The position numbers were made by a program, and so were the translations under genes. From the NCBI RefSeq assembly GCF_046119375.1, contig NW_027362773.1, positions 244,094,001 to 244,158,000 on the forward strand: DNA of 64,000 nt, given 5' to 3'. Below, one piece after another: positions 1-64,000 of the stretch. Positions within the stretch are counted from its first letter, which is position 1. Each line of letters begins with the position of its first letter. The DNA is from Phyllobates terribilis (taxonomy: Eukaryota). A model generated the notes under the pieces. It saw only the letters and a program-made list of their open reading frames with translations. It did not search any database and had not been told where the DNA came from.

Positions 1-319
1 TTCAGGGATTGGTTCAGGGACCTGACAACTAAGCAGGGAGTGACACAAACTAATACTAAGGAGGGCGTTGTACAGGCACCTCCCTACAGGGGAGCGTACC
101 TTAAATACTAGATGCATCCCAGCTATTGGCTAGGGGCATTTCCAAAGTGCGTGCGCACCCACTAGGCGCACCGCGGGGAGACTTGCGTGGCATGTGCAAG
201 CCCAGGGGACCAGGAAGCTGTGCAGGGCACGGAGAAATCACTGAGCAGCCGGGGCTTTGAGTGTGTCGGTGTCCCTGCCGGGAGGTGCAGCATGCAGGGA
301 CGCCAGCATTATCGCTACA
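1..319 (-). mobile_element. Possible LTR fragment (runs off the window start)
   Basis: Minus strand begins TGTAGCGAT at 319, followed by a GC-rich U3-like tract, a CCAAT box and a TATTTAAG TATA-like box near 100-130. No partner LTR or TSD is visible. Confidence 0.3.
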
Positions 320-641
320 CATTTCTACAATGTTCAGTAAGGCTGGGGCTAAAACCGCGACTTTGGCTGTGGCACTTGTTCTGCGGCCAATTTGGTGCTG
401 CTGCTACATTGCAGCGCAGTACAATTGCATTGGAGTTGCATTGTAACACCGAGAGTACTGCGACAGCGACAAGCAAATCGCAAAAAGTCCAATCTCTACA
501 GATTTTTCGCAACTTGCTTGTCGCAGTTGCAGTGCCCTCAGGTTCGCAATGTGACCCCATTCACTGTTATTGCACTGCGACATAGTAGCAGCCACAAACA
601 AACCTCAATTGCTGGTTGACAGGAATTGCAGACAATCGCCA

Positions 642-1420
642 TGTTGTTAGGGTGAACACTTTGGTATGTTCACTCGTTGCCTGCTCCTGGCCTAATGGAT
701 ATGATCAAGTGCATGCAAGAAAGAATAACATCAGACACACACACAGTCGGATGTAAGCTCTCCTTGATCAGCTATGGCACAGCTCCAAGTGTCTTTATTC
801 AACCTGAACATAGACTTATATAAACACTGTATGTGGGCTCGGTTAGCCCAGAATGTGAATAACCAGATGCATTGATTGGTTAGTCCATGTGGGCGTGGTC
901 CATGAGGTCATAAGGGAGCGTAGTCCATGAGGTCATCAGGGGCGTGATCCATGAGGTCATCAGGGGGCATAGTCCATGAGGTCATCAGGGGGAGTAGTCC
1001 ATGAGGTCATCAGGGGGGTGTAGTCCATGAGTTCATCAAGGTAGGTTAGTCTTTCTATAGAATGCAGCTTCCTCCCAGAACAGAGCATGGTGTGATGAAA
1101 CCGGAAATGGCAGCCATCTTTTGATCTAAACAACCTTATGTATGGTGAAATAATACACTTTTTGGGTCTTTTCTCTCAATCTCCTATGTCTTGAGGTTAA
1201 TTAAGTATTTGAGCCTATAGCTCTCCTCATCAATGTGGCCCCAAGAAAACCCAAGAAAATCTTCCCAAACCACCACCATTACATAACATAGCCCTATTCC
1301 TGGATTTTAATAAAGCCCTTCATAACCCAAACAAATGTTTACTTCTCTGCCAAAACAACTGTTAATGGTGTTTATTCTCCCAGACTGACCCACCAGGATC
1401 CCCTTCCTGAGCAATATCTA
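642..1420 (-). mobile_element. LTR-like element (retroviral/Gypsy-type), terminus split by the adjacent Tc1
   Basis: The minus-strand order is CCAAT (~875), TATA (816-823), AATAAA (794-799), ending AACAACA at 642. TGGCG (PBS-like start) follows immediately. Removing the Tc1 at 1421-2947 restores a TGTAG 5' end. No TSD was found. Confidence 0.5.
885..1040. repeat. ~26-bp tandem repeat (GTCCATGAGGTCATCAGGGGGNGTA) x~6 inside the LTR-like element
   Basis: Read directly from the sequence. Confidence 0.85.
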
Positions 1421-2947
1421 CAGCAGGGAAAATAAGTATTTGATACACTGCCGATTGTTTAAGTTTTCCCACCTACAAAGAATGGAGAGGTCTGTAATTT
1501 TTATCATAGGTACACTTCATCTGTGAAAGACAGTATCTGAAAAGAAAAAACAGAAAATCACATGGTATGATTTTTACATAATTAATTTACATTTTATTGC
1601 ATGAAATAAGTATTTGACACAATAGAAAAACAGAACTTAATATTTAGTACAGAAACCTTTGTTTGCAATTACAGAAGTCAGATGTTTCCTGTAGTTCTTG
1701 ACCAAGTTTGCTCACACCGCAGCAGGGATTTTGGCCCACTCCTCCATACAGATCTTCTCCAGATCTTTCAGGTTTCGGGGCTGTCACTGGGCAACATTGA
1801 GTTTCAGCTCACTCCAAAGATTTTCTATTGGGTTCAGGTCTGGAGACTGGCTAGGCCACTCCAGGACCTTGAAATGCTTCTTACGGAGCCACTTCTTAGT
1901 TGCCCTGGCTGTGTTTCAGGTCATTGTCTTGCTGGAAGACCCAACCACGACCCATCTTCAATGATCTTACTGAGGGAAGGAGGTTGTTGGCCAAAATCTT
2001 GCGATACATGACCTCATCCATCCTGCCTTCAATACGGTGCAGTCGTCCTGTCCCCTTTACAGAAAAGCACCCCCAAAGTATGATGTTTCCCCCACCATGC
2101 TTCACGGTTGGGGCGGTGTTCTCGGGGTTTTACTCATCAGTTTTTTGGTCTCATCTGACCACATGACCGTGCCTCATCTGGATCATCGAGATGTTTATTG
2201 GCGAACTTCAAATGGGCCTGGACATGTGCTGGTGTGAGCAGGGGGACCTGGAGTGCCCTGTAGGATTTTAATCCATGATGGCGTAATGTGTAGTAATGTT
2301 TGAGACTGTGGTCCCAGCTCTCTTTAGGTCATTGACCAGGTCCTCCCATGGGTCTGGGCTGATTCCTGAATCATCCTTACCCCACGAGGCAAGACCTTGC
2401 ATGGAGCCCTAGACAGAGGACAATTGACAGTCATCTTGTGTTTTTTCCATTTTCTAATAATTGTGGCAACAGTGGTTGCCTTTTCACCAAGCTGCTTGCC
2501 TATTGTCCTGTAGCTGATCCCAGCCTTGTGCAGGTCTACAATTTTGTCCCTGGTGTCCTTTAACAGCTCTTTGGTCTTGGCCATGGTGGAGAAGTTGGAG
2601 TGTGATTGAGTGTGTGGACAGGTGTCTCTTATACAAGTAACGAGTTCAAACAGGTGCAATTAATACAAGTAATGAGTGCAGAGTAGGAGAGCTTCTTAAA
2701 GAAAAACTAACAGGTCTGTGAGAGTCAGAATTCTTGCTGGTTGGTAGGTGATCAAATACTTATTTCATGCAATAAAATGCAAATTAATTATGCAAAAATC
2801 ATACAATGTGATTTTCTGGTTTTATTTTTAGATTCTGTCTCTCACAGGTGATGTGTACCTACGATAAAAATTACAGACCTCTCCATTCTTTGTAGGTTGG
2901 AAAACTTGCAAAATCGTCAGTGTATCAAATACTTATTTTTCCCACTG
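1421..2947 (-). mobile_element. Tc1/mariner transposon, degenerate transposase, long IR/DR-type TIRs
   Basis: TA flanks on both sides. TIRs are CAGCAGGGAAAATAAGTATTTGATACACTG / CAGTGTATCAAATACTTATTTTTCCCACTG. ORF fragments read [34 protein letters not shown] and [11 protein letters not shown]. Confidence 0.95.
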
Positions 2948-3004
2948 TACATAAAGGACTTAGCCCTTTTAAAAGTCATATCAGTAATAAGCATTTTACT
3001 GTTT

Positions 3005-3500
3005 TAGTGGCAGATAAATTCACTTTTATTTGGTATGCATATAAGGTGTTTTGGTGCACTCTTGGTGTGGCCAAGGACATGTTACACCATTCAATTTACA
3101 TATTGAGCAATGTCCCATTTCTTGATTGACAGCATTGACTTCTGCAGTATGAACGTTGCCTAAACGCAAATCTCTGTTCCACTGGAAGAGACCAGAGACA
3201 GTGTCGGCACAAGCACACACTCAATGTGGGAGTGGGCAAGCTCTGACATCTGGCTCTTGCCAGTCTATAGCTACCGCTCACTACATCTGTAAGTGTAGCG
3301 AGCGGCTTCAGAGAAGAGCCAGAGATCAACGCGTGCCTGCACCCACACTGAGAGCGTGCTCATTCTGACAGTCACCTGGGCTCCACCAGTATCAGTGTGC
3401 ATTCGCAGGAACACAAATTTGCTTTGAGTCCTTGGCCACACCAAGGGTGCACCGAAACGCCCTTATTTTTGAGCGAAATAAAAGTGAATTCATCTGCAAC
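3005..3500. mobile_element. Non-autonomous foldback element (MITE)
   Basis: Inverted arms GCAGATAAATTCACTTTTATT..GGTGCACTCTTGGTGTGGCCAAGGA (~3010-3076) and TCCTTGGCCACACCAAGGGTGCACC..AATAAAAGTGAATTCATCTGC (~3429-3497). Confidence 0.7.
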
Positions 3501-5539
3501 TACAAAACTATCATTTATAACAATGATATAACTTTTTCAAGGGGCTAAGTCCCCTAAATTAATTTTTAAGAGGCTGAATTTACACATTGCTAGAGCAGTG
3601 TGTGAAGGGGGCTGGCTGATTGTCATCTTAATAGCTAAACACCTCCTTCTCTTTCTGTACAAAAGAGAAGAAGGCTTATGTAATGGGTTGCATTTTGTTG
3701 GACGATCTTTTCTTATCTGCTGAAGTACCCCAGATAAAATAAGAAAACATAAACTTCCCTTACTGGCACCACTCCAGAACAGATGTCCGCTTTAATGGAA
3801 TAGTGGAGGAAATGTTATGTCACATAATCACCGGGGGCAGCAACGCCGATATCTCTGCAATCAGGCAAGCTCAGGGTGTGAGCATTTTATATTTCTTTTA
3901 TCTGGGGTACATTAGCTATTAGGAAAGGGTTGTCCGGTAGTAAACAACCCCTTTGAAGGGAATCTGTCAATTAAGGGGCAGCATGAATCAGACATTGGCT
4001 GCATAATCCAGTTGACTGACAGGTCTCTCCCTATGTGTGTACACAGAGAAAGACCTGTCAGTCATGGGGCGTGGGGAAGGTATAAGCCATACAGGGATCG
4101 CATCGGACTAGTCACCCAAGACACATCTGGTTGACTTTTCCAGTAAAAAAAATTATGCAGAGTTTCAGAATAAAACATACTTGTTGTAATTATGCAGCCA
4201 GGCTCTTATTCATACTGGTCATGGATTTACTGACAGGTTACTATTAAACTTTTAAGACAAGCATCCCCCACTGAAGAATAGGTCATCAACGTTATATGCC
4301 TGGCCAACCTCTTAGATTGATATCAACACCACAATAGGACTGCATAATAGAATAGTCACTAGAAATGTGGGAATGAGAAGAGCATGATAGCAATACCTCA
4401 AGATCAGTGGTGCCCACAGCTACAGCAGAGCAATTAAAATGGAAATTCACGCCCCAGCTTCTCCTGATCACAACACCTCGGTGGGCTTTCCACTGTTCCC
4501 TCCGTCTCCAGGTGCCCCTTGCTTGACCAACGCCACATGGAGGCATGGAAATCCTATTTTCACATTCTGTGCTGAAGAACGTTACTCTCTTACTAGGGAT
4601 GTGGATACACTCATTTATATTCTTTATGGCACCCGGAGGATTGATCTGAACAATTCTCTGGAGTTAACCGTTGCATATGGGACTAGCACCTCAATTGTCG
4701 AAGCCTTTACCACTGCTTCTTGTGGTTCACACCTCATATCACAGTGCGGCGAGACCCTCGGCCATAAAGATCCCACAATATAACACACAGACGCTGACGA
4801 GAAAAGCCGGAATTATCCTGGGAAGGTAATGGTGTCGGCTGATTGCCCAGTGGAGATTTAGGAACTCACAAAAGTGATGGGCTGCGAGAATCACACACTG
4901 CCTACATTCGTAGAAATGGAAAAATACAGATGGCATCCGAACTGATATTCAACGTCAGGAGGGAGATCTCGGATTCATGTGTATTTGTGTCTTGATTACA
5001 CACAATTTATAATAAAATATCACCCATTGTCACAAGTGGGACTGACAGTCTTAACTCCCAGCTTGTGCCGACCGACACTCACCCCATAAATTATTTTGTT
5101 TTCTTGGACATTAGCAGCCCTTTTGGCACACTGCATAGCTCAGAAGGAAGGGAGCACCATTTTGCTTTTGGGATGCTGTTATTCTGGATCGTTTTTCAGA
5201 CCACCTTGTACCTTTTGGTCAATTCATTGAGGAACCAGTAGAGGGAAAAGCATTACAAAGTGCGGTCTGTACGAGGTGCGCAGACTGCTTTTTGTACTAT
5301 ACATTCAATTTCTACTTGGTACAATGTAGACTTTTTTTTTAAACAATTTTTTTCAAACTTTTTATTTTTTTTCTGAACATCAGTATAAAACATTATGTTC
5401 ATTACTAACTGACACTATCAAACTATTCCTTACACTCTATCTGTAAAAGAGGGGGAAAAGTAGTATAAAGAAAATGGGAAAAGTGAATTTAGACTACAAT
5501 TATAAACGTTATACCAAAAATCGTTGTAAAAAAAATAAA

Positions 5540-7024
5540 ATGCTATTGACATGAAATTCTCAACAGATTTCGGTAACAACCGATCCAAACCACACAGGCA
5601 AAGAAATAAAAGCATAGATGTCCATAAATTAAGTTGTGTGTAATAATGAGAAATGACACAGAGGAAAAGTATTGAACACATGAAGAAAGGGAGGTGCAAA
5701 ACACTACGGCAAGTCATGACACCAGCTGAAATCTAGAAAGCAATCCTGCCAGTGAAATATAATATCAGCGGATTCACCTGATAAAACCTATAAAAAGGTG
5801 TCTCTTTACCAAAGTGCCACACAAGAAACATCTCATGATGGGTAAAACCAGCGAGCTGTCTCAAGACCTTTGCAACCTTATTGTTGTAAAACATACTGAT
5901 GGAACTAGTTACATAAGAATTTCTAAATTACTGTAGGTTCCAGTGAGCACTGTTGGGGCCATAATCCAAAAGTGGAAAGATCATCATTTCACCATAAACC
6001 GGCCACGGGCAGGTGCTCCCCGCAAAATTTCAGACAGAGGAGTGAAAAGAATCATTAGAAGAGTTGTCCAAGAGGCAAGGACCACCTGTGTAGAGCTACA
6101 GAAAGACCTGGAATCAGCAGGAACTATTGTTTCAAAGAAAACAAGTAATGCACTCAACCTCCATGGCCTGTATGCACGCCTATCACACAAGATTCCCTTG
6201 CTGACCAAAACGCATGTTCAAGCGCGATTTTAGATAAGCCTGTGAAATACTGGGAGAATATAGTCTGGTCAGATGAGACCAAAATTTAACTCTTTGGATG
6301 CCATAATACACACCATGTTTGCAGGCCAAAAGGCACTGCATATCACTCCAAGAAAACACCATACCAAGTGGGAAGTTTGGAGGTGGGAACATTGTGGTAT
6401 GGGGCTGTTTTTTTTAGCATATGGCACTGGCAAACTTCATGTAATTGAAGGAAGGTTGAATGGACAAATGTACTGAGACATTCTTGCTAAAAATCTGCAG
6501 TCATCTACCAAGATGATGAAACAAGGGTGGACATTTCAGCAAGACAATGATCCCAAACACATAGCAAAGGAAACTCTCAATTAGTTTCAGAGAAAGAAAA
6601 TAAAGCTGCTAGAATGGCCGAGCCGATCACCTGACCTGAGTCCAATAGGAAATATATGGCAGGAACTAAAGCTCAGAGTTCATAGGAGCCCATGGGACCT
6701 TCAGGATGTGAAAAGTGTTTGTGTGGCAGAATAGGCCAAAATCACACCTGAACAATGCATGCGACTAGTTTCTCCATACAGGAGGCGTCTTGGATCTGTT
6801 ATCACCAACAAAGACTTTTGTATGAAGCATTAATTACATTTCAATAAGCGTGTTCAATACTTTTACCCTGTGTCATTTCTTATTATTACTCATAACTTAA
6901 TTATTTTTGCCTGTGTAGATTGGATAGGTTGTTGGCGACATCTGGTGAAAATTTTATGTCAATAGCACCTTTAGGAATATACTTAGAAAATTTGTGACGT
7001 GTTCAATACTTATTTCACCCGGTG
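5540..7024 (+). mobile_element. Tc1 (DD34E) transposon relic, left TIR truncated
   Basis: Fragments [51 protein letters not shown] with 34-residue spacing. Several stops and frameshifts. The right TIR ends near 7024. Confidence 0.9.
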
Positions 7025-7253
7025 TGTATGTGTGCACAATTTTTTTTTGAGCACTGAGGTTGAATTAGCTAACCTAAATGTCCAGTACCCTAAAATCCCA
7101 CCTTTAGAGTTACTAGGAACACCTATGATACATTAGGTGGAATACTGCCTTGAGTGAATGGTGCAGACAACAATTGCAAGTGTTGACCACAGCAATGTGA
7201 TTAGTGCTTTCAATCTTCCTTGACGCAATTAAAGCTGACTTCTGTTGAATCTA

Positions 7254-7648
7254 AGGGTATGCGCAAACAATGTCTTTTTCAGGCTGGTCCGCTCCTGAAA
7301 AAGTGCTAAACGCTAACAAAAAAGAACACCTGTACTGAAACATAAAAACGACTTGTTCATATGCTCAGTCTATTTCTGTTTCCTTCAACCGTTTCAGGTT
7401 TCTAAAGACGTCAAGCGGTTAAAAGAAGTGACCTGAGCATTCTTCAGGGGTCTTCCACTTTGGAAGCCGCTCACTGGTTTTATTCAATACACCCGCATTC
7501 AAAGACGTCTCAAAAAATACCTAAAAAGTCACCAAAAAAATATGCTTCAAGACTAAAGAGGCCAACATGTCCTGAAGCATCTTACTCCTGAAAAACTCAC
7601 CGAGTTTGCAGATGTCTAAAAGACGTTGTGTGCAGTGCATATACCCTA
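7254..7648. mobile_element. PIF/Harbinger-type MITE
   Basis: TAA-GGGTATG...CATATACCC-TAA termini. Confidence 0.6.
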
Positions 7649-8227
7649 AGGGGTTCACCTGTGGATTAAGCCAGTTTCACTTGTCTGAGTATGGACCACA
7701 ATGTCCAGGCTGGCCTTGGGTCTTCTGACCTGGAGTCTACTCATAGGCATATATGAGGTTGTTGAGTTCAGTTAAGCAGACCTGCAGACATCATGGCTTG
7801 TGACTGTCTGATAAGCAAGACTGGCCTTAGTCTAAAGGCTGCAGCTTCACAGGGGGCTTTAATCACATCTTATTCAACCTTACTCAGTAAAGTTACAAGA
7901 CAAGGCCAATACATTACTGACATGCAGAGGAGGATGGTAAATTATGTTCTAGAAGGTAGTAAACAGAAGCTACTAAAAGTAAAGAGCTGTGCCTGGTCAA
8001 CAATGAAAGAGACGCAGCTCTCGCGGGAGCCCTGCAGCCCCTTCCAGCAGCTGTTCGGGACCCCCACTGATCTAATATTAATTGCTTAACCTCACAATGA
8101 TCTCTTAGTGCAGTAATGTGATTTCTCAGTATTAACTTGATAAATGCTTTGTTCGAATGTCTTTCCCCAAAGGCGATGAGCTTATCAACCTTTTACTGGT
8201 CCACAACACAGATACAATTGAGACTTA

Positions 8228-8840
8228 AGCCCCCGTCTCACATAGCGAGATCGCTGCTGTGTCACGGTTTTGGTGACGCAACAGCGACCTCACCAGCGAT
8301 GTCACTATGTGTGACAATTTGCAACGATCAGGCCCCTGCTGTGAGGTCGCTGATCGCTGCAAAGTGTCCTGGACCATTTTTTGGTCGTTGCTCTCCCGCT
8401 GGTCAGCACACATCGCTGTGTGTGACCAGCGGGAGCAGCGATCAGGCAGGTAACCATGATAAACATCGGGTTACTAGGGGCACACGCGCACCTAGTAACC
8501 CGTTGTTTATCATGGTTACGAGCCTGCTAAAGTGAGCGGTAACCTCCCGCTCACTGTAGCAGAGTGGTAACCATGATAAACAACGGGTTACTAGGTGCGC
8601 GTGTGCCCCTAGTAACCCGATGTTTACCATAGTTACCAGCCTGCTCCTGCTTCAGCAGGCTCGTAACCAGGAGCAGGACATCGTGGAAAGATTCTTTCCA
8701 CGATGTCGCTGCTCCCCTGATCGTTGGTGAGCCTGCCTGTTTGACAGCTCACCAGCGACCACATAGCGACGCAGCAACGATCCCTGACAGGTCGTATCGT
8801 TGTCGGGATCGTTGCAGCGTCGCTAAGTGTGACGGGGCCT
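8228..8840. mobile_element. Foldback MITE (probable PIF/Harbinger group), copy 1
   Basis: TIR (A)GCCCCCGTCTCAC / GTGTGACGGGGCC(T), TTAA context and internal palindromes. It is a near-identical inverted copy of 35899-36521. Confidence 0.9.
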
Positions 8841-10039
8841 TAAGGCTGTCAAGTACGAGTCAGTAGATACGCGGTCAGTCCGTGATTCACGGTCTGTGCT
8901 TATACCATGACATACGGATGTGTGAATGTGGCATAATAGGTATATTCCTGCTTCCACTGCCTATTATATCCCACCCTTAACTAACAGGTGTTATTTTCCA
9001 TTCATAACTTACATTTTAAAGGCAATCTGTCGGTAGGATCAACCCTCCTCGCATTTCTATATGGGCATGTAGATCATAGAAAACTGATTAAAATGATACC
9101 TTGATCTCTGCAATCTGATGTTTTATTTCTGAGAACGCCATGTTTTTCTTAATATGCAATGTTAAGATCTATGGTCCGGACATAGATCTCCCTGAGAATC
9201 TGCCTCCAGACCTTATTTTAAATGAAAGGGAGCATAACCAGTGTGAAACATGTAATGGCTGACAGTCTGATCTCCTGATCTACATGTCTGGAATAATATA
9301 TTGCATAGAATAAAGGACGTAGCCTTGATCTCCTGGGACAGCCGCCTCAAATCGGGACAGGCCCGCTGGTCTCGGGACAGCTGAGAGCTATGAATACAGG
9401 AGAAGCTTTGCAATTTATGTATTTATTTCTAAACACGTGATGAAAAACTGATGGTAAAAACTGGACCAAACACTCATGAAGTTCAGATGACTTATTTTTG
9501 CTCATGTGAAGTATCAGTGATGTCTGAATGAGGCCTAAGAAACATAAATAATGCAAAACATTATATACCAAATTCTGGTGTATTTTAAACCTCTGGCATA
9601 GGTATAAAGATATTTTAAAAAATCTGTTCCGCTGGCTTTCTATAAGAAAAAAATCATGGCTGACCCAAAAAAAGACCAACACATACAAAGTTCAGGTTTA
9701 ATAGTTTTAATAGCGTCATGCTCGGCGCAGAGGTCAGAAGAGCATTAATGACATAAAAGGAGATTATTTCAGTATGAAACAAAATGGCATTTTATTGAAA
9801 TGTACAAAAAACATTTGAGAGTTTAATTTTTTTTACTTCCATAGAGATTTTTAACCAATTGAAGTAAATAATATAACTCCACTATCCCTTTAAGACACAA
9901 TTGCAATCAATAGTAAAGTCAACCCGCACGGCAGAGGGCAGGGACAGAAGAAGACATTTTAACTTATTTATACTACCCTAAGGCTGCAGAATATCAGAGG
10001 CATAGTGACCATAAAAGAACTTTAACTTTTCATCATTAA

Positions 10040-10271
10040 AGGGGTTGTCCAAATAATAATTCTAGTTGGCGTCTGAAAGATGTCCCGTTCCTTCCCTGGT
10101 CCTATTTGTGTTAACATGTGAGCATGTGTGAAGGGGGCTGGCCAACAGCAAAGCCAGACCCCTTTTGTTATCTATGCATTGACAGTGATTGAGGAACCTC
10201 TCGGACATCAAGTATATTAGTAAGTTGCAAAACTTACTAGTGCTAACATTTTATTCAGCTGGACAACCTCT
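10040..10271. mobile_element. T2/Kolobok-type MITE in the CNEP1R1 3' region
   Basis: TTAA-AGGGGTTGTCCA...TGGACAACCTCT-TTAA. Confidence 0.85.
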
Positions 10272-10615
10272 TTAAAATCTTAAATTTGTGCAACCGAGCT
10301 CCAACAAACACACAAATGACCCACTGAAATTGAGGGAAGTATTGCATATGGCGGCCAAACAATGAAAAGAAGTACGCCTGCAATACTGGTGTGTGCAAAC
10401 CATCCTAGATACAGATCCAGGCCAGGACGCACAGACGCGACACTCCGGATGTCCAGTCCCTGTACAATGATCGCGTCTCCTCTTGGGTGACTGATCCAAA
10501 GTTCAATTCACTTTGACTTAGGAGATTCGTCGTTCCTTCATAAATAACCATCTCCAAAAGAGAGAACGTATTGCAGGAAGAGGCTGAGATCAAGCTTAGG
10601 TCGTGGCAGGAGATC

Positions 10616-13600
10616 TCACTGGACGTGGGGTCGCGGCTTTAGAATCAACTTGCCCGTCTGCAAAAGAAATAGCACAATAGTGAAGGTGGGGGGGGGGACA
10701 GGACGATAAATATTCCCCCCCCATAGTATAGAAATTAAAGATTCAACAGGCGCAACAAGCCTCTACCCCAAAGGGGTAATCCAGTTATTACAGAGTAGGC
10801 GATAACTACTAGCTCAACTGGGGGGGGGATCCTATCACCAGAACACACACTGTTGGCCAGTCCCCGTCTGAAGTAGCATGCCCGTGGGCTACCACCCCTT
10901 GCCATATGACTTAGGATAAAAGCTAAACCAGAATCTCAATTTGCAGACATGTTTCGGGGTATTGGCCCTCCTCATTGCAAAGCAGGAGATCTATTTTGGT
11001 TTATTCTAAGTCAAAGTTTGTTAAAGAGTCAATATTCACTTTTAGGATTGCTACCTCCAATAGGTGTCGCTAGAGTTTATGTCCTCTTCCTGTCTGAAGA
11101 GACAATATGCATGTGTGTGGCTGTAAGACAACTATCTACAGCAGAAGCCTCCCCACCACTGCTCTGTCTGCAGTAGGACAAAATATTACAAGCCCCGTCC
11201 AATGGTCACTGGGGTGATGCTTAAGTCAGCCCCCACTGTACATAACTGACTGCAGAAGGAGTTAACCGTGAATCCGTCAGTAAGCTCAGTCTGAAGGCTG
11301 GGTCTGTAACTTCCTTTGATCTATCACATAAGCTAATTTATGACCACATCAAAGTTCACCTTTCATGTGCTCATAAGTCAGTTTAGCAGAAAGTACAGAA
11401 GATCCTGCCCCCCGTTGTCAGAACAAGTTCATTGACCAATTTAATTTTAAAGGGAACATGTCAAAAATTTTTACACACCCAAACCATTTATATATACATT
11501 TGGGTGTGACGCTATATCGCCTTCCTAGCAGCACTCGCCGGTGCCTGATTGACAGGTCAGTGTTCGTGTACCAGAGCAAACTACCTGTCAATCAGCCAGG
11601 GGAGGAAACACAGCGTGAGGATGAGGAGCTGGAAGTGCGTCGTCACTCCCCAATGCAATTCCAGGCCACTTCCAAAGTGATTTCTTGCTGTGGGGAGCAG
11701 CACTAAAGGGTCATAAAGGGATTGAATGGCTTATCTTTTAAAGGGCTACACAGTCATATAAATTATTTGGAAGGGGGCATTAAAGTTTTTGACAGATTCT
11801 TTTTAAAAGGTTGTCCACTACTGGATAACACTTTTTAATAGCCCCAGAGTGGATCAGAAATTAAAAAAAAAAAGTATACTCCTAAGCTCTCAGCCCCGTG
11901 TCCCCTGCCAATCTTGTGACCAGAGGGGCACACCTAGCAATAATTGGAGGAGCAGTGCTGGTCCTGGAGGCAAGTATTCATATTTTTTAATTTATACATC
12001 ACTTGGGGGTGACTAATATAAATGGAAAATTTAGTTAACCTCGATTTAGAAACGCTTTGGAAATAAAGTATAATACGTACATCGTCACATGACATGTTGT
12101 ATTCTGCTAGTACAGTCCGACATCGTGCTGCTATTCTGAAGATTTGGTTAAGAAAGTGAGCGAGTTGCAAGTTGAATTAAACTGAGACCAAGTTACAGAT
12201 TCCTGCGCATGGATCTCATCTGCAGCTACATAAGTTCTTGCTCCACATAGCTGCACGGAAGAGTACTGGTAGTCTGGGTGAGAATGAGGTCCTTACTTTT
12301 CTTAGACATCCTTTTCCAAGCTGGCACAGGCAGACTAAACTTCCGCCCCCCTCCATACACGATAGACTAATGTTGGTGGAACCCGCCAATATCAACAGGT
12401 TCGACTGACACTATACTGTGTATGGGGGCGATGGCCAGCTGATGGTTGGGGAAGATGTCCAATTTTTGACTAGAGATCACTTTTAATTCCCAGAGATAAG
12501 CCGCCAGCTGAGCTTTAAGTCAGAGAACGCAGGGGCGCTGGGTCGAACATGTGCTCCTGTGTATGGGAGGCATTATACAGTGATGGCATATGTTAGTGAC
12601 ACCCATTTACATACTACATTTTGTCTTTCCTACAGTTTAGTGTGATCATCAAATGCAAGAAGCAAACTAGTACCGTGAAAGACCATTAAAAGGATACATC
12701 GACGGGGCCACCACCCGCTTGTGTATACCGGCGAAGAACAGACCTATTAGTGTTATACAGCTAATTGTAAAGAAGGGATGATTCCATAATGACGTGAAGA
12801 ATGAAACCTGGAAAAGAAGAAGAACAGATCAGTACCTTCAGATTGATTTTTGCCATCAAGAACATTTCTCTAATATCCAGTGATGGAGGGTGCCCAGAAA
12901 TCATACATCCCATGAGTGTACTTAGTGGAAAACCCCTTTAAGGAATAAGAATCACCTTTTGCGTCTCAGGATCTATAAGCCAGTTCCAGGCCCCGGTTGC
13001 AGTACAAACGGATACTACGATGAGAATCACTATTGGAAGAAGAGAGAGAGGGCAGATTATAGGAAAGCTGTCACTACTTATCCATTACACCGGTTTCACA
13101 TGTCCTTCACAGACCAAGCATGGAATGAAGTGTCTGGATCGGCTCCGGGTCTCCTAACCTGAAGTCAACAACTTCCTATACACCTATCTGACCTGACCAC
13201 AGCAGTCTCATCTGTTGCCAGTCCGGCCATGGCAGTTTGTAGACAGATACTCAGATTGTGACTGTCCAATGTATATACGCAGTCTTAGGATTAGCATGCT
13301 CACTACTCGAGATTTACGAGCATGCTCGGGTGTTTTCCGAGTATCTTCAGTGTACTCGGGTGTTATGTTTGAGTCACTCCGTGTGCATGATTTACGACTG
13401 TTTGACAGCTTTAATACATGTGAGGAATGCCTGTTTGTTAGGCATTCCTGACATGTATTAAAGCTGTCAAACAGTTGCAAATCATGCACACGGAGTGACT
13501 CAAACATAACAATCGAGCACGCCAAAGATACTCGATGAGCATGCTCGCCGAAAGGGTTAATAGAACACGCTTGCTCATCACTACTTAGGATATTACATGT

Positions 13601-16600
13601 GCAGCTCAGTCGCAGACGGACACTGACTGATGTGCTTAGCAATGCTTGCAGTATATAACCATGCCAAAAAAGGTCTGCTAAGTATTAGTGATCAGCATTT
13701 GGTACTAGTGTAAATCTCTAATTGTTACGATACTGGCGTAGTACTGCTGGAAACCAGTGGCCGAAGGAGTACAAGCAGGAACAGCAAGCGGTAGTAGAAG
13801 TTCTTGGAGATAGCAAGGAGTTGTAGAAAACAATCCATAGATAGGTGAGAACAGTCTGGGTAAGAATGTTCAGGAGCTGGAGACTGAAGCTAAGCTAACA
13901 ACAAGACACAATACTCAAGCAATGAGTGAGAGATCCATGCGGTTTTGAGATGGATTCCATAGATTCAGAATCTGCCATCTTAGTAAAGGGCAATTGTAGA
14001 ACACAACAGCAGCCTCCAGCGGTAAGGAGTGAACCTGCAGCACAATTATTAAAGTGAACAATATTGGCCACTAGTGGTCAAACTGTAGAAGGCAATAGAA
14101 TTCCTAAGAATAATGCACCTGTATAAAAAAAAAAAATGTGTTCTCATTTTTCCTTAAAAGGTTATTCCCAAAAAATAAGACCAGTCATGGTCTATAGGAC
14201 TTGCTGACTTGTCCCATAGACAATGAATGGAGTGGAGGTTGAGCATGTGCACCTCTTCTTTATTCAAAACCCTGATCTCAGTATCGCTGGCGGTCCCAGC
14301 AATCAGCAAGCTATCCTGTGGATAGGAAACAGTCCCCCAAAAACAAGTCATAACCCTTTCAAATAAAAAAATCTGCTTGTTTAAATGCAAACAATAAAGA
14401 ATGCAGAATGAGGTGTATAATGAGTTAGATTAGGGGCTGACTTTACAAGGAATTTTAACAGGATCTGAAAATTGTGTTGTGTGTATTTATCTGCATATTT
14501 CTATTGCACCGAATCTCCTCAAAGAAGCATCGTCATCCTCCTTGTTACTTACTTCTCCAACGTCCGGTTGCAGGTTGTAAACATGAAACATATTCTGTGA
14601 GCCTTCGCTCAAAAGCCTTTAGATCTAGACGGAAGAACAGATCTGTAAGAACATAAGCACCAAACAGTCTACTGTGAGCAATGGGCGCTATTAATACTGG
14701 ATAAAGACAACAGGGGGAAACTTTTTGCATCCAATCAGATCCAGTACCACTGCAGTCAATCACTGGGCTCAATGGCTCATGCAGTCTACACTGGTCATGT
14801 GACGTCACTGCTGCAGCCTGCAAATAATCAAAAGGAGCAGCAGTGGAGAGGCGGTGCTGGAGCAGGGTTTGCGAAGTAGAGCTCTAATTGTTATTTTTAA
14901 CCCTTCCGAAACTTGTGGGGGTAAAAAAGTTTAGTCCTAGAAAACCCATTTAATACCATACATATACAGCAGATAGGCACACTGTGTGGAGCAGGCACAG
15001 GAGCTGAGCCCGCACCATACAGTGCAGGAGACGGCAGTACAACTGAGAGTAACTAGCTACAGTAGCTCCCACCAATTCCATCAGTTTAACCTTTTAAATG
15101 CCATAACGGGGTAATTTAAAGGCTTCAACATGGAGGCTGTCAGTTCCAGTGGCCGTGTGCGCACCGATGAGATGATATAACAGGCAGGGGCCTGCTAGTT
15201 CCTGCCGTGTTAGAACGGCTATGACGTCACCCTTCATAGATCATCAATTTCACAACACACCACAGGTTCTAATCCCATAAGAGGACTAAAAAAAAAAGCA
15301 AAGCAAGCAGTATATACTTATGGATTTAATTTTAGATTTCCACATGCGTAACTGCCCAGACTAATAAAATATGGGAAACAACAAAGAAAATGCCAGAATT
15401 GCTGTTTTCCAGCTACAGCATGTCCCCTAAACAGAAAGGCGATCAAAAAAGCTGCACGTTCCCCAAAACGTTATCATTAAAGGGATATTCCCATCTCCAA
15501 GATCCTATCCCAATATGTAGTAGGTGTAATAATAATAATCTTAGCAAATACCTACAATTAGAAATGTAGTATAGTATTTCTGATTCGCTATGTCTCTTTC
15601 CTCATGTGCAGGCATTGCAGGAGCTTAGGTATTCACGGTTACGACCACTGATAAAGTGACAGTTAGCTAGCTGCTAGTGGTCGTAACCGTGGATACCTAA
15701 GGTTCTGAATTGTCTGCACACGAGGTAAGTGACATAGCGAATCAAAAATACCATACTACATTTCTAATTGGAGATATTTGCTAATATTATTATTACACCT
15801 ACTACGTATTGGGATAGGATCTTAGAGATGGGAATACACCTTTAAATACTACAACTCAGTGAAAATTAAACCAGCCCTTACAGGAAAAAAATAAAATAAA
15901 GTTAGGAGTCTCAGTATTTTATTGCACAATAAAAAAAATCCCCAAAATATTGCTTTTTATTTAATCATTTCACCTCACTTGGAATTGTTAATTTCCTGTC
16001 TCTCGGTACATTATATGATAACATGAATGGTGGCATGTCCGCAATCATTTATGCTGATGGAATAATAAAAAAAAAGGAAACATGGCTCTTGTACGAAGAG
16101 GAGGAAAATAATGAAAAATTGGCAGAAAAATTATCCAATGGAAGGGGCTAGCGTGCAGCATGGTGTCTAATGGACGCACAGTCTATGATGGACGCACGGT
16201 GTCTGGCGGATGCACGGTCTATGATGGACCCACGGTGTCTGGCGGATGCACGGTCTATGATGGACGCACGGTCTCTGGCAGACGCTCGGTCTATGATGGA
16301 CGCACGGTGTCGGCATGGTGTCTGGCAGACGCTCGGTCTATGATGGCCCCACGGTCTATGACGGATGCACGGTGTCTGGCAGACGCTCGGTCTATGATGG
16401 ACGCACGGTGTCTGCATGGTGTCTGGCGGACGCTCGGTCTATGATGGACACACGGTGTCTGGCGGATGCTCGGTCTATGATGGATGCACGGTGTCTGGCG
16501 GACGCTCGGTCTATGATGGATGCACGGTGTCTGGCGGACGCTCGGTCTATGATGGACGCACGGTGTCTGCATGGTGTCTGGCAGACGCTCGGTCTATGAT

Positions 16601-17303
16601 GGCCCCACGGTCTATGACGGATGCACGGTGTCTGGCAGACGCTCGGTCTATGATGGACGCACGGTGTCTGCATGGTGTCTGGCGGACGCTCGGTCTATGA
16701 TGGACACACGGTGTCTGGCGGATGCTCGGTCTATGATGGATGCACGGTGTCTGGCGGACGCTCGGTCTATGATGGATGCACGGTGTCTGGCAGACGCTCG
16801 GTCTATGATGGATGCACGGTGTCTGGCGGACGCTCGGTCTATGATGGACACACGGTGTCTGGCGGATGCTCGGTCTATGATGGATGCACAGTGTCTGGCG
16901 GACGCTCGGTCTATGATGGACGCACGGTGTCTGCATGGTGTCTGGCGGACGCACGGTCTATGATGGACCCACGGTCTCTGGCGGACGCTCGGTCTATGAT
17001 GGATGCACGGTGTCTGGCGGACGCATGGTGTCTGCGCGGACGCCCTATACCTAGTGTATTCTATAGATTTAGCACACTCTCACAGTGACACATTGTCTTT
17101 GCAGGCGTTTTAATAATATGCAAATCAAGCAGAAAAGTCAAAGAAATGTAAATGAGCAGTAACCCACCCCGAGGTTCCACTGCTCTAGGTCTCCATGGTA
17201 ACACTCACACGTGCAGTGCCCCCTGTGTGCACTACATATATATGCCCCCAGTCTCCCTGCACCCCGCTACTGCCGCACCTTCTGCCTGCTCCAGGGAATT
17301 CAT
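10616..17303 (-). CDS. CNEP1R1: CTD nuclear envelope phosphatase 1 regulatory subunit 1 (TMEM188), 6 coding exons, 125 aa
   Basis: Exons (minus): 17303-17279, 14624-14553, 13029-12956, 12807-12698, 12135-12081, 10657-10616. All introns are GT-AG, phases are consistent and the total is 378 nt. Translation [125 protein letters not shown] matches the vertebrate protein as recalled. Confidence 0.98.
12136..12697 (-). other. CNEP1R1: U12-type (minor spliceosome) GT-AG intron 4 of CNEP1R1
   Basis: The donor is GTATCCTTT. The branch site TTTCTTAAC lies ~11 nt upstream of the acceptor (..TTTCTTAACCAAATCTTCAG), and there is no polypyrimidine tract. Confidence 0.9.
13290..13584. mobile_element. hAT-like foldback MITE in CNEP1R1 intron 2
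   Basis: Near-perfect ~65-bp stem (13362-13510) and a right end GCTCATCACTA. The left end is degenerate. Confidence 0.65.
15481..15841. mobile_element. T2/Kolobok-type MITE, whole-element palindrome
   Basis: TTAA-AGGGATATTCCCATCTC...GAGATGGGAATACACCT-TTAA. The arms pair over ~165 bp. Confidence 0.9.
16170..17040. repeat. 36-bp minisatellite (two related 18-mers) with a 256-bp higher-order duplication
   Basis: Unit GGTCTATGATGGACGCAC+GGTGTCTGGCGGACGCTC. Variant blocks recur at +256 bp (16315/16571, 16416/16672). Confidence 0.95.
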
Positions 17304-17309
17304 GTCTGC

Positions 17310-17610
17310 CTCACTTCCTGTATTCTTGCCCTTTCAGAAAACCTTCATGTAACCGCCTCAGTGATTGGTCTACTCTCACAAGCCCATTCATCTGATTGGC
17401 TGCGGTTGCCCCGCCCAGCTATAGCCTCCCGTACGTGGTATCGTGATGACGTCATACGCTCGCTGCCTTTAGTCAAACGTGAAGAACGTACGTCGCGCCT
17501 GTGATTGGACAAGGTGGCTGCCAGTTTTACTCGGAGGAAACTCGTGATTGGCTGGAATGTATGGAGGCGGGACATCGTGCAGGAAAGGAGGACGGCATTG
17601 CTGATGGTCA
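17310..17610. promoter_or_regulatory. Bidirectional CpG-island promoter (CNEP1R1 minus / TIPRL plus)
   Basis: CpG-rich. It contains four ATTGG (inverted CCAAT) boxes at 17364, 17395, 17504 and 17547, a GC box at 17409-17416, a full CRE TGACGTCA at 17447-17454 and an ETS-like TCACTTCC at 17311. A plus-strand donor candidate ATG|GTCAGT lies at 17607. Confidence 0.8.
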
Positions 17611-20045
17611 GTATGGAGATGGTTGTGCCAGGCCGTAACTGGGGGCGCCGGGAAAATGTCTGCATAGCGCCTGCGGGGTGTGCGTGCATACGGTTCATAC
17701 GCGCCTGTGTACACACTGCGCTTGTAAAGCCGCAGCATGTGTGCGACATCGTTGGTCTCTGATAGTATAATGTCCCAGTGTCTGCCTGTTTCTCTCTCTG
17801 TCCAGCAGAGTCTCCTGTACTATGTTATACTCTGCCTCCACTCATTTAAAGTGACAGGCCCCCATATTGGTGCATTGGGTGTGACCCCTGAAAGGGATAT
17901 CCAAAAAGTGATTAAGGCAGGAGCTTTGGTGCAAGCCATCACATTCCACCTGTGTGACTGCCCCCACCAATCAGTGGAGAGCTTCTAGCCGGACCCCACT
18001 GCTCTCATATCATTGGCTTATATACAAGGGGGCTTTCTTTTTAATCACTATTTGGTGCTAAGCATTATTATTATTATTATTTTTCGATTGGGTTTCATTA
18101 GAAATATTGCACCGTTTGCTTTCTATAGCCTTTATTACTATTACTGGCTGCAGAATGAGTTAACTGAGAGTCAGTCAGTAAGCTTGATGTGGCGGGAGAG
18201 TTTCTGACCCTTAGACCTCATTCATACATTGTGTTTTTTTTTAACATACGAGAAAAACGAACAGTTTCAAAAATGATTTTTGGTCTGAGTGTTGTCAGTT
18301 TTTACATGAAAAGGAAAAAATAAACAGTTCATGATAATCGGACCTCACTCAGATGCCATCCGAGTGCTGTCCGATGTTTTTCACGGACTTATAGACTTGC
18401 ATTGCCAATCCTGAGCTGTCACTCCGATCAAATGGGACATGTCTCCTGGATTTTGCATGGACCGCTCTGTGCGTGGAAAATCATGGACATATGAATGATA
18501 TCATTGGTGAAACCTGTGTGGCTGCAAAGGGGCCCAGGAAGTAATGGGGCCACTACTACCTCCAAATCAGGTGGCCTCCTGTCTGTGTCCGCAGTGCCCC
18601 ATAGACTATTATAGGGATGAGGGCTATTCCTGAAAAACTGGGATAGCACTCGTATGCAAAAAGCGACGTCTGAATGAGGCCTAATCCATCTTATCTGGGC
18701 TCCTCAGAGCTAATTTATGTCTCCAAACCATATTCCATTAGAATGTGCAGGAATCAAAGAGCTGAGAAAAGTCAAACGGGCAACATTTATAATGAAACCA
18801 AATAGCAAACCTGATTTTTAGCCACAAATACAGACATTTAATGTCCCCAAAGCTGCTGGTCAACCCCATTAAAAATACCAGACACTGCTTGTAGACAAGA
18901 ATGGAGGTATGGAGATAAATCTACAAGATGAGAACAACCATATAAAGATGCTCAGAAGGGTCGTCAGTCCCCAGAACAGGTTACATATGGTGGATATGCT
19001 GCTGATTGTTCCTCCAGATTTGCAGATCTCATCCATACGCTGCGAGTGAATAAAAGTCACATGGAAATTGACTTGTAAGAATTTAAAATCTGCAACATCT
19101 CAGTTCTTTTAAAATGAATAGAGTGAAAGCTGCCCACGACATCCGCCGCGGCGGGCCCCACGACATCCAACTGTTGTGTGAACATATGTTATTCCCATGT
19201 TCGTAGGATCTAGGTATTGTCGGATAGTTCTTGTAAGTACAAGCACCTTTGCAATTTATTTCTTATTAAAAATTTGTAGCCCTAATTGAGAGAATAACAC
19301 AACTAAGCTTGTTGCTTGGGCGAATGACCACTGCTGCTAGTCAGCAGAACATGCGCAGTACTTACAAGCTCTTCTCTGTAGAGACTAAGCGCTGTCCGGA
19401 TCACTGGAGCGCACTGGTATCTCCTAATCCCAGCACTAAACAGCCGGGGTGGTCGGTCTCCTTGGCAATTAGATGTAAACAAAAGAAAAGTGTTAATATA
19501 TCCAGAACGGCTGCACCTTTTAATCAGCAGTAAATTGAAAAAGTGCTTGTCTTTATAAGCTCTATCCATCAATGAATGTGGTCTATATATGTTTTTATTT
19601 TCCTCCCACTTACTGTACAGGTTAGTTTCTGTCGGACCACTCTGGGCCTGTTCCACCAGAATCTGTCCATCTATGGAAATCCATGTTTTAGAAAAGCATC
19701 TGAAGAATATTGCACATGTCATTGTTTCTAGAGGAAGGAGCCACTCTGCATACAGGTTGTAGGGTTGTGGTTTAGGCTTGGCACTGATCACTTCCACATT
19801 GAGGTGAATGGTGCCGATGATGTTGCTTCTATGCAGGACTACCGGGACATGGCAGATGAACAGGACACTAATACGAGACCTGCTGATGGTGCCTGTGTCC
19901 TGGCTGGTATGTCTACACGGGACATCATCAGCACCGCTCACCTGCAGATGTGGAAACCTTTCTGATCTTCTCGGTGCATTGTCCTACTGCACTTCTCCTA
20001 ACAGTACCTTTTTTCTCTGTCTCCAGACCCTGACCGGCTCCAGCC

Positions 20046-20870
20046 ATGATGATTCACGGATTCAAAAGTAGCAATCAAGACTTTAGTTTTGGACCATGGA
20101 AGGTCACGGCCATCAAAACGCACATTATGAAATCGGCCGATGTGGAGAAACTGGCCGAAGAAATGAACATGCCCTGTCTTCCTGAAATGATGTTTGGGGA
20201 CAATGTCTTAAGGATCCAGCACTCCTCCGGCTTCGGGATTGAGTTCACGGCTAAGGATGGACTGAGAAGGGTGAATAAGAACAAGGGAATGGTCAAAGTA
20301 GCTTGTGCTGAGGAATGGCAGGAAAGCAGGTCAGAGAGCGAGCACAGCAAGGAAATCGTGAAGCCCTATGACTGGACTTACACCACTGATTACAAGGGAA
20401 CCTTACTGGGCCACGACCTGACATTTAATACCGTTCCTACCACCGAACGAATTAATACGGAAAAACTGAAGACAAGGGAGCAGATCATGTTTTTCGAGGA
20501 AGTGCTGCTGTTTGAAGACGAACTCCATGACCATGGGGTGTCCAGCCTGAGCGTGAAGATCAGAGTCATGCCTTCCAGCTTTTTTCTTCTCCTCAGGTTC
20601 TTCCTCAGAGTGGACGGCGTCCTTATCCGAATGAACGACACTCGTCTATACCACGAGTCTGACAAGACGTTCATGCTGAGAGAATACACGTCGCGGGAAA
20701 GTAAAATCAGCAATCTAAGTCATGTCCCCCCGCCACTCTACACCGAGCCGAACGAAATCTCTCAGTACTTGCCCATTACAGAAACCGTTTACGAAAAGTT
20801 AGAATTTCCAACGTTGACACAGACAGAATTAGGTGACTCTGCCGGTCCGGTAAGCCAAGTGGCACCATGA
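20046..20870 (+). CDS. TIPRL: TOR signaling pathway regulator-like (TIP41 homolog), intronless CDS, probable retrogene
   Basis: Uninterrupted 274-aa ORF with TIP41 motifs ([54 protein letters not shown]) and Kozak context CAGCCATG. A branch/polypyrimidine/CAG acceptor sits at 20026, and AATAAA at 21456. Confidence 0.97.
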
Positions 20871-21535
20871 GGTGGTCTTCAGTGGAAGATACAAACGTAG
20901 CAATCTGGAAACTAACCATCGGCGTGCCGCGAACAGTCGTCCGGCACGTTGACGACTGTTGACCATATGCAAGCTGCACAGCGCGCCCTTGCTACATATT
21001 TTGTGTAGGTGTACAACGCTACCCTTGTAGAATACCACCGCGGTAACGTTGGCGTGTGCTACATCTGTATGCGATCACAATCATTCACTGTGAATATTCT
21101 CGCCCCACACAACATTACCACTTAATAATTTGTGAAATACTTGGGTTTCCCCAACACGAGATGCCTTAGTTTGTCTCTCTGTATTTTCGTGAGCCGTCCA
21201 CTCATGAAGGAAATACTCCGTGGGTTTGCTGATCCATTACATTATAGACTCCAAGCCGATTATATAAGGGGCCTCAGAAAACCGTGTGATGCCAACTGAG
21301 CGGTGGGATCATCTGCGTGCTCGTTATTACATTTCTGCTGACTTGCACTCAGGAGCCAAGTCCCCCCCCCCCCACCCCAAAATCCATCGACAGCTCACTC
21401 CGAACCATTAGAAAGTATTGACACATAACCCCTCTAGAGTTCATAAAGATAATTTAATAAAAAAATGTAGAAAATTAACGCTATTTTTGGTTTGTCTTTA
21501 ATATTCATCATGTCTGATCTTGTAGGTTTTTGGTA

Positions 21536-22965
21536 CAGTAGTGTTCAAAATAATAGCCGTATATGACTAACCAGATTACTCTCTGTCTTTAGTATATCAC
21601 GTTAGTATATCACCACATGTCAAACAACTTACCAGTTGGTGCAGTAGATTCTAAGAAAACCAACATGTTTTTGAGTCTGTGTATTTGAATAATTAATTGT
21701 ACGGGGATGTGTCCAAAATAATAGCAGGCGGGAGTTCAATTAGTGAGGTCAATCATTCTGTGAAGAAACAGGTGTGAATCAGGTGGCCCTTAGTTAAGGG
21801 TGAAGCCAGCACATGTTGTACATGCATTTCTCCTTGAAAGCCTGAGAAATGTAGGTCGTTCAAGACATTGTTCAGAAGAACAGCGTACTTTGATTAAAAA
21901 ATTGATTGGAGAGGGTAAAACTTATAAAGAAGTGCAGACAATGATAGGCTGTTCAGCTAAAATGATCTCCAATGCTTTAAAATGGAAAGCAAAACCAGAG
22001 AGACGTGGAAGAAAACTGAAAGACTACCATTCGAATGGATCGAAGAATAGCCAGAATGGCAAAGGCTCAGCCAATGATCAGCTCCAGGATTATCAAAGAC
22101 AATCTCAAGTTACCTGTGAGTACTGTGACAGTTAGAAGACGCCTGTGTGAAGCTAATCTCTTAGCAAGAAGTCCCCACAAAGTCCCACTGTTAAAAAAAA
22201 AAAAAAAAAAGATGTACTGAAGAGGATACAATTTGCAAAAGAACACATCAACTGGCCTAGCGAGAAATGGAGAAACATTTTGTGGACTGATGAAAGTAAA
22301 ATTGTTCTTTTTGGGTTCAAGGCCTCAGACAGTTCGTCAGACGACCCCCCAAACTCTGCATTCAAGCCACAGTACACTGAAGACAGGGAAGCATGGTGGT
22401 GCAAGCCTCATGAAATGGGCATGTTTCTCTTACTATGGTGCCAGACCTATTTACCGCATACAAGGGATCATGGACCATTTTGCATATATTAAAATATATA
22501 AATATTTTGTTGAAGACACACTGCAAATGTGTCTTCACTAAAATGCTGCCGGATAGCGCACTATGCGCATGCGTTGATTCCGACGCCGCAGTCCTCCCCC
22601 GGCTTCCGGCCCAAACAGAGGCGCCGCAGCAACAGTCCTCTCGGTCAGGTTTGTGCTTATGGCACCGGAGATCGCGGTATGCGTTCAGTGCCTACGCATA
22701 CCGTGATCTCCGGCGCCACACTCCTCTTACCTGTAACGGCTGGATGTGTTCTTCTGTCTGGGGCCTGAGAACTTCAGACAGACGGACACATCTACCGTTA
22801 TATTATAGATACTTGAAGAGGTCATGTTGCCTTACGCTGAAGAGGACATGCCCTTGAAATGGATGTTTCAACCAGACAACGACCCTAAACACACCAGTAA
22901 ATTAGCAAAATCTTGGTTGCAGTCCAACAAAATTGAGATTATGGAGTGGCCAGCCCAATCCCCAG
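21536..22965 (+). mobile_element. Tc1 transposon relic, interrupted and 3'-truncated
   Basis: TA-CAGTAGTGTTCAAAATAATAGC TIR. Fragments [35 protein letters not shown] and FQPDNDPKH..EWPAQSP. Confidence 0.9.
22495..22809 (-). mobile_element. Possible non-autonomous Helitron-like insertion inside the Tc1
   Basis: Minus strand starts TCTATAATATAAC, inserted at an A|T site with no TSD. A hairpin TGAAGACAC-N9-GTGTCTTCA lies near the 3' end. The canonical CTRR end is absent. Confidence 0.4.
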
Positions 22966-23159
22966 GCCAGGGTGTCAATCAGAGCAGGAGGCAGGTATCG
23001 GCCGGGTCCTAAAGTAAGACAGATTTAAGAAGGCGTCTGCTACGCCAAACGAAGAGATCTTCTGCAGCCATCTGCAGAGCGACTGTCTGTTACATCTGAC
23101 ACACCCGTGACAGACATGGAGTCTTCTGACACCTGCAAATAGATATTCAAGCTGTTTCA

Positions 23160-23760
23160 TGGTGCCTGGTATGCGATAAATGGGCCCAACTCCATAGTAT
23201 GAGAAATATCCCTAAACCATTTTGCTTGCACTTCCATGTTTTACAGTTTTCACAGTGTACTGTGACTTGAATTCAGTGTTATGGGTCATCTCACAAACTG
23301 CGACCTTTAGACCCAATCAGAACAATCTTACTCTCATCTGTCCATATAATTTTGCACCACTTCTCTTTAGGCCAGTCAATGTGTTCTTTGGCAAACTGTA
23401 ACCCAACGTGTCTTTTTTTCAGCAATGGTAATTTTTTAGGGTTTATTGCAAATAGTTTGGCTTCACGTAGGTGTCTTCTGATGGTTGCAGGACTCACAGG
23501 TAACTGAAGATCTTTGATCTTCCTGGAGCTGATCAATGGATGCTTCTTTGCCATTCTTGTGATTCTATGATCTATGTGGATGGTAGTATTAATTTTCCTA
23601 CCACGTGTTTTGGGTTTTGTTTGCTATTTTAAAGCATTGGAAATTTATTAAGCTGAGGAGACAATTATTTTTTGCACTTCGTTACATGTTTTCCACTCTC
23701 CAACTAACTTATTGATCAAAGTTCTTTCTTCTTCAGTACAATGTCTGGAACGACCCATTT
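23160..23760 (-). mobile_element. Tc1 fragment related to 21536-22965, opposite orientation
   Basis: [48 protein letters not shown]. Confidence 0.85.
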
Positions 23761-24648
23761 AGAGCAGTGCCTGGTTTTCTCCACACATACCGCTTAAATT
23801 TATAACCAAAAAGTTCTATCTTCGTCTCATCAGACCAGAGAATCTTATTTCTTATAGTCTGGGAGTCTGTGTATGGGATCTGCTCTCCATACAAAAGGAG
23901 GAATCGTCGTGTAGCGGTCTTCCTATACAAACCTGTATTATGAGCAATGAAACCAGAAGATTTTTTTTCCGCTTATCGAATATGATTACAATAAAATCCA
24001 GACATTTCTCATACTGTTTTTGAGCAAACTTTATGCGGGCTTTCATATGTCTTGCACTGAGGAGAGGCTTCCGTCGGGCCACTCTGTCATAAAAGCCCAA
24101 CTGGTGGAGGGCTGCAGTGATAGTTGACTTTGTGGAACTTTCTCCCATCTCCCTACTGCATCTCTGGAGCTCAGCCACAGTGATCTTGGGGTTCTTCTTT
24201 ACCTCTTTCCCAGACTCTTCTCCCACGATTGCTCAGTTTGGCTGGATGGCCAGGTCTAGGAAGACTTCTGGTGGTCCCAAACTTCTTCCATTTAAGGATT
24301 ATGGAGGCCACTGTGCTCTTAGGAACCTTGAGTAATGCAGAAATTCTTTTGTAACCTTGGCCAGATCTGTGCCTTGCCACAATTCTGTCTCTGAGCTCCT
24401 TGGGCAGTTCCTTTGAGCTCATGATTCTCATTTGGTCTGACATGCATTGTGAGCTGTGAGGTCTTATATAGACAAGTGTGTGCCTTTCCAAATCAAGTCC
24501 TATCAGTTTAATTAAACACAGCTGGACTCCAAAGAAGGATTAGAACCATCTCAAGGAGGATCACAAGGAAATGGACAGCATGTGACTTAAATTTGAGTGT
24601 CTGAGCAAAGGGTCTGAATACTTATGACCATGTGATATTTCAGTTTCT

Positions 24649-24650
<2 letters not shown>
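23761..24650 (-). mobile_element. Tc1 fragment, Passport/Eagle-like
   Basis: MSSKELPKELRDRIVARHRSGQGYKRIS..KVPKSTVASIILKWKKFGTT, KNPKITVAELQR and DSQTIRNKILWSDETKIELFG. About 150 bp of foreign sequence is inserted near 23870-24018. Confidence 0.88.

Positions 24651-24700
<50 letters not shown>
24650..24700. repeat. (TA)n microsatellite, target site of the next Tc1
   Basis: Read directly from the sequence. Confidence 0.95.
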
Positions 24701-24703
<3 letters not shown>

Positions 24704-26198
24704 TGCTCAAAAAATAAAGGGAACACTCAAATAACACATCCTAGATCTGAATGAATGAAATATTCTCATTAAATACTTTGTTCTGTACAAAGTTGAATGT
24801 GCTGACAACAAAATCACACAAAAATCATCAATGGAAATCAAATGTATTAACCAATGGAGGCCTGGATTTAGAGTCACCCCCAAAATTAAAGAGGAAAAAC
24901 ACACTACAGGCTGATCCAACTTTGATGTAATGTCCTTAAAACAAGTCAAAATGAGGCTCAGTATTGTGTGTGCCCTCCATGTGCCTGTATGACCTCCCTA
25001 CAACGCCTGGGCATGCTCCTGGACAGTCTGTGGTGCAACATGACGTTGGTGGATAGAGCGAGACATGATGTCCCAGATGTGCTCAATCGGATTCAGGTCT
25101 GGGGAACGGGCGGGCCAGTCCATAGTTTCAATGCTTTCATCTTGCAGGAACTGCTGACACACTCCAGCCACATGAGATCTGGCATTGTCCTGCATTAGGA
25201 GGAACCCAGGGCCAACTGCACCAGTATATGGTCTCACAAGGGGTTTGAGGATCTCATCTCGGTACCTAATGGCAGTCAGGCTACCTCTGGCGAGCACATG
25301 GAGGGCTGTGCGGCCCTCCAAAGAAATGCCACCCCACACCATTACTGACCCACTGCCAAACCGGTCATGTTGAAGGATGTTGCAGACAGCAGATCGCTCT
25401 CCACGGCGTCTCCAGACTCTGTCACGTCTGTCACATGTGCTCAGTGTGAACCTGCTTTCAGATGTGAAGAGCACAGGGTGCCAGTGGCGACTTTGCCAAT
25501 CCTGGTGTTCTGTGGCCAATGCCAAGCGTCCTGCACGGTGTTGGGCTGTGAGCACAACCCCCATCTGTGGACGTCGGGCCCTCATACCACCCTCATGGAG
25601 TCGGTTTCTAACCGTTTGTGCAGACATGCACGTTTGTAGCCTGCTGGAGGTCGTTTTGCAGGGCTCTGGCACTGCTCCTCCTGTTCCTCCTTGCACAAAG
25701 GAGGAGGTAACGGTCCTGCTGCTGGGTTGTTGCCCTCCTATGGTCCCTCCACATCTCCTGGTATCTTCTCCATGCTCTGGACACTGTGCTGACAGACACA
25801 GCTACCCTTCTTGCCACAGCTCACACTGATGTGCCATCCTGGATGAGCTGCACCACCTGAGTAACTTCTGTGGGTTGTACTGTAGACACCCCCTCAGTCT
25901 ACTGTATGTCTAGGGGTGAGAGCAATGGCAAAATGAAAAAGTGACCAAAACAACAGCCAAAAAGGATGAGAACAGAGAAGTGGTCTGGTCACCACCTGCA
26001 GAACCACTCCTTTATAGGGGGTATCTTGCTAATTGTCTATCATTTCTACCAGTTGTCTGTTCCATTTGCACAACAGCAGGAGAAATTGATTCACAATCAG
26101 TGTTTCTTCATAACTGGACAGGTAGATTTCACAGAAGTGTGATTGACTTGGAGTTACATTGTGTTGTTTAAGTGTTCCCTTTATTTTTTTGAGCAGTG
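24701..26198 (-). mobile_element. Complete Tc1 (DD34E) element with short TIRs, mutated transposase
   Basis: TA-CACTGCTCAAAAAATAAAGGGAACACT...AGTGTTCCCTTTATTTTTTTGAGCAGTG-TA. The 232-aa ORF has FTSESRF (first D lost), MQDNARSH and [13 protein letters not shown]. The N-terminus is frameshifted. Confidence 0.95.
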
Positions 26199-26817
26199 TA
26201 TATATTTTATTTTTATATGGAGGTCTAATAATGACATATATACCATTGTATTGCAACCATGAAAAGCTGTCTGATGTGCTATTCTATACAGGTAAAAAGA
26301 TGGAAACCTTGACATACACTGCTGAATGGAGGCTGCAATACCCTCTCATTGGTTATTGTTGAAGGGTCTTTGGATGTGTTGCCCTATGTCACAGGAGCTT
26401 TCCCAGTGTTTATTGTAAGAACATTTAAAAATAAAGAAATGTGGTATGAAAATCCTTTGACTTTGTCTACTTCCGCTCATGTACACGAGACTTTTCTGCC
26501 TGTGTCAGCCCCTGCACAGAACTGGACAGACAATCCTCCATTGTGATTTCTATGTCCAACACGTTTTCAGCCCTGTAAATTGCCAGCAGCAAAGCTTGAA
26601 ATGAAGACCTGGGATAAGTCTAGAGCTTGAAAACACACGAGACACATTCATCATTGAATTTGAGGATTTTTCTCTTGTCTCTATACAAGTCCAAATCAAA
26701 GAGAGCCGCAGTAGGGATGAGTGGACCCACTAAGAGTTCAGGCTCTGGTACAAGAACTTGACTCAAACTTGAACAAAAAGTGACTTAAAAACCCCGCAAA
26801 TGGTGAATCAGGCACAA

Positions 26818-27505
26818 AGAGACTGTCCGGTGCGGCCCCCTCCCACATGGGGAGCTGAAGATTAGAGACTGTCCGGTGCGGCCCCCTCCCACATGGGGAG
26901 CTGAAGATTAGAGACTGTCCGGTGCGGCCCCCTCCCACATGGGGAGCTGAGGATTAGAGACTGTCCGGTGCGGCCCCCTCCCACATGGGGAGCTGAGGAT
27001 TAGAGACTGTCCGGTGCGGCCCCCTCCCACATGAGGAGCTGAGGATTAGAGACTGTCCGGTGCGGCCCCCTCCCACATGGGGAGCTGAGGATTAGAGACT
27101 GTCTGGTGCGGCCCCCTCCCACATGGGGAGTTGAGGATTAGAGACTGTCTGGTGCGGCCCCCTCCCACATGGGGAGCTGAGGATTAGAGACTGTCTGGTG
27201 CGGCCCCCTCCCACATGGGGAGCTGAGGATTAGAGACTGTCCGGTGCGGCCCCCTCCCACATGAGGAGCTGAGGATTAGAGACTGTCCGGTGTGGCCCCC
27301 TCCCACATGGGGAGCTGAGGATTAGAGACTGTCCGGTGCGGCCCCCTCCCACATGAGGAGCTGAGGATTAGAGACTGTCCGGTGCGGCCCCCTCCCACAT
27401 GAGGAGCTGAGGATTAGAGACTGTCCGGTGTGGCCCCCTCCCACATGGGGAGCTGAGGATTAGAGACTGTCCGGTGCGGCCCCCTCCCACATGGGGAGCT
27501 GAGGA
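26818..27505. repeat. 46-bp minisatellite, ~15 near-identical copies
   Basis: Unit GAGACTGTCCGGTGCGGCCCCCTCCCACATGGGGAGCTGAGGATTA. Confidence 0.97.
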
Positions 27506-28004
27506 CTTTGCTTCTATGGACACTTGTCATCCTCGTGCATGATCGGCCGGCACTATGCTCGTGTACCGAATAGAGTTGGCGCCAGTCGATTTGCAGGACC
27601 CGGGCCAGTGGCCACGGCAGTGAGAACCGCCTCTTATCTGGCGGCATTCGTGGCTGTTCTTCTGATTAGCCGGCCTGGCATGACATCGAAGGTTATGGCA
27701 TAACACGCGGGTGACGTCATGTGAGGCCGGCTAATCAGAAGAACATCCAGAGACCACAGATCACTGTCGTGGATCACTGGCAGGGTACGCTGCTTGTATA
27801 ATACAGGGGGTCTGTGCGCCCACTGTGGGTTCCAAAAGCCCCAATAGACCTTATAGAAACAGGTTTCTCTTGGAGAGACAATTTTAATGTAAATTCTTGT
27901 GATTATAGCCCTATATGATGTCATTTCACATGATAGAAGCCCCGCTAAATAATACCTCAGCAAGGAGGTAGGAAAAAATCTAGTAAGGAGCCATTTTCTA
28001 GCAT

Positions 28005-28330
28005 GAGAGCGCCGCTAGGGGTCAGTGTATATCTGGCGCTCGCTTATGTCTCCGTCGCTTTCTCGTCTGTCCCGCGCGGCTGCTCTCGTTCGTTCCTGTG
28101 TCTGTTGCTTGTGCTCGTTCCTGGAGCTGCGGAAGGGAGACCGGAGAGGTGAGTATGTGCGGCCCGGAGTCACCGCCGCCTGCCGCGGCCGGGGGAGGGC
28201 GCCCTGCGGCTGCAATCAGGGCCGTGTGTCGCCTGTAGGCTCCGTGCCTCGCTTTCCGTTGTGCTGCATGAATGGAGACAATGCGCAGCGCGGCCGGGGC
28301 CATGTGTGGAGGACCCCCACTGGGCATTAC
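28005..28330 (+). promoter_or_regulatory. CpG-island promoter and non-coding exon 1 of the unidentified plus-strand gene
   Basis: CpG-dense unique sequence with a pyrimidine-rich 5'-UTR-like tract ending in a consensus donor GAG|GTGAGT at 28149. Confidence 0.75.
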
Positions 28331-29639
28331 TCTGGGGGGGCATTCAACCCCTTAGCGCTGTTTGTGCTGTCATTTCCCTCCCTGCTGCCAGGAGCCATTA
28401 CTCTTATTTTCGGGCTTATTTATTTGCAGGACAGGTTCTAGTTTTAAGCGACACCATGTAAAGCGCTGCAAAATGGGGGGGGGAGTTCCAAGTGCACAAC
28501 CCCGCCATTGTTTTAGGGTTTGTATTGTGTTCATCTTGCAGTAAAACAAACACAAAAAATGACCTTTATTTTTATTTATTTTTTTGCTGCTACACCTCCA
28601 CCAAAAAATGCAACAGAAAGTGATCAGTACATTGTTTATATATCAAAATGGTGTCCGTAAGAGCCAGCTCAGCGCACACTAAAGTAACCGAAAGTTATGG
28701 GTCGTGGAAAGGCCTAGAAATATATTGGCAAAAAAAACAACACCATCTATGTAATCAGGTGCAAAACATTTCTGTATGGCGCCCAATCAACAACGGTGCT
28801 GCGAAACAAAATGGCTCCGTCTCACCCCAGAGGTGTCAGTGGAGACGGTCACTGAGGAAACAGGAGCAGCAGGCGACAGCGTTAGTCCTACAATGTCCTG
28901 TTGTAGGTCCAAGGTATCACTTGGATGCCAGACACATTTACTAATGGTCTTTCACTAACAGTCTTGCCCACCCTACAAGTACACTCCCCCACTACATCGG
29001 GGGCGAAACGCACCAGGAGAATTATATAGGGATATTTTCAAGTTGACAGGACTACTTGGCTACTATCCTTCTGAGGACTTGAGTCCCTACATGGGGCAAT
29101 ATTGCATATATATGAACATTTTTTATTTATTTTTTTAACATAGTTCACTGAAGGGGTTTCCTAGTCTGACCATTTTATAGATCGGGTCATTCTGGACACA
29201 GTGATACTAAATATGTGTATTTTTTCTGTTTATTTTGGGTTTTACATAAATATATGCATTTATTTGTATATATTCTTTAAGAGAGATATATAATTTTTTT
29301 TTTTTTTTTTTTCCCCCAACTCTGATTGCTGGTATAATACACTGCAATGCATTATACCTGACTGAAGCCTCTTAAGCCATGCTCTGGACATGGTCTAAGC
29401 AGGCCTCCATAGCTGAGCTGACCGATCAGGAGGTTATCATGTGACCTCCTTCTGTCATGGCGACCATTGGGCCCCTCTGCAATGACATCAGTGGGGCGCC
29501 GATCGGACAGGAGAGGGCGCCCCCTCCCTCTACATGTCTAAATGCTGCGATCACAGCATTTAGGTGGTTAAACAGCCCAGGGTGGTGCGTCACTGCTCCC
29601 AGCAGTAATAGCCGTGTCTCAGCTATCATTTAAGCTGAG

Positions 29640-30290
29640 CTCCTGGTGGCGATCGTGCGGGCATCGGTCCTGGCAGTGACAGCCATTCCTCAGCTGTCAC
29701 TTGTGCTGAGATCCTGGCGGCGATCGTGCGGGCACCGCTCCTGGCAGTGACAGCCGGGCCTCAGCTATTACTTGTGCTGCGATCCTGGCGGCGATCGTGC
29801 GGGCACCGGTCCTGGCAGTGACAGCCGGACCTCAGCTATCACTTGTGCTGAGATCCTGGCGGCGATCGTACGGGCACCGCTCCTGGCAGTGGCAGCCGGG
29901 CCTCAGCTATCACTTGTGCTGCGATTGCGTGGGCACCGGTCCTGGCAGTGACAGCCGGGCCTCAGCTATCACTTGTGCTGAGATCCTGGCGGCGATCGTA
30001 CGGGCACCGCTCCTGGCAGTGACAGCCGGGCCTCAGCTATCACTTGTGCTGCGATCCTGGCGGCGATCGTGCGGGCACCGGTCCTGGCAGTGACAGCCGG
30101 GCCTCAGCTATCACTTGTGCTGAGATCCTGGCGGCGATCGTACGGGCACCGCTCCTGGCAGTGGCAGCCGGGCCTCAGCTATCACTTGTGCTGCGATCGC
30201 GTGGGCACCGGTCCTGGCAGTGACAGCCGGGCCTCAGCTATCACTTGTGCTGAGATCCTGGCGGCGATTGTGCGGGCACCGCTCTTGTGC
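29640..30290. repeat. 71-bp GC-rich minisatellite with a 272-bp higher-order unit (71,71,71,59), embedded in a larger non-autonomous element
   Basis: Unit starts at 29708, 29779, 29850, 29921, 29980, 30051, 30122, 30193 and 30252. Confidence 0.95.
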
Positions 30291-32540
30291 TTTTATGATC
30301 GCCAGGACATACCAGTGCATCCATTTACGGGAATGCACTGCAAAATAGGATGTACTGGTATGTCCAATGTCGGGAAGGGGTTAATGTACATAGGATATAG
30401 ACTAAAACCTAACTTATCTCTCATTGCTGCTGGCACCTACTGATTAGTCAGTCATTCCTACCTTCTTCAATTAGGGTTTCTTTTACTTGTCTTGGAAAGT
30501 GGCACCAAACTTTTTTTTTTTTTTGCTATTTTCTGAGACCACAACATTTTTTTTTTTTTTTTTTTATTATTATTATTCTTCCATCAATAGAGCTGCGTGA
30601 GGGCTTATTTTTTGTTTGCCAAAGTGACGCTTTGATATCATTTTGAGGAACATTTATGAGAATAAAATGACAAAATTGGGCACATTTCAGACTTTTGAGG
30701 TTATGCTCCCATGATGAGCTTTTGCAGAGTTTTTGACGCTGCTGAATTTCTGCACCTATTATTGAAATTGGGTAACTTGTGGGTTTTGTGTGCGTTTTTA
30801 TTGCTTTTTTTTGATGCTGCGTTTTTTGTCTCTTGTTGTCATGCTTTAAATAAAGCTGCTTTGTTTTTGATACTTCCTGGTATTTGACGAAACTTTATTG
30901 ATCTACTTAGATGCGGATTACATGCGATATTGATGCGTTTCTCCACAGAGATGCACTAAAACCACACTTGCATTTTTACCTGTGGATTTTCCGTATCTCA
31001 TTTAAATCAATGGGGAAAATCCGCACAGAAAACTCAGCGTACCCCCAAGAGAAATTGTCATGCTGCGGATTTGAAACCCGCACCGCAGGTCAGTTTACTG
31101 TGAGTAAAATAAAAGCACAGTGGTCAGGAGATTTCTATAAATCCCATCCACTTTGCTGGAACTGCAAGAAAAATATACCCAGCCACAAAAATACACTAAA
31201 GTTCATTATGAGAACGTAGCCTGTTTTTACCATTTTTTTTAATCCAGATGGTCACACTGCACAAATGAGTTAATAACCGCTCCCTGTGTCTGCTTTACAT
31301 CAGCACCATTTGTCAGTGTCTTTTTATTTTGTTATGATGTTAGGTTGTTTAAAAGACATTGCAACAATTTACTGAGACCACAGGGGTGAGGGGTGGGGGT
31401 CCTGACCTGAACGAACGGTCTCATATGCCTACGAGGGTCTAAGTTTGGGTCAGGATACTCACAAATGATTCGAGCATTGTTCTCTGTGTATGGACATCTG
31501 TATTCAGCTTTACTATAAGCTTGAGCATTCATAAAGACCCAGAATTATTTATTTTGTGTTAGGGGCGCAGTGTAATGGGGTGTTTTAATAAGACTTATTA
31601 ACCTTACAATATAATGGGTTTTCTTTCTCCGAGCCTCAGCATTTCAAATACAAATCTGGTAGTATTAGAGAAGACTGGTACAAGAAGGGAGTCAATATGT
31701 CAGTCTATGTAGATATATCTTTTCCCAATATTTAACCCTCTCTGTCTAGATAAGGTAACACAGCCATGTTTACTGCATAGATAGGTGCTCTATGAAGCCC
31801 AGATAGCAAACGGTCATTTCACCGTTATTACTAAAGTACGGCACTGATAAATTCCAATTGTGGCTTTCAGTCCCCTAGTCTAATCTATTAAATATGTAAG
31901 AAGTAGTTAAAACATGTAAAACAAAGATTTAATTATTAAATTTTTTTGTTTGGTTTTTAGTTTATAGTGTTTGGCTGTCTATTTGTAGTGACCGCCGCAG
32001 GGTACTACACATCCGCCTCCTATTCCATTCAACGGGAGGCGGATGTGCAGTACCACCCAGTGGCCACTACAACTAGACGGCCAAGTTCAGCAAGTAAGTA
32101 CTTCTGGCCAGCAGCACCAATAACTGCTGATCGACAGAAAAATAAAAAAGTTATGGCTCTGGGAAGAAGGGGAGCAAAAAACTAAAATGCAGAGGCACAA
32201 AATCTCAAGGTCATGAAGAGGTTAAAGAAGGCCTCCCATCAAAATTGTTATCCTCTTACTATATTGCAGTCATCATATTATATAGCACTGTGGAGTCAGT
32301 AAGCCAAACCTCTGACTCCTCTATTTCCCTTACTCCGACTCCCACATATATTGCTTATATTTAATTGAAAAATGTATTGTAGTACAATGTGAACATCAGA
32401 CATTTAATCATTTTTATGATACAATAATAAAGATATTTAGATAGAACATAATATATATTGGAATACAACTTTAGAACACAAAAAACTGTATTAAATTGTA
32501 AATATGTAATACACTATGTAATATCGAATATATATATATA

Positions 32541-34142
32541 TATTATAGACCAAAAGTTTGGACACACCTTCTCATTTAAAGATTTTTCTATATTTTCATG
32601 ACTTTGAAAATTGTACATTCACACTGAAGGCATCAAAGCTATGAATTAACACATGTGGAATTATATACTTAACAAAAAAGTGTGAAACAACTGAAAATAT
32701 GTCTTATATTCTAGGTTCTTCAAAGTAGCCACCTTTTGCTTTGATGACTGCTTTGCACGCTCTTGGCATTCTCTTGATGAGCTTCAAGAGGTAGTCACCG
32801 GAAATGGTTTTCACTTCACAGGTGTGCCCTGTCAGGTTTAATAAGTGGGATTTCTTGCCTTATAAGTGGGGTTGGGACCATCAGTTGTGTTGTGCAGAAG
32901 TCTTGTGGATACACAGCTGATAGTCCTACTGAATAGACTGTTAGAATTTGTATTATGGCAAGAAAAAAGCAGCTAAGTAAAGAAAAACGAGTGCCCATCA
33001 TTACTTTAAGAAATGAAGGTCAGTCAGTCCAAAAAATTGGGCAAGCTTTGAAAGTGTCCCCAAGTGCAGTTGCAAAACCCATCAAGCGCTACAAAGAAAC
33101 TGGCTCACATGAGGACCGCCCCAGGAAAGGAAGACCAAGAGTCACATCTGCTTCTGAGGATAAGTTTATCCGAGTCACCAGCCTCAGAAATCGCAGGTTA
33201 ACAGCAGCTCAGACTAGAGACCAGGTCAATGCCACACAGAGTTCTAGCAGCAGACACATCTCTTCAACAACTGTTAAGAGGAGACTTTGTGCAGCAGGCC
33301 TTCATGGTAAAATAGCTGCTAGGAAACCACTGCTAAGGACAGGCAACAAGCAGAAGAGACTTGTTTGGGCTAAAGAACACAAGGAATGGACATTAGACCA
33401 GTGGAAATCTGTGCTTTGGTCTGATGAGTCCAAATTTGAGATCTCTGGTTCCAACCACCGTGTCTTTGTGCGACGCAGAAAACGGATGGACTCTACATGC
33501 CTGGTTCCCACTGTGAAGCATGGAGGAGGAGGTGTGGTGGTGTGGGGGTGCTTTGCTGGTGACACTGTTGGGGATTTATTCAAAATTGAAGGCATACTGA
33601 ACCAGCATGGCTACCACAGCATCTTGCAGCGGCATGCTATTCCATCCGGTTTGCGTTTAGTTGGACCATCATTTATTTTTCAACAGAAAAATGACCCCAA
33701 ACACACCTCCAGGCTGTGTAAGGGCTATTTGACCAAGAAGGAGAGTGATGGGGTGCTACGCCAGATGACCTGGCCTCCACAGTCACCAGACCTGAACCCA
33801 ATCAAGATGGTTTGGGGTGAGCTGGACCGCAGAGTGAAGGCAAAAGGGCCAACAAGTGCTAAGCATCTCTGGCAACTCCTTCAAGATTGTTGGAAGACCA
33901 TTTCCGGTGACTACCTCTTGAAGCTCATCAAGAGAATACCAAGAGCGTGCAAAGCAGTCATCAAAGCAAAAGGTGGCTACTTTGAAGAACCTAGAATATA
34001 AGACATATTTTCAGTTGTTTCACACTTTTTTGTTAAGTATATAATTCCACATGTGTTAATTCATAGTTTTGATGCCTTCAGTGTGAATGTACAATTTTCA
34101 AAGTCATGAAAATACAGAAAAATCTTTAAATGAGAAGGTGTG
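32541..34142 (+). mobile_element. Tc1-like transposon with DD38E (Intruder-type) spacing; right TIR runs into the N gap
   Basis: TIR ..AGACCAAAAGTTTGGACACACC inserted in a (TA)n tract. The internal inverted repeats at ~32550-32720 and ~33990-34142 match. Confidence 0.92.
32955..34001 (+). CDS. Full-length 348-aa Tc1-like transposase, predicted catalytically dead
   Basis: The frame is open, with paired-like HTH, GRPR and WSDESKF. The second D and the E are both Lys (FQQKNDPKH; PDLNPIKMVW), with 38 residues between these positions. Confidence 0.9.
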   Translation: MARKKQLSKEKRVPIITLRNEGQSVQKIGQALKVSPSAVAKPIKRYKETGSHEDRPRKGRPRVTSASEDKFIRVTSLRNRRLTAAQTRDQVNATQSSSSRHISSTTVKRRLCAAGLHGKIAARKPLLRTGNKQKRLVWAKEHKEWTLDQWKSVLWSDESKFEISGSNHRVFVRRRKRMDSTCLVPTVKHGGGGVVVWGCFAGDTVGDLFKIEGILNQHGYHSILQRHAIPSGLRLVGPSFIFQQKNDPKHTSRLCKGYLTKKESDGVLRQMTWPPQSPDLNPIKMVWGELDRRVKAKGPTSAKHLWQLLQDCWKTISGDYLLKLIKRIPRACKAVIKAKGGYFEEPRI

Positions 34143-34284
34143 NNNNNNNNNNNNNNNNNNNNNNNNNNNNNNNNNNNNNNNNNNNNNNNNNNNNNNNNNN
34201 NNNNNNNNNNNNNNNNNNNNNNNNNNNNNNNNNNNNNNNNNNNNNNNNNNNNNNNNNNNNNNNNNNNNNNNNNNNNNNNNNNNN
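34143..34284. other. Assembly gap (N run)
   Basis: Run of n bases. Confidence 1.
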
Positions 34285-34319
34285 NCAGTTTTCAACAAAA
34301 ACATACTAAATAACATTTG

Positions 34320-36861
34320 TGCAGTCTATGAATTTGTTCTAAGAAATAGTATCGCCTCCAACAGATCCTACTTCATAGATGACCTCAAATCTGACCTAAT
34401 AATTTAAAGGCTAGAGAACAACCTCTCTACACTGACTTGGGTTGGAGGCAAAGCCGTAACCACATGGGCAACATCTCTAACAATTTCCGGGTATGAAGGA
34501 ATTGCCTCGTGCACAGTCGGTTTTGATGAACGGTTTAATTTTTCTATTTCTTTGAGAGCAAGTGAAACATTTTGAACTCCTCATCTGATGAGGATGAAGA
34601 TATGGCAGCAGTAGCACTGTCAGGACCCAAGTCCTCTTGCGCCTGGCAGTCCTCCTGTAGGCCGCTCATCCTAACTGCTACCTCAGTCAGAGCTTCTTTT
34701 CCTTTAGTAAGCTGTTGATCATCAAGCAGTATACGATGACTTGGGTTCACATAAACAGCTGCCAGAAAATTTTTATTTTCCAATAGCTGTGTCTCTCTCC
34801 TTTTCATTGAAGCAGAAATGCCATCTGCGATTAAACCTCCTCTTTGGGACAGGCAAAATAGCAAGTTCTTCCACTCCCTTATGAAAATGCCAGGAGTTAA
34901 ATCCTCAGCTTGTAATTTTTTAGTCATGGTAAATGGGTGATTAAGCAATTCCTTCAATTCAGCCACCTGTGTCCATTGACCTTCATTTAGGGTTACTTGA
35001 GGGTCCGCCATATCTATAAGAAACTGTTTTAGTTCAAGCAATCGCTCAATCATTAAATAAGTGCTGCCCCACCGAGTGGCTTGATCGACAATTGCCCCTT
35101 TCCCAGCACGTCTCTTCAAGATGGAATCAGTTTTAGGGGTTCTGGTGGCAATAACCAATTTCCTCACTTTTCCAATCAGATTTCCAGCATGTCCCTCTTG
35201 CAGACTATCTCGTATTGCCAGCTGCAGCGTGTGCATAACACAGCGCATGTGATGAGTAGGAAAGTGTTTTTAAGCAGCTTCATCTATTTCTAAAGTATAA
35301 TTTTGCTGTTCTTCTGTTGTAATATCTGTTTGTTCCTCAGTTACATGAACAGCACTGTGGCCTTCCATCTCAAACATACTGAATCCTACATTTTCTTCTA
35401 GCTGTTGTTCATTACTCTCATTCATCAGTTTAATTGTACTTATCATGTTTGAAGCATTGTCTGTTACAATAGCAAGAACCTGTTCTTTCTTGAGTTCGTA
35501 ATCTTGCAGAACTTTTTCCACTAAGGCCTGGAGAAACTGGCTGGTGTGAGGAGCTTTAGGATCTTTTACTGCTAGTGTCTTGGTAACAATTTCTTCGTCA
35601 CAAACATATCGAACATTGATGGCAAAATAGTTCACTCTGTGACGTGTGCCGGCATCCATTTTAAGAAACATGAAGCGTCTTTTCAGAGTCTTTTTAAGAT
35701 CTTCCTTTTGTTTAAGGGCTTCTTCAATCACTAATTTTCTAATACTTTCTCTTTCCAGAGAAACGCTAAGTTTGCGGGCCATTTCTCCATTAAGAGCTGT
35801 AAAAGTTGGTCGTGCAAATAATGATAATGGTATACCGTCCTTCACAACAAGCTGTATGAGCTGTCTTTTAAACATATCTGCTGTCATTGTTAGAGTAAAT
35901 GCCCCGTCACACTTGTCGGGATCGTTGCAGCGTCGCTAACAATACGACCTGTCAGGGATCGTTGCTGCGTCGCTATCTGATCGCTGGTGAGCTGTCAAAC
36001 AGGCAGGCTCACCAACCATCAGGGGAGCAGCGACATCGTGGAAAGAATCTTTCCACGATGTCCTGCTCCTGGTTACGAGCCTGCTGAAGCAGGAGCAGGC
36101 TGGTAACCATGATAAACATTGGGTTACTAGGGGCACACGCGCACCTAGTAACCCGTTGTTTATCATGGTTACCACTCTGCTACGGTGAGCGGGAGGTTAC
36201 CGCTCACTTTAGCAGGCTCGTAACCATGATAAACAACTGGTTACTAGGTGCGCGTGTGCCCCTAGTAACCCGATGTTTATCATGGTTACCAGCCTGATCG
36301 CTGCTCCCGATGGTCACACACAGCGATGTGTGCTGACCAGCGGGAGAGCAACGACCAAAAAATGGTCCAGGACTCTTTGCAGCGATCAGCGACCTCACAG
36401 CAGGGGCCTGATCGCTGCAAAGTGTCACACATAGCGACATCACTGGTGAGGTCGCTGTTGCGTCACCAAAACCGTGACACAGCAGCGATCTCGCTAGCGA
36501 TTACACTGTGAGACGGGGGCTTAACTTTGTCACTTACAAGATATCTTATTAATGATGTTTGAGAGGCTCTTTCCTCCTTTGCCTGGCAGGAAGTGCTGGG
36601 CGCAGGTTTCTTGGTGCTGCTGTTATCTTTCTCAGTCACAGCTTTGAAAACTTCTGGGTGGAAGCGTTGTAAATGTCTTTTTAGATTGGAAGCTCTTGTA
36701 GGAGCATTTTTATCACTGCCTGAGTATGCACTGGTTTTGGCATCACAGCATTTGTTTTCCTCTGGGTCACTTGTCATACATTGACACCCAAAATATTTTT
36801 CATCTTGAGTCACTGTGAAATGCTCAAACACAGTTGACTACACGGGGAGCTTCTTAGACAT
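34320..36861 (-). pseudogene. hAT transposase pseudogene (BED finger, catalytic and dimerization domains)
   Basis: Fragments: BED finger (CQC..SNLKRHLQRFH), FLKMDAGT, IVTDNASNM, RCVMHTLQLAI (CxxH), TRWGSTYLM and PPTQVSVERLFS. It is disrupted by a stop, frameshifts and a MITE at 35899-36521. Confidence 0.93.
35899..36521. mobile_element. Foldback MITE, copy 2, inserted in the hAT transposase CDS
   Basis: TAA duplication (35896-35898 / 36522-36524). Removing it restores the in-frame ..VSDKV-TLTMTAD.. Same family as 8228-8840. Confidence 0.9.
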
Positions 36862-36946
36862 TTTGTAATCATATAAATTCACTCTCAAAGTATTGTCCTA
36901 TAAAATAATGTATATTATAATTCCAGCAAGAACAGGGAACCATGTA

Positions 36947-37286
36947 CAGTGGGGAAAATAAGAATTTGCAAGTTTTCCCACCTACAAAGAATAGAGCGGT
37001 CTGCAATTGTACACTTCACCTGTGAGAGTTAGACTAAAAAAAATCCAGAAAATCACATTGTATGATTTAAATTAGCATTTTATTGCATGAAATATGTATT
37101 TGATACAATAGAAAAACAGAACTTAATATTTGGTACAGAAACCTTTGTTTGCAATTACAGAGGTCAGACGTTTCCTGTAGATTCTGTTTCTCTCAGGTGA
37201 AGTGTACCTATGATTAAAAAATTCAGACCTCTCCATTCTTTGTAGGTGGGAATCGACAATGTGTCAATTACATACTTTCCCCACTG
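36947..37286. mobile_element. Tc1 internal-deletion derivative (same family as 1421-2947)
   Basis: TA-CAGTGGGG...CCCCACTG-TA. It consists only of TIR sequence shared with the 1421-2947 element. Confidence 0.9.
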
Positions 37287-37380
37287 TATAATTTTAGATA
37301 GAAATAAAACAAACTTTGCATAAATCAATAGTACAAATGACAAATATAAAGTTTGTAAAATATGTTATTAGATAGCTTTA

Positions 37381-38229
37381 GGGTATGTGCACACGATGCA
37401 GAAATGCTCAGGATTTTTTCCTGAGCGTTTCTGCATCTCTCTGGCAGGAAAAAACGCATGCGGATTGTACATGCGGATTGTACATGCGGTTTCCTGCCAG
37501 GGACATGCGGAAATGAAGCGGTCTTCACTTTCATTTCCGCATGCGGGTTGACAAGCGCTTCCCAAGCGATTTTAGCATCACTTGGAAAGTGCTTGTCAAC
37601 TTTACACTATATAAATCCATGCAACCGGCATGGATTTATATAGTGTGTGAATGTAAAAAAATAAATATATACTTTACCCTCTGATGGCCCCCGGTGTCCT
37701 GCTTCGCTCGGTCCTGGCTGCCGGCAGTGAAGACTTTAGGACCTTCCGACGTCAGCGTCTCGTGACCCGTCGCATGACTCTGACGTCAGCGAAGGTCCTT
37801 CTTCATTCAAACCCGAAGTGCCGGGAACCAAGCAGGAGCGCTGCGCGGGCCGTCAGAAGGTGAGAATATATATATTTTTTATTTTATTCTTTTTTTTTTA
37901 ATGGTACCTGGGTTTGGATGAGAGTCCTTTCATCCACACCCGGGTACCATCCGCACATTAGACCGCATGAAAAGCGCATCAACATATACAGTGATGCGGA
38001 TTCCATGCGGTCTAATGCAAGTCAATGGCGGCAAAAGAGCAGCGTTTCCGCAAAATTAATTGACATGCTGCGGATTTTTGACCGCAGCGTTTACGCACAG
38101 CACATGCGGATTTCAATTGGGGAACATTGCTGCCCTTCTACCATGCGTTTTTACTGCGTTTCCGCGGCGTTTACGCAACTGCAAAAACGCAGCGGAAACG
38201 CATGAAAAACGCATCGTGTGAACTCAGCC
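37381..38229. mobile_element. PIF/Harbinger-type MITE
   Basis: TTA-GGGTATGTGCACACGATG...CATCGTGTGAACTCAGCC-TTA (perfect 3-bp TSD). Related to 56019-56894. Confidence 0.9.
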
Positions 38230-38625
38230 TTACTTTGAATTTCCAATCTCAGGATTTTCTTAGGGTACAGCTCACTAAATGCTTCACAGTCTATGAAGAG
38301 GGGAGGAGGGAGGGAGCAAGTTTGTTGTGTATCATACTCCAGGAACAAAGAAACTGATAACACAGCTAATAACTTGATGTTTTGGCTTCTATACCTATAC
38401 ATCAATCCTGTTGCTGTATTTTCCCTGTATATTGTATAGAAGCTAGCTTCCCAAAAGTATGAGCTCAAAGAAAAAACAAACAAGCATCAAGCATACAGAG
38501 AGAACATACAGTATACTATTGATTTATGCACAGTTTATTGAAAGTTTAAATATGCTTTAAGAAGTAATTACCTTAATCTTGTTATCCTGTTCACTCTAGC
38601 AATTCTTCTGAGATGAGTGGCTACG

Positions 38626-38960
38626 GCCATTATTCACACACAATGTTTTTGCGGATCCGTTTTTTTGCAGTAAAATGCAGTGACTCTGGGGATCCCAGCA
38701 AAGTAAGTGGGTTTCAAGATATGGCATTCAGACACATCGTTTTGTGAGGATCCGTTTTTGGGCTCAAAAACGGATCCTCACAAAGAATGAGCATGTCAGT
38801 TTGTGCGGCGTTTTTCTAATCTGCTTTTGCTATTGAAAACATTATCTATGAGCTCAAAAACCTTTCAGGTGATGCGGTTTTTTAAAAAGCTGATCAGCTT
38901 TTGCAGCTGAAAAACGTATCCTCAAAAAACGCAGCAAAAACGCTGTGTATGAATGTAGCC
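38626..38960. mobile_element. Harbinger-type MITE
   Basis: Degenerate ..ATTCACAC / GTGTATGAATGTAGCC-TTA termini with internal palindromes. Confidence 0.65.
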
Positions 38961-41326
38961 TTAGATCGGGAATAGAACAGCCATTTATAGGACATTTCAT
39001 AACTTTCCCAAATTCTTCTGAAAAAAATATTCAGCACATTCTGCATTAAACTACTATACCCAATTTATTATATATTTTAGGAGTCAGTCCATTTTATACC
39101 GACTCCTCCAAAATGAGCACCGACTCCGACTCCACAGCCCTGCTTACAATTGCTCCTTTTGCCTTTCTACACAGCTAATTCTTCCTTTTTCTGTTATGTC
39201 TATGGCATCATGTGAATAAAAACTAACTAGCTGAATCCTTCTACCTCTATGTAGGAACAGGAGGTCAATTTAACTCTGCTTGAGTCATAAGTCACTGCTA
39301 AAATCAATTGTAGGGGGGAAAGGGAGCAGCTGGGTTAGGAGTTGAAGAGGGGAATGATAAATGCTGGGACAAGAGATTGTGTTTCTACATAAAGCAGAGA
39401 AAAGAGAAGAATTAGCTGGATAGAAAGGCAAAATGAGCAATTGTAAGTATACAGTGCTATATAATATGATTGCAATATATTAAGAGGATAAAAGCTTTGA
39501 TGGGAAAAGTGCTTCATTAATTACTTTTGTGTGTGCAGTGATGCTATATATGTTTTATTTTCAATGGGGGGGGGGGAAGGTAGGTGATTTGAACTGCTAT
39601 GTATTTTTTTTAAGACCCTTTTTTTAGTCCCCTTTGAGGATTGGAACCTGCATTCATCTGATCACTTTTATTTACAGCAATACCACAGCTTCGCTGCATA
39701 TAGTGAAAAACAGTCCTCTGTTTTAAGGGGAGCTCTGTGATGATTGGCATGAAGGTCTTTAACAGACCCCTGGCCATCATAGCAACCCGTTGGCACCCCG
39801 CAACGGGTGCGCTGATAGGCTCATAAAATGATGCGCCCCCATGCTACCGCGCTGTTAATGCCGCTGCTTTTAACAGGTTAACAGTTGAGTTCGGAATTCA
39901 AATCGCCTCCATTTTCTTCCATTAAAAATAAAAAAAATAAAAAGTTTAAAAAAAATAAAAATACTTATTATTGCCGTGTCCATCAAAATATAAAATTAAT
40001 GGAACTAAATCAAACATCCCCTTCCCCAACATATTTCCCATCCTGTGCTGATGAGTATGAAAGTTAAATATAATCTGGCAGCCATAGCAAATAAACTACT
40101 TGGGACATTGCATAACTGCAACCATTGATCAATCCTATCCAGCAAATTATGTTCCCATGGTGAAATCATTCCTCGGATATCTTAATCGTGTTGAAAAGTG
40201 AGTCCTGGATCGGACGGATAGCAGCTTTCCAAATGCTCTCTACCAAAAATGTGAATTATTTTCCGTAATCTACCCATTCTCCTGCCAGTTATTTATTTAT
40301 TTATTTTTAATCAGACAAAAAAAAATCCTAAACCAGTTAATCTGGACATCTAGGAAACCTAGAATTGCCACTAAAATACTGACCAAAAATCTGCAGACTC
40401 CAACTTCCCAATGTAATTGATTACTGTTTTGCTTCTCAATTTTTTTTTCAAACTTTTGCAAATGTTGATGGGTGGGAGACACCTCTGAACACTGGAATCA
40501 TCTCACCCCTACGAAAAACCCCAAATCTTTACTCATTACATCCATATCCAAACACCTTCCTGTGCCCGCAATGTCGTACGCCAATTCCACTTCTTTGCAG
40601 ATCTTCTGAATGCCCAAGTTCATTACTGTTAATTACGTCTTACAGTTCCAGCCAAGTGGATGGGATTTATAGAAATCACACGCCCTCTGTGCTTTTCTTT
40701 ATGGAGTGTAAACTGACCCTCGGTGCGTGTTTCAAATCCGCATAATGTCAATTTCCCTTGTGGGTACGCTGAGATTTATATACAGATTTTTCCCATAGAC
40801 TTACATTAGCTGCATAAAATCCACAAAATGCACGTGCGTTTTCAGTGCGTTTCCGCGTGTAATCCGCACATTACTATACCAATAAAGTTTTGTCAAAGCC
40901 AAATACCAGGAAGTATCTAAAGCAAAGCAGCTTTATTTAAAACATGACATACTAACGAGACAAAAAATGCAAGTAACCTATTTTACTTAACAGGTGGAGA
41001 AAATCTACATCATAAACTTGCCAAAGCTGTTCCAGGGAACGGAGCCTAAGGCTTCTGATTTTCTTTAACTCTGAAATTAGACTGAGTGCTCAAACTTTCT
41101 AAGGCTTAATTCACATTGCTTTTATAGTCAACGCTGGATCGATATTCTAGAGAAGTAAATGCTCGACTATAGTGATGCTTAGTCATCCGCCATGATGACC
41201 TTTATCAAAAATGTGTACACGGTTGTGTCCCCCCCCCCCCCGCAGTGGCCCTCTTTATGAGAAAGGGGGATATTCGTCAAGGCATGCAGACGTGTATACC
41301 AATACGTGTACGTCAAAGCAACTTAA

Positions 41327-42178
41327 AGGGAACCTGTCACCTTAAAAAAAAAAAAGCATGCTGTTAATCTGCAGGTTAATAGCGTTGTGAACCTGTCCGG
41401 CGCCTGCACTTAAACTCCTGCGTCCTGTGGAAATTTACTTTATTCTTCCCAGCAGGATTCCTGTTTATAACAGAGGTGGCGCCAGTGCAGGTTCAGTCAC
41501 CGCTCTATGTATAAAGAGCAGCGACTGTAACTGCATCCCTGACCCCGACTGACAGCAGCTCCGCGTTAGGGCCGACTGTCAGTCATTGCTGGGAGCGCAG
41601 TTACCGCCAGAGCTCTCTACACAGAGCGGTGACTGAACTTGCGCCGCTGCTGGGAAGAATAAAGTTCTTTTCTTCCTGGTAGTGGTGGTCGAAGTGCAGG
41701 CGCCGGGTAGGTTTACAACGCTACTTTATAAAAAATAAATAAATAAAACTAACAGCAACCCAAAGAGATGGACTGCAATTTAACCTGGTGTGCATATGTT
41801 CACACCGACGACTAAACTGACTAAACCCAAGATAAAAACATAATAAGCAAATACCCTGCAGTAAATAGATAAACAGCAATAGTGCATGTAAATAATATAG
41901 GGTGTTTAGATAACATAATTTTGTTTAAAAAAAAAAAAAAAAAAAAAAAAAGTATAAGCCATCCCACCACGTCACAGTGACCCCATTCGGGACGGTCCTA
42001 ACCTCTAATATTAAAACCTTACCATTTGTCAAGTGATGTGCGTGTGGATAAGGGCTGAGAAGAACTGAACTTGGCTAATGGTCACCCAGCCATGTCTTGG
42101 GCTTTCATAACACTATTAACCCGCAGATTAACCCCACATTTGCAGGTTAATAGTGTTTTTTCAGGTGACAGGTTCCCT
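41327..42178. mobile_element. T2/Kolobok-type MITE with an internal A-rich insertion
   Basis: TTAA-AGGGAACCTGTCACC...GGTGACAGGTTCCCT-TTAT. Confidence 0.8.
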
Positions 42179-42236
42179 TTATATTGGGGTCACTTACTGT
42201 ATGATTACCTAGGTCTCGCCTGGCCTCAGGTTATGT

Positions 42237-44975
42237 AATCATAGAATCATAGAATGGTAGAGTTGGAAGGGACCTCCTGGGTCATCTGGTCCAACCCCCT
42301 GCTCAAAGCAGGATTCACTAGATCATCTCAGACAGATGTCTGTCCAGCCTCTGTTTGAAGACGTCCATTGAAGGGGAACTCACCACCTCTCGTGGCAGCC
42401 TGTTCCACTCATTAATCACCCTAACTGTCAAAAAGTTTTTTCTAATATCTAATCTGTGTCTCCTCCCATTTAGTTTCATCCCATTGCTTCTAGTCTTTCC
42501 TTGTGCAAATAAGAATAAAGATGATCCTTCTACAATGTGACAGCCCTTGACATATTTGTAGACAGCTATTAAGTCTCCTCCCAGTCTTCTTTTTTGCAAG
42601 CTAAACATTCCCAAATCCTGCAACCGTTCCTCATAGGACATGGTTTGCAGACCAGTCACCATTCTGGTCGCTCTTCTCTGAACTTGCTCTAGTTTGTCTA
42701 TGTCTTTTTTAAAATGTGGTGCCCAAAACTGTACACAGTATTCCAGATGAGGTCTGACCAAAGAGGAGTAAAGACCGATAATGACTTCACGTGATCTAGA
42801 CTGTATGCTTCTGTTAATACATCCCAGAATTGTATTTGCCTTTTTTGCTGCTGCATCACACTGTTGACTCATGTTCAGTCTATGATCTATTAGTATACCT
42901 AAGTCTTTTTCACATGTACTGTTGCTTAGCTCTATTCCTCCCATTCTGTATATGCTTTTTTCATTTTTATTGCCCAGATGTAGTACTTTGCATTTTTCCC
43001 TGTTAAAAACCATTCTGTTGGTTGCTGCCCACTGCTCCAGTTTATTTAGGTCTTTTTGAATCCTCTCTCTCTCTTCTCTAGTATTAGCTATCCCTCCTAG
43101 CTTTGTGTCATCAGCAAATTTAATCAGTTTACCCTCAATTCCTTCATCTAAATCATTGATAAAGATGTTGAACAATACAGGTCCCAGGACGGAGCCCTGT
43201 GGTACCCCACTTGAGACATTCATCCAGCTGGATGTGAAGCCATTTACAACCACCCTTTGAGTCCGATCACTAAGCCAGTTATGAATCCACCTAACAGTTG
43301 CCTGGTCCATTGCATACTTGGTCATTTTTTCAATAAGGATGGTGTGAGATACTTTGTCAAATGCTTTGCTGAAGTCAAGATATACTATATCTACAGCATT
43401 TCCCTGATCCACCCATTCAGTGATTCTGTCATAGAAGGAAATTAAGTTAGTCTGTCATGACTTGTTAGTTACAAACCCATGCTGACTCTGGTTAATCACT
43501 TCATTCTTATCCATGTACTTACATACATGTTGTTTAATAATTTGTTCAAAGATCTTTCCTGGTATAGAAGTCAGACTCACCGGCCTATAGTTCCCTGGGT
43601 CCACCTTCTTCCCCTTTTTGAAGATAGGAACAACATTTGCTCTTCTCCAGTCTTCTGGGACTTCTCCTGTTCTCCAAGAATTTTCAAAGATTATGGAGAG
43701 TGGTTCTAAAATTTCTTCTACGATCTCCTTCAGTACTCTGGGGTGTAATTCATCTGGACCTGGAGACTTGAACTCATTTATGTTAGCTAAATATTCCCTC
43801 ACAATCTTTCTGTTTACAGATAACTTGGATTCTTCTATTCCTTTAAAAGGACAGTGAAGATCAGTTGATGTTACATTTTCTTTCTGAGAGAAAACAGATG
43901 CAAAATAGGAATTAAAAAGTTCGGCCTTCTCAACATCCTCTCTTACCATTTCTCCATTTTCATCCTGTAAAAATCCTATAGCATCTTTGACTTTTCTTTT
44001 ACTTTTGACATACCCCCAAAATCCTTTTTTATTGCTTTTGACATCTCTTGCAAGCCTTAATTCATTGTCAGCTTTAGCTAACCTGATACGTGCCCTGCAG
44101 GATCTGCAGACTGCATTATAATCTTCTTTAGATATGCCTCCCTCTTTCCATTTAATAAACATTTCTTTCTTTCTTTTTAGCATGTGTTTAAGTTCTGTGT
44201 TCATCCATCCTGGTTTCCTTAAATGCTTCCCATTCTTCCTACTTTTCGGGATTGTTAATGATTGTGCTTTGAGAATCTCATTTTTAAAAATTTCCCATCC
44301 TTCCTGGACATTTTTGTCCTTAAGGACATCCAGCCATTGGATCCCTCCTATTCTCTTTCTGAGTCTCTTAAAATCTGCCTTTCTAAAATCTAACCTTGAA
44401 GTTTGAGTCTTCACATGTCTTCCTCCTCTAGTTATCCAAAATTCTATAATGGCATGATCGCTGCCTCCTAGGGTCCCAGCCACCTTTACCTCCTCAACCA
44501 TTTCCTCCCTGTTTATAAGGATTAGATCCAAAGTAGCAGATCCCCTTGTTTTCTCCCCTACCTTTTGGAAGATAAAGTTGTCAGCAAGAGAGGATAAGAA
44601 TTTTCTTGACCTGTTAGTTTTACTTGAGAGAGATTCCCAACAAATGTCTGGATAGTTGAAATCTCCCATGACCACTACGTCATATTTTTTGGAGAACTTG
44701 GTCATTTGATACATAAAGAGTTCATCCATATCTTCAGCTTGCCCAGGTGGCCTGTAGTAAATGCCTACAATGGTGTCCTTTCCGTTGTTCTCTCCTTGTA
44801 TTCTTACCCAAACAGTTTCCACAGAACTCCCAGTCTCTGAAGCTTCAATCTCTGTGCAGATATACGCTTTTCTAACATACAATGCAACACCTCCTCCTCG
44901 TTTATCAAGTCTGTTTCTTGCAAATAAGTTGTAGCCTTTTAGCCTTTTATTCCAATCATGTGTATCGTCCCACGG
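42237..44975 (-). mobile_element. CR1 LINE, 5'-truncated, ORF2 (endonuclease C-terminal part plus RT) broken by a single stop
   Basis: ORFs 43455-44882 and 42318-43412 are in the same frame, separated by TGA in KS*QTNL. Motifs are GDFNYPDI, GVPQGSVLGPVLFNIFINDL and FADD. The 3' tail is (ATTCTATG)n. Confidence 0.97.
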
Positions 44976-46371
44976 CCCAATAGGTGTGAATTGGGGAGGA
45001 TGTCAATGGTTGGCCGAGCTGGACTCTGCATCACTATGCCTCCTTGAACGTGTGATGAAGCCGGGTGTACTCTCCCTGGCTTCATCAGGATCCTAGGATG
45101 TGTGATCTCTGATTCTGGCCATTGCAGCAGGGAGCTTAGCGGTTGAGCTCACTTGCTACATCCCCCAACCCTCCATGACTTCTGAACACTTATGGTGGAT
45201 ATCAGGAAGGAGTAACCTTTTAGGGCTCGCTCACACTAGCAAATTGGATGAGTGCAATCCGATAAAAAAATCAAATTGCTGTAAGACCAATGTTGTTCAT
45301 TGAGGAAGTGCAGATCTGCGTATTTTTTTTCTCAGTTGTATTGCGCATGCTGCGATATTTCACCAGAATCTGATGGGTGCGAGAAAAAAAAATGCATGCC
45401 ATACGGAGCATCAGTATCGCGTCCGATTTTTATGGGTATATTACAATTCTGTAAGATGTTCACACTAGGTGTTTTTTTTTTATGCATGTTTTTTTTTTTT
45501 GCAAATTTTCAGCTGCTTTTTACAGTACCAGCAAAGTCTGAGATTTCCGAAATCTCATGCACACACATTGGTTTTTGTCAGCCGTATTTTGTGCTTTGCA
45601 TGTTTTTTTGCACAATAGAACATGTCACTTTCAGCGTTTTTCTGTGTTTTTCACCCATTGAAAGTAATGGGTGGTGAAAAAACGCATAGTGTGAACATGG
45701 CTATCAGGTTTTGCTGTGTTTTTAGTGAAAAAAAGCAAGTACAACAGTATGTGAAACTCATTTATTTCTGTGATTTTTACCATCTTGTCTTGGTCACCTG
45801 AGATGGCAGCTTGTATTAGGACAATTAAATTAGTGATGTGTACAATTTTAAATATTGGCTGAGCTAGGTGTGAGATTGAACAATACCTGTGGCCCACGGA
45901 GGTGTGAAATTGAACAATCTCTGAGCAACTGAATGGCGATCATAGTGTGAAAATAGTGTCCTACAAACTCAATGCACTGCCAATGTTTTAGAAAAACTAT
46001 TCATGAACAATTCACCTCCCCCCGCTGTTAGATTTGTAATTCTGGTTAATATGGTGTCACATATGTCTTGCATTGGTGACCTGTGTTCATGCTTCTGTGG
46101 TGGAAGCAAAGCTGAACTTTGGGATCCTGAAAAACGCAGCAAAAAAACGCACAAAAAACCTGCGTTTTTGATGCAGCTTCTTTCCTGCTAAGAGATCCTG
46201 TTTTGCTGCATTAAAAAAAAAAAAAAAAAAAAACGCTGAAAAAACGCCTAGTGTGAACATAGCCTATGTCTGATATTCTAGACTTTGCAAGCATAAAATA
46301 ATGGCTGATTAAGAATAAAATACTTTTGCTTATATATCTAATAACATTTTTCCTTTCTCAGGCAGATCAAT

Positions 46372-49300
46372 ATGTCGTCTTGGGTGAAAGTCACTAGGGA
46401 TCAGCCGCAGAAGCCCGCAGCTGGCAAAAAGTAAGTGCTGAATGTACTTTGTATGCAGAAGCGTAGGGCCGTGTTCATACAAGGCCTGTTTGTTACTGAT
46501 ATCCGTTCTCGGCATCCGATGGGGATGTTTGTCACCCAGCACATGGAGACCCTTTTTATATGAATGAAACATTGTCAGACATTTCTGCAAAAAATTGTGA
46601 GTGTAAATCCAGCAGTAGGTGTTATTTGCTGTCTGTCTTCCATTTTTTTGCGTTACGCTTAGGTAAAAAGTTTCTTTGAGACTATAGGAAATATGACTCG
46701 TTTATGTGACCTCCATACATATCTATGGCAGGGCAATAAAATATGACACCATATTAATAAGATGCTGGGAGTCCTAGATCTGAGGGCTGCCTCATATAAA
46801 CAAGTCATAAGAAGGCTGCCACTGGGGAAGATGGTGCTAAAATAAGACGGCTATGACACACATACTCAATTCCTATAGGACCACCCAGCTTTTCTTCAGG
46901 GGCCTTCACTGAGTTCCACATTTACTTTCTTTTCAAAGGGGATATGAGTTTGAGTTTCTTTTTTTATATCGATAAGCCCAAGGTAGTTCTCAGTTTTTAT
47001 TTTACACGTTACCACCAGTATGTTATGTCAAATATAGAAAAATAAAACACACATTTTACTTGCTGTCATTGTTAGTAGACTGCAGGCTGTATTTGTAAGG
47101 AGTCTTTCACTTATATAATTGTTTAACCCCTTCCTGACTTGTGACCTACATGTACATTACACTTGGGGATGCGGGTGTATGGAGCAGGCTCAAGAGCTGA
47201 GCCTGCACCACACTAGGCAGATGCTGGCTCTACCAGGCAGCTGACATGCCTGCTGAAGGCCCCCGTGGCTGCTATATTGGTACAAGCAGAGTCTGGGGGT
47301 CATAAAGATTAAGCTATCAAACTATCACATGTCAAAAAAAGAAATCGCTGTAGAGCAGGGATGTTAAATGAAAACACACAGGGCCAAAATAAAAAACTTG
47401 GACAAAGTAACGAGCCAACCAGTATACAGTATAATGGCCTCCATACAGAATAGTGGGCCCCACACAGGCCTCCATACAGAATAGTGGGCCCTCACGCAGG
47501 CCTCCATACGGAGTAGTGGGCCCTCACGCAGGCCTCCATACGGAGTAGTGGGCCCTCACGCAGGCCTCCATACGGAGTAGTGGGCCCTCACGCAGGCCAC
47601 CATGCGGAGTAGTGGGCCCTCACGCAGGCCACCATGCGGAGTAGTGGGCCCTCACGCAGGCCACCATGCGGAGTAGTGGGCCCTCACGCAGGCCACCATG
47701 CGGAGTAGTGGGCCCTCACGCAGGCCACCATGCGGAGTAGTGGGCCCTCACGCAGGCCACCATGCGGAGTAGTGGGCCCTCACGCAGGCCACCATGCGGA
47801 GTAGTGGGCCCTCACGCAGGCCACCATGCGGAGTAGTGGGCCCTCACGCAGGCCTCCATGCGGAGTAGTGGGCCCTCACGCAGGCCTCCATGCGGAGTAG
47901 TGGGCCCTCACGCAGGCCTCCATGCGGAGTAGTGGGCCCTCACGCAGGCCTCCATGCGGAGTAGTGGGCCCTCACGCAGGCCTCCATGCGGAGTAGTGGG
48001 CCCTCACGCAGGCCTCCATGCGGAGTAGTGGGCCCTCACGCAGGCCTCCATGCGGAGTAGTGGGCCCTCACGCAGGCCTCCATGCGGAGTAGTGGGCCCT
48101 CACGCAGGCCTCCATGCGGAGTAGTGGGCCCTCACGCAGGCCTCCATGCGGAGTAGTGGGCCCTCACGCAGGCCTCCATGCGGAGTAGTGGGCCCTCACG
48201 CAGGCCTCCATGCGGAGTAGTGGGCCCTCACGCAGGCCTCCATGCGGAGTAGTGGGCCCCACATAGGGGTGGTGGTTCTGATGTTGTGGGCCAAATCAAA
48301 CCACCCTGCGGGTCAGAGTTTAACATGTATGCTGTAGAGACAGAGTGCTGTAGAGAAAGAGAAAACAAAACTCCAGACTTGCCACTTTTCAGTTTCCACG
48401 CATCACCCCCCCCCATCAAAGAATACTTTTAAAAAGAAATTAAAATATTGTTTTTAACCCAAAAGGATGTCAATAAAACCGTCAGGTTTGTTGACAAAAA
48501 AAATAAAGTAACAGGTGTCAGAAAATGGCACAATTATTATTTATAGTTTTATTATTTTCTATTCCTTTTGTGTATAAAAAAGAATCAGAGTTTTTTTCAT
48601 CAGCAAACAAAAATAATATACCAGTTTGGTATCACCTATTTTACTAACCTGGGTAATCATACTGCCAGGTTATTGTTGTCAGAAAATGAGCGCTGTGAAA
48701 ACATAAAGCCAAAAAAACAACGGCAAAACTGGTTTGTTGTTTTTTCACCATTTCACAAGCACTTGGAATTTTTTCCCACCTGTTTTCCAGTACATCATAT
48801 GCTAAAATAACAATATCATTCTAAGTTACAATTAGTCCTTCCAGAAAAAAAAAAAAAAGCCCCAATACAGCCATGTCGGCCGGAAAATGAAAAATGTATG
48901 TCTCTTGGAAGAAGTAAAGGAAAAAACAAGAATGCGGGGGGGGGGAGGGGGGATTGAAGTTGTTAAATCCACTTCATATAATTTTGCGCTGCAGTTTTTC
49001 ACTAGGGGTCTCCCTTTTTGCAATGTGTAGGGAGAAAACAAAAGGAGAATTCATGACGACAAAACTGCGTGTAATTCCGCTGAGGATTTGCCATGGAGCC
49101 GCATATATCACCCTGCATAGGGCTGTGATGTGTAGGGCTTTTTTATATATTGGCATGCATTGCTTATTTCTAGTTGCCCTTAAATTTTGCATAGAATGTG
49201 CATTAGTACAATTTGTTTTGTAATCTCTGCAGATTTTCCCAATTTCTCCATCAGATATTTCCCCATGACATCTCCCTCTGTCATCCAGGCCTTCCATTAG

Positions 49301-52300
49301 TTTTCCTCCCCGTGGTCAATCTGTGCACGACGTCCTGGGCAAAACCAATTGTACTTCTCCAGGGGGAATTCTTCTTGAATAGAAGCTCCCCAGAGATGTT
49401 GCTATGGCAACAACAATGCCTACAGGGTTTCTCTCTTGTGACACCATGGCAACGTACCCTCCAACCGAACCAATTTATCTAGTAGGATGCAGTTTTGTGA
49501 CTGACTCCAGCAATGTTTGCTCCCAGTATCACAGCTATACTCCAGTATCGTGTTACTCTCCTGCGGCTGCAAAACCAGATTTTATCATTTGAACAATTTG
49601 GTAGATATTTCTGACACATTCATCCTTTTATGTGCAACTTGTGTGATTGCAATAAATGTGCAGCAAACTGAAGTGCAATATATAAATGACTGTACACACA
49701 TTGCAGACAACAATCGCTCAGATTTTTGTGGATTTTTGTATCCGACGCAATCTATTCTGCTGAGACGAGGATTTCTGCACTGATTTTTAATCTTGCAGTA
49801 ACAGTGGGTGTTCTGCCTGGTCAAATCCTCTTTAAAATCCGATAACATGTTGTAGATTTGCTACGGATTGGTAAAAAGGAAAACTAAATCAAGAATTGTT
49901 TTTTCGGTTTCTGCTACATTTCCAAAAATGCAAAAAGAGGCCATCAAAACATTGTATCTACCCCAAAATAGTCTAACTAAAAACATCAGCTTGCCTAGCC
50001 AAAGAAAAGCACACTTTCACACAGTTCCATTACCCAAATAATCCGAAAATGAGGATGTTACCTGTCTTGAATAATGACACAAGCAAAAAAAACTTTTCTT
50101 AATAAATTTGTTATACATATACATATTTTTTTTCCTTGTTCATAATGACCTAGAGAATCATGTTATCTGGTCATTCTTACTCCATAAAAATAAAACCCAA
50201 AAAACAATTGCAGAATTGCTTGTTTGTTTTCCCTTTTCACTACACTTGTAATTTGTCACTATATTGTGTGGTAAAATGGATGGTGTCCTTCAAAAGTATA
50301 ATTCATCCCTCAAAAGTCAAGACCTCCTACAGCTATGTATACAAAAAAAAAAATTATGGCTCTTGTTGGAATATTGGTAGCAAATAAAAAAATCTTAAGG
50401 GTCTAAAGGAGAATTTCCAACTTGGACATTTTTTTGCATATTTGTCATAAATGTCTGATACATGTTGGTCCCATCTCTTGAATTTTTCTCTATCCACTTT
50501 TGAGATGGCAGCCACTTCTGTGGCACTTCAGTAAGTAGCCAAGCAGATTTGCAATTTTCTGAACTCCCATGGAAGTGAATGCAGATCCCATCAAAATGAG
50601 CAGGATCTTGCCAGAAAATCTTATGACTTTAGAGCTGACTATATTAGAAGTCCTTCTTCATGTTTCTATTTCCTTATTCTCCTTTTGAAAGTCCTGCTCT
50701 TCAGTCCTTCATACGTGGGGCATTAGGAGGGGATGTGTAGGAGGGAAGCTACAGCTCCTCGAGGTTTCTCGCTGCTCTGTTGCACCAGCCGCCTTTGTGC
50801 CTGTTATGCCCTGATGTGACCGACTTTCTTGCCTTCTCTTGCTCATCATTAAATAGTAACTGTATTTACTACCCTTGTCTGCTCACACTTACAATTCATT
50901 CATTGTGCGATAACCATCCTTGTCAGCCAAGTCATTAATTGTGCTTTTGTTTCCTCAGGAAGCCAATCTGGATTCCTCGTCTCCTAGAGTAAGTTTTCAT
51001 CCTCTGTCTTTGGAAGAGATTCATGAGGTTGTAGCTCGTGGCCAATTTACCCTAATAGTAGGAAAGTAACAAGATTCTTTGATAATGAGCAAAATATTGT
51101 ATACTTAAAGGGGTTGTACAGGACTTTTTTTTTATTTATTATTTTTTACGGACCCATCCATTGTAACAACTCTCAAACCTCTTCACCAAATATGTAAGTT
51201 GTCACTAACTTTTAAGGATTGCGCACATATTTCTGTTTTGCACCTTACAAATCTGACTCTAAATTCCTTTACTGATATCGCTTCAATTTCTGCTGTGTAT
51301 AAGCAGTCTGAACCTTAGGCCGCATTCACACGTCCGCTTAAAAAAAATGTACTCGTGTGACAGTCCATTTTTACTATCCATGTTGTTTTCTGTTGGCCGT
51401 CTGCGTAACAAGTACTGAAACAGAAATTAAAGATTTTTGTGTGTTTTAAAGATGTGCAATAGTAGAGATAAAAATGAGTTAAATAGATGATATATAATTT
51501 TTGGCTTGCATGTGTAGCTTACTGTACATGTATTAACCAAATAAATAAATAAGACAACGTTTAGTCCCCCCCCGTCCCCCCCCCATTTTTAGTAACCAGC
51601 AAAGGTAAAGCAGACGGCTGAGAGTTGATATTATCAGGCTGGGAAGGTCCATGGATATTGCCCCTTCCCAGTCGTAAAAATACCATCTCGCAGCCGCCCC
51701 AGAAGTGGAAAATCACACGAGATGCTCCAATTCTCGCTTTTCCCAATTGCCCTGGTGTGTTGACAATCTGGGTAATGGGACTTGGGGTTGATGTCAGCTG
51801 TGAATTGTCCAAAAACACAGGTGACAGCAAGCCCTGGTGTTAGTAATGGAGAGGAGTCTATCAGACACCCCAATTATTAACCCAGTAATCATAAAAAAAA
51901 ATATTACTTTATTTAAATAAACACTCCCTGACACTTTCACTGCTTCACCTCTTTATTTAAAAAAAACAAAAAAAAAAAAACAAGAAAAAACTCTGGTCTG
52001 TCGTAGTCCACCGAATGGAAACCTGGAAGGAACATACACACAACACAGAGAAATAAAAGTCTTTCCCTTGTTTACCTCTTTACTAAAAAAAAAGTTCCCA
52101 AGCAGGTCCGACCGAATCAGTCGTAGTCCACCAAATCCTGCATGCCAAGACTATGGAGCCTTGTTCTGAAGCTCCATAGTATTTGCAAACAGCCACTGCT
52201 GGTCACGCTGTATTACGCAAGACCTGGCAGCTCTGAACAGCTGTGACGTCATTAATGTTGCCGCTCATCAGTTGACTCAAAGTATTTTTTGGCTGGAAAG

Positions 52301-55300
52301 GACCCAATAACCAGGGACCTTCTCAGCCTGATAATATAAGCCTGCAGCTGTCTGCTTTACCTTTGCTGGTTACCAAAAATAAGGGAGACCCCACGTCATT
52401 TTTTTTCATTTATTAGATTAATGCATGTACGGTAAGCTACACACGCAAGGCACTAATTGTATATCTCATGGATATCTATTCTATCTATTAATCTATCTAT
52501 TTATCTTTGTGCATATTTAACACCTAAAAATCTGTAATTTCTATTCCTCTACGTTTCTCATGGATGGCAAATGGAGGACATGCGTATTGTCAAACACGGA
52601 CATGTGTGCAGCCCCATAGATTATAATTATTCGTGTGCACGTTTCTCCAGTACGTGTGAAAACAGATGCCACGTGTATCGGAAACACGGGCGTGGGAAAG
52701 GGGGCCTTAGAGTTAGCGCCATTCATACTTATCTGCATTGACTAGTCCACTGGCTTTTTTTGGGCACATAATGTGCACACGCTATTTATTTATTGCAGAT
52801 TTTTATTTTTTTGTATGTGCAAATTTGCATTTAGAAGCAAAATCCGTAACATCCACATAAATTCTGATGTGTAATCGTGCCCTATTTTAAATTTGAAGTA
52901 ACTTGTGCAAGTGAAAGGCGCTGGATAACCTCTTTTAAGTCTCTGAAAAGCTATTAGGAGGGAACATTAGCAGGAGAAAAAAATGCGTTTGATCCCTTTT
53001 ATTATATATGTCTACCATTTCAATGATGCAACCAGCCCTTTATATAAGTCATTTCACTAGGTGTGTATTGCTCTTACTCAAATTCCGAAATGCAATATTT
53101 CATAAGCTGTAAATCATTGTTTTTAGCATTAATCCATACAAGTCGAGCCAGAAAGCCTCATTCTCGGAGCAGTATAGCAGAGACTTGGAGGAGCAGAACA
53201 GGTAAGAGACCATACTTGTACATGGTGAAACTTTGTCTTACTTTAGGCCAGTCCAAATTTTACAGCATTGCAAAGGGTGAAATCCGTGACAGATCGGACG
53301 TCACTAAGCCCAATGCAGACTTCATCCCCTACATATACTCCACTGAGTGTCCACACAGTATTGTCCACATGGCTTATCAGCGAATGATTGACAGACATGC
53401 TTTCTTCATACATACATACATGATTGAAGAGTTTGTATGCCGATATATAGATTAACAGAAACAAAGGTGTAGATGCCCTTTCTATGCCAAGAAGACCCTA
53501 CTAGATTGAAAACCGCTAGGTCACATTTCTAACAACTACACTTCGCCCCCTTCAGGATTTGCAGCAAACTCTCCATCGCTGTCAGTAGTCTCCCCCTTAC
53601 CCATGTACACATCGCTTCCTACGTGCATGGTAGTAGATGTGGAGAGTTGTGAGTAATGCTTAGGAGTACTATGATACATACTGATGCCTTTTGTATTTCC
53701 AGCATTGAGGAACTCTTTGGGAAGAAACATAACTTTACTTCTGGAACAGAGGAATATTGTGAGCGATACCAGTACTCCCAAAACAGTAAGTCAGGACAGT
53801 TCTTATTTGTACGGTCAGGGCAAATTGATGTCGAGCAGTTAATAGCGAATTTTATGTTTAGCCATTGCCTGGAATAGATGATCGACATTAGTGGTTCCTC
53901 TGTAAATAATGGCCAATATGCCCCTATAGTGAAACATGACAAAACGTAAAGGTGTACACCATGTTTTTCGGACTATACAACACACCCCAGGTTTAGACAT
54001 CAGAAAATGGCAATTTCCTACTGTGTAAAACTTGAACAGGTCAATGCCACAAATTTTTGAGCTATTGGTTGGTAATAGTTAAGTGAGCTCTCTATAGTAT
54101 GCACATTATATTACATGCAGCTGTATAGCATCCACATTATCACACAAGCCTGCTCTGCGTGCAACACTGCTGTACATACAGACGCACACAACACGATTGC
54201 ACCAACAGTACATACATATACACCTTTTCAGTATGTACACGTGTATACACAAACAGCTCTGCTGCACGCACAGTACATGCACACACAGTTCATACACACA
54301 CAACACTGGAGTATGCTCATAACAGTGGCAAATAAAACTTTGGGCACCCCTGGTCAAAATTACTGTTATTGTGAACAGTTAAGCAAGGTTGAAGAAGAAA
54401 TTATCTCTAAAAGACCTAAAGTTAAAGATAACCTATTTCCTTTAGGCAAATAAATTTTATATATATAGATTTTTTGTTTTCCATCTTTTACACGGAAAAT
54501 AAGCCAATGCAAAAGTTTGTGCACCCTGCATGGCATGGTTCGTACCTAGTTAGCGCCCCCTTTTGAAAGTATCACAGCTTGTAAATGCTTTCTTTAGCCA
54601 GACAAGTTCTGGCTTGTCCCTCAGTTGTTTGAGGGATTTTCATCCATTCTTCCTTGCAAAATTCTTCCAGTTCTGTGAGATTCCTGGGTCATCTTGCATG
54701 CACTGCTATTTTGAGGTCTAGCCACAGATTTTCAATGGTGTTCAGATCAGGGGACTGTGAGGGCCACTGTAAAACCTTCAGCTTGCGCCTTTTGAGGTCG
54801 TCTATTGTGGATTTTTACGTGTGTTTTAGGATCATTATCCATTTGTAGCTGCCCTCTTCTTTTCAACGAAAGCTATTTTACAGATAGTGTTATGGTTGCA
54901 TCAAGAGTTTGTTGAAATTTCATTGAATCCATTCTTCCCTCTACCCGTGAAATATTCCCCGTGCTATTAGCTGCAACATAACCCCAAAGCATGATTAATC
55001 CACCACCATGCTTAATGGTTGGCGAGATGTTCTTTTCCTGAAATTCTGTGCTCTTTTTCTCCATGCATAACTTTGATAATTATGGCCAAAGAGTTCTTTT
55101 TTAACCTCATTGGTCCACAGGACTTTTTTCCAAAATGCATCAGGCTTGGTGATGTTCTTTTGCATACTTCTGAAGCTGAGTTTTATGGTGAGGATGCAGG
55201 AGAGGTTTTCTTCTGATGACTCTTTCATGAAAGCCATATTTGTGCAGGTGTCTCTGGAGTTGTGGTACACTGTCCTACTGTTCAGAGTCTGCTAAATGTT

Positions 55301-57430
55301 TCTGAAGGTCTTTTGCAGTCAAGTGGGGATTCTGATTTGCTTCTCTAACAATCCTACGAGCAGCTCTCACTGAAATTTTGCTTGGTCTTCCAGAGCTTAT
55401 CTTGACCTTCACTTTTCCTGGTAGCTGCCATTTCTTAATTAAATTTCAAACTGAGGAAAGGTTGTCTGTAGTAGGATGAAGTAGGTGCCGGGAAAAAATC
55501 TGCGCTTCTCCGTAGTGAAGAAATTTGACTAGAGATTGTATAATTAAACAATCTTGTAGTTTATTGCTACAAGCTACGATTACTACGCGTTTCGTGGACG
55601 TCCCGTCCACTTCCTCAGGTACATAGCTGAGGAAAGGGCAACTTGAAAACGCTTTTCTATCTTCTTATAGCCTTCTCCTGCTTTGTGGGCCTCCATCGTT
55701 TTCAGAGTGCTAGGCAGCTGCGTAGAAGAAGCCATGGCTGCTGTTTTTTGGCACAAGGTTAGAGGAGGCTGGGTTGTTATAAATCTGGGAAATTTGCATC
55801 GCCTGGCCTTTCCTAAAGATGACAGTGAACAAGCCATAACCCTAACAAGCCAATTAAGGTCTGAAACCTTGTTCAAAGTTATCTGAGCGCACACATCTCC
55901 AAGGGTGCCCAAACTTTTGCTTGGGCCCATTTTTCTTTTTTGTAATTTTTAAAATGTAAAATATGACTATATATATTTATATTGTGTGTCATCTTTAACT
56001 CTAGACCTTCTAGAGTAAGGCTGTGTGCCCACGATGCGTTTTTTATGCGTTTCCGCAGCGGCAAAAACGCTGCAGAAATTCTTAAAAAATGGTAGAAGGT
56101 CTGCCATGTCTCCCAATGATAATCCGCATGTGCTGTGCACATGCTGCGGAAATTTCCGCTACGGATTATCATTGCGGAAAAAAACGCAGCACTACCAATT
56201 ATTTTGCGGAAGCGCTGCATTTTCGCCGCCATTGACTTGCATTAGAATGCGCCAATTCCGCAAGACTGCATCTGTAGTTGCGTAATTGGCGCATTCTAAT
56301 GTGCAGATGGTACCCGGGTGTAGAAGAGAGGAGAGTCTCATCCACACCCAGGTACCATTAAAAAATCTGTAAAAAAATAAAATAAAATAAAAAATAAATG
56401 TATACTTACCTTCTGGCGGTGCGCTCCTCCTTGTTTCCCGGCACTTCGCGATGGAATGAAGGACCTGCGCTGACGTCAGAGTCATGTGACGGGTCACGTG
56501 ATGCTGACGTCGGCAGGTCCTTCAATCCACCGCTGCCGGGAGCCGGGACGGTGAAGCAAGACAGCGCGGGCCATCGGAAGGGAAGTATACATTTATTTTT
56601 TTATTTTTTGACATTCTCTAGGTCACACTATATAAATCCATGCCAGTTGTACGGATTTATATAGTGTGACCAAGTTGTCAAGCACTTTCCAAGTGATGCT
56701 AAAATCTGTTGGAAAGCGCTTGTCAACCCGCATGCGGAAATGCATGTGAAGAACTCTTCACATCCGCATGTCCCTGGCAGGAAAAACACATGTACAATCC
56801 GCGTGTACAATCCACATGCGTTTTTTTCTGCCAGGGAGATGCAGAAACGCTCAGGAAAAAATCCTGAGCATTTCTGCATCGTGGGCACATAGCCTTAAAG
56901 ATAACACACTAATTTTGACCAGGGGAGGCCAAACTTTTCCATGCCACTGTGTGATGCACTCGAACTTAGTAATTTAGTACCAGATGTAAAGTCTCTTATT
57001 CCCCAACCTTTTAAATTGCTTTCTGGTGAATGATAAAATGACTGACATGATGGATCCTCCAGCTAATAAGAACCCTTGATCATATATGATCAATATATTT
57101 TAAGATTTTATCATGCATCCCCCTTCCTCTTCCTTGCGTTCCAGTTCTGTATTGAGAGTCTGGACATTGACAAATAACCGCACCGGTGGCTTTCTATACA
57201 AGGCCCATCCTTATTTGTGGTACTTTCATATTGCATGTTCAGGTATTGGCAAAAAAAAAAAATGCACTAATGAAAAATATATATATATTTTTTTTTAACC
57301 TAGGCAAGCAGTACAACTCTGACGATCGCAGAGAGAAGCTTTATCTGAAGTTTTATCAGCAGATACAAGATGAATACCACAAGGAGAGACCTTCAGACTG
57401 TGTGATTGTTGCTATCAGCAAGGATCAGAT
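46372..57430 (+). CDS. Unidentified multi-exon protein-coding gene (N-terminal 124 codons; 3' end unresolved)
   Basis: Exons 46362-46430 (ATG 46372), 50959-50988, 53127-53201, 53703-53785 and 57304-57430. Each has a pyrimidine-rich AG acceptor and a GTAAG donor, with phases 2,2,2,1,2 and no stop. Translation: [124 protein letters not shown]. Confidence 0.8.
47356..48331. mobile_element. hAT-type MITE with a perfect 8-bp TSD, carrying a minisatellite
   Basis: CTGTAGAG on both sides (47348-47355, 48332-48339). Termini are CAGGGATGTTAAA / TTTAACATGTATG. Confidence 0.85.
47437..48260. repeat. 32-bp minisatellite, ~25 copies in variant blocks
   Basis: Unit GGAGTAGTGGGCCCTCACGCAGGCC(T/A)CCAT(G/A)C. 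Confidence 0.97.
49398..49453. promoter_or_regulatory. Paired RFX X-box motifs
   Basis: GTTGCTATGGCAAC (49398-49411) and GACACCATGGCAAC (49440-49453). Confidence 0.5.
51318..52706. mobile_element. Large Harbinger-type foldback MITE
   Basis: TTA-GGCCGCATTCACACG...CGTGGGAAAGGGGGCC-TTA. Internal inverted arms are shared with the 59.2-60.8 kb element. Confidence 0.8.
54323..56949 (-). mobile_element. Tc1 relic with long TIRs, interrupted by a MITE
   Basis: Ends CAGTGGCA..TTTGGGCACCCCTGGTCAAAAT / ATTTTGACCAGGGGAGGCCAAAC..TGCCACTG. Fragments read [25 protein letters not shown] and [12 protein letters not shown]. Confidence 0.88.
56019..56894. mobile_element. Harbinger-type MITE, inverted relative of 37381-38229
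   Basis: GGCTGTGTGCCCACGATGC...GCATCGTGGGCACATAGCC with TAA/TTA flanks. Confidence 0.85.
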
Positions 57431-58877
57431 GTAAGTCTATAAGAGCATAGCATGTACATAGGCAGGGCGGCCTCCCAGGGGCACGTCATGTCACCGCAAG
57501 CTTGCTATGGTATATTACATGTGTATTAGAGAATGGCTAGTCTTCCTTTTGCTGCTGCCAAAGGTAAGCTTTATATTTTCCCTCTGCATCTAAGGCTCAT
57601 TTTCTTTAGTTAAATACGATATAGTATAACCATATTAATATCTGTCAATCTTTTTATTATGGTGTCATTTTTTTTTTTTTTATTACTTTGGCTGTACAGT
57701 TAGATTGCAGTATAAAACCGCAAAGAGAAAGAAGTTAACCACAGAGGGATCGCCGAACAATAATAAATACTTATTGAAATATAAACCAAAACTATAATAA
57801 AAAACATTTAAAAAGCCTAAAATGTCTGTGAAAAAAATACCCTCGGACAAGCCTAAAATAAAGCTTAAGTCTGCTCTTTTAGGCTTTTTAAAAGTTTTTA
57901 TTACATTGTGGCTTATTTATTCTTGTTAGGTGATCTTTTCTCCCTATTTTTGATATGCCGAGGTTGACCCCTCTTCTTTTTTGTTAGTTTGCAGTATATT
58001 TACAAAAAGTATTAAACTAGGGATCAACTCAATAACTGGAGAGAAAAAAAATGTAAGTGTTGTGTATGGATGTCCCAGGATAAGATACATCTGTTTGGGA
58101 AAGTTGGGATAAACCACAAAAAAATAATATAATTGTTAGACACCTATGATCTATTCCTTATTTCCCGCGTCATATTTGCATCTCATGGCGGTCAAAACAT
58201 TTCATTTTAAACTTGATAAATGTCCCCCTGATACGCAGACATAAAACCGTCTATTAAACGGTAATGTGAAAATGCATTGTCTAAACAATAGAAAAACAAT
58301 GGTCAATTATTGCACAAAATACACCAAAGCTTTCATTACTAGCTGACTTATGTCACTTTTGATAGCTCATTATTTTTTATTTTATTTTTTTTTGCCTTAT
58401 ATTTTAACTATTTTCATTTATCTCCAAGATCTGTAATATTCGCATGTGATTCCACGTTCTGCTTAAGGCAAAATAGAAACTGCTCACAGGGATGTAATCC
58501 TTCACACATGACCTTTTTTAACACTTTTACTTTGGCAGGAGAAATGGCTATGAATATGCTGTTTAGTCTCAGAAGCACAGAATTTCAGAAATGCAAAAAA
58601 TGAAATTATTTTTTCTTTTATGTAATTTAATAATATTTTGAGCCCCTTGCCTTGAATGAAAGCTGTTTGGTACTTGATAGGCTCCCCCCCTTCATAATAT
58701 ACAATATATTTGCAACTATTAAATGCACTTTTACTAACAATAAATCTGGAGTATTTTTGGGGGCTAGTGTGGCCTAGCCAGTCTACCTCCACCTCTGTGC
58801 CTGTTCTTCTTGCATACATCTTTTGCAGCAACAGTGGACTAGCTGCTACTTTTTTGTTCGACACAGCCATCCCCTTA

Positions 58878-59532
58878 AGGGTTCGCTCACATCTGCAGAT
58901 ATAAAATCGCTGAGATTCTCAGCCAGAAAAGTTGGTGTCAGATTTTTTTTTTTCTCACCTATCATTCGTATGTCACACGTATGCAATCCGTATACAATGC
59001 GTTTTTAACATCAGCATTCACATACTGTAATTCTCTCTGTAATTTAAAGCTAGATTACAAGCTAATTATAGCAATCTAGTATACAAATATAGATAGAATA
59101 AATAGGATAGATGTCCTGTAGATATTTAATGTCGCAAGCCCCCTATATATAATAAACTAGCACACTTTAGTGCCTTTCATGTGGCACTAAAGACTGTTTA
59201 CCCTTATTTAACCTATTAAATAATATAAAAAAAAATTGCGTGCCCCCCCCCCCCTATTTTTAATAACAAGCAGACAGTTGGGGGCTGATATTAATAGTCT
59301 GAGAAGAGCCATGGATATTGGCCCCTTCCCAGACTAATAACATCAGCCCTCAGCCCCCTCAGAAATGGCGCATCCATTAGATTCACCAATTCGGGCGCTT
59401 GGTCTTGGCAATCAGGGTAATAATTCTGAGGTTAATGTCAGCTTTGTAATGTGTCCTGACATCAAGCCCAGGGGTTAGTAATGAGGAAGTGTCTATCAGA
59501 CGCCCCCAAATACTAACCCCGTAAGTTAAAAG

Positions 59533-59604
<72 letters not shown>

Positions 59605-61020
59605 CTTGTAAAAAGCACTCCTGACAATTACCCTCTTTTACCAATTTAATTCCATTTAAAAGGTAATCTAAAGGGTCTGCTGAGATCCATAATATGGACG
59701 TCCCACGACGATCCCCGACTTTGCTACGTCCGCAGGCTGTGATGAGCGATGACATCAGTAACGTGACCTCTCACCACGGCCGCCAGAACACACTGAGAGT
59801 ATATTGAGAACCGGCGCTAGCGAAGAACCGTGAGTTCATTACGGTTACCACAGGTCACTGCCGCCGTTTCTCACGGTAACCTCTGTGTGAGCTACCAGCT
59901 CTGAACTGCCGTGAACTCCGTAAGGTTACAGCAGTTCACAGCTGGCAGGCTCACGCTGTCCTCTGCAGCTCACACAGAGGTTACCAGGAGAACCGCCGGC
60001 TGGCTGTGACCTGCAGTAACCTTAATGACCTCACCGCTCTTCACTGCCGCTGGTTCTCATGATACTCTGTGGGTTCCGGCGGCCGTGATGAGCAGTAATG
60101 TTACTGATGTCACCACTCATCACAGCCTCTGAATGTGGTAGAGTCGTGGGATGTCCATATTGATTACGGCAGATCCTTTTGGATTACTTTTTTTAAAATG
60201 GTGTAAAAGAGGGTAATCGTCAAGGAGTGCTTTTTACAAATAAAGGACTTTTTTGTGTTTAATTTATGGGGTTAGTAATGGGGGTGTCTGACAGACGCCT
60301 CTCCATTACTAACCCCTGGACTTGATGTCAGCACACATTACAAAGCTGACATCAACCCCAAAACCTTTACCCAGATTGCCAACACACTAGGGTAATTTGG
60401 AAGAGCCGAGGCTAGGTGCCAGAATTGGAGCATCTAATGGATGCACAATTTCTAGGGCGGCTGAGGGCTGGTGTTAGTCTGGGAAGGGGCCAATATCCAT
60501 GGCCCTTCCTAAACTATTAATATCCGCCCCCAGCTGTCTGCTTATTAAAAATAGGGGGGACCCCACATCATATTAATTTTTTTGGGGGGTACCCACTTCT
60601 TAATAACCAGTAAAGGCTAATCAGACTTCTGCGGGCTGATATTTGTAGTCTGGGAAGCTACAAAGATATTTGCCCCTTCCCAGAATAATAACACCAGCTC
60701 ACAGCGGTCTTCTTTCCCTCAGCTGGTTAGTAAAAATAAAGGGGACCCCACGCCATTTTTTTTTTTTCATTCATTTATTAGCTAAATTCAAGTACAGAAA
60801 ACTACACACGCAAAGCAGTAATTCTATATCTCATTGACCTCTTTCTATCTATTCTGATAGTTTACGCTGTGAATTTACTGTACTTGGCTGATGAAATGTC
60901 TGGTTTCCCTTGAGATGTGTGTGTAAAAATCGGACAGCACACTCATGGTTCATGTGCTGTGGAATTATTTTTTTTTGCACCCATTGACGTTCATTGAGTC
61001 TTGGCCGTTTTACGCTGCCA
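58878..61020. mobile_element. Large foldback non-autonomous element (arms ~59250-59750 and ~60100-60760), containing a (CA)n tract at 59536-59601
   Basis: Long inverted arms, e.g. CCATGGATATTGGCCCCTTCCCAGACT / AGTCTGGGAAGGGGCCAATATCCATGG. Same family as 51318-52706. The outer boundaries are approximate. Confidence 0.7.
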
Positions 61021-61190
61021 TACGCAGCATGCTGTTTTTTCTTTCCCTCACCCCAATTCCAGGTGAGGAAGAGCTCGCAGATGAACACTGCCTTATTTTA
61101 TTTTTTTCTTCCCTTGTTCTCTCTGATTTTATATGCAGATGTGAGCAAACCTTTAGAGGGAGTCTTTCAGCAGTCATCCTCTACTTCTTG

Positions 61191-62050
61191 AAACCTATCT
61201 GCCGACCATATGATACATGGTCCGCAAATCCCTGTAATGAAAGCAAAACCAACAAGAGAGTATTTTTGGAGAGAAAAATTGGAATATAAAAAGAGAAAAA
61301 GATTTTCTCCAATAGGGATAATTGTCTGTCTACTTGTAGGTACTCTCCAAAAGAACACACATAAGGGATTTTAATTATAAATATATACTTTATTGAAAAA
61401 TGTATTAATGTAATAAAATTTCAGAGCAGCTCTGCACCCTTAGCATTCCTTTCCACGCTGCCTCTGACTTTATCGATATGACCCAAGGTAATGGAAGTAT
61501 AATGTTATTAGTTATGATTTGTTGATGGAACATCTCATAGTGCAATTATTATGCTTATAGTTTACTTTTTTGCACTTAATTGCTCTGATACCTTACTATA
61601 TATACTTAATATACAGGGCCATTCGTTATATGCTATATATTTCCTTATCTTCACTAGCTTCCCTCATGGGATTTCTAACTGAAATTATCTGGCATGGCCA
61701 GTGCTAGAATCTCCATTTCAAGTCATTGGCAGTATACTAACATCTGTTATACATTGAATGCTATTTTGGGGTGTTAGTCTCTTTGCAGTATTATTCATCT
61801 CACTCTGCCTTCCTCTGGTTGTCCCTCCCCCCTCCCTCCTTTGTTGCCCTCATTCTGTCCTTTCTTTATTTATATTGATTGAAATGTTATTACATTAATA
61901 CATTTTTCAATAAAGTATATATTTATAATTAAAATCCCTTATGTGTGTTCTTTTGGAGAGTACCTACAAGTACAATTATCCCTATTGGAGAAAAACTTTT
62001 TCTCTTTTTATATTCCAATTTTTCTCTCCAAAAATACTCTTTTGTTGGTT
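61191..62050. mobile_element. 860-bp insertion with a 15-bp TSD and asymmetric ~175-bp inverted repeats (Penelope-like or other TPRT product)
   Basis: ATCCTCTACTTCTTG at 61176-61190 and 62051-62065. Inverted arms are 61247-61423 and 61880-62050. Confidence 0.7.
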
Positions 62051-62690
62051 ATCCTCTACTTCTTGGCCTGTATGCACTCGCTTATCGCCTCTAAAGTGAC
62101 CCGGCTGCTGCATGCCCAAAGCATTTAATAGTCCGGGCTTATGTTTCCAGTAAGACAGGAGAAGAGCATGGCCGGAGGCTTTAAAGGGAATGTGTTTTAA
62201 ATCGGGTTTTTATGTTAAATATTCTCTTCTAGACTCACACTTCCATTTGTTTCAGGAAATCTTCATGCACATTAGCAGCAATAGTCTGACTCAGACCACA
62301 TGTTTTGTGTTAACGCATCTAATGAGTGTGTGCAAAGGCTATTGTGAAGGGAGAGGGATCAGCTTTGACACCTCTTATTGTGATTGGTGGATCTGGTTAT
62401 CAGCTGTGTATAGAGGCGTTACCTGTCATTGTAATCCTGTCTCTGGTGATAATGAGCCTGATGAAAACTCTTCCTAAAAGGACAAGAAGTATGGAAGTAA
62501 CTTAAAAGCCTGATCTAAACACTAGGTATTATTTTGATGAGACATTTCGTTGTAAGTGTCTCATGAGACACCTTAGACCCAGCTGATGCCGAGAACACAC
62601 AGATGGGAGCTGTTGTAGTTAGGTAAGCTTGTGCCACAGCAGAATGGAAGTAGTCACAATGTCTGACCTCCTCTTACAGGTAACTGACTA

Positions 62691-64000
62691 CAACCCCTGG
62701 CAAAAATTATGGAATCACCGGGCTCGGAGGATGTTCATTCAGTTGTTTAATGTTGTTGAAAAAAAGCAGATCACAGACATGGCACAAAACTAAAGTCATT
62801 TCAAATGGCAACTTTAGGGCTTTAAGAAAAACTAAAAGAAATCAAGATTAAAAATGATGTACTCAGTAAGGGTAATTTTTTTCAGACCAAGCAGAGGGAA
62901 AAATTATGGAATTACTCAATTCTGAGGAAAAAAATATGGAATCATGAAAAACAAACACACAAAAGAACACTCCAATACATCGCTAGTATTTTGTTGCACC
63001 ACCCCTGGCTTTAATAACAGCTTGCAGTCTCTGAGGCATGGACTTAATGAGTGACAAACAGTACTCTTCATCAATCTGGCTCCAACGTTCTCTGATTGCT
63101 GTTGCCAGATCAGCTTTGCAGGTTGGAGCCTTGTCATGGACCATTTTCTTCAACTTCCACCAAAGATTTTCAGTCGGATTGAGATCCGGACTATTTGCAG
63201 GTCATGACATTGACGTTATGTGTCTTCTTTCAAGGAATGTTTTCACCTTTTTTGCTCTGGCAGGATGCATTATCATCTTGAAAAATGATGTCATCATCCC
63301 CAAACATCCTTTCAATTGATGGGATAAGAAAACTGTCCAAATATCAATGTAAACTTGGGCATTTATTGAAGATGTAATGACAGCCATCCCCCAGTGCCTT
63401 TACCTGACATGCAGCCCCATATCATCAATGACTGTGGAAATTTGCATGTTCTCTTCATGCAGTCATCTTTATAAATCTCATTGGAACGGCACCAAACAAA
63501 AGTTCCAGCATCATCACCTTGCCCAATGCAGATTCGTGATTCATTACTGAATATGACTTTCATCCAGTCATCCACAGCCCACAATTGCTTTTCCTTAGCC
63601 CATTGTAAGCTTGTTTTTTTCTTTTTAGGTGTTAATGATGGCTTTTGTTTAGCTTTTCTGCATGTAAATCTCATTTCCTTTAGGCAGTTTCTTACAGTTC
63701 GGTCACAGACATTGACTCCAGTTTCCTCCCATTCGTTCCTCATTTGTTTTGTTGTGCATTTCCTGTTTTGGAGACATATTGCTTTAAGTTTCCTGTCTTG
63801 ACACTATGATGTCTTCCTTGGTCTACCAGTATGTTTGCCTTTTACAACCTTCCCATGTTGTTTGTATTTGGTCCAGATTTTAGACACAGCTGACTGTGAA
63901 CAACCAACATCTTTTGCAACATTGAATGATGATTTACCTTCTTTTAAGAGTTTGATAATCCTCTCCTTTGTTTCAATTGACATCTCTCGTGTTGGAGCCA
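62691..64000 (-). mobile_element. Tc1 (DD34E) relic, continues beyond the window
   Basis: TA-CAACCCCTGGCAAAAATTATGGAATCAC TIR. Fragments RTVRNCLKEM, KVIFSNESRICIG, LMIWGCMSGKG and FQDDNASC..PANSPDLNP. Confidence 0.92.

What the first reader, a model, noticed from the sequence alone, without database searches (positions are those of the whole stretch)
17279..21461. Intronless TIPRL retrogene apparently driven by the CNEP1R1 promoter through a 5'-UTR intron
Mammalian TIPRL is multi-exon, but here the whole 274-aa CDS is one uninterrupted, intact exon. It has a strong acceptor 20 nt upstream of the ATG (20026), its own AATAAA (21456), and no visible poly(A) tail or TSD, which suggests an old, retained copy. 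The only promoter-like sequence upstream is the CCAAT/CRE/GC-box island shared with CNEP1R1, with a donor candidate at 17607. This matches the known route by which retrocopies become functional. It places a PP2A/PP4/PP6 regulator and the CTDNEP1 regulator head-to-head under one promoter. Whether the parental multi-exon TIPRL survives in this lineage (or this copy replaced it) cannot be seen here.
Basis: partly seen in the sequence, partly recalled or inferred. Interest (0 to 1): 0.85.

Follow-up and report, generated by a model that had tools for sequence, protein, structure and literature searches.

The report
Frog TIPRL: old expressed replacement retrogene

Summary

- **Coding sequence:** 20046-20870(+) is an intact 274-aa TIP41/TIPRL ORF (Pfam E 2.7e-68; human TIPRL structure 5W0W E 1.7e-138).
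- **Transcript:** RNA-derived contigs from three of four runs splice 17606|20027 (GT..AG). They run through the CDS to a poly(A) tail at 21478, after the AATAAA at 21456. Their 5' ends are at 17563 and 17581.
- **Neighbour:** cnep1r1 exon 1 (ATG at 17303, minus strand) lies at most about 256 bp away. The gap holds four TGATTGG (CCAAT) boxes, one CRE and a small CpG island.
- **Age:** the arrangement is old, not lineage-specific.
  - An intronless CDS head-to-head with cnep1r1 occurs in Mixophyes, Bufo, Lithobates, Xenopus tropicalis and Ascaphus.
  - The four frogs with DNA in hand share a 13-nt donor block and an acceptor 17-19 nt before the ATG.
  - Two salamanders also have an intronless CDS; their locus was not seen.
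- **Ancestral state:** caecilian, chicken and lungfish keep a multi-exon gene. In the first two it sits beside a GPR161-like gene.
- **Selection:** dN/dS is about 0.05.
- **Parent gene:** only one TIPRL protein appears per frog or salamander, so the parent seems lost. This is inferred, not shown.

This is a new example of a known kind, an orphan retrogene using a neighbour's bidirectional promoter. Earlier notes of this scan list similar candidates elsewhere in this genome.

The parts
10604..17307 (-). cnep1r1 (CTDNEP1 regulatory subunit). Six coding exons at about 17303-17279, 14629-14550, 13040-12955, 12810-12700, 12140-12075 and 10660-10604.
   Evidence: tblastx against the Mixophyes cnep1r1 locus finds all exon blocks, from MNSLEQAE to [10 protein letters not shown]. 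RNA contigs splice 17279 to the [10 protein letters not shown] exon. The orthologous neighbour carries Pfam PF09771 in other frogs.
17308..17562 (.). Bidirectional promoter core between the two genes. It has TGATTGG (inverted CCAAT / Y-box) motifs at 17364, 17395, 17504 and 17547, a CRE TGACGTCA at 17447-17454, CCGCCC at 17411, and a small CpG island.
   Evidence: Motif positions come, and CpG o/e of 0.87-1.07. The boxes align between the window, Mixophyes and Ascaphus. All four frogs have 4-6 ATTGG boxes. Contig 5' ends lie on both sides.
17563..17606 (+). tiprl exon 1, non-coding, at least 44 nt. Its last three bases (17604-17606) are an upstream ATG.
   Evidence: RNA contig 5' ends at 17563 (X15) and 17581 (X1, X2) are preceded directly by Illumina adapter letters. 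The spliced mRNA gives a 15-codon out-of-frame uORF that overlaps the main ATG.
17607..20026 (+). 5'-UTR intron, 2420 nt, GT..AG.
   Evidence: The joint 'skips 2420, GT..AG (cut +1)' appears in contigs of X1, X2 and X15. The donor block ATG|GTCAGTATGG is present in four frogs, 298-426 nt from the cnep1r1 ATG. The acceptor is 17-19 nt before the ATG in four frogs.
20027..21478 (+). tiprl exon 2: 19 nt of 5' UTR, the whole CDS and a 608-nt 3' UTR.
   Evidence: Single contigs of 1498-1758 nt cover 20026-21478 with no differing letters in X1 and X2.
20046..20870 (+). TIPRL / TIP41-like coding sequence, 274 aa plus stop, uninterrupted.
   Evidence: Pairwise dN/dS against other frogs is 0.046-0.054.
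21456..21478 (+). Polyadenylation signal AATAAA (21456-21461) and cleavage/poly(A) site (about 21476-21478).
   Evidence: The sequence is. A loose end of 20 A follows 21478 in X1, and the X1, X2 and X16 contigs end at 21474-21478.

Best explanation
This is the working tiprl gene of a hyloid frog, and it descends from a retrocopy of the TIPRL mRNA. The copy landed head-to-head a few kb upstream of cnep1r1, on the stem of frogs and most likely of frogs plus salamanders. It is transcribed from the cnep1r1 CpG-island, CCAAT-box (NF-Y type) bidirectional promoter. A short non-coding exon 1 (at least 17563-17606) is spliced over a 2.4-kb intron to an acceptor 19 nt before the start codon. Exon 2 carries the entire CDS and 3' UTR and ends at its own AATAAA. 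The original multi-exon gene, next to GPR161 and SFT2D2, is still present in caecilians, amniotes and lungfish. It appears to have been lost in frogs and salamanders, so the retrogene now supplies the conserved TIPRL function (binding PP2A-family catalytic subunits) under strong purifying selection. What is shown: ORF identity, splicing, poly(A) site, head-to-head layout, conservation of layout and splice signals across frogs, the multi-exon state and different locus in outgroups, and low dN/dS. What is inferred: retroposition as the mechanism, NF-Y dependence and real co-regulation of the two genes, loss of the parent, and a single event shared with salamanders.
For: The RNA joint 17606|20027, the adapter-marked 5' ends at 17563 and 17581, the poly(A) tail at 21478, and exon word depth of 124-367 against 0-7 over most of the intron come. 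The cnep1r1 exon 1 and its splice are supported. An intronless CDS beside a PF09771 gene on the opposite strand is seen in Mixophyes, Bufo gargarizans, Lithobates pipiens, Xenopus tropicalis and Ascaphus. Ambystoma and Pleurodeles (23) also have an intronless CDS. Outgroups are multi-exon at another locus: Rhinatrema spans 19,983 bp between 7tm_1 and T-box genes, chicken spans 7,392 bp in 7 coding exons between 7tm_1 and Got1/SFT2D2-like genes, and lungfish spans 358 kb. The promoter boxes align in three frogs. The donor 13-mer and the acceptor are conserved in the four frogs with DNA (21, 36, 41). dN/dS is about 0.05. The gene tree follows the species tree, with the window inside Hyloidea and no excess stem length for the intronless lineages. 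Each frog and salamander gives one TIPRL protein among the top 120 hits. The published frame is orphan retrogenes, and the finding that 11% of expressed mammalian retrocopies use an upstream gene's bidirectional promoter (PMC5470649).
Against: No poly(A) remnant or target-site duplication survives, so retroposition rests only on total intron absence plus the change of locus. Parent loss rests on annotated protein sets, not on a search of frog or salamander genomes. For the salamanders no gene was called within 10 kb and no DNA was returned, so a shared locus, and hence a single event, is unproven. The protein tree does not recover frogs plus salamanders; it weakly groups caecilians with frogs at 88/35 support. 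Contig 5' ends are not mapped transcription starts. Contig depth is much higher for tiprl (124-367) than for cnep1r1 (about 10-31), so the two genes are not expressed equally, although depth is a poor measure. No transcription-factor binding was tested.
Confidence: 0.85

Rival explanations
1. A young, lineage-specific retrocopy sits next to cnep1r1, while the multi-exon parent still does the work elsewhere in this genome.
For: Only 64 kb of this genome was visible, so the parental locus could not be inspected. Amphibian genomes hold many recent retrocopies (bioRxiv 10.64898/2026.06.26.734816).
Against: The same intronless gene with the same neighbour and splice signals occurs in five other frog families, including Ascaphus. 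The window protein nests within Hyloidea as an ordinary ortholog. dN/dS is about 0.05. It is highly expressed. No second TIPRL protein appears for any frog.
Confidence: 0.03
2. There were two independent retropositions, one in the frog stem beside cnep1r1 and one in the salamander stem elsewhere, each followed by loss of the parent.
For: The salamander locus was not seen; no gene was called within 10 kb. The protein tree does not unite frogs and salamanders. Other notes of this scan suggest that replacement by retrogenes recurs in frogs.
Against: It needs two retropositions, two fixations and two parent losses of the same gene, against one of each. Salamander genomes are so expanded that a 2.4-kb frog intron scaled up would easily put cnep1r1 beyond 10 kb, so the empty flanks are expected under a single origin too.
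Confidence: 0.2
3. No retroposition occurred. The gene moved by DNA rearrangement and lost all six introns afterwards, for example by gene conversion with cDNA. Alternatively, the intronless state is ancestral and the introns were gained elsewhere.
For: No poly(A) tract or target-site duplication is left to prove an RNA intermediate.
Against: Simultaneous absence of all six introns together with a new chromosomal neighbourhood is the standard signature of retroposition. The neighbours GPR161-like and SFT2D2-like did not move with it. Only about 19 nt of sequence lies between the acceptor and the ATG. Lungfish, chicken and caecilian are all multi-exon, which rules out an intronless ancestor.
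Confidence: 0.04

Closest known systems
'Orphan' retrogenes, i.e. retrocopies that replaced their parental gene (Ciomborowska et al. 2013, PMC3548309; reviewed in PMC5470649)
   Same: It is an intact intronless copy at a new locus and under strong purifying selection. The multi-exon parent is present only in outgroup lineages. It is the only family member seen in annotated protein sets of the carrier lineages.
   Different: The described sets are for human and mammals. This case concerns TIPRL in frogs and probably salamanders, and I found no paper reporting it. Parent loss here is inferred from annotation, not from a genome search.
Retrocopies transcribed from the bidirectional promoter of an upstream head-to-head gene, with a newly acquired 5'-UTR exon and intron (Carelli et al. 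2016, as summarised in PMC5470649, fig. 3D)
   Same: It is head-to-head with cnep1r1, with the transcript ends at most about 256 bp apart. The promoter is a CpG-island, CCAAT-box type. It has a non-coding first exon and a 5'-UTR intron whose acceptor lies just before the retroposed sequence.
   Different: The splice signals and promoter boxes are conserved across crown frogs, which is far older than most described mammalian cases. Promoter sharing is inferred from transcript ends and conservation, not from reporter assays.
Vertebrate TIPRL (human TIPRL, PDB 5W0W / 5D9G), the TIP41-like regulator of PP2A-family phosphatases
   Same: Pfam TIP41 covers residues 48-224. The match to the human chain is near-identical over residues 10-256. 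It is 79-82% identical to mammalian proteins.
   Different: Gene structure and locus differ: one coding exon beside cnep1r1, instead of seven coding exons beside GPR161 and SFT2D2.

Membership tests
TIP41/TIPRL protein family | Significant match to the TIP41 domain model over its full length | tested here: met
   PF04176 at E 2.7e-68, 229 bits (cut-off 25), profile positions 1-173 of 174.
TIP41/TIPRL protein family | Orthology to vertebrate TIPRL with a solved structure | tested here: met
   Matches 5w0w_B at E 1.7e-138 over residues 10-256. The protein tree places it among frog TIPRL proteins.
TIP41/TIPRL protein family | Binds PP2A, PP4 and PP6 catalytic subunits | not testable with these tools
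   Inferred only from the very high conservation with human TIPRL.
Retrogene (processed, RNA-derived gene copy) | Lacks all introns of the parental coding sequence | tested here: met
   Chicken TIPRL maps as 7 coding blocks with 6 introns. The window ORF is continuous across all of them.
Retrogene (processed, RNA-derived gene copy) | Lies at a locus different from the parental gene | tested here: met
   The parent lies between 7tm_1 (GPR161-like) and Got1/SFT2D2-like or T-box genes in chicken and a caecilian. The frog gene lies beside cnep1r1.
Retrogene (processed, RNA-derived gene copy) | Poly(A) tract remnant and target-site duplications | tested here: not met
   None is visible after the 3' UTR or around the gene. 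This is expected for an insertion that predates crown frogs, so it does not count against the reading.
Orphan (replacement) retrogene | Parental multi-exon gene absent from the carrier genome | tested here: inconclusive
   There is one TIPRL protein per frog or salamander species among the best 120 hits, in single-member clusters for Bufo and Ambystoma. No genome-wide tBLASTn was possible, and the GPR161-SFT2D2 interval of frogs was not inspected.
Orphan (replacement) retrogene | Parent retained in outgroups; retrogene under purifying selection | tested here: met
   Multi-exon in caecilian, chicken and lungfish. dN/dS is 0.046-0.054.
Bidirectional-promoter gene pair | Head-to-head genes with transcript starts less than 1 kb apart | tested here: met
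   The cnep1r1 contig 5' end is at 17307 and the tiprl contig 5' ends are at 17563 and 17581. These are contig ends, not mapped transcription start sites.
Bidirectional-promoter gene pair | CpG island and CCAAT (NF-Y) enrichment, no TATA dependence, conserved arrangement | tested here: met
   Four TGATTGG boxes and CpG o/e of about 0.9-1.07. The boxes are conserved in other frogs. Factor binding was not tested.

The most novel reading that the evidence does not exclude
A single retroposition of TIPRL beside cnep1r1 on the common stem of frogs and salamanders, followed by loss of the multi-exon parent, would be a rare genomic change. It would mark Batrachia (frogs plus salamanders, excluding caecilians). 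It would also be one of the oldest documented cases of an essential housekeeping regulator running entirely on a neighbour's promoter. A conserved upstream ATG at the very end of the acquired exon 1 adds a possible layer of translational control.
Probability: 0.55. Interest if true: 0.55.

Novelty: new member of a known kind. Interest (0 to 1): 0.45.

Why it matters
This is a clean, RNA-verified example of how a retrocopy becomes a lasting gene. It inserted head-to-head next to a CpG-island, CCAAT-box promoter, gained a tiny non-coding first exon and a 5'-UTR intron, and then took over from its parent.

The arrangement has been kept since before crown frogs diverged, so the promoter, donor and acceptor can be read as constrained elements. 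Standard retrocopy pipelines need a parent gene in the same genome, so they miss such replacements. That may be why this one is annotated simply as tiprl.

If salamanders share the locus, the event is a discrete character supporting frogs plus salamanders as a clade. Xenopus tiprl and cnep1r1 share one promoter region of roughly 300-430 bp, so knock-outs or promoter edits of one gene may disturb the other.

Tried and rejected
- **A recent, lineage-specific retrocopy:** rejected after the gene-structure look-ups in other frogs.
- **Intronless as the ancestral state:** rejected by caecilian, chicken and lungfish.
- **A second TIPRL-like piece in the window:** tblastn found only chance matches with E above 2.
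- **Look-ups that returned nothing:** Xenopus laevis P0015 and Latimeria P0029 had no gene on record.
- **Salamander neighbourhood:** the look-ups gave gene ranges but no DNA and no neighbour within 10 kb.
- **Searching for CNEP1R1 proteins:** this would have compared salamander chromosomes or locus tags with those of TIPRL. I left it out because the 125-aa protein is split over six exons and has no single reference, and long sequences are not to be typed.
- **Earlier notes of this scan near this place, or with the gene names:** nothing found.
- **Literature searches:** TIPRL + retrogene, orphan retrogene + Xenopus, tiprl + Xenopus, and retrogene + amphibian found no report of this case.
- **The 212-aa minus-strand ORF inside the intron (19303-19941):** no Pfam match, and the RNA contigs skip this region, so I treat it as chance or a decayed repeat.
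- **dS for the deepest frog pairs:** saturated, giving NaN. Only three pairwise dN/dS values are usable.
Full report
**1. What is in the sequence**

The window holds an uninterrupted 274-codon ORF at 20046-20870 on the + strand. It matches Pfam TIP41 (PF04176) over the whole model at E 2.7e-68. It matches the solved human TIPRL chain 5w0w_B at E 1.7e-138 over residues 10-256.

- an AG at 20025-20026 behind a pyrimidine tract, 19 nt before the ATG;
- a GT at 17607-17608;
- AATAAA at 21456-21461.

Upstream, the stretch 17360-17560 holds four TGATTGG motifs (inverted CCAAT / Y-box) at 17364, 17395, 17504 and 17547. It also holds a full CRE, TGACGTCA, at 17447 and a CCGCCC at 17411. Four CCAAT/ATTGG motifs in 200 nt is the highest density anywhere in the 64-kb window, whose mean is 2.05 per kb. 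CpG observed/expected is 0.87-1.07 there, against 0.51 for the window as a whole.

**2. Expression and splicing**

Public runs of the same organism hold 0.89-0.92 of the sampled words of this stretch. I laid four of them on 17100-21800.

- **Joint:** three runs (X1, X2, X15) have a contig that joins 17605/6 to 20026/7. The skipped 2420 nt begin with GT and end with AG, which is exactly the predicted junction.
- **Exon 2:** the same contigs run without differing letters through the whole CDS to 21478. In X1 they continue with 20 A, so the poly(A) site lies about 17 nt after the AATAAA.
- **5' ends:** the contigs begin at 17563 (X15) or 17581 (X1, X2) and are preceded directly by Illumina adapter letters. 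Exon 1 is therefore at least 44 nt long.
- **Depth:** word depth is 124-367 on exon 2 and 0-7 over most of the intron. These are transcripts, not genomic DNA.

On the other strand, contigs in X2 and X16 cover cnep1r1 exon 1. The ATG is at 17303-17301, encoding MNSLEQAE. In X2 the exon ends at 17279, with GT at 17278-17277, and is joined to sequence encoding [11 protein letters not shown] tblastx comparison with the Mixophyes locus finds all six cnep1r1 coding exons on the minus strand between 17303 and 10604. The cnep1r1 contig reaches 17307. The two transcripts therefore start at most about 256 bp apart, head-to-head, with two Y-boxes on each side of the central CRE.

**3. How old it is and where it came from**

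The protein is 88-92% identical to hyloid and myobatrachoid frog TIPRL and about 83-86% identical to ranoid, pelobatoid and pipid proteins. It is 81-82% identical to salamander and 79-84% to caecilian proteins. In a maximum-likelihood tree it nests inside Hyloidea, and the tree follows frog phylogeny.

Gene-structure look-ups give the following picture.

| Species | Group | TIPRL CDS range | Neighbours |
|---|---|---|---|
| Mixophyes fleayi | frog | 825 bp, intronless | 125-aa PF09771 (cnep1r1), opposite strand upstream |
| Bufo gargarizans | frog | 825 bp, intronless | PF09771 gene (144 aa as called), opposite strand upstream |
| Lithobates pipiens | frog | 825 bp, intronless | 125-aa PF09771 gene, opposite strand upstream |
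| Xenopus tropicalis | frog | 822 bp, intronless | PF09771 gene (128 aa as called), opposite strand upstream |
| Ascaphus truei | frog | main ORF undivided | PF09771 gene upstream; the annotated isoform adds a short 5' exon |
| Ambystoma mexicanum | salamander | 831 bp, intronless | no gene called within 10 kb |
| Pleurodeles waltl | salamander | 831 bp, intronless | no gene called within 10 kb |
| Rhinatrema bivittatum | caecilian | 19,983 bp, multi-exon | 516-aa 7tm_1 gene and a T-box gene |
| Chicken | bird | 7,392 bp, seven coding blocks | 525-aa 7tm_1 gene and a Got1-family (SFT2D2-like) gene |
| Protopterus annectens | lungfish | 358 kb, multi-exon | none called |

From general knowledge, the chicken and caecilian neighbourhood is the GPR161-TIPRL-SFT2D2-TBX19 region of human 1q24. 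The ancestral state is therefore a multi-exon gene beside GPR161. The derived state is an intronless gene beside cnep1r1. All six introns are absent and the locus has changed, which is the signature of retroposition. No poly(A) remnant or target-site duplication survives, as expected at this age.

**4. Conservation of the acquired parts**

In the four frogs for which DNA was returned, the acceptor AG lies 19 nt before the ATG (window, Mixophyes, Ascaphus) or 17 nt before it (X. tropicalis). The donor lies in a 13-nt block, ATG|GTCAGTATGG. The block is identical in the window (17604), Mixophyes (L001:7367) and Ascaphus (L002:9283), and has one change in X. tropicalis (L003:8041). In each case it is 298-426 nt from the cnep1r1 ATG.

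The Y-boxes align between the window, Mixophyes and Ascaphus, and every frog has 4-6 ATTGG boxes in the interval. The promoter, non-coding exon 1, intron and acceptor were therefore already in place in the last common ancestor of living frogs.

**5. Selection**

Nei-Gojobori dN/dS is 0.046 (window vs Mixophyes), 0.054 (window vs Ascaphus) and 0.051 (Mixophyes vs X. tropicalis). dS is saturated for the other pairs. Stem branch lengths are 0.15 for frogs, 0.22 for salamanders and 0.14 for caecilians. They show no obvious burst tied to the intronless state.

**6. Is the parent gone?**

I could not search frog genomes. In the protein search each frog and salamander species contributes a single TIPRL entry among the best 120 hits, with one-member clusters for Bufo and Ambystoma. 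Every entry I looked up is the intronless gene. A surviving multi-exon paralogue in these annotated genomes should have been listed. Replacement is therefore the likely reading, but it is inferred.

**7. Mechanism proposed**

Transcription starts in both directions from one small CpG island whose dominant motif is the Y-box. From general knowledge, this motif is bound by NF-Y and is typical of bidirectional promoters.

The tiprl transcript gains a 5'-UTR intron. From general knowledge, such introns usually help the expression and export of otherwise intronless retrogene mRNAs. The protein is then the ordinary TIPRL.

Exon 1 ends with an ATG (17604-17606) in a weak context. After splicing this ATG opens a 15-codon out-of-frame uORF that overlaps the main start codon. 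The same ATG is part of the conserved donor block in all four frogs and is out of frame in each. This may damp translation. It may equally be a by-product of donor conservation.

**8. Comparison with what is known**

Orphan retrogenes that replaced their parents are described for human: 25 in PMC3548309 and 10 in Carelli et al. 2016, as cited in PMC5470649. About 11% of expressed mammalian retrocopies use the bidirectional promoter of an upstream head-to-head gene (PMC5470649). This case fits both patterns.

The gene is already annotated as tiprl / 'TIP41-like protein' in many frog genomes. I found no paper describing its retrogene origin. Other first-stage notes on this same genome list further intact intronless candidates: UHRF1, LZTFL1, PPIL1 and CEP43. 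I did not check them. They suggest the phenomenon recurs in frogs.

**9. Verdict**

The gene is the ordinary, ancient tiprl of frogs rather than a peculiarity of this lineage. It is a new member of a known kind.

Its main added value would come from showing that salamanders share the locus, which would make it a marker for frogs plus salamanders, and from demonstrating parent loss. Neither could be done here.

Noticed in passing
window 17604-17606, with L001:7367, L003:8041 and L002:9283: The last three bases of tiprl exon 1 are an ATG inside the conserved donor block. After splicing it opens a short out-of-frame uORF (15 codons in the window) that overlaps the main start codon. The ATG is out of frame in all four frogs.
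   Followed up: partly
window 16158-17029: A GC-rich minisatellite lies in cnep1r1 intron 1, just downstream of exon 1. Its base period is 36 nt (about 21 copies), with a higher-order 256-nt unit at 92% match. It produces the many spurious repeat ORFs on both strands.
   Followed up: partly
window 17168-17307: In run X16 a 1472-nt contig carries cnep1r1 exon 1 extended by 111 nt to 17168, then joins the same exon 2 sequence. The boundary has no GT donor. It may be a non-canonical or alternative splice or an assembly artefact. X2 shows the canonical junction at 17279.
   Followed up: no
window 21361 and 21373: Runs X15 and X16 (a different study) differ from the window in the tiprl 3' UTR: one extra C in the C-run and C>G at 21373. 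X1 and X2 match the window. This is probably polymorphism between individuals.
   Followed up: no
window 21600-25700, 32955-36831 and 42318-44882: The 40 kb downstream of tiprl is rich in transposons. It has Tc1/mariner transposase pieces (24998-25696 and a full 348-aa ORF at 32955-34001). It has a possible hAT-like element (34544-36831, with only a weak DUF659 hit). It also has a LINE with endonuclease and reverse-transcriptase ORFs (43455-44882 and 42318-43412). RNA contig depth rises above 1000 from about 21650, at a repeat.
   Followed up: partly
L002:10001-10044 (Ascaphus): The annotated 289-aa isoform X1 starts in a short exon inside a local repeat, about 700 nt downstream of the conserved donor block at L002:9283. 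The conserved block suggests that the main exon 1 of Ascaphus tiprl is the one shared with other frogs.
   Followed up: no
proteins P0024 and P0028 (Gracilinanus agilis): This marsupial has two distinct TIP41-like proteins on different large contigs, so TIPRL may also have been duplicated or retrocopied in marsupials.
   Followed up: no
L004:78-7706 and 10001 (chicken); caecilian look-up: The parental multi-exon TIPRL is itself head-to-head with the GPR161-like gene, about 2 kb apart in both chicken and caecilian. The gene therefore exchanged one head-to-head partner for another.
   Followed up: no
window 34143-34285: A run of 143 N, either an assembly gap or masked, inside the transposon-rich region. 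It was left as it is.
   Followed up: no

What the first reader, a model, noticed from the sequence alone, without database searches (positions are those of the whole stretch)
28005..62130. Unrecognised multi-exon gene built from micro-exons and largely missed by the ORF track
A CpG-island non-coding exon is followed by an 18-kb TE-filled intron and five short exons (69, 30, 75, 83 and 127 nt). These have consensus splice sites whose phases chain into a stop-free 124-codon frame, which is unlikely by chance. I do not recognise the protein. It is neither ZNF423 nor HEATR3, the recalled human neighbours of CNEP1R1, so it may be lineage-restricted, fast-evolving or lost in mammals. The 3' end is ambiguous, with candidate exons at 57530-57563, 58429-, 61028-61062 and 61139-.
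Basis: partly seen in the sequence, partly recalled or inferred. Interest (0 to 1): 0.75.

Follow-up and report, generated by a model that had tools for sequence, protein, structure and literature searches.

The report
Frog NCOA5-like gene, 5' part
The chain of tiny exons is real and expressed, but it is the first quarter of an already annotated vertebrate gene, a paralogue of nuclear receptor coactivator 5, whose remaining exons lie beyond the window.

Summary
Five coding exons (69, 30, 75, 83 and 127 nt) lie at 46362-46430, 50959-50988, 53127-53201, 53703-53785 and 57304-57430, after a short CpG-rich 5' exon that ends at 28148. RNA contigs from four runs in two studies cover only the exons and show the 53201|53703 junction. 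Full-length mRNA contigs of another frog align to the window at exactly these boundaries. The exon peptides and split codons are 100% identical to residues 1-124 of RefSeq XP_073515474.1 (Phyllobates terribilis, 475 aa). That protein belongs to the "nuclear receptor coactivator 5-like" group, annotated from sharks to many mammals. The gene is therefore not unrecognised, lineage-restricted or lost in mammals as a whole. No bird, primate or rodent appeared among the 120 best hits. None of the proposed 3' exons is used by the main transcript, and the coding region runs about 16 kb past the window end. The assembly gap sits in intron 1 beside a Tc1/mariner copy and does not affect the frame. The full protein has a folded core like the solved NCOA5 anticodon-binding-like domain, plus an invariant LLFLL box. 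The scan's earlier notes held nothing on this gene. Interest is low.

The parts
28005..28148 (+). Exon 1 (5' UTR). The 3' end is fixed at 28148 (donor GAG|gtgagt). The 5' end (TSS) is not determined; at least 45 nt are in the RNA contig of run X2.
   Evidence: The CpG-rich 300 bp has GC 0.66 and o/e 1.02. The 14 nt before exon 2 in the other frog's mRNA match 28135-28148 at 12/14, the only match in the window. The X2 contig has 302 nt before exon 6, which is 257 nt of exons 2-5 plus 45 nt.
28149..46361 (+). Intron 1, 18,213 nt and TE-filled. It contains the assembly gap 34143-34285, a Tc1/mariner transposase ORF at 32955-34001 (+), a hAT-like remnant at 35270-35887 (-), and LINE endonuclease and RT ORFs at 42318-44882 (-).
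   Evidence: Pfam hits HTH_Tnp_Tc3_2/DDE_3, DUF659, RVT_1 and Exo_endo_phos_2. Gap flanks were read. The other frog's mRNA goes straight from the exon 1 end to exon 2.
46362..46430 (+). Exon 2 (69 nt), start codon at 46372. It encodes residues 1-19 plus 2 nt of codon 20.
   Evidence: Exact match to P0075 residues 1-19. The mRNA contigs L002-L004 align to 46369-46431.
50959..50988 (+). Exon 3, a 30-nt micro-exon (KPIWIPRLL plus split codons). It is an ancient, alternatively included cassette.
   Evidence: Exact match to P0075 residues 21-29. The full 30 nt are present in other-frog mRNA at 93% identity. It is present in turtle, coral snake, gar and coelacanth models, and skipped in alligator, cobra, Hyperolius and opossum models. 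It is also skipped in Dendropsophus isoform X3 versus X1/X2.
53127..53201 (+). Exon 4 (75 nt), residues 31-54.
   Evidence: Exact match to P0075. RNA contig depth and the joint 53201|53703 appear in 4 runs. mRNA alignment.
53703..53785 (+). Exon 5 (83 nt), residues 56-82, with the conserved ERYQYSQ motif.
   Evidence: Exact match to P0075. RNA joint and depth. Conserved in the genomic contig L001 of another frog, with an in-frame 3-nt deletion.
57304..57430 (+). Exon 6 (127 nt), residues 84-124. It encodes helix 88-109 and the first beta-strand (115-119) of the anticodon-binding-like domain.
   Evidence: One contig per run covers 57304-57431: no differing letters in X1-X3, one in X5. phmmer hits NCOA5-like proteins. 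Exon identity to L001 is about 95%, against about 75-80% in the flanks. Secondary structure from the AF2 model.
57431..64000 (+). Intron 6, incomplete; it runs off the window. The next exon (66 codons after a leading G) is not in the window.
   Evidence: All four RNA contigs carry 199 nt after exon 6 that do not lie in 57432-59099. No motif of the downstream protein is found anywhere in the window. The gene range of 33.6 kb in the assembly puts the CDS end about 16 kb past 64000.
57530..57563 (+). At most it is a minor, frame-shifting alternative cassette; it is not part of the main mRNA.
   Evidence: It begins with A, whereas the main contig continues with G. Depth in the bin 57500-57699 is about 30 in X1-X3 and 0 in X5. 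The splice sites and downstream flank are conserved in L001, but the exon body is only 22/34 identical. 34 nt is not a multiple of 3.
61242..62055 (.). Inverted repeat (arms 61242-61423 and 61880-62055). It is not an exon.
   Evidence: Arms of 93 and 84 nt are 99% and 95% complementary. There is no homology to the protein.

Best explanation
The finding is the 5' part (exons 1-6) of the frog orthologue of 'nuclear receptor coactivator 5-like' (NCOA5L). This is an old vertebrate paralogue of NCOA5. Here it lies head-to-head with CNEP1R1 and continues about 16 kb beyond the window. Shown: the exon structure, the splicing, the expression, and the identity to RefSeq XP_073515474.1 residues 1-124. 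The window encodes three things. The first is a predicted-disordered N-terminal region with the conserved MSSW start and ERYQYSQ motif. The second is an alternatively spliced 30-nt micro-exon. The third is the helix and first strand of a class-II-aaRS anticodon-binding-like domain. Also shown, for the full-length annotated product: a folded core at residues 87-284 that superposes on the solved human NCOA5 domain, followed by a helix carrying an invariant LLFLL (LxxLL-type) box and a disordered C-terminus of KPPPLLPTP-type proline-rich repeats. Inferred, not shown: like NCOA5, the protein acts in the nucleus as an adaptor. It would dock on nuclear receptors or other transcription factors through the LxxLL helix and recruit partners through the disordered ends, with no tRNA synthetase activity. 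Identity confidence is about 0.95. Confidence in the coregulator mechanism is about 0.4.
For: The exons and their phases were located. RNA contigs cover exons only, and the GT..AG joint 53201|53703 appears in 4 runs from 2 studies. Spliced alignment of mRNA contigs L002-L004 falls at exactly the five exon blocks. The exon 1 end is supported. phmmer with exon 6 alone found 12 hits: 10 named NCOA5 or NCOA5-like, 1 uncharacterised snake protein, 1 not looked up. The five exon peptides and four split codons match P0075 residues 1-124 exactly. There are 294 homologues, and the 120 best shown are named NCOA5-like or uncharacterised across vertebrates. The PDB profile search hits 1V95 (human NCOA5 domain) at E=2.6e-38. 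The AF2 model is confident over 87-284. Foldseek's top hit is 1v95 (TMt 0.78, rmsd 1.4 A), followed by ThrRS, HisRS and ProRS anticodon-binding domains. Pfam gives borderline HGTP_anticodon hits only. The H-L-L-F-L-L columns are invariant or nearly so across 29 species. NCOA5's LxxLL and corepressor motifs and its ER and NR1D2 binding are described in PMC5746116.
Against: No experiment on NCOA5L was found in the paper library. Only one preprint mentions it, in passing. The equivalence of LLFLL with NCOA5's functional LxxLL box rests on my memory of the NCOA5 sequence, not on an alignment made here. From memory, NCOA5L lacks NCOA5's Arg/Asp-rich N-terminus and its C-terminal region, so its partners may differ. 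The runs are labelled only 'RNA? (a guess)', and their tissue is unknown. I did not see reads on exons 1-3 of this species directly, because only one read-laying run of 6 kb was allowed.
Confidence: 0.93

Rival explanations
1. One reading: a self-contained, previously unrecognised small gene of about 124-150 codons, built from micro-exons, ending inside the window at one of the candidate 3' exons, and lineage-restricted or lost in mammals.
For: The five exons chain into a stop-free 124-codon frame. The exon peptides have no Pfam hit. The candidate 34-nt exon has conserved splice sites in another frog.
Against: The exons equal residues 1-124 of a 475-aa annotated protein. The RNA contigs continue for 199 nt (a leading G plus 66 codons of the next annotated exon) that are not in the window. 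Orthologues occur from sharks to mammals. Candidate 61139- overlaps an inverted repeat. None of the four candidates begins with the G seen in the contigs.
Confidence: 0.02
2. A decaying or non-functional copy (unitary pseudogene or transcribed relic) of NCOA5L in this frog.
For: The gene has been lost in several amniote lineages: no bird, primate or rodent appears among the best 120 hits. Its introns are swollen by TEs.
Against: The reading frame through all window exons is intact and identical to the RefSeq model. Identity to other hyloid frogs is 88-96%. The exon is more conserved than its flanks. Spliced RNA is abundant, with contig depth of about 500-670 in runs of 150-200 Mb.
Confidence: 0.03
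3. The spliced contigs come from a processed retrocopy elsewhere in the genome, sequenced as DNA, rather than from RNA of this locus.
For: The runs are labelled RNA only as a guess. Anomaloglossus has three NCOA5L-like loci.
Against: Exon depth of 90-670 against an intron depth of about 0-2 in the same runs does not fit genomic DNA. Exon 6 has no differing letter in the contigs of X1-X3 and one in X5. The contigs stop exactly at a junction where annotated isoforms diverge, as expected for a transcript graph.
Confidence: 0.02

Closest known systems
NCOA5-like (NCOA5L) orthologues, e.g. RefSeq XP_073515474.1 / XP_073515473.1 (Phyllobates terribilis), XP_056382308-10 (Hyla sarda), X. tropicalis LOC100145527. 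The coelacanth and ropefish entries are titled Si:ch211-216l23.2 in UniProt, a clone-style name I take to be zebrafish (not checked).
   Same: Residues 1-124 are identical to the P. terribilis protein and 88-96% identical to other hyloid frogs over the full length. Exon boundaries are the same as in other-frog mRNA. Alternative use of the 30-nt micro-exon is also the same.
   Different: Nothing of substance: this is that gene. Only its first six exons are in the window.
NCOA5 / CIA (coactivator independent of AF-2), human, with its solved domain PDB 1V95
   Same: Both have a central anticodon-binding-like alpha/beta domain (profile E=2.6e-38; TMt 0.78, rmsd 1.4 A). In both, this is followed by a helical region with an LxxLL-type box. 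NCOA5 binds ER alpha/beta and NR1D2 and acts as both coactivator and corepressor (PMC5746116).
   Different: Identity within the domain is only 34%, so this is a paralogue, not an orthologue. The N-terminus here is a short disordered MSSW...ERYQYSQ region rather than NCOA5's long Arg/Asp-rich region (the latter from my memory). The C-terminus is made of KPPPLLPTP-type repeats. The genomic neighbour is CNEP1R1, not the 20q13 neighbourhood of NCOA5 (my knowledge).
Anticodon-binding domains of class II aminoacyl-tRNA synthetases (ThrRS, HisRS, ProRS; Pfam PF03129 HGTP_anticodon)
   Same: The fold is the same (Foldseek E 6.5e-06 to 1e-04). Pfam scores are borderline at 19.5-23.6 bits against a cutoff of 21.
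   Different: There is no catalytic core or any other synthetase domain. Identity is 11-18%. tRNA binding is untested.

Membership tests
NCOA5-like (NCOA5L) orthologue group | Colinear, high-identity match of every coding exon to annotated NCOA5L proteins, including the MSSW N-terminus and the ERYQYSQ motif | tested here: met
   Exon peptides match P0075 residues 1-19, 21-29, 31-54, 56-82 and 84-124 exactly, and the split codons give K, D, S, S as in P0075. In the 29-species alignment, M1 and S2 are invariant, and S3, W4, E75, R76, Y77, Y79 and S80 are nearly so.
NCOA5-like (NCOA5L) orthologue group | Central anticodon-binding-like domain homologous to the NCOA5 domain | tested here: met
   Tested on the full annotated product P0075 and alignment A3: 1V95 at E=2.6e-38 and TMt 0.78. 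The window itself holds only the leading helix and first strand.
NCOA5-like (NCOA5L) orthologue group | LxxLL-type box after the domain, and proline-rich LLPTP repeats at the C-terminus | tested here: met
   H252, L253, F255 and L256 are invariant, L254 and L257 nearly so, and the KPPPLLPTP columns are conserved. These parts are encoded beyond the window.
NCOA5-like (NCOA5L) orthologue group | Conserved position next to CNEP1R1 | tested here: inconclusive
   Here CNEP1R1 is on the minus strand (coding exons 10642-17303) and NCOA5L on the plus strand from about 28005. A caecilian model starts with the CNEP1R1 N-terminus, which suggests adjacency there too. No other genome's neighbourhood was read.
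NCOA5 proper (orthologue of human NCOA5) | High identity to the human NCOA5 domain and the NCOA5-type N- and C-terminal regions | tested here: not met
   Identity to 1V95 is only 34%, whereas the frog protein is 54-64% identical overall to the mammalian NCOA5L proteins. RefSeq names the group 'NCOA5-like' or 'uncharacterized'.
Nuclear receptor coregulators (functional class) | Physical binding to a nuclear receptor and an effect on transcription | not testable with these tools
   Only the motif and the homology to NCOA5 are available. No paper on NCOA5L function was found.
Class II aminoacyl-tRNA synthetases | Catalytic core with motifs 1-3 | tested here: not met
   Pfam finds only the borderline HGTP_anticodon domain in the full-length orthologues. 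The AF2 model has no other folded domain.

The most novel reading that the evidence does not exclude
NCOA5L would be a functionally distinct, never-studied coregulator, overlooked because it appears to be missing from the usual model mammals and birds. Its 30-nt micro-exon (KPxWIPRLLD) has been conserved since before the split of ray-finned and lobe-finned fishes, and is either included or skipped in annotated isoforms. It could act as a regulated switch that adds a short interaction or localisation motif to the disordered N-terminus. The gene could be a 2R ohnologue of NCOA5 (16q12-like versus 20q13-like neighbourhoods) with repeated independent losses in amniotes.
Probability: 0.3. Interest if true: 0.35.

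Novelty: already known. Interest (0 to 1): 0.15.

Why it matters
It also shows that "I do not recognise the protein" did not mean the gene is new. The gene is in RefSeq for this very species and is annotated across vertebrates. What remains of biological interest is modest. NCOA5L is a conserved, expressed NCOA5 paralogue with no experimental literature. It is patchily retained in mammals and apparently absent from birds. It carries an ancient alternatively spliced micro-exon. A frog or fish knock-out would be the natural way to learn what it does.

Tried and rejected
1. Pfam on exon peptides C, D and E gave no hits; the peptides are too short and mostly disordered.
3. The word search, using the 82-aa stop-free ORF around exon 6 with region 42-82, found only a 52-aa genomic fragment of another frog. 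The length window hid the 475-aa relatives.
4. I looked for a terminal exon in 57431-63800 that starts with G and has a poly(A) signal about 170-190 nt downstream. There were six candidates. 57595 fails on RNA depth, and none of the six holds a motif of the downstream protein.
5. The acceptor at about 62257 (tgtttcag|G), seen by eye, was considered as the next exon. It was rejected because no downstream protein motif occurs in the window.
7. The look-up of encoding contigs for P0075 found nothing on record. The longer isoform gave the gene range but no DNA, so the exons beyond the window were not read.
Full-length analyses used database proteins (P0075 and alignment A3).
9. I did not read or try to fill the assembly gap.
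10. I did not compare with human sequence.
Full report
**Where the exons are.** I scanned 44-62 kb of the + strand for AG...GT intervals of those lengths with an open frame. This gave one consistent series:

| Exon | Coordinates | Length | Note |
|---|---|---|---|
| 2 | 46362-46430 | 69 nt | ATG at 46372 |
| 3 | 50959-50988 | 30 nt | micro-exon |
| 4 | 53127-53201 | 75 nt | |
| 5 | 53703-53785 | 83 nt | |
| 6 | 57304-57430 | 127 nt | |

All five have pyrimidine-rich acceptors and gtaag-type donors.

**The assembly gap.** The gap at 34143-34285 lies in intron 1 (28149-46361), right after a Tc1/mariner transposase ORF. It is 12 kb upstream of the start codon. Whether its flanks are continuous or in frame has no bearing on the coding sequence. 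I did not try to fill it.

- Contig depth was 90-670 on exons 4, 5 and 6 and essentially zero in the introns between them. TE copies at 54300-56900 had unrelated, very high depth.
- All four runs show a GT..AG joint at 53201|53703.
- One contig per run carries exon 6; no letter differs in X1-X3 and one in X5. Each runs one letter further, a G, to 57431. Each then has 199 more nt that do not lie in 57432-59099.
- The X2 contig has 302 nt before exon 6. That equals the 257 nt of exons 2-5 plus 45 nt of a 5' exon.

**What the protein is.** Pfam saw nothing in the exon peptides. A word search through the stop-free ORF around exon 6 found only a genomic fragment of another frog. In that contig (L001), exons 5 and 6 are conserved well above their flanks, and their intron is about 0.45 kb instead of 3.5 kb.

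The exhaustive phmmer search with exon 6 alone (41 aa) gave 12 hits at E up to 1e-3. The ten I looked up are proteins of 219-600 aa. Nine are named nuclear receptor coactivator 5 or NCOA5-like (or carry the Si:ch211-216l23.2 title), from frogs, crocodilians, turtles, a cobra, coelacanth, bichir, sharks and lamprey. The tenth is an uncharacterised coral-snake protein.

One 90% cluster is represented by XP_073515474.1 of Phyllobates terribilis (P0075, 475 aa). The five exon peptides sit at residues 1-19, 21-29, 31-54, 56-82 and 84-124 of it without a single difference. The four split codons give its residues 20, 30, 55 and 83. Residue 125 is Met, as the trailing G predicted. All full-length work used database proteins.

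**Independent confirmation of the splice pattern.** Three complete mRNA contigs of another frog (L002-L004) align to the window in exactly five blocks with the same borders, including the whole 30-nt micro-exon. The 14 nt that precede exon 2 in those mRNAs match 28135-28148 at 12 of 14 positions. This is the only such match in the window, with 0.16 expected by chance. It sits directly at a GAG|gtgagt donor inside a 300-bp stretch with GC 0.66 and CpG o/e 1.02. Exon 1 therefore ends at 28148. Its start is not fixed.

**The 3' end.** The 199 nt after exon 6 equal a G plus the 66 codons from residue 126 to the point where the annotated isoforms of this and related frogs diverge. That explains why all assemblies stop there. 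No motif of the downstream protein occurs anywhere in the window. The gene range recorded for the longer isoform is 33.6 kb. If that range is counted from the start codon, the stop codon lies about 16 kb past position 64000.

- None starts with G.
- 61139- overlaps a 93+84-nt inverted repeat.
- 58429- and 61028- have no support.
- 57530-57563 keeps its splice sites in L001 and lies in a bin with depth of about 30 in three runs. Its body is poorly conserved and its 34 nt would shift the frame. At best it is a minor cassette.

**What the protein looks like.** I aligned 29 orthologues.
- A profile search of the PDB hits 1V95, the solved anticodon-binding-like domain of human NCOA5, at E=2.6e-38.
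- An AlphaFold model of P0075 is confident only for residues 87-284: a helix, a five-stranded alpha/beta domain, a long helix and two shorter ones. Residues 1-86 and 285-475 are predicted disordered.
- Foldseek puts 1v95 first (TMt 0.78, rmsd 1.4 A, 34% identity), followed by ThrRS, HisRS and ProRS anticodon-binding domains.
- Pfam sees only a borderline HGTP_anticodon match and no synthetase core.
- The helix at 248-258 carries H-L-L-F-L-L, invariant or nearly so in all 29 species. The C-terminus is built of KPPPLLPTP-like repeats.

So the window encodes the disordered N-terminus plus the first helix and strand of the domain.

**How it most likely works.** NCOA5 binds ER alpha/beta and NR1D2, has LxxLL and corepressor motifs, and acts both ways (PMC5746116). 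By homology, I infer that NCOA5L is a nuclear adaptor that uses its LxxLL-type helix and disordered ends in a similar way. This is inference only. [quoted passage not shown]

**Distribution.** A search with the turtle orthologue found 294 homologues. The 120 best include caecilians, salamanders, many frogs, squamates, tuatara, turtles, alligator, gar, bowfin and coelacanth. Among mammals they include marsupials, monotremes, Tamandua, alpaca, mole, shrew, pangolin and many carnivores. No bird, primate or rodent was among them. Birds would have been expected near the alligator scores. The gene is thus old and patchily lost, not lost in mammals as a whole. A 2R-ohnologue origin is my inference from remembered paralogous neighbourhoods and was not tested.

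**The micro-exon.** The KPxWIPRLLD exon appears in frog, turtle, coral snake, gar and (weakly) coelacanth proteins. It is absent from alligator, cobra, opossum, axolotl and Hyperolius models. RefSeq lists both forms for Dendropsophus. Skipping stays in frame here: AA+C gives Asn.

**Verdict.** The gene is already known as an annotated but unstudied NCOA5 paralogue. The scan's earlier notes held nothing on it.

Noticed in passing
window 28003-28148: An ATG at 28003 is in frame with the main start codon through exon 1 and the first 10 nt of exon 2, with no stop (the last in-frame stop is at 27946). If transcription starts upstream of it, a 52-codon hydrophobic N-terminal extension could be translated. 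Orthologue models carry unrelated upstream extensions, so it is probably 5' UTR or a uORF-like start.
   Followed up: partly
P0029 (Rhinatrema bivittatum isoform X3), versus window 17280-17303 (-): The caecilian model begins with the CNEP1R1 N-terminus (MNSLEQAE...) fused in frame to MSSWVKV. This implies same-strand adjacency or read-through there. In this window CNEP1R1's first coding exon is on the opposite strand, at 17303.
   Followed up: no
P0157, P0082, P0158 (dendrobatid isoform X1; encoded beyond the window): The longer isoform inserts 63 residues in the middle of the anticodon-binding-like domain. The insertion is a near-copy of a downstream proline-rich segment, so it looks like an exon duplication. 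The RNA contigs of all four runs end exactly at this junction.
   Followed up: partly
window 55900-56900: Repeat copies here have contig depths of about 5,800-96,000 in runs X1-X3 but at most about 1,000 in X5. This suggests a very highly expressed or very abundant repeat family in organism A only.
   Followed up: no
window 32955-34001 (+): An uninterrupted 348-aa Tc1/mariner transposase ORF (HTH plus DDE_3 hits) ends 140 nt before the assembly gap. A second Tc1-like copy lies at 63363-63983 (-).
   Followed up: partly
window 42318-44882 (-): A LINE with endonuclease and reverse-transcriptase ORFs (363 and 474 aa) sits in intron 1.
   Followed up: partly
window 53786-57303 versus L001:203-646: The intron between exons 5 and 6 is 3.5 kb here but only about 0.45 kb in another frog. 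The difference coincides with the TE block at 54300-56900.
   Followed up: partly
P0079, P0140, P0141 (Anomaloglossus baeobatrachus): Three NCOA5L-like proteins lie on three different large contigs. One has a foreign C-terminus and one is flagged low quality. They may be duplicates or retrocopies in that frog.
   Followed up: no
window 59537-59602: A (CA)n microsatellite of about 65 nt lies inside repeat-rich intron 6.
   Followed up: no
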